From Perna viridis (Eukaryota): a DNA stretch of 64,000 nucleotides. Shown piece by piece: positions 1 to 64,000 of this stretch (positions are counted from its first letter, which is position 1; the number at the start of each line of letters is the position of its first letter). The notes under the pieces were generated by a model. It was not told the DNA's origin and made no database searches. It was given only the letters and a program-made list of their open reading frames with translations. The translations under genes were made by a program, and so were the position numbers. The stretch spans positions 24,793,840 through 24,857,839 of the forward strand of contig CM074525.1 of assembly GCA_037379345.1 (NCBI GenBank). Reading direction: 5' to 3'.

Positions 1-368
1 TTTGATGACCAACCTACCTTTTTTAGGAAAGTAATCACGTTGATTTGTTTACATAGTAAAGTATAACTTCCGTGTCTTGTCATCAACACTTGACATCATG
101 TGAGATGAATGTATTGTCATGTGACAAAAAACAGTACAGTATACAATCTTACCAACGGTATTCTTAATGAACATACACTTTTGGGTTTTAATGCAAAAAG
201 GGGTGTGTTCGGTTTCTATTAAACAATGCCCTGAAACAAACATTTTTAAATCAATATGATTTCAGCTCATTTAGAAATTATTGCAATGTCTTCATCATTG
301 CGGAATATTTTAAAACCAATACTGCCTCTTTCGATTAGATTTGAATTGTAGTATTGTAGTGTTTTCAT

Positions 369-447
369 ATGTTTTCCATGTCTGGTCTTTGTCCCTGGAT
401 TACATTCCTTAGATTACTGCTATAACCTTGGTTCCCTTGATTACTCT
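369..447 (+). mobile_element. Penelope-like 3' end fragment
   Basis: Near-identical to 14360-14439. Confidence 0.8.
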
Positions 448-1200
448 TTTACACTTTTGACTTATAGAAGTTCTACAACATTTTCCCAAATTAAACATGT
501 GCTTTTGTGTTAAATGACATTTTATTTTAAAATGTTATACTTTACATTGTAAACAAATTATGTATAAAAACGGACGTACATAAGAACAAATGCTGAAACT
601 ATATAGCATAAATATTTTCATTTACTAAGACAAATTACCATTACTCATTTTGTAAAATTACTCCTTATGTAACAACCTTTATTGAGTGTTTCGGTAAAAG
701 AAACAAAATAATTAGCTCCATGTGCTTTTGGTGTATGTGCGCACACTCCAATATTAGGCTTTTGTTTTGTAAATTAGACTATCAGATAACATGCTTAAAA
801 TAGAAAGACAAACAGTTTTTTTTAATTTCTTCACTAACAAAACTTGTATCATTATACAACGAAATGGAATAGCTTTACATTTTGCATTAGTTTAGGAACC
901 AATAAAGTGTAAGTATGTGTAAGAATGCGGTAAAATGGGAAAAATCAGAAACATGCATGTCAAAAACCCACCGATCTGTCACATTTTCTCTATATGAAAA
1001 GACCATTATTTGATTTCTGCATCACTGGCTTTGCTCAGAAATTTTTCGATAGAATGTTAGTTAAAATGAAGTTTTTGACAGAGTTATCTGCCCTTGAAAT
1101 GTTCAGTTTCAGTGCATTTCAATGGAATTATAACTCAATGCACCAACATGATATGGAAGGTATTGTCTTTTTTCTTGGATCTGATGGTGCAAATAGTCGA

Positions 1201-1515
1201 GGAGTAACCAAGGGAACCAAGATCAAATAGTCAAGGAGGAATCAAGGGAACCAAGGTCAAATAGTCAAGGAGTAATCAAGGGAACCAAGGTCAAATAGTC
1301 AAGGAGTAATCATGGGAACCAAGAGCGGTAACCAAAAGAATGTAATCCAGGAACAAAGACCAGACATGGAAAACAGACATACACAACAAAGAACATACAG
1401 TAACTAAAATCATACATACAAAGTAACAAAAGCAAATGAGCAACTCGGACTCCACTAAAAACTGGGAGCATGAACCAGGTGCACCGGTAGGATAAGCGCC
1501 CTCTGTTTTCTAGAA
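1201..1515 (-). mobile_element. Penelope-like 3' end fragment with tandemly repeated terminus
   Basis: Reverse complement of about 14225-14439; 34-bp terminus-plus-flank unit repeated at 1201-1322. Confidence 0.82.
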
Positions 1516-2123
1516 TCACAAATTACACTATCAAAATAATGGGTGTTTTCATACCATGTTTCACCACTGCCTGATTCTAACAGAGACCACAATTTTGCCT
1601 AAAGACTGTTGAAACCCTAGTTTGCAGTAGTAAACACTTATAAACCGAGAAGCAGTGTGTAAAATGTTTAAATGGTTGTTAATATCTAACAGGTGATTGT
1701 CCAATTATTGATAATTGATTCGTTATCAAAATGCCATTTATTTGGGATTATTCGAATGGCGTAGGGAGGACCCATCGACGTTAATGACGTCAAAGTACAA
1801 AGCCAGGTTAACGAAATAAATAACCTGGTTTGTTAAAAAAAACCAACCAATCCGAAAGTTTCAAACAAATTATATTATTTTTTTCTTTGATAGTTCATCT
1901 CCTTTGCCAGGAGACAAAGATTAAATAAATGAACACGGTATAAAATAAAGATATTTAATGCCTGGTTAATATGGACAATATGTGACATCTGTGTGATTAC
2001 TTTCCATATGATATAGCTCTTCCGGGATCTGCAACATGAACATTAAATATAGCTAGACCATTTTGATATCGTTTAATCGTAACCTAAAACCTCAAAACGA
2101 GGCTTCATCATAAAAAGTTACTT

Positions 2124-2129
2124 TTTATT
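2124..2129 (-). terminator. Polyadenylation signal AATAAA (long isoform)
   Basis: About 47 nt downstream of the stop codon. Confidence 0.55.
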
Positions 2130-2175
2130 TTATACATTATTAGATAAAATGATATATAAGTTCATTTTTAAATTG

Positions 2176-2180
2176 TTAAC
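2176..2180 (-). CDS. Last exon, coding part (completes Ser codon, then TAA)
   Basis: ctctattttgcag acceptor at 2181-82, then GT TAA. Confidence 0.65.
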
Positions 2181-3423
2181 CTGCAAAATAGAGACATGTA
2201 AAGTCAAAAACTTTTACAGTGGGATTAAGATCAGATCTCAAATACAAAAACAACAGTAACTTAACGACAATACAAAAAAAAACTGAAGAAGTGCGTATCT
2301 AATGCATTGTAAAACTATTTCAGGAACTATAATATATACGAGCCGAAAGTGCAAAAACTGTTTTAATTCCAATCCCAAGTGTAACTAGAAAAAAATATTA
2401 GTTAAAATAATGTTACATGTAAGCTGGGAAAGTTTATCGAATTATGGAAACATGCTGCAACGATGGTTTCCTTTCCTTTACCGACAGGTGATTGGAACAT
2501 TCTTTGTATAAATTAAAATTCTAATTTGACGTCTTAATATCGTCAAACAGCATATGTCGGTACAACCCCCACCTTCAGCACATACGCACTGTCTCTTTTC
2601 TTTCGCTGTCGCTTCGAGACAAAACACTCATTTAAAAACGTTTATGCGATAATTTAACAGCTGCGAGGTTATCTAATTGAAATCAATTATATAAATACAC
2701 ACATTTAACACATACGATGACATAAATATTCAAATTTAACCCAACTTCCATACGGGGGAGGTTAAACGGAACAGCCGTTATTTTGGCTACGCCTAGGAAA
2801 AATTTTTTCACAAAAATAACCGTATTTGTCATATTGAAAGAGAAATAATTTTTTCCGAGGGTAGATTCGTCCTCATTTTAACATGTGTTTGTCATTTATA
2901 TTCTCATTTAACACCTCCCTGTCGCTGGGTGTTAAATAATCGATTATAAATGCCGTAAAATGAGTACAAATATACCCCTCCATGAATTATTTCTTAAATC
3001 TACCATATCTTCGTATTACCATTCAGTACCATTTTATTAGATATATAAAACATAGCTATTTGTACACATGCAAAATATGTTTCATGTACAATTCGTGCGA
3101 ATTGAGCTTCTAGTAAAATTCATGAAATCATCGTGATTTTCACGTGAAATTCACTTATGAAATTCACAGAGAATTCATTGACAGATCGATTCTCGTGAAT
3201 TTCACGTGAGCTATGTCAAAAATTGTCTTTGCTCAATTCAGGTGCAAATCATTTGAAATTTTACTAAAATCGTGTGAATAATTTTGCTTATGTATACGAA
3301 TTTTATGAAAATTTTATTTTACGAAAATAACAAACTTATTTTGGCGTAATGTGCAGAATGAGTGAGCGGCTCAGACTACTTGTGACGTAATGTGCAGAAT
3401 GACTTATTATGACGTATACTTAC

Positions 3424-3513
3424 TACTTCGACATTCACAGATTCTACAGTGTGCTACGTCATACTTTACACAAGACGGGTGACAGTTTGGAGGCAAGGGA
3501 CGACATTCAGATC
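3424..3513 (-). CDS. C-terminal variant Cys module exon (SECRPLPPNCHPSCVKYDVAHCRICECRS)
   Basis: ttgccag acceptor, GTAAGT donor, 90 nt; same Cys spacing class as exon 2. Confidence 0.85.
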
Positions 3514-3945
3514 CTGGCAATATTGGAAAAAGAATGTAGATTTAACAGCTAGACTTTGTTAGACATTCAAATTTAATTTCAGATATCATGACACGACCCA
3601 AAATGATAATAAATAAAACATGTCATGCGCTTGAATGAAAAAGGCTTTTAAGTGTATGTATTAAAATCAAAATATGTTTGATACTTTTTCGCATATGTTC
3701 AAATAAATCTTTAAAATGTGTTTACTAAGTTCCCATATTTCTAACATGTTGCTATTTTTATCACATTAATGACGAATTATATTTTCTTTCATAGTGGGCT
3801 GGTGTTTGATTATCAGATGATTATTTCCTTAACATATTGAATGGTGTAAATATCCATATGGATATAGCAAGAGCAAACGAGACATCATCTTTTACAAGCG
3901 GTAACAAAGTTTGATTTTTGATTTGCTAATGGCTTTTCTCTATAC

Positions 3946-4077
3946 CTCCTGTCATCCCCATTCGGCCTCCGCCTCCACCAATACCACCTGACATTCCATC
4001 TCTACCTCCTCCTCCTCCTAGCATGCCACCACCGGAACCAGAATTCATGACTAATGTCCCACCTTTCAATACAAAGT
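3946..4077 (-). CDS. Gly/Met-rich exon (DFVLKGGTLVMNSGSGGGMLGGGGGRDGMSGGIGGGGGRMGMTG)
   Basis: ttctag acceptor, G|GTATAG donor, 132 nt, phase 1-1. Confidence 0.8.
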
Positions 4078-5051
4078 CTAGAATAAATTCCATTTCGTTC
4101 TTTAGGGTGCACTATACAGTTACATTAAGGCGCAGTGTTTCACACACCAAGTTACCCCGGTCAAATTTTGTAAAACTTAAAATTAAAAGTTGAAATTTGG
4201 TGGATATATTGTTTAAATGTAGTTAAGCATTTATACATAGACAGATGTTATATATGTAATGGTAAACAGGTGTAATTTAAAGGAAGAATGATATCCGGAA
4301 CGTTTCAGTCCCCTGCCGTATTACGTTCTCTCCTCAGCATTAGATGGCTGATTTTCAAAATACCTTATTTCGCACGAACTTTGGGAACTAAAATTGTGAG
4401 AGAATGAATCAAAAAGTGTCTTATTATTTTTATCCTTTTTCCAACTACTCCATGCATGCTTTCATTCTATGGTAGTGTCTAAGTGTCTGATATTTTATAA
4501 AACATAGTAATTGGCTGTTAGTTTTGGAAAGGCACCCCTGATTTGTACTAAAACTCAGTAATATTTTTTCAGTATGTTACCATGGCTTCTGGATTTTATG
4601 ACAATAATCACTAAATTACTTATAAATGACTTGAATCTCCACACACCAAGGATTTAAAAAATATGCACTTTTTTTATGACAAAACAATAGAAATTTCTGT
4701 GCAGACTGCCTCAAAACAGCTTTATTTCAACAAAATGAGACCAAATTTTAAGAAATGACCAAACTGTATTGTACTACCTTAAGAAATCAACGTTTTTCGG
4801 TACGTTTATGATTACAAGCAATTATTTGAATAAAGAAACTCTCGAATTAAAAAAAAAATTAAAGGTCAAGGTTCACAAGGAAACAAAGTCACTACAAATA
4901 AGAAGATTATTAGCTACAATTCTTAGGGTTTTCAATTGTCTGGAATTTTGACATTCAGGTAATCGAAAAAAAAATCGGAACTACCTCAAGGTTATTAATC
5001 CTATTAAAATGTGCTCCTGCAAAGCAACAAAGCGTACGAATGTTCACTTAC

Positions 5052-5075
5052 CTGCTAGTTGAATAGTGATTACCT
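5052..5075 (-). CDS. Candidate 24-nt micro-exon (EVITIQLA)
   Basis: tttag acceptor, perfect CAG|GTAAGT donor, symmetric phase 1-1, open frame. Confidence 0.45.
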
Positions 5076-5639
5076 CTAAATCAATGGGGCATGAGGTAGT
5101 GGGGTATGGGGTACGAGAAATTTGGAATCGGAACTATTCGGAAATATCGTTGATAATAAACAAACTTTAAGGTTTCACTATACATGTATTTTCTTAATGT
5201 AAAATAATGCATTAGAAACATATTATAGATTAGTTTCGTAACATCTATCACCCATATTTGCTACTTTTCTGGTGATGTTGAACAATAATAGTGAATATGG
5301 CATTAGAAACGGAACATTGAGATGAGGACATATGAGACAGGGTGAATAGGACATGGGGAAACGGGTCATTGAGAATGGTTATTGGGAGGAAGCACAGGAA
5401 ATTGGTAATTGGAAATGGTACAAGGGAGTGAAAACATGAGGAATGAGGCATTGGACATTAGACATTGGGATTTGGACAATGGGAATGTGTCATTGGAGGG
5501 GCATTTTAAATTGACATGGAGAATGAAGCATGGACATTGGATCAATTAGGTAGAGCTGAGGTATTGGGGATGGGGAACTTTGAAGTTTTCCACATAGAAG
5601 AGGTGTGACTGATTGAGGTTAAACCGAAAATATTGTTAC

Positions 5640-5915
5640 CTGATGTTCCGCATTCATGGCACTCTTCTTTAGCAGGCTGAACGACCTTCACTGGCTGGAC
5701 GACCTTGATAGTCTCACAGTTATGACACGACTCTTTTTGTTGAACTACAACCACAGGTTTCTTAACCTCACATGTGTTACACTCCTGAGAGCATCGACAA
5801 CTAGGACAACCATTATGGTCCTTGTTACCAAGGATATAACCATGCTCGCACGTAGCCATACAAGAAATGGTGACGTCACAACTTCGGGAGCTATGGCAAG
5901 TATCACATGTCTCTT
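5640..5915 (-). CDS. Exon, antistasin-like module plus CxxC-containing Val/Gln/Lys spacers
   Basis: CDVTISCMATCEHGYILGNKDHNGCPSCRC; G|GTAACA donor; 276 nt; overlaps ORF 5542..5859. Confidence 0.88.
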
Positions 5916-6059
5916 CTATACAGCAAAATATATGGGAAAAAACTTTATCGAATATTCAAGTGATAGCAACGATTAAATGCGGTAATATAGAAAATAGAAA
6001 AGATTATACTGGTCTGACCACACAAAAAATTGTTACCATGTACGCATCGCAATTTTATA

Positions 6060-6121
6060 AGAGTAATCAAGGAAACCAAGGTTATAGCGGTAATCAAAAG
6101 AATGTAATCCAGGAACAAAGA
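6060..6121 (-). mobile_element. Penelope-like 3' end fragment
   Basis: gagtaatcaaggaaaccaaggttatagcggtaatcaaaagaatgtaatcc. Confidence 0.75.
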
Positions 6122-6458
6122 TTAGTTCTTGACAACGTAGTTAAGGTTCACACACAAGTCCTCTCCATGGGAATATATTTCTGCATGATTCAGGGTATTA
6201 AACTCATATATGGAGACAAAAAGAAAAATTCGGGTTTTTTTTTTTTTACCGATAAATGTGTTTTATGTAGGGTAATCTGTTATTAGTTTCCGTTTATCAT
6301 TTTATACGATAGTCGCCCTTGCAATTTGTATTTAAAATGATGTGTTGTCCAAATAAATCTTTTTTTTTTACTAGAAAAATCGTTAAACTCTAATGCATAA
6401 AGAAAATATTTATTTTCAAAGCATACAACCGAGAAAAAAACAGGAAATATATATATAC

Positions 6459-6635
6459 TCTGAACCCTTGCGCATGTGCATGCTGGACAGCCGTCATGAC
6501 CTGCACTACCAAGCGTATATCCCTCTTTACATGACGTCATACAGTTGAAAGTTGAAGGACACTGTTTTAAGATGGTAACGGCCTCAGTTTTGGCGGGATG
6601 TTTGATCGGTTCTGTTACAATGACCGGCTTTTGTT
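6459..6635 (-). CDS. Exon, antistasin-like module (CPSTFNCMTSCKEGYTLGSAGHDGCPACTC)
   Basis: cttttccag acceptor, A|GTATAT donor (weak), 177 nt, phase 1-1; overlaps ORF 6283..6540. Confidence 0.85.
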
Positions 6636-6947
6636 CTGGAAAAGTCGAAATAAAAAGCGAATGACGTTAACATAGGTAATCTCTATTGGGTAATTTCTAA
6701 AAGAATGGAAATTATTAAAACCAATACTGAGGCCTCGTGAAGTATGATATTCAATACAAATACTGATGTGTCTGTATGCATCATTAAGTATTTCAATGTA
6801 GGGCCTCGACAACAACTGTATAACGCCATACAAATAGCAAGCGATGGTTACAAATGACACGAAAATAATGAGTATGATGAAACAATAGCTTGAAATTCAA
6901 GGGGAAATAACTACAAATAATGCATAATAAGAAATCATATGTATGAA

Positions 6948-6953
6948 TTTATT
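6948..6953 (-). terminator. Polyadenylation signal AATAAA (short isoform)
   Basis: About 20 nt downstream of the TGA of exon 6974..7092. Confidence 0.55.
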
Positions 6954-6973
6954 AAGTATCAATGTCACGTTGT

Positions 6974-7092
6974 TCATTCAGAAGTTTTGAGACAGTCACA
7001 TTTGGGACATCCATCAGAACCCCGGATGTAAGCCGACTTACAGACATCAGAACAAGCAAATGTCCCCATACAATCAGCCGGTGAGGTAGTTA
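6974..7092 (-). CDS. Alternative terminal exon, antistasin-like module (CMGTFACSDVCKSAYIRGSDGCPKCDCLKTSE*)
   Basis: Strong cttttttcag acceptor, in-frame TGA at 6974-6976, AATAAA at 6948-6953. Confidence 0.75.
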
Positions 7093-7407
7093 CTGAAAAA
7101 AGAAGGCAATATTCTTATACAAGCAGACGTCGATTTAGCGCAAAAAAACTGAGTGATCTCAAGTCAATTGAGAATCAAATCAATATGTATGCGATGTTAG
7201 TAATTTGCGGTTGTCAGTTAAAATTATTAAGATATTACAATGTTTAATCCTGCCTTGATATTAAGATTAGTTTCCAATTTTAAACAACAGTAGAGATATG
7301 CTTCCAAGTTTCAATTTTATGAACATCACATATCCATGAATGGTATAGATATTCCAACTTACTACCTATTTTTGACTTCTATGTGCAACAATATAACAAC
7401 GAAGGAA

Positions 7408-8820
7408 AGGTCCTGTGATGTAGCCATGCAGGAATGAAAACTTACCGTAACCTCCAGCACAGTTACAGGAAGGACACCCGTCAGGTCCTAGGATGTAGCC
7501 ATGTGGGGATGAAAACTTACCGTAACCTCCAGCACAGTTACAGGAAGGACACCCGTCAGGTCTTGTGATGTAGCCATGGGGGGGGGTGAAAACTTACCGC
7601 AACCTCCAGCACAGTTACAGGAAGGACACCCGTCAGGTCCTAGGATGTAGCCATGCGGGAAATGAAAACTTACCGTAACCTCCAGCACAGTTACAGGAAC
7701 GACTCCCGTCAGGTCTTGTGATGTAGCCATGCGGGGGTGAAAACTTACCGCAACCTCCAGCACAGTTACAGGAAGGACACCCGTCAGGTCCTAGGATGTA
7801 GCCATGCGGGGATGAAAACTTACCGTAACCTCCAGCAGTTCCAGGAAGGACACGTCAGGTCCTAGGATGTAGCCATGCGGGGATGAAAACTTACCGTAAC
7901 CTCCAGCAGTTCCAGGAAGGACACGTCAGGTCCTAGGATGTAGCCATGCGGGGATGAAAACTTACCGTAACCTCCAGCACAGTTACAGGAAGGACACCCG
8001 TCAGGTCCTGGGATGTAACCATGCGGGGATGAAAACTTACCGTAACCTCTAGCAGTTACAGGAACGACTCCCGTCAGGTTCTGAGATGTAGCCATGCGGG
8101 GATGAAAACTTACCGTAACCTCCAGCACAGTTACAGGAAGGACACCCGTCAGGTCCTGTGATGTAGTCATGCGGGAATGAAAACTTACCGTAACCTCCAG
8201 CAGTTACAGGAAGGACACCCGTCAGGTCCTGAGATGTGGCCATCGACAAATGAAAACGCCGTAACCTCCAGCAGTTACAGAAAGAACACATCAGGTCCTA
8301 GGATGTAGCCATAGGGGATGAAAACTTACCGTAACCTCCAGCAGTTCCAGGAAGGACACCCGTCAGGTCCTGGGATGTAGCCAAGCGTGGATGAAAACTT
8401 ACCGTAACCTCCTGCACAGTTACAGGAAGGACACCCGTCAGGTCCTGAGATATGGCCATCGGGAAATGAAAACTTACCGTAACCTCCAGCAGTTCCAGGA
8501 AGGACACGTCAGGTCCTAGGATGTAGCCATCGGGGATGAAAACTTACCGTAACCTCCAGCACAGTTACAGGAAGGACACCCGTCAGGTCCTGAGATGTGG
8601 CCATCGGGAAATGAAAACTTACCGTAACCTCCAGCAGTTACAGGAAGGACACGTCAGGTCCTAGTATGTAGCCATCGGGGATGAAAACTTACCGTAACCT
8701 CCAGCAGTTCCAGGAAGGACACCCGTCAGGTCCTAGGATGTAGCCATCGGGGATGAAAACTTACCGTAACCTCCAGCACAGTTACAGGAAGGACACCCGT
8801 CAGGTCCTGGAATGTAGCCA
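7408..8820 (-). repeat. Minisatellite, about 70-76 bp x about 19, made of the exon 11 3' end plus its splice donor
   Basis: Unit GGCTACATCCTAGGACCTGACGGGTGTCCTTCCTGTAACTGTGCTGGAGGTTACG|GTAAGTTTTCATCCCCGCAT. Confidence 0.95.
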
Positions 8821-8881
8821 ACGGAGCATTCATGTGGACAATAAAATGTGGTAGAACACGCCATTACATGTGAATGTTGGC
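8765..8881 (-). CDS. Exon 11, antistasin-like module (CSTTFYCPHECSVGYIPGPDGCPSCNC)
   Basis: tttttacag acceptor, G|GTAAGT donor, 117 nt. Confidence 0.88.
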
Positions 8882-9377
8882 CTGTAAAAAGTTAAGCACG
8901 GGTGAATATTGGCCTATTTACAGTTAAGCATGTGTAAATTTTGGCCTTAATAATTGTCCTAATCAGTTTTCCTTAATAACTCCACTTTCATACGAATATC
9001 ATATTTTGAAACAAATTGCGTTATGTGAAAAGTAAGTCAGAGTCAAAACTCCATCAAAAAGATGATATTCTTCATGCCCGCTAAATATAACGTGATATAT
9101 TTCTAGATATTTATACCATTACCTTCAATCTACAATTAATGTGTAGTGGGTCTAGATATTTATGAAAGGTGAAACTTCGGTCCAGCAATATGCTATCATG
9201 TCTCATTTTTGCACAAACTTTTCACGATATCCTAAAATCTTCCAACAAAGGGAGACGGCCTAATGCTTGGGTCCCTCCTTGGGTCAGCCACTGATTATAC
9301 ATCAGTTATTTTTTTCTTGATTAAAAAGATAACAATACAGAAAAAGACTATAGAGGAAACCTTTATGGTAACCTTAC

Positions 9378-11030
9378 CATAGTTGTTTCCGGCTGCTGAA
9401 TGTGCACCTCCACTTGTCGGTGGAGTTGATGTTACCAGTGGTAACTGTTGACCAGAACTCTGTTTCCCTGTGGTCGGTTGACCAATGGCTGAAAATGGCC
9501 CCTGACCTTGACCTTTCCCAACTTGACCTTGACCAAAAATCTGGTTTTGATGAGGCAAACCTTGCATCGTTTCTCCTTTAGCACCAAGACATGAACATGA
9601 TGGACATCCCTTCTCGTCTGCCTCTTTTAGCTGATAACCCATTGGGCATTGCCCCATGCAATGCATTGTTTCTGGACAATTCTTGATAATAAAAGAAGGA
9701 TCTACATTTGCGTTGTTCTGAAGACCTAATAAACCAGTACCATGCACTGGGTTTATTGGTCCCTGACCTCCCCCTGTTGTTGGTCCGTGACCGCCCTGCA
9801 TTGAAGTAAAAGGTCCCTGACTGGATCCCGTTTGTGGTCCTTGACCGCCTTGTATTGAAGTAAACTGTCCCTGATTAGATCCTGTCTGTGATCCATGGCC
9901 GCCCTGAATTGCAGTAAATGGTCCCTGACTGGACTGCGTTTGTGGTCCGTGACTGCCCTGCATTGTGCTATATGGTCCTTGGTTGGTACTAAATGGGCCA
10001 TGACTACCTACAGTTTGAGAACTCTGCCCAACTTGTATTTGACCACTGCCGTTGGACATTCCTTGACCACCAATGTTAGAAGTGCCGGTTGTTCCAGCAA
10101 ATGGTCCTTTTCCGGAACTGTCTCCTGTTTGAGCAAAAGGACCTTGTCCAGTACTTCCACTCGCTGCTTGTGAATAAGGGCTTGGTTTAAACCCATCATT
10201 GGTAAAGAACCCGTATCCAGAGGCTTGAAACGGTCCCGTACCAGTCGTGTTCATACCAGCTACCGGACCTTGATTGGTCAAAATATTTCCAAATGACTGT
10301 GACACTGTACCAGAACCCATCCCACTCTGTGTAATTCCGGTACCAGAATTTGATTGTGATATACTTAGTCCCGAATTTTGCCCTCCAGTATTAACTAGAT
10401 TGTTATTTTGCTGTACCTCAGTCTGTCCACTTCCTGTTCCTGTACTTGTCATTCCTCCTCCGTAAGAATTAGGATTAAAAGGACCACTTCCGGCCATACC
10501 TTGTCCGTTCCCAGCTCCACCTGAACCCTGGCCTGCATTTCCAAAAGAATTAGGGTTAAAAGGACCACTTCCGGCCATACCCTGTCCGTTAACGACTCCA
10601 CCTGAACTGTGTCCTTTACCACTGTATGTGTTCGGGTTAAAGGGTCCGCTCCCGCCCATTGAGTTGAATGGACCTTGACCGATGCTTCCCAATGGTCCCT
10701 GGACTTTTCCTGATGAACTCTGACCCCCTCCAAAACCTTGTCCAACACTTCCCAAAGGGTGTTGGCTAAATCCGCTATTTATAAAACCTCCACCCTGTCC
10801 CGCGGTCATTCCAACAGATTGTCCTCCATTTACCATGGCCTCTGGGCTGTTGTTTGAAGTTGACCCAGATGAACTACAGTCATGACAGGAACCGGTAGTG
10901 TGTGTAGTAAACTGTATATTTGGTTGAACTTTAGTTTCGCAGTTACCGTTACACGTTTTAGTATTAGAATGAACAACAACATAATTGCTACCCGTATTGG
11001 CGTTATTACAGCCGTTGCTACACTTCTGGT
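9378..11030 (-). CDS. Exon 10, large G/Q/S/P-rich low-complexity exon with one antistasin-like module (CPETMHCMGQCPMGYQLKEADEKGCPSCSC)
   Basis: Lies within the 591-aa ORF 9295..11070; ttgtag acceptor at 11031-32, G|GTAAGG donor; 1,653 nt, phase 1-1. Confidence 0.92.
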
Positions 11031-11279
11031 CTACAACACATATTGTTACAAAAGTTAAAAGTTGTACCATATAACGTGGTTATAGTGAGCGTTAAAAAAG
11101 CTGAGATTGAGAAGTGACTTTCGCACTTATAAGCAACCTTTTTTACAAGTCATTGAAAAGGGCATGGGCCAAAATAACATGGATGCTATAAGTTTATAAT
11201 AAAAGCATTAAAATGTTAAAAAATTCTCATTAATATTTTATGCTGGTAGGACGAAAGTATAAAAACTAAATAATACATG

Positions 11280-12096
11280 TACTTTTACCTGTATATCGTA
11301 TTCTCTATCAATTAAATGAACATGTATGTAATCTTATAAAGTATATTTACCAGTATCTAACCATATATCAATTACATTTACCTGTATGTAACCCTATTAA
11401 ATATATTTACCTGATCTTACCATTTAACAATTATGTATACTAGAATGATACTCTATAAATATAAATTTACATGTTCATTACCACCTATTAAAATTACCTG
11501 TATGTAACCTTATAAAGTACATTTACCAGTATCTAACCATCCATCAATTATATTGACCTGTATGTAACTCTATAAAGTACATTTACCCGTATATTACCAT
11601 TTATCAATTACGTATACCTGAATGTAACCCTATAAAGTAAATTTACCTCTTTCCTACCATCTATCAATTAAATTAACATGTATGTAACCTTAGAAACGAC
11701 GATTTCTTTATATTTTTACCATTTATCGATTATGTTTACCAGTATGTAATCCTATAAAGTACATGTTCTTAAATGTAACCAGGTAAAGAACAGTAACTAG
11801 TATGTTACCTCATAAACTAGGTATACATGTATCTTACCATCTATCAATTAAATTTACCTGTATTTAACCGTAACCAGTACATTTACCTGTATGTTACCTT
11901 TTATCGTATGTTTATCAGTATCTTACTTTTTATCGTATGTTTATCTGTATGTTACCTTTTATCGTAGGTTTACCTGTATGTTACCTTTTATCGTGTGTTT
12001 ATATGTATGTTAATGTTACCTTTTACCGTATGTTTATCTGTATGTTACCTTTTTATCGTATGTTTACCTGTATGTTACGTTTTATCGTATGTATAC
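11280..12096 (-). repeat. Degenerate about 30/60-bp tandem array rich in CAGGTAAA, next to the exon 9 donor
   Basis: Plus-strand units tttacctgtatgttaccttttatcgtatg and atttacctgtatgtaaccttataaagtac. Confidence 0.8.
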
Positions 12097-12243
12097 CTGG
12101 ATGGACAGCAACAAGACATTCACAGGTAGGACAACCATCAGTTCCACATTTGTATCCCAGAGAACATTTACTAGGACAGGAGAATGTAGCAGAGCATGTC
12201 ACTTGTTTCTGTACAACTTCTACGACCTTGGTCAAACCCACGA
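12097..12243 (-). CDS. Exon 9, antistasin-like module with extra Cys (CSATFSCPSKCSLGYKCGTDGCPTCEC)
   Basis: ttgcag acceptor, G|GTATAC donor, 147 nt; overlaps ORF 12053..12241. Confidence 0.88.
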
Positions 12244-12744
12244 CTGCAATATATAAAAATACAAACAGACTAGCGAATAATGGTCAACTTCTACAACTCT
12301 ATTCAAACTAACGATTACAATATATAAAAACAAACATTAGCAAACGAATGGACGGACAACTTCTACAACCTTTGAGAAAAAACAACAATATATGGTAGAC
12401 ATAACAATAACAAACAGTTGATGATTTATTTCTGCTGCAATAAACCAAAAACAACAAAATATAAACTAATAAAACAGATAAAAACACTAACAGACGGACG
12501 GACATACAACCTTTAATTATCCAATGGCTACAAAATATGTCCAAGAAATAAAATAACAAACAATCATTTCTGCAATTGTACAAATAAAATATGTGTTAGC
12601 TTAAAGGACGGAAACATATATATTGTAAAATTTACGATAGTAAACTGACGAACATTTGACAACTTTGCTACAAATTTAGCAAAACAAATTTTAGCGGTAG
12701 AAGGTAGCGATGTTCCCATATGCTAGTTTAACCATCGGTATGTA

Positions 12745-12902
12745 CTTGGGTTTGATACAGTCACATCTAGTACGTACCTTGTGGGTTGATACAGTCACAT
12801 CCAGTACGTACCTTGTGGTTTGATACAGTCACATCCAGTACGTACCTTATGGGTTGATACAGTCATATCAAGTACGTACCTTGTGGTTTGATACAGTCAC
12901 AT
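12745..12902 (-). repeat. About 34-bp x 4-5 repeat of the exon 8 3' end plus donor
   Basis: ATGTGACTGTATCAAACCACAAG|GTACGTACT reiterated. Confidence 0.9.
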
Positions 12903-12999
12903 GTTGGACATCCATCAGTCCCACACTTGTAACCCACATTACATCCAGATGAACATTTGAGAGAACTAGAACAAGTCAGCTGCATAACCACAACTTTTG
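12880..12999 (-). CDS. Exon 8, antistasin-like module with extra Cys (CSSSLKCSSGCNVGYKCGTDGCPTCDC)
   Basis: ttccag acceptor, G|GTACGT donor, 120 nt, phase 1-1. Confidence 0.88.
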
Positions 13000-13039
13000 C
13001 TGGAATTTAAGAAAATATTAAAGTTATTCTTCTTTTCTC

Positions 13040-14439
13040 TATATCTTCCTCCACTTACTGGAGTACACCAATACTGCAGCTGGTTCAAAATCTAATCATC
13101 TCATTATTAACAAGCAGGAACAGTTAAACTTTAGAACGATTGTTCTATACTCACAACTGTCAAAGAGGGTCTGCAGTTCTACCACAACACTTGTTACTCC
13201 AGTAGTGGTATTAATTCAATGTGGATCCTGAAAAATTCGAAAGATCTTTTGGAGACAATCAGTTCAAGACTATTATCTGAATATAATAACATTAAACCCT
13301 ATGATTATTCAACACTGTATACTTCTATTCCCCATACTCAGTTAAAATCCCGACTTAAAAACATTATACATCGTTGTTTTTCCATAAAAGATGGTACCCC
13401 TAGATACAAATATATAGTTCTTGGTAAAGATTCCTCATACTCTGTAAGAAATAATTCCAAATCATCTTCCAAATATACAGAGGAAGATGTTTACAAAATG
13501 CTGGAATTTTTAATCGACAACATATTTATCCAGTGTGGTGGACGTGTTTTTCAACAAACGGTCGGCATTCCAATGGGAACACATTGTGCTCCTTTACTTG
13601 CTGACCTATTCCTTCACTCTCTCTTATGAGGCTGACTTTATAGCTGATCTGATCAGAAAGAAAGAATATCGTTAGGCTAGATCCTTCAATCTCAGTTTAC
13701 GCTATACAGATGATGTATTATCTTTAAACAATCTTAATTTCGGGGATTTGATACATCGCATCTACCAAAAAGTACTTGAGATAAAGGATACTACAGCCTC
13801 ATTTCTTGACCTACACTTGGAAATCGATGGTGAAGGAAAACTATTGACCAAACTTTACGACAAACGTGATAACTTTTCATTCAGAATTGTCAAGTTTCCT
13901 TTCATCTGTGGCAACATCCCTTCAGCACCTGCGTATGGAGTGTTCATATCACAACTCATATGTTATGCCAGAGCTTGCCGAAAATACGCAGACTTTTTGT
14001 ATCGCGCTAGAACTCTACCAAATAGGCTTCTGGAACAGCGTTATGTTGCTACAAGATTGAAATCATCACTACAGAAGTTTTATGGTCGCCATCATGAACT
14101 CGTGGAACGTTATGGTGTATCCACCTGCACCATGGAAACTGATTTATTCAACGGGTCATAGTTTCCTTTTCCTCGTTTGTCTACCCTGGACTTGACTTTT
14201 GATAAGCAACTCGGCGGGTGTTTCTAGAAAAGCAGAGGACGCTTACCCTACTGGTGCACCTGGTCCATGCTCCCGGTTTTTTGTGGAGACCGAGTTGCTC
14301 ATTTCTTTTGTTGCTTTGTGTGTACGATTTTAGTTGCTTTGTGTTCTTTGTTATGTGTGTCTGTTTTCCATGACTGGTCTTTGTCCCTGGATTACATTCT
14401 TTTGATTACTGCTATAACCTTGGTTCCCTTGATTACTCT
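13040..14439 (+). mobile_element. Penelope-like retroelement (Naiad-type, RT at C-terminus), 5'-truncated and decayed
   Basis: MWILKNSKDLL, YDYSTLYTSIPH, GIPMGTHCAPLLADLFL, RYTDD, YGVFISQL, KFYGRH motifs. Frameshift near 13620 and an internal TAG. The ORF ends without a GIY-YIG domain. The 3' end ...GGTTCCCTTGATTACTCT is shared with many copies. Confidence 0.88.
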
Positions 14440-15075
14440 TGCAGAATTAAAATGCACATGTTCATTATTAAAATGTTGCTTTTTATCATTTACGTAGTGT
14501 TGTTCTCACACATAGATCTTACATAGATACAGATTGTCTCTCCATAAATGTTTTCTTTCAACTAGAGAGAAAAAGATTGCGCTCTTGATGGCTGGAATGT
14601 ATAAGTATAGCGTGAAACATTCACACTAACTTAATTTAGTTAAAGTCATTTAGTTAATTATGAATTGAAGTTCCTGGTTTTTTTTTTATGAACAGAAAGT
14701 ATAGCGCGGTACAACCACACTGACTAGTGTAGGGCGAAACAATCACAGGATTACAGCTTATCATAGTTACACCATTATTCTTCAGTTGTAAGGTTAATCT
14801 TATGAGAATAATTCTTAGAGTGAAATATTAATAGGTATAGCGCAGCACAACTACACTGATCTAATTGTCTCTAATCATTTAAGAGGGATACTTTTTTGAA
14901 GTGTAACCTATAAGACATATTTCTACTTTCCTCCTCTAACTGGCTAAGTATAAAATTATTCTGAAGTAGAATATCCATGAGAGCTAATTGTTGACAATCT
15001 AATATCAATTGCACTATAACTGTTCTATCTCTAAATTGCAGTCCCAAACTTTGTGAACCATCTTTGTCAATAACA

Positions 15076-15280
15076 TGGACGCTTACCATACCGGTGCACC
15101 TGGTCCACGATCCTCGTTTTTAGTGGAGTCCGAGTTGCTCATTTACTTTGGTTACTTTGTATGTATGATTTTAGTTACTTTATGTTCTTTATTGTGTATG
15201 TCTGTTTTCCTTGTCTGGTCTTTGTCCCTGGAATACATACTTTTGATTACCGCTATAACCTTGGTTCCCTTGATTACTTT
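15076..15280 (+). mobile_element. Penelope-like 3' end fragment
   Basis: Matches 14236-14439. Confidence 0.82.
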
Positions 15281-15901
15281 TTCTTTATATTATTATGAGA
15301 TTCCATCCTTAAATATTCAAGAGCTGGACATCGTGTCATAAAATGTACTTCCTCTTCCGGGATGGGCAGGTTGCATCTATATTTCTATTCGAGAATCGTG
15401 CTCTTAGTGATTGTAAAATATATGTAGCTATAAGACTTAGTAATCTTTCTTTTTGTTGTTGCTTCTCCAATTTCGTCAATGTTAAGATATAAGTTAGCCC
15501 AAATGGAATGAGTATTTCCAATATGCAGACCGGGGATACATAAAAATTTCAGTGTCGATTTACCTTTGGCCTCTCTTTGCAGATTCATATTCCGGAACTT
15601 ATTTATGGTTTCTCTGACCTGGTGTTTCTACATTAATTTTGATGGCAATTGATCCTTCAGTATAGAGAGAGGTGGGAAATAAGTTTGTCATTCGATTTAG
15701 AATGGTAAGCTCATGTGATTGCACAAGGCATTGTCTTTCTAATGCTGACTTCGGGTTGTCATTATTTAATGAAAAATGGAAAAGAACAGACTTGGGATTC
15801 TTTTATGGATTTATCCTTTATGGGTACTGTCCCAACTGGTAAATAGACTGCAGGAATTTCTATTCTAGTCGGTAATGCTTGGATTTGTCTCAATAAGTTA
15901 T

Positions 15902-17555
15902 GCCTAGGTCACACATTCACGGATTGCATCGCCGGTTCTACTACGGATTAAATTTCACGGATGACATAGGAAAAACCGACTGGCGTTGTTCGATACGGAT
16001 CCAGTATGATTAAAGGACGGTGGAACTACGAATTTGGAAGGACCCACCAAGGACAATTCGGTAAAATGGCTATAATTGATACGGAATGACACGGTACAAT
16101 ACGGTCATAACACGGTTTAATACGGATGGATGTGCCAGTACGTATTCGCTACGGTAAAACAACGTGTTGCTACGGTATAGGTAAGGGTTACTACGGAAAA
16201 CCATGGTCATATGATTTACGGAACACCTGGCAGAGGTAATGCAGCTGGCATGCCAAATAATCCTCTTTCAATAGTTTCCTTCAAATAACATTGATTCCAG
16301 ATCTGAGCGTCAGAACACCCACCTTGTGCACCAATATTCACCCATCGAAATTTGTATATGTAATCGTCGTCGACGAGAGCCGTCTGAACTACTGAATGAT
16401 ATCCTTTGTAGTTGTAGTACAGGTAACCTCCCTTCGGAGGACACCGTATGGCTACATGTTTGCCATCCAGAGCACCAAGTGTCTGGGGAAACTGCCATCT
16501 CGCTTGAAACTGCTCAGCTATAGTCTGCCATTGTTAAGGCTCAGTAGGGGTCTGGATAATGTTCTCCTCATATATTGAAACTATAGCCTTGTATATATTT
16601 CGAACAATACCACTTATTGTGTTGTGAGCAACCTAAAAACCATACATCCATGTTCGGTAACTGTCCTTTGTAGCCAAATATCTCAATGTGATCGCTAGTC
16701 TCAATCCAGGATCAATGGGCTGTCTATACCAGGTGTTCTTCTTAGTAATCCTAGGACCTATGACTAGAAGAAGTTCCTGAAACATCTGTGGGTCTACCCT
16801 CACAAAGTTCTTAAATGACGCTGGATTTTCTAATCTAAGTTCAGTCATTAGGGCCTCATACTGCCCATGGATAGGCCTACGGAGAAGCCAATCCCTGTTA
16901 CATCACCTTCTCTGCCTCCAGTCCTCCCCCATATGTGTCATCAAGAAGCTCAATCATTGCTCTTGCAATTCGAGTCATATCAATATCAAGACCAAGCCAA
17001 TTAACTGCAAATATGAGTTGTTGATGGTTCATTTACGACTGAAAAAACGAAAACTTCATCTTTAGTACTACATGTGCAGGGTATTTATACAAAATTCTAG
17101 AGTCTTTTTGATGTCAGTTTGGTGGCGGTTTGATGCCTGCCATTGTTGTCATATTCTTATGGCAGTGCTCCTTTGAACCGTTATAATCCGTTTTTTGTCG
17201 GGATGCAACGTAGTACACACGTAGAAAACCGTAACAAATCCTTGGAAAACCTTTCTGATCCTTATCAATCCGTAATTGCACGTAATGGGGTCGTACCTTT
17301 CCGTATACATTCGTAGAACACCGTACTCTATCCTTAGCAATAACGAAGTGCAACCGTGCTAGTACGTGGTCATTCGTAAGTAACCGTACAAGTTCTTGAT
17401 AATTACTAATCCTCGAATTAGTAGAGGTAAATACGGTTTTAATAGGGATTAAAACGGGTCAGTACGAGCTTGTACGGTTAAGTAGAGTTGTGATACGTTT
17501 ATTTCATCCGTGCTAAAATTTTGAACGTATCCAAGATGAAAATCACGGTTTTATC
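15902..17555 (-). mobile_element. PIF/Harbinger DNA transposon, internally deleted
   Basis: Transposase remnant flanked by ACGG-rich (15915-16220) and CCGT-rich (17170-17510) subterminal arrays in opposite orientation; right TIR not found. Confidence 0.75.
16222..17032 (-). pseudogene. Harbinger/HARBI1-like DDE transposase remnant
   Basis: FKNFVRV, RLAITLRYLAT, WQFPQTLGALDGKHVAIRCP, YYNYKGYHS, GGCSDAQIW motifs; several in-frame stops; truncated before the remaining catalytic region. Confidence 0.88.
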
Positions 17556-17604
17556 TCTTGATCAGATAGGGGTAAAACTTCTAAGCTGCACAACTATATT
17601 TCAA

Positions 17605-17887
17605 TATAATTTAATTTCAGAACCAACACGCTTTCTGATTGGAAAACAAATTTTGTTCATCATCTCATAGACTAAATTTTGTATAAGACTGTGACGTCAT
17701 CATTTTTTTCAATGATTTACTCGTTGAATTTTGACACTAAAATTAAAAATTATGAAGAATGACTGTTATATTTTTAATGCCCGTGGTGCACACTTGACAA
17801 TAACCTGCTAAGCAGGTTATTTAATGTGCACCACGTGATTGAGGCTATTTCTTCGAAGACCGGAAATATATAACAGTCATTCCTTAA
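17605..17887 (+). repeat. Interspersed repeat; second diverged copy at about 22912-23070
   Basis: Shared aatttcagaa..aaca.gc.ttctgattgg...tgacgtcat...aatgattta.tcgttg...acag.catcctt. Confidence 0.55.
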
Positions 17888-18166
17888 ACAGCTTTAGCCA
17901 CTTTTTATAGAATGTACCTGGTCATTCGTCCGGACTGTCATGACAGGATTGTCTAACTTTGCACGTCGATAATTAACGACAAACAGTGTTTAATCGGTTT
18001 TAAAAAATAGAAACAGTAAAATCTAAAAATGTAGATTTCCAAATAAACATTTTTACTCCAGCGGCAGCTGAAAAAAATAGAATATTTTCGTGCTTGTGTG
18101 AAAAAAAAAGATTTCCTTACTCAACAGGGAATCCCAGCCCTCGATAATAAAATTATCTGTACTTAC

Positions 18167-18304
18167 GAACGATACATGTGCATTCTTGACAACCATTAGA
18201 TTTAGTAGCTCCGAGTTGGTATCCGTTTTTACACGTCAGCATACACATTACTGTGGACATACAACTCATCTTCGCGGGTGCTTTTGTTGGAGCTGGAGTC
18301 GGTT
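18167..18304 (-). CDS. Exon 7, antistasin-like module (CMSTVMCMLTCKNGYQLGATKSNGCQECTC)
   Basis: CAG acceptor, GTAAGT donor, 138 nt, phase 1-1. Confidence 0.88.
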
Positions 18305-18307
18305 CTG

Positions 18308-18505
18308 AGAGTAATCAAGGGAACCAAGGTTATAGCAGTAATCAAAGAATGTAATCCAGGGACAAAGACCATGCATGGAAAACAGACATACACAACAAAG
18401 AACATAATGTAACTAAAATCATACATACAAAGTAACAAATGCAAATGAGCAACTCGGGCTACACTAAAAACTGGGAGCATGGACCAAGTGCACCGGTAGG
18501 GTAAG
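18308..18505 (-). mobile_element. Penelope-like 3' end fragment abutting a splice acceptor
   Basis: Reverse complement of about 14240-14439. Confidence 0.85.
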
Positions 18506-18690
18506 AAGATATCTAAAAGGTCACTATCTACGAGAATTTTTTCTTTAATTCTTATATACACGTTTAACTCGTATTCAAAGGTTCCAAGTTAGTTTGTTGC
18601 TTGACAATATAGATTTTCAAATGACTCGTAGACACTAGGCTTGTCTGCTAAACATTTTTTACAGCTCAATAAAAATACAGTGTTACCTAC

Positions 18691-18843
18691 CTGGAGCACA
18701 TGAGCATGTGTTACATCCATCACGTCCTTTTGCCCCGAGAACATAACGAGATTTGCAGGTCATCATGCACAATTTGGTTCCGGTGCACGACGCTTGTTTC
18801 TGTTGAACTACATATGTCACGTGAGTCTGTGGCTTCGCTACGT
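18691..18843 (-). CDS. Exon 6, antistasin-like module (CTGTKLCMMTCKSRYVLGAKGRDGCNTCSC)
   Basis: Open 153-nt exon, G|GTAGGT donor, paralogous to exon 5. Confidence 0.88.
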
Positions 18844-18963
18844 CTTAACAAAAATGGAATTTGAAAGTATAACTAAGTTTTGAAGTAAGTCCAATTTATA
18901 AAATATAATCAAAGAAGTGTGTTTCATGTATCATTGGGGTAACGCATGATGATGTGACCGATT

Positions 18964-19390
18964 GCCCCGTGCAGGTCCGGGTGTCAAAGGAATAGGCCTA
19001 CAGCAGCGCAAAGCTTGTCGTAACTGGGATGTGTGCCCCAGGTGGTGGAATGGGGGACCCCTGGCGTGTTACATGCTGGGGTTGTCAGGCTATAATACGG
19101 AAAACCTGACCGCAAACCATAGTGGTGCACCGTGTTCGGAAAGATGCCACGTTCCTCGCGCGTTATAGAACCCTGCTGTGGTATACGATGGGAGAAGGAA
19201 CCTTTGCGCTTCGCTAAATTGCCCGACCCTACCCATCGCCCCCCTTTTTCTAGTGGCAATCAAAATTTGTCGACCCTGTTGTCCTTGTGTCCCATCCCTC
19301 GTTTTCATTTCATCATCATTTATGTTCATTTTATCACCCATTTCATTGCCTGGATATAGCTGAAATATTGCTGCTCGGGCGTTAAACCCC

Positions 19391-19424
<34 letters not shown>
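18964..19424 (+). mobile_element. SINE-like non-autonomous retroposon, copy 1 (internal deletion, (CAAT)n tail)
   Basis: Similar to copies 2 and 3; ends ...ctgaaatattgctgctcgggcgttaaaccccaa(caat)n. Confidence 0.85.
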
Positions 19425-19878
19425 TAAGCAATGTTTGTTAAAAAGAAGTCATTAATAGAACAGAAAGTGATACCCTACCAAGTTATCATCCCGAAACCAT
19501 CGGGTTGGACGGAGGGACGGACGGACACGCAACTTTTCGAAGTGTATCACATGATACTTCGCCACTTCGTGTGGCGAGGTATAAAATCAGAAAATAGAAT
19601 CAACTTTTAAATGACAATCGTCCCTTATTCGTCGTCTCGTCATTGTGGGCGTGGTTATAATGTAGACAACTAATCAAAAGTCCTTGAACAATTATAATTT
19701 GCAACGAAAGTTAATGTCAAGGAAAATGCTAAGATGAACTGATTAACTCAAATACGTTGTTGGGTTTCCGCTCTGTTTTCTTTGCTACATCTAGGTTTAT
19801 TTATACTGGTTTAAATGAGAAAAGGTGGCCTACTGATACCACAGGATCTAAGTCAGAAATTAAGTCAGATAGGAATAT

Positions 19879-21090
19879 AAAGTGCTGTAAAGACCAGCAT
19901 TACATCGTGATACCTAACGTTTGTTTAGGAAGTAAAGTGGTGTAAAGACCAGCATTACATCGTGATACCTAACGCTTGTTTAGGAAGTAAAGTGGTGTAA
20001 AGACCAGCATTACATCGTGATACCTAACGCTTGTTTAGGAAGTAAAGTGCTGTAAAGACCAGCATTACATCGTGATACCTAACGCTTGTTTAGGAAGTAA
20101 AGTGCTGTAAAGACCAGCATTACATCGTGATACCTAACGCTTGTTTAGGAAGTAAAGTGCTGTAAAGACCAGCATTACATCGTGATACCTAACGTTTGTT
20201 TAGGAAGTAAAGTGGTGTAAAGACCAGCATTACATCGTGATACCTAACGCTTGTTTAGGAAGTAAAGTGGTGTAAAGACCAGCATTACATCGTGATACCT
20301 AACGCTTGTTTAGGAAGTAAAGTGGTGTAAAGACCAGCATTACATCGTGATACCTAACGCTTGTTTAGGAAGTAAAGTGGTGTAAAGACCAGCATTACAT
20401 CGTGATACCTAACGCTTGTTTAGGAAGTAAAGTGCTGTAAAGACCAGCATTACATCGTGATACCTAACGCTTGTTTAGGAAGTAAAGTGCTGTAAAGACC
20501 AGCATTACATCGTGATACCTAACGCTTGTTTAGGAAGTAAAGTGCTGTAAAGACCAGCATTACATCGTGATACCTAACGCTTGTTTAGGAAGTAAAGTGG
20601 TGTAAAGACCAGCATTACATCGTGATACCTAACGTTTAGGAAGTAAAGTGGTGTAAAGACCAGCATTACATCGTGATACCTAACGCTTGTTTAGGAAGTA
20701 AAGTGCTGTAAAGACCAGCATTACATCGTGATACCTAACGCTTGTTTAGGAAGTAAAGTGCTATAAAGACCAGCATTACATCGTGATACCTAACGCTTGT
20801 TTAGGAAGTAAAGTGCTGTAAAGACCAGCATTACATCGTGATACCTAACGCTTGTTTAGGAAGTAAAGTGCTGTAAAGACCAGCATTACATCGTGATACC
20901 TAACGCTTGTTTAGGAAGTAAAGTGCTGTAAAGACCAGCATTACATCGTGATACCTAACGCTTGTTTAGGAAGTAAAGTGGTGTAAAGACCAGCATTACA
21001 TCGTGATACCTAACGTTTGTTTAGGAAGTAAAGTGGTGTAAAGACCAGCATTACATCGTGATACCTAACGCTTGTTTAGGAAGTAAAGTG
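19879..21090. repeat. 55-bp minisatellite, about 22 near-identical copies (intronic)
   Basis: aaagtgctgtaaagaccagcattacatcgtgatacctaacgcttgtttaggaagt. Confidence 0.97.
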
Positions 21091-21192
21091 ACATAAAGAA
21101 ATTGAGGCGACTGATGGAGTTTGAAACACATTCAAATTCAAGCCAAAACAAACTTTTGTCAGACGCTCAATGAATTTAATATGATAACTTAC

Positions 21193-21340
21193 ATGATGAA
21201 TGCGAGCTAACTTGAGTCATGTGACTTGTCTTACACGTACAACTTTTACATCCGTTTCTGCCAACTTGCCCTAGAGAGTAACGTCCCTTACATGTCTGCA
21301 TACAAAGTTTCGTACCAGGGCACTGACTTAACGGCTTAGC
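21193..21340 (-). CDS. Exon 5, antistasin-like module (CPGTKLCMQTCKGRYSLGQVGRNGCKSCTC)
   Basis: tttttcag acceptor, GTAAGT donor, 148 nt, phase 0 to 1. Confidence 0.88.
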
Positions 21341-21360
21341 CTGAAAAATAAAAAAATCAA

Positions 21361-21605
21361 AGCGTTCTCTGCTTTTCTAGGAACACCAGCCGAGCTGCTC
21401 ATAAAAAGTCAAGTTCGGGGTAGACGAAAGAGGAAAGGAAAACTATGACACGTTAATTGAACAACTCATGGTGCAAATGGATACACCGTAACTATCCACG
21501 AGTTCATGAAGGTGAACATAAAACTGTATTGGTGGCTTAAAACATGTAGCACCATAACCCTGTTCCAGAAGCCTAATTGTAAGAAGTCTAGCGCGGTGCA
21601 AAGGT
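21361..21605 (-). mobile_element. Penelope-like RT C-terminal fragment
   Basis: RARLLTIRLLEQGY...HELVDSYGVSICTM; matches 14000-14245. Confidence 0.8.
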
Positions 21606-21785
21606 ACATTACAATGGTCGACATCCAACACAGAGAACACATCAAACGCATCTATTGATTATTAGCACATATCGGCTCGCCATATTGGCGAATACATGTA
21701 TGATAGGTCCAGGATATGCAAATCCTAATTCAAATATTGACTTACAAAACAAATCAATCAGCAGTCACTCCGTCAACAAACTTAC

Positions 21786-21844
21786 TTTCACGGCTCCAAA
21801 TCCCGACATCGATCCTGGTACAAATCCTCCACCACCCATATGAA
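21786..21844 (-). CDS. Exon 4 (HMGGGGFVPGSMSGFGAVK)
   Basis: ttttgtag acceptor, GTAAGT donor, phase 1 to 0, matching the phase-0 start of the next exon. Confidence 0.8.
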
Positions 21845-22428
21845 CTACAAAATTATAGATGATTAAATGCACAGCAAAAGGGAGACAACGCTTCATGCAT
21901 CCTGTTGGTACGTTTTACAGGTTGTATTGCTGTGATCAGAACTGTCTATGAAGGTATACGTTTTCATTGTTTTTCTTGTACAAACTGTTTATTTATTATT
22001 GTACGGGCGGTACCAGTTTTTCGGCCCAACCGAAAAGGGAATTCCCCATTGGTATACTTTAGGGATACAATTTGACTTATTTTTCTTGCACTATAAATAT
22101 TGCTATCCACCAGTTACAGTACTTTTACAGTATATATAATTCACATTAGTAAAGTTTTTTTTGCCTCGAAGGTTTGCGGCTAGAAAAATCCAGAACAAAA
22201 ACTCCAAGCTCCAAAACAGCGTCTGACTTTCGAATTTCACTATAAACGGTGCAGAAAATGTAAGAAATTTACGCGACGTTTATCCGATTTGATTTGAATA
22301 ATGTCCGAGAATCTCGGAAGGCCTGTCTGCAGTGGTTAGTAAGATCGAAAACGAACGAGTGTCGTGGAGCTTGCAAAAACTGATCCTGACTCCCCACTTT
22401 AAACTAAAAACGATCACTTCTCACTTAC

Positions 22429-22467
22429 CTTGTGGCATACCATGGTAACCCCCTGGATGAAAATTTA
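22429..22467 (-). CDS. Exon 3 (NFHPGGYHGMPQ)
   Basis: ctttctatttcag acceptor, G|GTAAGT donor, 39 nt, phase 1-1. Confidence 0.75.
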
Positions 22468-23254
22468 CTGAAATAGAAAGACACAAATATGAAACATAAA
22501 GTGCATTAATGATGAAAAATAGAAACAAAGTGGAAACAAAAGGTAACTAAGAGGTAGTATGAATACATTTTGCCACTGTTTTACCAAGAGATTGAATCTG
22601 AGGGTAGAAACCCACTGATATTCTGTTTTACCAAGAAATTGAATCTGAGGGTAGAAAATGGAACCAAAGTTGATTGAAGGGTACAGGTTGGTAGAACTGC
22701 TATAACGCCAGTCAATCCTTGACGATTACAAGTAATGTATTTGTTTTCATTCATTTTTTACCTAAAGCGGTCGGAAGAACATATCTATGTTTAGTCCTAG
22801 TAAGATGTATAAATGCACACTTATTAAACTAAAAACAAGCATTATTCGTTGTATAAAACATCATTTTTTTTGTTTATCTCAGAATTTTGCAGTCTTTAAA
22901 TATTTAAGTATAAATTAATTTCAGAAGTAACATGCCTTCTGATTGGATATTAAATTCCGTCTATCTTCTCATGACGTCATAAACCTTTTTAATGATTTAT
23001 TCGTTGGATGTTTAACTTGACTGGGATTATTTCTTTATAGAACGAAAAAATATCACAGCATCCTTCAATATCCATCCACGCCCTATAGATCTCTTGTCGA
23101 TCTGAAGTGCTGTAAACATACACCAATACGAGTATACGTACCATGTAAAATAATCATCTTATGTAAATGTCAAGAAATCTGTACCAAGCACTTGTAAGGA
23201 AATGGTTCTAGGAATTACTAAACTGACACAACCAGCCATAGTTAATATGATTTA

Positions 23255-24750
23255 GGGTGCACACAACTAATTATATTATTATAATTCCAGGGCTCCAGGG
23301 CTGTCTAGATAGATATATAGTGCACACAGTTAATTATGTTATTCCAGGGTTGTCTAGATAGAAATAGAGTGCACGTAATTATATTATTCCGGGGCTGTCT
23401 AGATAGAAATAGAGTGCACATAACTATTTATATGATTCCGGGGCTGTCTAGATAGAAATAGGCAGCACATTACTAATTATGTTATTCCGGGGCTGTCTAG
23501 ATAGAAATAGAGTGCATATAACTAATTATATTATTCTGGGGCTGTCTAGATAGAAATAGAGTGCACACAACTAATTATGTTATTCCAGGGCTGTCTAGAT
23601 AGAAATAGAGCTCATATAACTAATTATATTATTCTGGGGCTGTCTAGATAGAAATAGAGTGTACATAATTATATTATTCTGGGCTGTCTAGATATAAATT
23701 GAGTGCACATAACTAATTACATTATTTCAGCGCTGTCTAGATAGAAATAGTGTGCACATAACTAATTATATTATTTCAGCGCTGTCTAGATAGAAATTGA
23801 GTGCACATAATTATATTATTCCGGGGCTGTCTAGATAGAAATAGAGTGCACATAACTAATTATATTATTTCAGCGCTGTCTAGATAGAAATAGGGAGCAC
23901 ACAACTAATTATATTATTCCGGGGCTGTCTACATATAAATAGAGTGCACATAACTGATTATATTATTTCAGCGTTGTCTAGATAGAAATAGGGAGCACAC
24001 AACTAATTATATTATTCCGGGGCTGTCTACATATAAATAGAGTGCACATAACTGATTATATTATTTCAGCGCTGTCTAGATAGAAATAGAGTGTACATAC
24101 TTATATTATTCTGGGCTGTCTAGATATAAATTGAGTGCACATAACTAATTATATTATTTCAGCGCTGTCTAGATAGAAATAGGGAGCACACAACTAATTA
24201 TATTATTCCGGGGCTGACTAAATAGAAATTGAGTGCACATAACTAATTATATTATTTCAGCGCTGTCTAGATAGAAATAGAGTGCACATAACTAATATTT
24301 TTTCAGCGCTGTCTAGATAGAAATAGGGAGCACACAACTAATTATATTATTCCGGGCTGTCTAAATAGAAACTGAGTGCACATAACTAATTATATTATTT
24401 CAGCGCTGTCTAGATAGAAATAGGGGGCACACAACTAATTATATTATTCCGGGGCTGTCTAGATAGAAATAGAGTGCACACAACTAATTATATTATTTCA
24501 GCGCTGTCCAGATAGAAATAGAGTGCACATAACTAATTATATTATTTCAGCGCTGTCTAGATAAAATAGGAATTACACAACTAATTATATTATTCCGGGG
24601 CTGTCTAGATAAAATAGGGAGCACACAACTAATTATATTATTCCGGGGCTGTCTAGATAGAAATAGAGTGCACAAAACTACTTATATTATTTCAGCGCTG
24701 TCTAGATAGAAATTGAGTGCATATAACTAATTATATTATTTTAGCGCTGT
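23255..24750. repeat. About 49-bp minisatellite, about 30 copies, two alternating variants
   Basis: gctgtctagatagaaatagagtgcacataactaattatattatt(ccggg|tcagc). Confidence 0.95.
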
Positions 24751-25386
24751 GTAGTTTTCAATGAGCAAAAGAAATAAAAATATGGATCAAAGAAAAGTGC
24801 TCCAAATCAGTTTCAAAATTCCACGAGACTTGAAAGGCCAATACATGCAACTCGTACTCTTGTTCAAACTTATTCGTACTCTTATTCAAACTGTAACAGT
24901 TAGAAGTCGCAAAATTCAAGAAAGGGCTGGAATTTCAAAAGCCTTTATTTGGTCCGGAAGGGAAAAATGTCCTGCTCCGCCAGTGGCACCAGTCGCAAAA
25001 ATCTGGTAAGTCAGAGTCTATCTACAAAAATGTCTCCCGACACACTTTGTCAAAGCAGTCATAAAGTGGTTCCACAAAAAAAAATGAAGCATGCCCATGT
25101 GTGATTCACGATTCTGGGTAGTATCATTTAATTTAACACGATGTAAACAGCACTGATCTAATACACAGTTAGTTCAACTTCCGAACGCAGAACCGTCGAT
25201 CTTAACTGAACTTGATTACATACATGTACTTTATATAAATCATGCGAAAATTATCCAACCCATCAACATGAACTTTTTCATTTCGATTTTTTTAACGGAA
25301 ATAAAAATGTAAAATTATGGAGAAATAAAAATTATGGAGAAATAATGCAACTAAATTGTAATCATATACAATATTGTGTTACTTAC

Positions 25387-25479
25387 AGACACCACAAGCA
25401 CACAACAAGCATCCTCTCTCGTCCAACTTAAAACATCCAGGAGCACATCTTGGTGGGTTTCCGCACATTCCGTAGGCAG
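25387..25479 (-). CDS. Exon 2, variant Cys module (AYGMCGNPPRCAPGCFKLDERGCLLCACGV)
   Basis: AAG acceptor, GTAAGT donor, 93 nt, phase 1-1, antistasin-type DxxGCxxCxC ending. Confidence 0.88.
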
Positions 25480-25924
25480 CTTGTAGGTACAAAATAAAAG
25501 GTTTACATTTCGAACAACTCAGGCGTCTACTTTAACCGTATCAATTTTTTGGTTTTTTTTTTTTTTTTGGTATCATTAACAGATAAAACAATATATAGAT
25601 CCTTCTACCATTCCATTCAGATCAAGAAATTTATTTTCTAATTGTTGCCCAAACTTTGCACAAATATTTTCCGACAAAATGGTGTTCTCCAATCCTGGAA
25701 CTCTCCTGTTTCTGTTTCCCTGCGTTCTAGCCAATACTTTCTCATTAATAGGATCAGAATCAGACTCCAATTTTTAACCGTATTTAGTTATTTAGTATTT
25801 AGTTATACTTTCTTGAGTTAAGTTAAATAAAAGTGTAATAATCCGTATCTGTAAGATTTGCTAAAAAGATATAAATATTTTTTTTACATAGATTTTTCCG
25901 GGTTAGTGTAACAAAAAAACTCAC

Positions 25925-25967
25925 AGCTGCCTGAAATAACCATGGACATTGTTAACCAAAACAACAT
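25925..25967 (-). CDS. Exon 1, signal peptide (MLFWLTMSMVISGS)
   Basis: ATG, hydrophobic N-terminus, GTGAGT donor, phase 1; joins to SAYG in the next exon. Confidence 0.8.
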
Positions 25968-27599
25968 CGTGTTTCCTTTTTGTTCGTCCCGCTTCTGTTA
26001 AACACTTTCTAAGAGTATTTTATGTTTCTCTGTTCAGTTAAGTTTATCACCGGAAGTAACAGATGAGAACCAATCGTCGAGCGGCATTTATTTATCTCAT
26101 CACGAACATCATTTTCTGCTGTCCTGTTATCTTGTCCGTCGCGATAGTTTTGTCCCCTATCAGTGACAGCTGTCCCCGCTTAATACCAGAACAACAATGA
26201 CATCGGGGTTCATTAATAAAACGAAAAAAATGGCTCGAATCAGCAAAACCATTAGAAAACGGGAGGGTCTAAAACACGGACGAGTTTTTGAGACTATCAG
26301 AGATCATATTTAAAGAAGTACTTTGTTTTAAAAAATATTATTAAGGTACAAAAATGTTGATCCGGGGGTTGCAAATTGCTTTCAAGTTTTGTCTTTCAAA
26401 ATTGATTTAAAATTTGTTTTAAAAAAAAAGCATAAAAACCATTTACATATTCTATACGAAAATTTAATTTCCTATTAAATTATATTTTCATTTTACAGGA
26501 TTGTTGATGAAAACCACAATGGTGGCTTGTCAGAGTATACCTTCGGCGAAAGTTTGACTGAAATCTCACTTTTCAAAAAGTGAATAAAGAAATCAGAAAC
26601 TTTTTTCTAGAACATATCTTACGTCTAGGAAAACAAAATTAAAAAAAATATTTTAAGAAAATTGAAAAGCCTTATCAAATACGATATTTATAACTTGGTA
26701 CACTTTATGTATTGTTTCAATGGCTTTAGTTTATTTCAGACGGTTTGGTCTACCCGTATCTTTTTAAATTAAAGAAACATTTAAGTAGCAGTCTTATAAA
26801 AACCAGTCAGGAAGTGATTCCTGCATGTGGAAAACCCACTGAACTCACTTTTATTTCTAGTTCAGTTACTGATCACATAACCACACTTAGTTTTTCATTT
26901 GGACGTTGCGCTATTGAGATAAAAATCATATAAATTGTAAGATTTATCGTCCTTGATTTTGTCATAACTTACGACTAATTTTACTCTTACGACTTTTTGT
27001 GAAAAGGGCCACAGATCTATAAATGGGAAGGACAATTGTTACATTAAATTGAGCATATGCAAAATTTTGTGAGCTTTTCTTCAGCATGATTCACTTTAAT
27101 AATGGCACTGTCTGAATTTTATATGGACTGGTACTTAATGATTTAATTGAAGTAAAATCAATCAAACCTGTATATGTTGTTACAACTTTTCATCTTGGTG
27201 ATTGCCGTCGTTTTTGAAATGTGTTTTTTGAAGAAACACCTTTAATTCCGGTAGCATTTTTTGTGTCATGAACAAATAAATTGCCAAAATGGCACCATTT
27301 GTTTATTGAATATTTGCAAAAAAAAGATAGTTAAGTTGGACAAAATAAAAACTACGTTCGTTGCTGATAAAGAAGCGGGGTTTAAAAAGCAGTTCCAAAA
27401 GTTTTTCCTAACTGTTCTGTCATTTTTTATGGAATCACTTACATGCACATTTTATATTTTGGTTAAAAGGACAATGATTTTATTAGAGTTTACGTTTACC
27501 TTGTCAATAAATTGCTGTAGATCATTCGCGAAAGGTGGTTATAGAAAAACATCCAGGAGGGTTTTATCCTTATTCATGTATTACTAAAAACCTTTCTGA

Positions 27600-27850
27600 A
27601 AGAGTGTCCAAGGAAACCAAGATTCGAGCAGAAATCAAAAGAAAAAAAAACTAGACAGGGAAAATAAAAACAAAGCATAAGATGAAAAACTAGTACACGT
27701 ATAGAGGGAAACAAAAGTAAATGGGCAAATAGGACTCCACTATAAACTGGGAGCATAGACCGGTAGGGTAAGCGTCAGAAACAGCCGCCGAGTTTCTAAT
27801 ATAATGTCACGTCCGGGGTTGACGAAATAGAAAAGGAAAACCCATGGCCA
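27600..27850 (-). mobile_element. Diverged Penelope-like 3' end fragment
   Basis: Degenerate match to the family 3' end. Confidence 0.65.
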
Positions 27851-28339
27851 GTTGACCCAGGACTGAAGCTTTTTGTATTTTGTGGCCATTTTTATACCCC
27901 GTTGAAATAAAAAATCTTAATTATTTGGGTTATTTTATTCTCCAACCTTTTCTTTCTGCAGAAAGAAGTAAATCCACAATTATAGGTATCATCGGGAAAG
28001 TCTAATGTCACTCTGCTATTTTACACTTGTGGCGATTTTATCAAATTAATTGGGATTTTCGATTTTTAATAACAAGTCTTATGAAATCGACTCTGAAGGT
28101 TGCACTACGAAAACGTTTCAAATTTGGTACCATTAGGTAGATAATTTGATTTTCGACATCGTGAAACGAAGAAAGAGAAATCAAGGGAACCAAGATTCCG
28201 AGGTAGACGACAGAGGAAAGGAAAACAGGTCTCAGTATGGAACAAAATGTTCATTCACAACATTCCAACACTGTCAAACTCTCATTTTTGGCAATTATGA
28301 TTAAAATAAAGCTGTACCCAAATTATCTGCTCATATGAA

Positions 28340-28905
28340 AGAGTAATCAAGTGAACCAAGATTCTAGCGGAAACCAAAAGAATGTAATCCAGGGACGACA
28401 AAGACCAGACATGGAAAACAGAAAACACAACAAAGAACATAAAGCCACTAAAATAATACATACAAAGTGACTAATGTAAATGAGCAACTCAGACTCCACT
28501 AAAACCGGGGGCATGGACCAGATGCACCTGTAGGGTAAGCGTCCTCTGCTTTTCTAGAACACCGGCCGAGTCAAGTCCGTGGTAGAGAAAAAACTATGAC
28601 ACGTTGAACAAATCAGTTTTCATGGTACAGATGAATACGCCGTAACGGCCCTCGAGTTCATGGTGAGGACCATGAAACTTCTGTAGTGATGACTTCAATC
28701 TTGTAGCAACATAACCCTGTTCCAGAAGCCTATTTTTTAAGAATTCTAGCACGATACAAAATGTCTGTCCGGGGTAGACGAAAGATAAAAGGAAAACTAT
28801 GACATGAACAAATCAGTTTTCATGGTACAGATGTAAAAATATAACCCTGTTCCAAAAGCCTTATTGTAGTTACGGCAAGCTCTGGCATAACGTATGAGTT
28901 GTGAT
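28340..28905 (-). mobile_element. Penelope-like 3' region with internal rearrangement
   Basis: 3' end plus RT tail; the segment ggggtagacgaaag...catggtacagatg is present twice. Confidence 0.8.
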
Positions 28906-29059
28906 GAAAATGAAAAAGAATACAAGAATATGCTTTGACGACAAATTGATTCTTAAATTGGAGGCATATTAGTACATGAAAATCATCATACAAATGATGA
29001 ATGGGTGTGCATGATGGATACTCCAAGCCAATGAACTATAAGGACAGGTAAGTAAAAAT

Positions 29060-31390
29060 CATTTAAACTCCTGGGAGTACAATGCACGGTACTGTGGTGA
29101 AAGTAGTACAACCCTCAGCCCGTGCCCATTTAAACTCATGGGATGAAAAAGGTGCATCCAACAAAGCGTGCCCATCTAAACTCCTGGGAGCATAATTCGA
29201 TATATCTGACAACCTGGCCCATCTAAACTCCAGGGAACATAATTCGATGCATCTGCATACCTATACTCCTGGGAGTACAATACACGGTACATCCATCAAC
29301 ATGGACAAATCTAGACTCTTGGGTGTACAATGCACGGTACATCAACCAACCTGGGCCAATCTAGACTCCTTGGAGTACATTTAAGGACGACTCGGGCCCA
29401 TCTAAACTGCTGGGCTTACAATTCAGGGTACATCCATCAACCCAGGACAATCTAGACTGGGAGTACAATTCAAGGAATATTCATCAACCCGGGACAATCT
29501 AGACTGGGAGTACAATACAGGATACACCCATCACCCTAGCACAATCTTGACTGGGAGTGAAATTCATGGAGCATTCATCAACCCGGGATAATCTAGACTG
29601 GGAGTACAATTCATGGAGCATTCGTCAACCCTGGATAATCTAGACTGGGATTACAATTCATGGAGCATTCATCAACCCGGGATAATCTAGACTGGGATTA
29701 CAATTCATGGAGCATTCATCAACCCGAGATAATCTAGACTGGGAGTGCAATTCATGGAGCATTCATCAACCCGGGACAATCTAGAGTGGGAATAAAATTC
29801 AGGGTACATCCATCAACCCAGGACAATCTAGACTGGGAGTACAATTCAAGGAACATTCATCAACCCGGGACAATCTAGACTGGGAGTACAATACAGGATA
29901 CATCCATCACCCTAGCACAATCTTGACTGGGAGTGCAATTCATGGAGCATTCATCAACCCGGGATAATCTAGACTGGGAGTGCAATTCATGGAGCATTCA
30001 TCAACCCGAGATAATCTAGACTGGGAGTGCAATTCATGGAGCATTCATCAACCCGGGACAATCTAGAGTGGGAGTAAAATTCAGGGTACATCCATCAACC
30101 CAGGACAATCTAGACTGGGAGTACAATTCAAGGAACATTCATCAACCCGGGACAATCTAGACTGGGAGTACAATACAGGATACATCCATCACCCTAGCAC
30201 AATCTTGACTGGGAGTGAAATTCATGGAGCATTCATCAACCCGGGATATTCTAGACTGGGAGTACAATTCATGGAGCATTCATCAACCCTGGATAATCTA
30301 GACTGGGAGTACAATTCATGGAGCATTCATCAACCCGGGATAATCTAGACTGGGATCACAATTCATGGAGCATTCATCAACCCGAGATAATCTAGACTGG
30401 GAGTGCAATTCATGGAGCATTCATCAACCCGGGACAATCTAGAGTGGGAATATTATTCAGGGTACATCCATCAACCCAGGACAATCTAGACTGGGAGTAC
30501 AATTCAAGGAACATTCATCAACCCGGGACAATCTAGACTGGGAGTATAATACAGGATACATCCATCACCCTAGCACAATCTTGACCGGGAGTGAAATTCA
30601 TGGAGCATTCATCAACCCGGGATAATCTAGACTGGGAGTACAATTCATGGAGCATTCATCAACCCTGGATAATCTAGACTGGGAGTACAATTCATGGAGC
30701 ATTTATCAACCCGGGATAATTTAGACTGGGATTACAATTCATGGAGCATTCATCAACCCGAGATAATCTAGACTAGGAGTGCAATTCATGGAGCATTCAT
30801 CAACCCGGGACAATCTAGAGTGGGAGTAAAATTCAGGGTACATCCATCAACCCAGGACAATCTAGACTGGGAGTACAATTCAAGGAACATTCATCAACCC
30901 GGGACAATCTAGACTGGAAGTACAATTCAGGATACATCCATTACCCTAGCACAATCTTGACTGGGAGTGCAATTCATGGAGCATTCATCAACCCGGGATA
31001 ATCTAGACTGGGAGTACAATTCATAGAGCATTCATCAACCCGAGATAATCTAGACTGGGAGTGCAATTCATGGAGCATTCATCAACCCGAGATAATCCTG
31101 ACTGGGAGTGTAATTCATGGAGCATTCATCAAACCTGGTCAATCTTAACTCATTGGTACTTCCCTCAACCCGGGCTCATCTAAATTCCTGCAAGCTGAAA
31201 CAAGGTGCATCCGACATACCGTGCCCATCTAAACTCCAGGGAATACAAATAGGTACATCCGACATACCGGGCCCATCTAAACTCCAGGGAATACAAATAG
31301 GTACATCCGACATACCGGGCCCATCTAAACTCCAGGGAATACCGGTATATTCAATACGTCTATCAACACGGGCCCTTTTAAACTTCTGAG
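29060..31390. repeat. 47-bp satellite with an 8-mer higher-order repeat
   Basis: tctagactgggagtacaattcatggagcattcatcaacccgggataa; the variant cagggtacatcc recurs at about 376-bp spacing. Confidence 0.95.
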
Positions 31391-32439
31391 AGTATATATA
31401 TAATTAGGTACAGTAGACATGTTAGGTGCTATTGCTTTTATTATTGATGCATTTTCCAACATATGTTCTCATTTAAAGCTTTCAGTTTCAATGTGACAAT
31501 AATGAGTTTATTTAAGGGGGAATTTTCGGAATTTCATATTTTCTTCCATTTCACCTGTAGTAGCATTATTCTTCAAACATGCGCTTGAAATGAAGATATA
31601 TATAATGGATACATCGACAATTAAAGTAACAGTACCCAACATGTCTTCTGCACACCGTTTATATGCCAAAAATTAACATTTTAGTTCATGTTAAATTATC
31701 CATAGAATGATATCAAATTTGAGACGTTTTAGTTGAGTTATCTATCGAATGATATCAAATTTGAGACGTTTTAGTTGAGCAATAACTTGTAGAGTCGAAT
31801 TTATGTGACATTTTATGGAAAATCGAAATCCCATTTTGGCTGTTCTGACTCTGACTACGGAAATCGCCAAAATTCATCAAAAGAACTCCAGAAGTATTAA
31901 TTGTGATAATACTAAACAGAATATACCAAATAAGCCTTTTTTTTTTACAGAAAACTAAATACTCTAGGGGTTTTGACATCGAAAAATATGTCAATTTAAG
32001 CGATTTTTCGGTGGGGTGGGGATTTATTTTATTCATTTTACCCTTAAACCCAAAGTGTTACTGTGACTTTCTTAATATATTGTAAAGCTGGGACATTGGG
32101 CTATTCGATGATACTTAAATTTGTTAAGGGCACCAAGGTTATAGTGGTAATCAAAAGAACGCAATCCAGGGACAAAGACCAGACACGGAAAACATAAATA
32201 TTTTTTTATTTTATTTTATTCTTTGTGTGCTATTTTCTTTCATTGAAATGTATATATATATTGAGTAAAACTGGTGGTGTTTGACCTGTATATGACGTTA
32301 TACAACTGCTGAATCTGCCAGTTAACGATACCACCACAATATCAATTTCTGTTGAAACAATCAAACGCCATCCTATAACTATGTTTTTGCACAAAATGAC
32401 TGACCAACTTGAAAAAAGAAGAACGTAGGAAACTCTGAA

Positions 32440-33320
32440 ATTTCCTCTTTTCACTATTAAAAAGTCACACTGAACCTATATCATAATTCAGTGTGACAGT
32501 CTGAACTGAATTGACCTTTTAAGACGCATTTCCTCGTACCTCTAATTCATGAATCTGTTACGCAGATATTTAAGGCGTTCAAGGAAATCGGAGTAGTTAG
32601 TACTTGCTTTAGCGTAGCGAATCAATTGCGAAATATAAACACCACATACAGGAGATGAAAGGATATTGCTGCACACGTAAGGAAAATTTATGATATTAAA
32701 ACAAAAGTCGTCTCTTTTATCATTAATCATAGTGCTGAGATTACCACTATTGTCAAATCCGAGATGTAGTTCCAAGAAAGATGCAGAATAAGCTGTTTCT
32801 GTAGTCTCCTTTAGCGTGAGCTCTGGTGGTTTAATTGATGGTATAACCATTTACCAAAAGATGGACAAAACATCATCAATATATCTGTATGTAAAGTTAA
32901 AGAATTTAGCATCTTTTAAATTTTTATTCTTTACGAGATTCTGAAGAAATTCAGTCTCGTATGAATATAAAAAACGAATCGGCTAGGAGAGGAGCACAGT
33001 TTGTGCCCATTGGAATGCCAACTTGTTGTTGAAAAATAGCTCCTCCAAATGTGACAGATGTGGTATCAATGAGGAAATGAAGCATATGGCAAACCTACTT
33101 TCCTGTGCAGCACACTTCGCCCTCCTGCGGTGTTTAAGAAAAATATGTGTATTTGTAACCAAGAACATATTTTTTGAAACGTGGAAAGATTTACGAATAA
33201 GTCCTTTCAAACAAGATTTCAATTTACTAGTATCATGTGGTAATGTCGTGTAAAGAGTTGGGAAGTTAAAAGTTTTGAGAGAACTAAATTGCCAAAAAGC
33301 TGTGGGATTTTAGGTTTTGG
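32440..33320 (-). mobile_element. Second, divergent Penelope-like (Naiad-type) RT fragment
   Basis: FNFPTLYTTLPH, QQVGIPMGTNCAPLLAD, FTYRYIDD, YISQLIRYA motifs with frameshifts. Confidence 0.82.
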
Positions 33321-34824
33321 AGTAAAACAGACACACACAACAGAGAACATAAAATAACCCAAATAATACGTACAAAACAACAAAAGTCAATAAGCAAAAA
33401 ATCTATTGTTTCCACTACTTTGCAGAATACAAAGGACGCTGGAATAATTTCTCATAAGGTTAATTTGTTTTTGTTGTTTGCATTGTTTGTTTGTTTTGTT
33501 TTGATTTGCATTGTGTAAACAAAAATAACATAAAACCGGATGTGAGGGATATACCGGAGAGGAAGCATCAGAGAGGAGGGATACACTAGTATGGAGGGTT
33601 GCATCATACTTATTTATAACTTTCTACCAGGTAAAATGAGTCATTCCCCTTTGATTAGTTATATTGTCGTTCATAAAGAAACTGGTCGAAGCAAAACCCT
33701 TAAAAATCAGATGTTTGCTCCCGTAGGCAGCGATTCCTAAATTGTAGAAATGTTTAAAATTATTCTGGTGTAAGATATAAGACAAAATCTTCATGGGAAT
33801 GCATAGCTTTGTGTCGGGGTCGAAGTATTGTTTGTAGGGTTGAATTCTGTTGGACGTGCATGTCTTATACATGGTAGAATTATCAGGGGAGAGTCATGTT
33901 TATGGTACAATTCTCTGCTGAGTTCATGTATCGGTACAATTCTCTGCTGAGTACATGTATAGGTTACAATTCTCTGTTTAGTACATATGTAGGGTACAAT
34001 TCTCTGTGAAGTACATGTATTGGGTACAATTCTCTGGGGAGTGTTATGAATAGGTTACGATTCTCAGAGGAGTATTATGTATATAGAGAACAATTCTCTG
34101 TTGAGTGTTATGTATAGGGTACCTTTCTCAGTGGGGTATTGTCTGTAGGGTACAATTCTCAGTGGAGTATTATGTGTAGGGTACACTTCTCAATGGGGTA
34201 TTATGTGTAGGGTACAAATTCTCAGTGGGGTATTATGCAGGTTACGAATTCTCATTGAGGTATTATGTGTAGGGAACAATTCTCTGCGGAATTGTATGTA
34301 AAAAATATAATTCTCTGTTGAGTACATGTATTGGTTCGATTCTCTGTTAAATACATGTGTAGGGTACGATTCTGTGCTGAGTACATGTATACGTAACAGT
34401 TCTCTTTTGAGTACATATATAAGGAACAGTTTTCAGTTGAGTACATGTATAGGGTACAATTCTCTGTTGAGTACATTGTAGGGTCCGATTCTTTGTTGAG
34501 TACATGTATATTGTGCAATTCTCTGTTGAGTCATGTGTAAGGTATAATTCTCTGTTGAGTACATGTATAGGGTACAATGTTGGGTACTTACATAGGGTAT
34601 AATTCTCTGTAGAGTATTGTCTGAATGGTGCAATTCTCTGTTGAGTATATGTATAGGGTACGATTCTCTGTTGAGTACATGTACGGGGTACAGTTCTCAG
34701 TGGAGTATTGTTTGAATGGTACAATTTTATGTTGTGTACATGTATAGGATACAATTCTCAGTGCAGTATTATGTGAATGGTACATTTCTCTATTGAAAAC
34801 ATGTATACGGTACAATTCTCAGTG

Positions 34825-35337
34825 GCCCCGTGCAGGTCCGGGTGTTAAAAGAATAGGCCTGCAGCAGCGCTAAGCTTGTCGTATAAGGCGACTAAATAGT
34901 GCTCAGAAACCTAGCCGGGGGCTAGGCGCTCTGCCCACAGAGCAACTGGGATGTGTGCCCCAGGTGGTGGAATGGGGTACCCCTGGTGTATTACATGCTG
35001 GGGTTGTCAGGCTATAATACGGAAAACCTGACCGCAAACCATAGTGGTGCACCGTGTTGGGAAAGAAGCCACGTTCCTCGCACGTTAAAGAACCCTGCTG
35101 TGGTATTCGATAGGAGTAGGAACCTTTGCGCTCCGCCACAAGAGGCTAAATTGCCCGACCTTACCCATCTCCCCCTTTTTCCAGTGGTAATCAAAATTTG
35201 TCGACCCTATTATCCTTGTGACCCATCCTTTCTTTTTTTCATTTCATGTTCATTTTATCATCCATTTCATGTTCATTGTCTGAATATAGCTGAAATATTG
35301 CTGCTCGGACGTTAAACCCCAACAAACAAACAAACAA
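34825..35337 (+). mobile_element. SINE-like retroposon, copy 2 (full length)
   Basis: (CAAA)n tail; flanked by ACAATTCTCAGTG repeats; contains gcacgttaaagaaccc (Meta-SINE-like core, recalled from memory). Confidence 0.88.
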
Positions 35338-35950
35338 ACAATTCTCAGTGCAGTATAATGTGAATGGTACAGTTCTCTGTTGAGTACATGTTAGGTCTGT
35401 TGAGTACATGTAAAGGTTTAAATTCTCTGTTAAGTAAATGTACAGGGTACAGTTCTCTGTTGAGTACATGTATAGGGTACGATTCTCTGTTGAGTACATG
35501 TACGGGGCACAGTTCTCAGTGGAGTATTGTTTGAATGGTACAATTTTATGTTGTGTACATGTATAGGATACAATTTTCAGTGCAGTATTATGTGAATGGT
35601 ACAGTTCTCTGTTGAGAACATGTATACGGTACAATTCTCAGTGCAGTATAATGTGAATGGTACAGTTCACTGTTGAGTACATGTGTAGGGTACAATTCTC
35701 TGTTGAGTACATGTGTAGGGTACAATTCTCTGTTTGGTACAAGTGTAGGGTACAATTTTCTGTTGAGTACATGTAAAGGTTACTATTCCCTGTTGAGTGT
35801 TATGTACAGGATACCTTTCTCAGTAGGCATTTATGTGTCGGGTACAATTCTCAGTGGGGTATTATGTGAAGGGTACAATTCGCAATGGAGTATTATGTGT
35901 AAGGTACAAATTCTCAGTGGGGTATTATGTGTAAGGTACAAATTCTCAGT

Positions 35951-49068: not shown

Positions 49069-50848
49069 TTTTTTTATTTCAATGTGAGTGAACATTTACA
49101 TGTAAGTGCTGACTGGATGTACATTTATAATAAATGAATAAAAAATATTTAGGATTCTGAATTTGAAAAGACCATTTGAGTCTGAAATCAATAGATGACA
49201 CAATTTTCAACAATGTAAGTTTTCTAGCTCCCCCTCTGTGGGCCTCACCAGCTGTTTCCAGACTTTGTCTTCATGGTGTATTATTCAAACTTATGAAAAA
49301 CTGTAATAGATCAATATCAGAGGAAAATTTGTAGATCTCAACCGTCCTCTGTTAATCACTAACCATTGATCGTAGGTATATTACCAATTATAGTCTTTTT
49401 AGTTCCATCTGATTGTCCATTTAACAGTTTAAAGATTTTCATTTGTGTAAGAAATCTTTAAAATGCAAAGAATGAACTGATTTTTAAAGATATTTTATTT
49501 AGTAGATGGTTTGATTATGGATCTAATTGTGCCATATAACTTTGAAGTTTACTTTAGGGTACTTTGAAATATTTATATTTGTTTTTTTTTTTTTATTGAG
49601 GAGGGTTTCAACAGATGAGTAACTCCTCACATTTTAAATGAAACAGTTCAATAGTCTATTAGAATTTGTAAAAAATATATATACATGTACATGTGTAAGG
49701 TGAAATTAACACTGATCTTTTTGCATTCTATCTTCAGTAAAATTTCATATAAAACATAGAGAGATACAGCATCAATCAGCCATTAGTGTTTGTTTAACTA
49801 TAGAACCTTGTGAATCAGGGCTATATAGGTGCCTGGTAGGGCCATGGCTGTCTTTGCTTTATTTTTGTGTGATATACATGTAGTCTCGTCCTCAGCAGTC
49901 AGTGTTATATTAGTATTTGAGGAACTTATATTGACATTGTTCATGTATGCTTTGGTATTATCAGTGGATAACTTCTGAAACATAATTCAGTTTCCGTGGC
50001 AATTTTTTGAAAAGTATTAGGAAATACATGTACATGTAACATGTGGTTTCATTTAATATGTACTTTAAATTGGAAATGAAAGGGCTTGTGAGGTAAGATA
50101 TAAAACTGTTAAGAGAGACTTTACTTGTAAAAAAATATTTTACATAATATTAACATTTTTTGTTCACCATACTAATAAATTTTATCAAGTAAATTTCTAT
50201 TCAGGTTATAAACCTTATAACTTCATCAATGTTAAAGTTAATCTGCTGCAGCAGTTTCCCAGTGTGTTGTGGTATTTTTTGTTTACATTCTGTAATGGAG
50301 ATATTGATTTGGTACCCCATCTGTCCAGCTATCTGTACCATGTGGTATTGGACATCTGAGTCTGGCACCTGCAACAGTGTCAAGGTCACCTCTCAGACTC
50401 CGTTTGCCTGGAGTATTGGCTGCAGCCAGATGTTCTGGACAAGGTCATTATGTTTTTAGTAATGATTTTTTGCCTGTTTATTTTTTTAAGCAGATGGAAT
50501 ATGTGTCATATGAGTGCATTGATAATGCAACTGTTGCAGGCAGTCTGGCAGATGTCTCTGAAGTATTCCATTCATAAATTGTGGCAGATGATATCGTCAA
50601 GGGAGATAATCAGATTTAATTTTTTGTTTCATGAAATGTTGTGATAGGATGGTAACCACAATATACAGTGTATAATGTACATATAGGACATTTTTGTTCA
50701 TGCGCATTCTATTTAAGATTAACTTGTATATTAGGACTACCCATTTTATGTTACCAGGATATTGCTGTCCCTTGGATAGTTACTTGCACTATACTGTATG
50801 TGGCTACCTTTTACTGATAACACAGTGAATGATTTTTTGTCTTTTTAG

Positions 50849-50921
50849 ATGTTTTCCCCTCCAACTGGGGGCAATGGGGCAAAGATGAACCCAGGTGGAA
50901 ACATGGAATATTATAAACCAG
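50849..50921 (+). CDS. TCF12: E-protein exon (MFSPPTGGNGAKMNPGGNMEYYKP)
   Basis: Continues LDFSA|MFSPP as in vertebrate E-proteins; 73 nt, phase 0 to 1. Confidence 0.88.
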
Positions 50922-51129
50922 GTTAGTTATCATAAGTTTGAATAAAAAAAAATAAACAGTCTGTTTAAAAGAAGGATTCCCTATAACAGGCCTGCAATGT
51001 GGAAGGTTTATAGAGATCAAGCTGTTTGTCCATCCCATCTGCACGTCTTCTGAGACCTTTAGCTGGAATTTGAAGAAACTTTCACAAATTCATCACATCC
51101 TCTCATTTTATTAGTATCTTTTAACCAAA

Positions 51130-51505
51130 TGAAAGATACTGACAATCCACAATTAAGTGGTGTGTGCCCCTGACACTGTATCTATTTAGTGGTGTACTAG
51201 TGAAAGATACTGACATGGTATGTACATGTATTTAGTGTTAAACTAGTGAAAGATACTGACACTGTATGTATTTAGTGGTATACTAGTGAAAGATACTGAC
51301 ACAGTATGTATTTAGTGGTGTACTAGTAAAAGATACTAACACTTTATCTATTTAGTGGTGTACTAGTGAAAGATACTGACACAGTGTGTAAATGTATTTA
51401 GTGGTGAACTAGTGAAAGATACTGACACTGTATCAATTTACTGGTGTACTCGTGAAAGATACTGACACTATCAATTTAGTGGTGTATTAGTGAAAGATAC
51501 TGACT
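51130..51505. repeat. About 40-bp minisatellite
   Basis: tactagtgaaagatactgacactgtatgtatttagtggtg. Confidence 0.9.
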
Positions 51506-52979
51506 AGAGTTTGTTATTTTCATAGTGATCAAATAGCCTTGCAATTGATTTTAAAAAACCTTAAAGCACCTAGATTTTAAAGGATTATAACTCAAACCTT
51601 TTAAGAATTGGAAGTTGTCAGAAATACATATTTTCCTCAACTTGGAATTTCATGCCTTTTGTCTCATTGCAAATTTAAATCTCTTTGACAACTTACACTA
51701 TTGTCAAATGCTTATACTGTATCAAACATTTGATTACAATCCTAATTCAGAATTTTATTAAGTTTGAATGTTATTGCCAAACTTGTCAGGGTTAGAACTT
51801 TACCATCATATTAAGCTACACTCTGCAAAGCCTTTTATTATAGTGGAACTACTAATACCTATTAGTATGCTCATTCATCCAGATCTGTGGTAAAACTCAT
51901 CATGTTTACAATATGTGTACGTGCATGGTTTGTATTGGTGACATTTAGAATAGTCCTCAGTATGTTAGTGATTGCCCCAGGGCCATTTACAATCACATTG
52001 CCGTGATGCTATTTTTTGTACCAGAATGCTATCTGAAAAGAATTTCCCATGAAGACATAGGGCCCAATACAAATGTGATGCTATAATTTTTAGAATAGAT
52101 GCAAGATGTAGGGGTTACCAGGATGCTATCTCTAAATCTTTAAATAAGGTGAACACTGTGTACATGTATGGAGGTACATGTATACTTGTATGGGTGGCAT
52201 TTTAAAGTAGTCCTTCCAGTACATGTACATGTATGAAGGTATTTGTATTGGTGGTATTTTTCTGTCATTCTGACAGATAACTGTTAGACAAGTGTCAGGT
52301 CAGGTCATACTTATTTTAATTTTAGCTAACTACACACGTATTTCACTGTCAAATCTTTATTTATATGTTGCAGTTCCTCAAAATGTTAAAACCATTTTCT
52401 ATTTTGTTAATATTAAAGAAATCATATTGTTCAAGGCCTTAATTAAAAAAAATTTTTGTTTTCCTTTTGTTGACATAATTGCAGAATTCAGTTTAATATG
52501 AAAACAATGTTCCCATATTGAATTATCAGTATAACTTGTCCTTTAATCTACCAGTGCAGTCTTCACCAAAATTGAAAATTCTTGCAGGACATTCAGTCTG
52601 GCACTTATAAAACTTTTGTCGGACCAAATTTTGTTGTGGAGGGGGGTGGGAATTAACAAACGCCACATGAGGCAATGGGTGATACCTTTTGAGTAGAATT
52701 TCTATTATATTTCTATTTAGAAAATAAGAGTACAAAATGTAGACCTTAAAAAAGAATAGATATGGTGAAACATATCAAGTTCACCAGCATTTAATCTTAG
52801 AACATCAGCAAAAAGTCACGTAAACTCTGAAAGGCCAAGACAACAGATGTAATACAAACCACAGAACATTGGCACCTTCAAATAAAATTAGGACACAATG
52901 ACAAATTAATGATGAACATCTCCTGACTGTGGACAGGCACATTACAAAATGTATATCTGTTGGAGATAAATTTTATGAG

Positions 52980-54245
52980 TTTAATGTTTAGTTTGATATT
53001 AAATGAGAACTGATCGTCATTGGTATACACACCCCCCTTTTCTTTAATGTTTAGTTTGATATTAAATGAGAACTGATCGTCATTGGTATACACACCCCCC
53101 TTTTCTTTAATGTTTAGTTTGATATTGAATGAGAACTGATCGTCATTGGTATACACACCCCACTTTTCTTTAATGTATAGTTTGATATTAAATGAGAACT
53201 GATCGTCATTGGTATATACACACCCCCATTTTCTTTAATGTTTAGTTTGATATTAAATGAGAACTGATCGTCATTGGTATACACACCCCCCTTTTCTTTA
53301 ATGTTTAGTTTGATATTAAATGAGAACTGATCGTCATTGGTATACACACACACCCTTTTCTTTAATGTTTAGTTTGATATTAAATGAGAACTGATCGTCA
53401 TTGGTATACACACACCCCTTTTCTTTAATGTTTAGTTTGATATTAAATGAGAACTGATCGTCATTGGTATACACACAGCCCTTTTCTTTAATGTTTAGTT
53501 TGATATTAAATGAGAACTGATCGTCATTGGTATACACACACCCCCCTTTCTTTAATGTTTAGTTTGATATTAAATGAGAACTGATCGTCATTGGTATACA
53601 CACCCCCCTTTTCTTTAATGTTTAGTTTGATATTAAATGAGAACTGATCGTCATTGGTATACACACACACCCTTTTCTTTAATGTTTAGTTTGATATTAA
53701 ATGAGAACTGATCGTCATTGGTATACACACACCCCTTTTCTTTAATGTTTAGTTTGATATTAAATGAGAACTGATCGTCATTGGTATACACACAGCCCTT
53801 TTCTTTAATGTTTAGTTTGATATTAAATGAGAACTGATCGTCATTGGTATACACACACCCCCCTTTCTTTAATGTTTAGTTTGATATTAAATGAGAACTG
53901 ATCGTCATTGGTATACACACCCCCCTTTTCTTTAATGTTTAGTTTGATATTAAATGAGAACTGATCGTCATTGGTATACACACACACCCTTTTCTTTAAT
54001 GTTTAGTTTGATATTAAATGAGAACTGATCGTCATTGGTATACACACACCCCTTTTCTTTAATGTTTAGTTTGATATTAAATGAGAACTGATCGTCATTG
54101 GTATACACACAGCCCTTTTCTTTAATGTTTAGTTTGATATTAAATGAGAACTGATCGTCATTGGTATACACACACCCCCCTTTCTTTAATGTTTAGTTTG
54201 ATATTAAATGAGAACTGATCGTCATTGGTATACACACACACCTCT
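52980..54245. repeat. About 63-bp minisatellite, about 20 copies, with a 5-mer (317-bp) higher-order repeat
   Basis: tttaatgtttagtttgatattaaatgagaactgatcgtcattggtatacacac...ccttttc; identical ORFs recur every 317 bp. Confidence 0.97.
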
Positions 54246-54717
54246 TTTTTTAAGTTTAATGCTAAGAAAGAACTCATCAACATTGATATATGTAGGTCTT
54301 CTGCGGATACATTACTGAAACATAAATGTACATTGTATTACAGGTAGAAAAATACAATTTATAATCAGTTGCTCACTTAAGAAAATTATAACACTTTAAA
54401 TTTGCCTCCAGGTAAACCTTGTCATAAATAAGATTTAGTATGTAGTAAGAGTTAAATAGCTGACCACAAACATTTCCATGTCTTTTGTCAAAAATTAATC
54501 CAGCACATTTAATGTGAAAATTGGTTTAGTAATAATTTAAGGAAGGTTCAATCTTGACTTAATTGGCAGTATCATACATTACACTTCACAAAACTTGGGT
54601 CAAATGTAGATGCCACCAGTGTGCTCAACATTTAGGTCAATTGTTAACATCACTAGTGGGCTCAACAGTTAGGTCAGTTGTCAACATCACTAGTGTGCTC
54701 AACATTTAGGTCTATTT

Positions 54718-54940
54718 AGATTCTATGGTATTGAATCATGTGACTTCCGAGTTATTTCTGTCCAACCTTTTAGAAGCAAGTTTCTATGGTATTGAGTCAC
54801 GTGACATCAGAGTTATATCTGTTGATCTTGAAGAAGCTGGTTTGTATGGTAATTAGACGTGATTTCAGAGTTATTTCTATCCTACCTTTAGAAGCTAGTT
54901 TCTATGGTATGAGTCATGTGATTTCAGAGATATTTTTATC
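54718..54940. repeat. Degenerate about 60-bp tandem repeat x4
   Basis: tttctatggtattgagtcatgtgatttcagagttatttct...agaagc. Confidence 0.75.
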
Positions 54941-57160
54941 TTCACTGTGTCAACAAATCATCCACTCAGAACAACAGCTGTTGTATGTGTAAACATCCAT
55001 ATCTTTTATCACTTGGGTAAATCTTCACTAAAAATTCAATATAATACAATGGATTGTCAACTTTATAAAAACTGTCCTTAAATTTGTCAACCTTGTTCAG
55101 GTCCAGTTGTTTCTTAAGCAAATATCCTGTATGTTTGGAGTCAAATTTTTTGCAGAATGCCCCCCAAAAAATTATCCTCTTCCTTTTCGTTAGGGTAAGG
55201 GGTGTGTTCACAATAGGTTAGAAACTAACATTTTGTTCCTATTGTTGTTAATGTAAATGAATTATTAATGCCAGGGTTGACAGCTCCTTTCTTTGGAGGT
55301 AACAAAATGACATAACATAAAGAAATACCTTATCTTTTTCTTTGAATAACCAAAAATCCATTACCCAATAATACATGTAATTTGGACAATGAAAGTTCCT
55401 GATGTCATTTCACTTTCCCATTATGAGATGGACTGCTTAATCAAATGAAAGAATTTGGTGAGTGAAGGAATTTATTTTAAACACCCCCCTTTTTTGTTGA
55501 GCCTTTAGTGGGTGGTACATGTATATCGTCATAGGAATGTCCTTCATCCATTATACAGAGGGGTATCCATCTCTTTACCTGAAATTCATCCTACATCAAT
55601 GAAATTTTCACTGAATCTTTTATAACATATTTCCATTGTACACCTCCTATCTTAGATTTTGATCCAAGTTAAAAAGTTCATGTTATCAAATGCAGGAGTG
55701 GGGGTATCAAGTTAATGAGCATTGCTTCCAGTTTTTCTAGTTTTCTTTTATTGTGGTATCCATAGAAACCTGAAATATTCAAGGTAGATAACTCAAGAAA
55801 AAAAACAATCTGCCTTAAAATATAATAATTTTCCTTTCTTGTGCTTGAAAAATTGATTGTCCCCAACTTGAACTGCACTTGAAGTTTAAATTATATGTTG
55901 GGTACTCCCAGGTGTGTGAATCAACATAGGTGGGAGTATTCACTTCACTGTACAACTCATTGATTTCAAACCAGACATTTAAAATCAGATACAAATGTCT
56001 TTTTAATCAAAGATCCATTCATTCACTCTTGTATATTGTACATGTACATTTTGTATGTATAGTTTAATCTTTAAGGTTCCACTAAAGTCGATATCTAGGA
56101 CATTTTTTGTTGAATTGTTTACAGTCATTATTTTAACTATTCATTAAACCTTGCCCTGAAACTTTGCTACATTTTTGTATGTCAGGGATGAATTTTTTCC
56201 CGCTATTATTTCAAATCTGGATTTTTTCGGACATTAAAACTCAACATGTGGCATTGTTTGAGAAAAATGTATAGATTTCAATATTTTGCCAACTTACGCC
56301 AATTAGTTGCATCATGGTGCTTATGCTGATTGTTTTATATATAGTTAAAGGTTGGTGATTACGGGTTGGGGTGGGAGGGTGTTTGGGCATGCACAGGAAA
56401 ATGGGTCTGTTGCCTGAAAATGGTCATTTTTGGTCATTTTTCACCGGAAGTGGTACTCACCAAAAGAAGACGGTGTCCAAAGTGCATTTTTTCCTAAGCT
56501 TGTTCCCTCTGATGGTAATTTGAAGCCAAAAATTGTTCATTACAGTTGTAGGTGGAAGGTCAGGATTCTCCAGAAGGGTCACTCACAAGAGGATTTTTTT
56601 GCAGTTTTTGGCTTCAGATTGGCCTTAAACTGAAAGTGGTTGGTACATGTATATGGTATTGACATCATGGGAGTGGTGAGAGACAACATTATTCTATAGA
56701 AACCATGTGAAATGAAGCACTGTGGATCCATACTCTGCTGTTGTGAGAGGCAGAGGATTGAGCTCTACCCCTTTTTGTGGCCTTCTTAACTCATGATTTC
56801 TTGTTCCTATTTTTGCTAAAACTGTATAATATAGTCTCATTTTAAAGCACATTCACTCTGCTTACATATGAAATCAAATTATGGTTTCTAAAGCTGAAAA
56901 AAAAATTGCCAGAACCCAAAAATCAAAAAACAGCCCATGACGGTATATATATATATATAGTTCCTGCATGGTAAGGGTTAACGGTGATCAAATTTAAGGG
57001 TAAATACTTTCTGAAGTAAGCAAGATAAAATTTTACTGTGCTTAAATTTGCTTGTGGAATTCTTTATGTATTTATAAATTAAGTTCAGAAATAACCCAAA
57101 GATCTTCAATTTAGCTAGTGGAAGGTATATGAAGTTCAATCCATGATTGTTTTGTATGAA

Positions 57161-57340
57161 AGAGTAATCAAGGGAACCAAGGTTATAGCGGTAATCAAAA
57201 GAATGTGATCCGGGGACAGAGACCAGACATGGAAAACAGACATACACAACAAAGAACATAAAGTAACTAAAAGCATACATACAAAGTAACAAAAGTAAAT
57301 GAGCAACTTGGACTCCACTAAAAACTGGGAGCATGGACCA
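57161..57340 (-). mobile_element. Penelope-like 3' end fragment in an E-protein intron
   Basis: Near-identical to 18308-18485. Confidence 0.85.
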
Positions 57341-58426
57341 TGAAATAATTGTTAATTCTTCAAAATTTGATAAATTATGATAGTTTATGCTGTGGACCAG
57401 CTAAAGTCCAACATCACTAATCATAAATACTTAAGTTTCATTAAAATCTGGTTATTATTTTTGAATCTGTGGATACTTGCTCTGCACCAGTTGTTTAGGC
57501 TACAGAATATATGCATTTCTAAGCAATAATATTCCATGGTTAAACTTAAGATTTATTTGAAAATTTTATGCTACACTTAAATTAATTGCAAAATTGTTCT
57601 ATTAAACAATGGACTATGCTTATGTGTAGATAATGATGTTCAGTCGTAGTTTAGGTAGGACAAGTTGGAAAAAAAACAAACTGCCCCCCCTTTTTTTTCC
57701 TTTGTCTAATGTCATGTTTGGAGGACAGATAGTAATAAGCAATTAACTATTGTTAACAGTGTTGTCAAGTAAATACAATTATAAACCCTTTGTATTGTCT
57801 ATTTTTTCATTATTAATAAAACAGTTTTGGGACTTGTGAAAGATTTTGTCCATTAGTCCTGTTGACTAGCCTAAAAAGGTTTTTGTGCAGACTGCCATCA
57901 GCTTCTGCTTGTAAACTACAATATATATGAAATGCTCTCCATTAACACCATGATTCCACAAAACTGATTAAGTGCTCAGGTTAAGGGTAAATATTGAGCA
58001 TTATTGACTAAGTGTACTGATACAGTAGGGTAGACAAAACTGGGAGCATAATTGACTAAGTGCACTGATAGGCTGGTAAATAATCAGTTGTCTTGATAGG
58101 GTTTAAATGTAGGTTCATGAATATAATGAATTATGTTCGTGTATGTAGATCTTATATAACCATGGTCAATCTGAGAGGACAATATTCAGAATTTGTAGAA
58201 ACAGAATGTTTTCCCAGTGTAAAACCTTGGTATAGCTAATTACTGTGACATGATATAGGGTATTTTAATTTAAATGAAGCAGTAGAACAAAGCAGTTAGT
58301 GTTGTCTGTGAAATCCTACCTGATCATGGTTCAGTACTGATAGTAATCTAACTCCATAGGACAATTATAGGCCAGGTGAGATGCACATACATGTATATGT
58401 TCATGTCAACTGCTGCATTGTCTGAC

Positions 58427-58943
58427 GCCCCGTGCAGGTCCGGGTGTTAAAAGAATAGGCCTGCAGCAGCGCTAAGCTTGTCGTAAAAGGCGACTAAATA
58501 GTGCTCACAACCCTAGCCAGGGGCTAGGGTGCTCTGCCCACAGAGCAACTGGGATGTGTGCCCCAGGTGGTGGAATGGGGTACCCCTGGCGTGTTACATG
58601 CTGGGGTTGTCAGGCTATAATACGGAAAACTTGACCACAAACCATAGTGGTGCACTGTGTTGGGAAAGACGCCACGTTCCTCGCACGTTAAAGATCCTAC
58701 TGTGGTATTCTCCCGGAGTAGGAACCATAGGGCTCCGCTACAGGAGGCTAAATTGCCCAACCCTACCCACCCTCTCCCTATTTCCAGTGGCAACCAAAAT
58801 TTGTTAACCCCATTGTCCTTGTGTCCCATCCCTTTTTCATTTCATCATCATTTCATGTTCATTTTATCATCAGTTTCATGTTCATAGTCTGAATATAGCT
58901 GAAATATTGCTGCTCGGACGTTAAACCCCAACAAACAAACAAA
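58427..58943 (+). mobile_element. SINE-like retroposon, copy 3 (full length)
   Basis: 11-bp TSD GCATTGTCTGA at 58415-58425 and 58944-58954; (CAAA)n tail. Confidence 0.9.
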
Positions 58944-59786
58944 GCATTGTCTGATGGGGGCACTACTACAGACCTTATAAGAAAAAGGGGCACTGATAAT
59001 TTTAACACGAGTTTTGGGTAATTCATACATGTAGTTGACGTGTAGTGTAAGTGGCTGCATGTAGGTGACGTGTAGTGTAAGTGGCTACATGCAAGTGATG
59101 TCTGGTGTAAGTGGAAGTAAATTGAGGTACATGTATGTAAAATGGATACAATGTAAAAAATCCTGTTGGGGATTTGAACAGAAGTATTCTGGTCTTAGGA
59201 GGGCACATTGTATGAGAGATTTGTTCCAATAGGATTATAAGTCAGTCCCTAAAGTAAATATAGAGGTGTGAGAATTGATTGTTGATAGATTAAAGTATTA
59301 TCAAAAGAGGAGGATTTAGGGTTTACAAAGACTTTAGTAAGGTGTGAGGTGTTTGATAAAAATGTCACATTGTTGACATAATAACAAATTATTTATGTTA
59401 AAGTTCAAGTTTTACACCTGGTTTTTACCTGTGTAAGACACCTGGGAGGAGGTTATAACACACACTTTGTGGTGTGTTGATTTAAAACTGAATTGTAAAC
59501 AGGAGAATTTTTATCATTAACCTTTTGCTTAAAATAAATTTATATTCTTTAACTCTTTAAGAAAGTTTAATCCATCCATATATGTCTCTCCTCTTTTTTG
59601 TTAAGTTTCAATTACAATCTTTATTTGAAGAACAATCTTCCTTATTATGTTTCAAACCAAAGAATAGGTCAAATGTTTTTTTGTTTTTTTTTAGTTTTAA
59701 AATTTATATCGTTTGCATATGCCAAAGAACTCAAAAAGATCATGTCCTTTATGTGTAAGGAAAACTTATGTTTTCTGTCTGTAAAT

Positions 59787-60152
59787 CAGAGCTGCCAAAC
59801 CTTACTACTCTAGCGTAAGTTTACCGATTTTGGCTCTGGAAAAATGAAGGCAGAATTAGGAAGAAAATCTTATGATCTCCATCCTTCTTTTTTTTTTCAC
59901 AAAAAAACGAAAATCTGGATAATTTTCATCATCATCATGACTGTTTTCGGCTTTAAAATGAGTGAAATCTGCTTCACAGCCTTTTCGGTATTTGCCAGTA
60001 ATGTTATAAAGTTTATAATATAAAATAAACCTTGTTGTTTTTGGTCAAGCTCTTATAGCAGCTTTATAAAACAAACATGGCTGCTCCTCTCAAAAAGATC
60101 TCCAGCAGACGTCCAGCCTTACTATTTTTCACAACTTGGTCTGGCAGCTCTG
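59787..60152. mobile_element. MITE with 11-bp TIRs CAGAGCTGCCA/TGGCAGCTCTG
   Basis: Perfect inverted repeats at 59787-59797 and 60142-60152; no clear TSD. Confidence 0.65.
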
Positions 60153-61406
60153 GTGATGTTCCTGAATTGGGCTGGCAGCTCTGGTAATGTTTCTGACTTT
60201 GGCTGGCAGCTCTGGTAATGTTTATGACTTTGGCTGGCAGCTCTGGTAATGTTTCTAACTTGGTCTGGCAGCTCTGGTAATGTTTCTAACTTTGGCTGGC
60301 AGCTCTGGTAATGTTTCTGACTTTGGCTGGCAGCTCTGGTAATGTTTCTAACTTGGTCTGGCAGCTCTGGTAATGTTTCTGACTTTGGCTGGCAGCTCTG
60401 ATAATGTTTCTTACTTTGGCTGGCAGCTCTGGTAATGTTTCTAACTTGGTCTGACAGCTCTGGTAATGTTTCTTACTTTGGCTGGCAGCTCTGGTAATGT
60501 TTCTAACTTGGTCTAGCAGCTCTGGTAATATTCCTGAATTGGACTGGCAGCTCTGGCAATTTTTCTGACTTTGACTGGCAGCTCTGGCAATTTTTCTGAC
60601 CTCGACTGGCAGCTCTGATAATGTTTCTGACTTTGGCTGGCAGCTCTGGTAATGTTTCTAACTTGGTCTGACAGCTCTGGTAATGTTTCTAACTTGGGCT
60701 GGCAGCTCTGGTAATGTTTCTGACTTTGGCTGGCAGCTCTGGTAATGTTTCTGACTTGAGATGGCAGCTCTAGTAATGTTTCTGACTTGGGCTGGCAGTG
60801 CTGGTAATGTTTCTGACTTTGGCTGGCAGCTCTGGTAATTTTTCTGACTTCGACTGGCAGCTCTTATAATGTTTATGACTTTGGCTGGCAGCTCTGGTAA
60901 TGTTTCTAACTTGGTCTGACAGCTCTGGTAATGTTTCTTACTTTGGCTGGCAGCTCTGGTAATGTTTCTAACTTGGTCTAGCAGCTCTGGTAATATTCCT
61001 GAATTGGACTGGCAGCTCTGGCAATTTTTCTGACTTTGACTGGCAGCTCTGGCAATTTTTCTGACTTCGACTGGCAGCTCTGATAATGTTTCTGACTTCG
61101 GCTGGCAGCTCTGGTAATGTTTCTGACTTGAGGTGGCAGCTCCAGTAATGTTTCTGACTTTGGCTGGCAGGTTGGGTAATGTTTCTAACTTGGGCTGGCA
61201 GCGCTGGTAATGTTTCTAACTTAGGCTGGCAGCTCTGGTAATGTTTCTAACCTGGGCTGGCAGCTCTGGTAATGTTTCTGACTTTGGCTGGCAGCTCTGG
61301 TAATGTTTCTAACTTGGGCAGGCAGCTCTAGTAATGTTTCTAACTTGGGCTGGCAGCTCGGGTAATGTTTTTAACTTTGGCTGGCAGCTCGGGTAATGCT
61401 TCTGAC
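60132..61406. repeat. 31-bp minisatellite, about 41 copies
   Basis: ggctggcagctctggtaatgtttctgacttt. Confidence 0.96.
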
Positions 61407-63832
61407 ATGTACATTCACATGTTATTTTCTATTGGTAAAAATTCAAATTTGCACATTGTAATATTTGTTTATTTTCAAATTTTGTTAAGTTTTTGATGTG
61501 TACATGTACATGTAATAATGTTAAGTTTCAGATATATACATTGTAACTACCTACATGTAAGTGTTTCGAGTCTGATATGTACACGTCCACATATATTTCT
61601 CTGAGAAGTGGGGCAGAGAAAGTATTAATTTTGACAAGTTTCTGTAATATGGAGGTGTGATAGTTAAAGTGTTAATATAATAACTGGTATTAAGTGGATG
61701 TTTCTATTGATAAATGGAACTTTTTGTCTGAAGGCCAAAGAAATAATATATCTGTTGCATTGTATCTCCTACACAGCTTACTCTAATTTCTTACTCCTCG
61801 ACCTTCAAATAGTTTTTGTACAACAAAACAAATTGACAGCTGATGCAAATGTAGGTCCTTCTCGTATTCATATTTATGAAATTAATTGTATAAAAACCTG
61901 TATAAATTTGTGTGTATATTTTATCGTTGCAAAAAAATTGTGAATGTACTCAATTTTTGGCCGAATATCACATAGTGAAAATTAGATTATACATGTAGTA
62001 TGGTGAATGCTGGGGGTCGATAAGGAAATTATTTTCTTAACACTTTTCTCAGCAATGATTAATCACAGCCTCTTGATATTTGGTATTCAGCATCAGGTAC
62101 AGGTTCCATATCTCGGCTGTCAGACATCTACTTCCTGTTTAGCAAAATTTTGCTATTTCTGTCTTTGACCCATTTTTGGCCTAATTTCTCAAGTGAAAAT
62201 GTGGTTATAGTATGGTGAATGTTGTTCAGGCAGGCTGGTGGGTGGGGAAATAATTTTTTGTAAGACTTTTCTCAGCAACTATTTATTGCAGCCCCTAATA
62301 TTTGGTATTAAGCATCATGTATGGATCCCATATCGTGGGATTTCAATTTCAGGCCTGTTGGACATCTACCCCCTGTTTAACAAAATTCTGCCATTGCTCT
62401 CTTTGACCCTCTTTTTTTAATTGGTACTTGTACCAGGAAACAAAAATATGATTTGTTTGGTCTGATTAAAGTCTGCATAGAGTAAAAATCGCAAACTGTA
62501 TTGTACAGAATTCCACTAATCTTTTTGAAAGATTGCAGATCAGTATGGTCAGGGATCATCTTTGGGAAGGGGTCAGAGATCTTTTACTTTTCCCAATGGC
62601 CCTTGCATTTTGGTACAAGGAGGGTATTACAGTGGTAAGAGCCTTCAAATTGACCATATAAGCTTCATTAAAATGCAATAATAGCACTATGCAGTCTTTG
62701 ACATATAACTGTCTGACTACAAGCCTGAGCTAAAAATTTCTAATGAGCTGATATAGAAATCATTGACAAGTTAGACAAATTCTGCAAGTCCACCAGCATT
62801 TATACCAGCCATGCCTGTGGGCTGGTCTCAAATTTGGCGACTGGCTATGGAAATTTGGTATAATTTGAGTGTTCAAAATGATATCTGTCTTATTCTATAT
62901 ATATATATATATATATATAAAAAATATGGAATAATATCATCTAAAATATAGATGTGAGATTTCCTTATTTTCAGCATCATCTGAGCATTTAACCTGCGGA
63001 TAAAAATTGTGTTGTTTAATCATGTAAATAATTAGTTGATCAATGGATTCGGATGTTGACTATTCAATTGTCATCTCACTTCAACCCTTAGGTCTATTAT
63101 CACTGAGAACACTTAATAGAATTGTAGCAAGAAAAATCGGTGGGAATTCACATCTTACCCACTTTAATTGAGATCACGGTTTGATTCGAATTGAAGAATT
63201 GTCGTTAGTTGTTGACAAGGCAGCGTAACAGGAAATGTGATGGGATTTTTTCGATTATCTGTCGCAGTATGGCAGATTACATTGTAATAAGAAGTATGCC
63301 TTGATCAATTTATGTGTAATTTGTAAGGAACAAAGTCTAATAAAGTTAATCCTTCACTAAAGGATGAAAAGTGGATATGTAGATACTACAATACACAAAT
63401 ATTATGTTTTTAAAATGGTTACATTCGTTTATACATATTTGACAGGTAACCATTTTTAAATTTTGTAATATGTTTAAAAACTCTGCTTTGAAGTTGTTCA
63501 TACAACAGGAAACTTTTAGTCTGTACTTCTGTAAGTTAAGCATTTTCAGTGTTCATTCAAATATTTACGGGAAGTTGTTGCATTTATTTTGCCAAAGTAC
63601 TGATTGATTCTTTGTAATGGTACAGTGTACTTTGATGGTGTAAGAATGGTTCCTGTTGTTTTTAATTAGTAGATTTCATTAGTACAGTCATGTTTTGAAT
63701 TGAAAATTAATGTTTCCTTAGTAATTCCTATGAATTATTTGACCTAAATAACCAGTGTTAGAACCAATTGAAAAATAGCTCTTCCTCAGGGCCTGGTTGT
63801 TAACATCAGTATAGTATATATGTCTTTTACAG

Positions 63833-63933
63833 GTATGGATGAGGGATCTTGGAATTCCGCCAACCCTCCTGGGCCTCACGGATCTCATGGTCCTCCTGGT
63901 CCTCCTGGTCCACCTGGGTCTTTCAATAATCAG
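63833..63933 (+). CDS. TCF12: E-protein exon (GMDEGSWNSANPPGPHGSHGPPGPPGPPGSFNNQ); gene continues beyond the window
   Basis: cttttacag acceptor, CAG|GTACTT donor, phase 1 fits; G-x-DE...SW resembles the vertebrate segment after AD1. Confidence 0.8.
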
Positions 63934-64000
63934 GTACTTATCTATTGACAATTGCTTAGATGGAAATGATCATAACAGATTTCTCTAACTTACCCAGTGG

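What the first reader, a model, noticed from the sequence alone, without database searches (positions are those of the whole stretch)
2176..25967. Hidden complete gene for a secreted hybrid of about 12 antistasin-like modules and a Gly/Gln-rich structural block
Seen: phase-compatible exons give a signal peptide, a variant Cys module, five antistasin-like modules, about 450 aa of G/Q/S/P low-complexity sequence, more modules, a Gly/Met linker and a terminal variant module. Known: antistasin-family folds are serine-protease inhibitors and also build structural materials such as leech cocoon protein; molluscan shell and byssus matrices combine inhibitor domains with low-complexity regions. Inference: a self-protecting, disulfide-crosslinked extracellular material protein (shell, periostracum, byssus or mucus). 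I cannot match this architecture to a named protein.
Basis: partly seen in the sequence, partly recalled or inferred. Interest (0 to 1): 0.75.

Follow-up and report, generated by a model that had tools for sequence, protein, structure and literature searches.

The report
Alternatively spliced mussel antistasin-repeat matrix gene
This is a real, expressed bivalve gene for a secreted protein made of antistasin-like cysteine modules, whose large glycine/glutamine-rich block is an optional, alternatively spliced part; uncharacterised relatives are already annotated in mussel and oyster genomes.

Summary
Twelve modules share six invariant Cys. Nine of 12 module pieces hit Pfam Antistasin, two at or above the cut-off.

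Spliced contigs from three RNA-type runs confirm these junctions: E5>E6, E6>E7, E7>E8 (the 1,653-nt low-complexity exon), E8>E9 and E9>E10.

One 12-module chain is not supported.
- E10 carries an in-frame TGA followed by AATAAA, and it cannot join E11 in frame.
- Two runs join E7 directly to E11, skipping the low-complexity exon, E9 and E10.
- So at least two products exist. One is about 929 aa with the Gly/Ser/Gln block. The other is about 526 aa without it, ending in the Gly/Met linker and variant module.
- E2 and E3 are phase-incompatible unless a predicted 59-nt micro-exon (21844-21786) is used. Homology supports that exon.

Collinear but uncharacterised relatives exist: Mytilus coruscus "unnamed protein product" (1,275 aa), Ostrea edulis LOC125663075 (1,454 aa), and Pinctada and Tegillarca models.

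Tissue and function remain untested. This is an ordinary new member of an annotated family, with a useful splicing detail.

The parts
25925..25967 (-). E1: start codon plus hydrophobic leader (MLFWLTMSMVISGS, then 1 nt). Donor GTGAGT, leaves phase 1.
   Evidence: Read. The same leader-plus-variant-module start occurs in P0027 and P0029. No RNA junction was seen. SignalP is not available here.
25387..25479 (-). E2: short 6-Cys variant module (93 nt, phase 1-1).
   Evidence: 93% identical to M. coruscus P0031 residues 211-240. No Pfam hit on its own.
21786..21844 (-). E2b: predicted 59-nt Gly/Met-rich micro-exon (phase 1 in, 0 out). It is needed to link E2 to E3.
   Evidence: It was the only candidate found by the splice/phase scan of 21341-25386. 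Its sites were read. tblastn of P0031 residues 254-282 hits it at E 0.005. No RNA junction was seen.
21193..21340 (-). E3: antistasin-like module (148 nt, phase 0 in, 1 out).
   Evidence: 78% identical to P0031 and 61% to T. granosa P0005.
18691..18843 (-). E4: antistasin-like module (153 nt).
   Evidence: Pfam Antistasin 14.4 bits. 70% identical to P0005. It has no equivalent in the P0031 model.
18167..18304 (-). E5: Pro/Thr/Ala linker plus module (138 nt).
   Evidence: The donor at 18167 is joined to 12999 in a run X9 contig: loose end, mapped exactly to 18167-18196. Pfam 18.7 bits.
12880..12999 (-). E6: module (120 nt). Its donor is the first of a 34-nt tandem array of copies.
   Evidence: The joint 12880>12243 is seen in 3 of 3 contig runs, from three studies. 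The array is at 12747-12902.
12097..12243 (-). E7: module (147 nt). This is the branch point of the two splice forms.
   Evidence: Pfam Antistasin 21.2 bits, equal to the cut-off. The donor at 12097 joins 11030 in X9 and joins 6635 in X17 and X18.
9378..11030 (-). E8: 1,653-nt cassette exon. It encodes three CxxC-type Cys pairs, a 379-aa uncharged G/S/Q/T/N/P block with 11 GPF motifs in the exon, one module, and a 70-aa G/Q-rich tail.
   Evidence: Covered by contigs in X9, X17 and X18. Single copy in the 723-Mb genome. 50% identical (277 of 550) to P0031, with conserved islands.
8765..8881 (-). E9: module (117 nt).
   Evidence: Joints 9378>8881 and 8765>7092 are in one X17 contig.
7408..8820 (-). 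Intronic 75-nt minisatellite (about 19 copies) made of the 3' end of E9 plus its splice donor.
   Evidence: The whole array is skipped in the one contig that crosses it, and the first donor (8765) is used.
6948..7092 (-). E10: module, then in-frame TGA (6976-6974) and AATAAA (6953-6948). It is the terminal exon of the low-complexity-containing form.
   Evidence: Sequence read. The X17 contig enters at 7092 and reads through the internal GTAAGT to the end of the laid stretch at 7030.
6459..6635 (-). E11: linker plus module (177 nt). It is the first exon after the skip in the short form.
   Evidence: Loose ends of X17 and X18 contigs after 12097 map exactly to 6606-6635. 84% identical to P0031. 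The donor was not seen in RNA.
5640..5915 (-). E12: CxxC, a module, then three CxxC pairs in a Val/Gln/Pro/Lys linker (276 nt).
   Evidence: Pfam Antistasin 22.1 bits, above the cut-off. 66% identical to P0031. Junctions were not seen directly.
3946..4077 (-). E13: Gly/Met-rich linker (132 nt).
   Evidence: Collinear with P0031 residues 1189-1233. Junctions were not seen.
3407..3513 (-). E14: terminal variant 6-Cys module. It either reads through to the TAA at 3409-3407, or is spliced at 3424 to E15.
   Evidence: 86% identical to P0031, whose model continues '...SSKY...' as in the read-through.
2176..2180 (-). Unverified alternative 3' end.
   Evidence: Sequence only.

Best explanation
This is one expressed gene of a mytilid-like bivalve. 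It encodes secreted proteins built from antistasin-like 6-Cys modules, nearly all on their own phase-1 exons.

Structure:
- A common 5' part holds the leader, one short variant module, a small Gly/Met linker and five modules.
- Form A continues from this part into a 1,653-nt exon. That exon encodes an uncharged, Phe-punctuated Gly/Ser/Gln/Thr/Asn/Pro block with one embedded module. Two more module exons follow, and the second carries its own stop and poly(A) signal. The total is about 929 aa.
- Form B skips those three exons. It continues into two modules, a CxxC-rich linker, a Gly/Met linker and a terminal variant module. The total is about 526-530 aa.

Shown: the exons, six junctions, the branch at E7, the terminal nature of E10, and collinear relatives in mussel, oyster, pearl oyster and ark clam.

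Inferred:
- Secretion.
- The modules act as canonical serine-protease inhibitor heads. Six of 12 have Met at the position that aligns with the P1 residue of guamerin and antistasin, which would point to chymotrypsin- or elastase-type targets.
- The optional low-complexity block makes the inhibitor array self-associate or embed in an extracellular matrix or gel. Splicing would then switch between a soluble and a matrix-bound form.

My confidence in the structural part is about 0.85. My confidence in the functional part is about 0.35.
For: RNA evidence:
- One search gave joints with CT..AC ends on the + strand (GT..AG on the minus strand): 12243/12880 in 3 of 3 contig runs, 11030/12097 in X9, 8880/9377 in X17, and 7092/8765 in X17. 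Introns had zero depth.
- mapped the loose ends exactly to 6606-6635 (X17, X18) and to 18167-18196 (X9).
- One search shows the TGA and AATAAA in E10.
- The X17 contig that skips to E11 runs 725 nt beyond E7. E11-E14 sum to 675 nt.
- Exon lengths sum to multiples of three for both forms only if the 59-nt exon is included.

Module evidence:
- six invariant Cys in 12 of 12 modules.
- PF02822 hit in 9 of 12 module pieces. E12 scores 22.1 bits and E7 scores 21.2 bits, against a cut-off of 21.2.
- of 177,635 PDB sequences, only antistasin (E 0.038) and guamerin (E 0.53) match the module profile. Antistasin R34 and guamerin M36 align to the consensus Met column.

Relatives:
- collinear relatives P0031, P0027, P0028, P0029 and P0005.
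- P0029, from a 2,000-nt Logan contig, has the short architecture without the low-complexity block.
- Met recurs at the aligned position in the relatives.
Against: - The E7>E8 joint rests on one contig with only 29 nt on the E7 side, below the tool's own 31-nt guide.
- E8>E9>E10 rests on one contig in one run.
- The contig runs are labelled 'RNA? (a guess)'. The one certified raw RNA run (X23) gave only 2 reads.
- The M. coruscus and O. edulis gene models show a single chain that continues from the low-complexity exon into the E11-E14 equivalents. The O. edulis model uses an E10-like module as an internal exon. A third, long form (E9>E11) may therefore exist here too.
- Single modules score at or below the Pfam cut-off. 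None of the window's modules reached E <= 0.001 in the genome-wide PF02822 scan.
- The AlphaFold model of one module was poor (pLDDT 63), and Foldseek gave no significant match.
- The modules lack the N-terminal 4-Cys subdomain of the leech inhibitors.
- No inhibitory activity, tissue or proteome evidence was obtained.
Confidence: 0.7

Rival explanations
1. The reader's single long chain, minus E10, is the main product. It would run leader, variant module, five modules, low-complexity exon, E9, then E11-E14, for about 1,116 aa.
For: - E9>E11 would be in frame.
- The M. coruscus model P0031 has exactly this order, E9-like followed directly by E11-like. The O. edulis model P0027 is also one chain.
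Against: - It was not seen. The only contig across the E9 donor goes to E10, which has its own stop and AATAAA.
- The contigs that reach E11 come straight from E7, and at higher word depth (17.2 against 2.4-4.9 in X17).
- P0031 and P0027 are computed gene models. I could not check what evidence they rest on.
Confidence: 0.15
2. It is a purely structural material protein of byssus, shell, periostracum or hinge ligament. In this reading the Cys modules act as cross-linking or metal-binding units, not as inhibitors.
For: - Antistasin-domain proteins are reported in Perna viridis byssus (PMC6508894, passages read), in Lottia shell matrix (PMC3374290, passages) and in Pinctada nacre (PMC9290575, passage).
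- The gene has Gly/Met and Gly/Ser/Gln blocks and recurrent CxxC/CHxC pairs.
Against: - No tissue or proteome evidence exists for this gene.
- Antistasin transcripts are also highly expressed in mussel digestive gland as presumed inhibitors (PMC5549309, passages).
- The low-complexity block is nearly free of Tyr (5 of 379), unlike DOPA-based byssal proteins (that comparison is recalled).
- The P. viridis byssal antistasin-like protein (ALP) is described as 236 aa with over 20% Cys, which does not fit this gene.
Confidence: 0.25
3. These are two neighbouring genes, or a decaying pseudogene, that only look like one gene.
For: - E10 has a stop and a poly(A) signal in the middle of the locus.
- Exon-end-plus-donor arrays and transposon fragments fill the introns.
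Against: - Both 3' halves are spliced to the same E7 donor.
- All exon frames are open.
- The 550-codon exon is open and 50% identical to the M. coruscus relative, with conserved islands.
- Transcripts are present in runs of three studies.
Confidence: 0.03

Closest known systems
Mytilus coruscus 'unnamed protein product' / UniRef 'Antistasin-like domain-containing protein' (P0031, 1,275 aa), and Ostrea edulis 'uncharacterized protein LOC125663075' (P0027, 1,454 aa)
   Same: They are collinear, module by module. The shared order is: variant module, Gly/Met linker, modules, CxxC pairs, a long G/S-rich block with the conserved '...FTNDGFKPSP...' island, a module followed by '...MQGLPHQN', further modules, CxxC linker, G-rich linker, and a terminal variant module. 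Identity to P0031 is 78-93% in modules and 50% in the big exon.
   Different: - Both are computed single-chain models with no described function.
- P0031 lacks equivalents of E4 and E10 and carries about 205 extra N-terminal residues.
- P0027 uses an E10-like module internally.
- In this window E10 is terminal, and skipping of the block is seen in RNA contigs.
Leech antistasin-type inhibitors (antistasin 1SKZ, guamerin 3BG4, bdellastasin, hirustasin)
   Same: They share the 6-Cys pattern C-x5-6-C-x3-C-x8-13-C-x2-C-x-C with a Gly before Cys4. They are the only PDB sequence matches and make up 3 of the 4 weak Foldseek rows. The Met after Cys2 aligns with guamerin M36.
   Different: - The leech domains have ten Cys. 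The modules here correspond only to the C-terminal 6-Cys part, as described for Hydra antistasin (PMC7851590, passages).
- The leech proteins have no low-complexity block.
- Inhibitory activity is untested here. The identification of those residues as P1 sites is recalled.
Lustrin A of abalone nacre (architecture recalled, not checked beyond one passage)
   Same: It is a modular extracellular protein that alternates Cys-rich modules with linkers and holds one long Gly/Ser-rich block. The Lottia paper notes that an antistasin-like Lottia protein resembles lustrin A residues 660-950 (PMC3374290, passage).
   Different: No sequence comparison was made here. The Cys pattern of lustrin A repeats is said in that passage to differ from the Lottia sequences. 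No alternative splicing of the block is known to me.
[quoted passage not shown]
   Same: It is a mussel secreted protein of repeated 30-aa units with 6 Cys and 2 Gly, found in the foot transcriptome and the byssal proteome (PMC6508894, passages).
   Different: It is 236 aa with over 20% Cys and no long low-complexity block. This gene has roughly 12% Cys in the short form by my count of modules. Its sequence sits in a figure and a supplement that I could not read.
NCBI 'cysteine-rich motor neuron 1 protein-like' models (Mytilus californianus XP_052096536/7, P0008/P0006)
   Same: They are multi-antistasin-module proteins with a roughly 119-aa S/G/T/H-rich gap. Their modules are 40-60% identical.
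   Different: They are paralogous rather than collinear. The CRIM1 name comes from automatic annotation. No VWC or IGFBP domains were seen in P0006.

Membership tests
Antistasin-like domain family (Pfam PF02822 / InterPro IPR004094) | A match to the 26-position Pfam profile at the gathering score of 21.2 bits. | tested here: met
   E12 scores 22.1 bits and E7 scores 21.2 bits. Seven more module pieces score 14.4-20.1 bits. E2, E3 and E14 gave no hit. Exons were scanned one by one and never joined.
Antistasin-like domain family (Pfam PF02822 / InterPro IPR004094) | Six conserved Cys and the conserved Gly in the spacing C-x(4-6)-C-x3-C-...-G-C-x2-C-x-C. | tested here: met
   Six Cys columns are invariant in 12 of 12 modules, and the Gly before Cys4 is present in at least 90%. 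The two variant modules (E2, E14) have a shorter Cys3-Cys4 loop.
Antistasin-like domain family (Pfam PF02822 / InterPro IPR004094) | The fold of the solved inhibitors. | tested here: inconclusive
   The AlphaFold2 model of E7 with a 12-row alignment reached pLDDT 63.2. Foldseek against PDB gave 0 matches at E <= 0.001 and 4 at E <= 10, of which 3 are bdellastasin, antistasin and guamerin.
Canonical antistasin-type serine protease inhibitors (leech antistasin, hirustasin, guamerin) | A ten-Cys domain, that is, an N-terminal 4-Cys subdomain plus a C-terminal 6-Cys subdomain. | tested here: not met
   The modules have six Cys, and the linkers before them are Cys-free, except E12 which has one extra CxxC. 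They match only residues 25-54 and 79-110 of antistasin.
Canonical antistasin-type serine protease inhibitors (leech antistasin, hirustasin, guamerin) | Measured inhibition of a serine protease through a reactive-site loop after Cys2. | not testable with these tools
   Only the aligned residue can be read. It is Met in 6 of 12 modules, Pro in 2, Ser in 2, Ala in 1 and His in 1.
The bivalve family of P0031 / P0027 / P0028 / P0029 (uncharacterised 'antistasin-like domain-containing proteins') | Collinear order of module types, CxxC linkers, G-rich linkers and the terminal '...CHP.C.KYDVAHCR.C.C' module. | tested here: met
   The best exon-by-exon BLAST hits fall in ascending order along P0031 and P0027. 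E14 is 75-86% identical to the last module of all four relatives.
Secreted proteins (signal peptide) | A predicted cleavable N-terminal signal peptide. | not tested
The 14 residues of E1 are hydrophobic. Relatives start with comparable leaders.

The most novel reading that the evidence does not exclude
The optional 379-aa block may be an extracellular counterpart of cohesive FG-type domains. It is almost uncharged, rich in Gly/Ser/Gln/Asn/Thr, and has Phe every 5-22 residues in GPF motifs. In this reading, alternative splicing lets the animal switch a multi-headed protease-inhibitor array between a soluble form and a self-assembling gel or matrix form. The island '...GFFTNDGFKPSPYSQA...GKGPFA', conserved from mussel to oyster inside otherwise fast-evolving repeats, would be a specific docking site for a matrix partner.
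Probability: 0.12. Interest if true: 0.6.

Novelty: new member of a known kind. Interest (0 to 1): 0.3.

Why it matters
Multi-antistasin proteins turn up repeatedly in molluscan byssus, shell, adhesive mucus and digestive gland, but almost none has a tested function. This locus gives a clean, RNA-supported gene structure for one conserved bivalve family. It also shows that the long low-complexity block is a splice-selected option and not a fixed domain.

That makes a simple question testable: does adding an uncharged Gly/Ser/Gln/Phe block turn a soluble inhibitor array into a matrix component? It also warns that the single-chain models in current mussel and oyster annotations may merge alternative forms. 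For most readers this remains an ordinary, uncharacterised family member.

Tried and rejected
- **Pseudogene or chance ORFs:** rejected. The frames are open, spliced contigs exist, and relatives are conserved.
- **Two genes:** rejected, because both 3' halves use the E7 donor.
- **Joining E10 to E11:** rejected. Both phase-1 internal donors (7042, 7000) give T+AA = stop, and the X17 contig reads through 7042.
- **Direct E2>E3 join:** rejected on phase. No AG in phase 1 exists at the E3 start.
- **Identity with the T. granosa SRCR/ZP fusion:** the SRCR/ZP part of P0005 has no match in the window, so the fusion is probably an annotation merge or a different locus.
- **Searches with the big exon that found little:**
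  - The search for homologous proteins: 2 hits of 8,000 candidates scored.
  - HMMER over 1.84 billion representatives: 7 hits at E <= 0.001.
  - ESM Atlas: no usable hit.
  - P0031 low-complexity region: 2 hits of 8,000 candidates.
- **Genome-wide PF02822 scan:** it listed 44 modules elsewhere but none of this gene's.
- **Structure route:** it gave a weak model and no significant fold match.
- **Literature:** searches were 'antistasin'+'byssus', 'antistasin-like'+'shell matrix', 'cysteine-rich motor neuron 1'+'bivalve', 'antistasin' with ark-clam names, with periostracum/ligament/mantle, and with 'Mytilus'. None found a paper describing this family. This holds only for the library searched.
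- **Species:** it was not named by any tool. The best relative is M. coruscus, and the genome is 723 Mb in 46 contigs.
- **Supplements:** supplementary files were not opened. The byssal protein sequences of PMC6508894 (S9 Table) and its Fig 6 could show whether any byssal protein is this gene.

Full report
**What is there**

The window has no N. The finding's interval lies on the minus strand. A six-frame scan for Cys-rich open segments found a descending series of segments with the pattern C-x5-6-C-x3-C-...-GC-x2-C-x-C between 25531 and 3410, plus one 594-codon open segment at 11079-9298.

Reading the flanks gave canonical AG/GT sites. With one exception, all exons enter and leave in phase 1.

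An alignment of the 12 module pieces has six invariant Cys columns and a nearly invariant Gly.

**RNA evidence**

The look-up of sequencing runs listed 20 rows holding the big exon, none on record as RNA. Several small contig sets were guessed to be RNA, and there were two raw RNA runs of 2026.

I laid X9, X17 and X18 (contigs, three studies) and X23 (raw RNA) on 7030-13010. The three contig runs cover exons only, and every intron bin has zero depth. They show joints with CT..AC ends on the + strand:
- 12243/12880, in 3 of 3 contig runs.
- 11030/12097, in X9, with only 29 nt on the short side.
- 8880/9377 and 7092/8765, in one 578-nt X17 contig.

X23 gave 2 reads.

Loose ends were mapped with the DNA search:
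- The X9 contig upstream of 12999 continues with 18167-18196, which is the end of E5.
- The X17 and X18 contigs downstream of 12097 continue with 6606-6635, which is the start of E11.

The gene therefore branches at the E7 donor. It goes either into the 1,653-nt exon E8 or straight to E11, skipping E8, E9 and E10.

In X17 the skipping contig has word depth 17.2, against 2.4-4.9 for E8-E10 contigs. The tool warns that this is a poor measure of expression.

**E10 is a terminal exon here**

After the module, the E10 frame runs into TGA at 6976-6974, and AATAAA follows at 6953-6948. The X17 contig enters E10 at 7092 and reads through the internal GTAAGT at 7041 to the end of the laid stretch. Its remaining length would carry it just past the stop.

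The two phase-1 GT sites inside E10 would each leave a T. With the AA that opens E11, that makes a stop. A chain through all 12 modules is therefore not possible.

A chain E8>E9>E11 is possible in frame, but it was not seen.

**The 5' part**

E2 leaves phase 1 but E3 begins in phase 0, and no phase-1 AG exists at the E3 start. A scan of the E2-E3 intron for exons with a good acceptor and donor, phase 1 in and 0 out, gave a single candidate: 21844-21786, 59 nt, Gly/Met-rich.

The M. coruscus relative has the matching peptide between its E2-like and E3-like parts (tblastn E 0.005). The Pinctada, Ostrea and P0029 relatives also have a Gly/Met stretch there.

With this exon included, the summed exon lengths are multiples of three: 2,787 nt (929 aa) for form A and 1,578 or 1,590 nt (526 or 530 aa) for form B. 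This is arithmetic.

The X9 contig has 727 nt upstream of E6. E1 to E5 with the micro-exon sum to 634 nt, which leaves about 93 nt of 5' UTR. That would place the transcript start near 26060, about 35 nt downstream of an ATAAATAAAT at 26095-26086. This is a weak, single-contig inference.

Junctions E1>E2>E2b>E3>E4>E5 and E11 through E14/E15 were not seen directly. The X17 skipping contig does run 725 nt past E7, while E11-E14 sum to 675 nt.

**What the modules are**

- Scanned singly, 9 of 12 module pieces hit Pfam Antistasin. E12 scores 22.1 bits and E7 scores 21.2 bits, against a cut-off of 21.2. E2, E3 and E14 gave no hit.
- A profile of the 12 modules matched only two of 177,635 PDB sequences at E <= 1: antistasin 1SKZ (0.038) and guamerin 3BG4 (0.53). 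It aligned to the C-terminal 6-Cys part of each antistasin domain.
- This agrees with the description of Hydra antistasin repeats in PMC7851590 (passages read).
- The residue after Cys2 aligns with antistasin R34 and guamerin M36. I recall these as the P1 residues. The 3BG4 title names a chymotrypsin complex and elastase specificity.
- That residue is Met in 6 of 12 modules here, and Met recurs at the same position in the relatives.
- An AlphaFold2 model of E7 was weak (pLDDT 63.2). Foldseek found nothing significant, and 3 of its 4 rows at E <= 10 were antistasin-type inhibitors.

**The low-complexity exon**

E8 begins with three Cys pairs. Its next 379 aa are G27 S14 Q11 T8 N8 P7 F5 %, with 4 Lys+Arg, 4 Asp+Glu, 19 Phe and 5 Tyr. 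The exon holds 11 GPF motifs and an 18-aa repeat (54-nt period).

It is single copy in the 723-Mb genome. Homologues are very few:
- 2 of 8,000 scored candidates.
- 7 of 1.84 billion representatives at E <= 0.001.
- No usable hit in the ESM Atlas.

Aligned with the M. coruscus and O. edulis relatives, 277 of 550 residues match M. coruscus and 122 of 550 match both. The three-way identity is concentrated in two places: an island around '...GFFTNDGFKPSPYSQA...GKGPFA' and the embedded module with its '...MQGLPHQN' tail. So composition and two islands are conserved, while the repeats turn over.

**Relatives**

Cluster look-up and a region search named the relatives:
- T. granosa KAJ8311383.1, a low-quality model fused to SRCR/ZP parts that are absent from the window.
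- M. coruscus 'unnamed protein product' (P0031).
- O. edulis LOC125663075 (P0027).
- P. imbricata FSP39_005778 (P0028).
- Sinanodonta woodiana and M. trossulus models.
- Unnamed Logan proteins.

Exon-by-exon BLAST shows collinearity. P0031 is closest, at 78-93% in modules, so the organism is probably a mytilid other than Mytilus.

P0027 and P0031 are single chains containing both the big block and the E11-E14 equivalents. P0028 and the transcript-derived P0029 lack the long block. All of these are uncharacterised.

**Function**

No call gave tissue information. The literature passages I read place antistasin-domain proteins in several settings:
- P. viridis byssus (PMC6508894).
- Lottia shell (PMC3374290).
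- Pinctada nacre (PMC9290575).
- Limpet adhesive mucus (PMC7333891).
- Oyster larval shell formation (PMC5824581).
- Mussel digestive gland (PMC5549309).

My best reading is a secreted multi-headed inhibitor array whose matrix-embedding or self-associating block is added by splicing. This is inference.

**Limits**

- Read laying allowed one stretch only.
- Supplements were not read.

Noticed in passing
window 7408-8820: A 75-nt minisatellite of about 19 copies. Each copy is the last ~45 nt of exon E9 plus its GTAAGT donor and the start of the intron. The period is a multiple of three, but many copies carry 1-3-nt deletions. The one RNA contig across it uses the first donor (8765) and skips the whole array.
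   Followed up: partly
window 12747-12902: A 34-nt tandem array (4.6 copies) that repeats the E6 donor (AAGGTACGT). All three contig runs splice at the first copy (12880).
   Followed up: partly
window 19870-21090 and 23294-24754: Two large intronic tandem arrays. One has a 55-nt period with 22 copies at 97% matches. The other has a 49-nt period with about 30 copies and a 432-nt higher-order period.
   Followed up: no
window 13219-14161 (+), 32542-32850 (-), 37439-38221 (+): Reverse-transcriptase-like ORF fragments of retroelements, inside an intron of the gene and in the upstream 38 kb. No other host gene was evident in 28000-64000 from the ORF list.
   Followed up: no
window 18962-19168, 34953-35315, 58529-58807: Three copies of a repeat whose spurious ORF reads '...CPRWWNG.PL.YYMLGLSGYNTENLTANHSGAPC...'. 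It is probably a dispersed SINE-like element.
   Followed up: no
G000 contig C15 (3.40, 16.08, 20.83, 24.19-24.22, 25.54-25.61 Mb) and C9 18.68-18.71 Mb: The genome-wide Pfam scan found at least 44 stronger antistasin modules in clusters. One is a dense array on C9, and several clusters lie on the same chromosome-scale contig as this gene. One 665-aa open frame on C15 at 3.396-3.398 Mb holds at least 6 modules.
   Followed up: no
window 5640-5915 and 10850-11030: Recurrent Cys pairs (CxxC or CxxxC, often CHxC or C.xCE) sit in Val/Gln/Pro-rich linkers, three pairs in each of E8 and E12. They are conserved in the oyster and mussel relatives as '6 Cys in the gap'. They could be metal-binding or disulfide staples. 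This was not tested.
   Followed up: no
P0005 (Tegillarca granosa KAJ8311383.1): The public model fuses SRCR and ZP domains to the antistasin modules and drops the low-complexity part of the big exon. This is probably an annotation merge. UniRef therefore names it 'Deleted in malignant brain tumors 1 protein'.
   Followed up: partly
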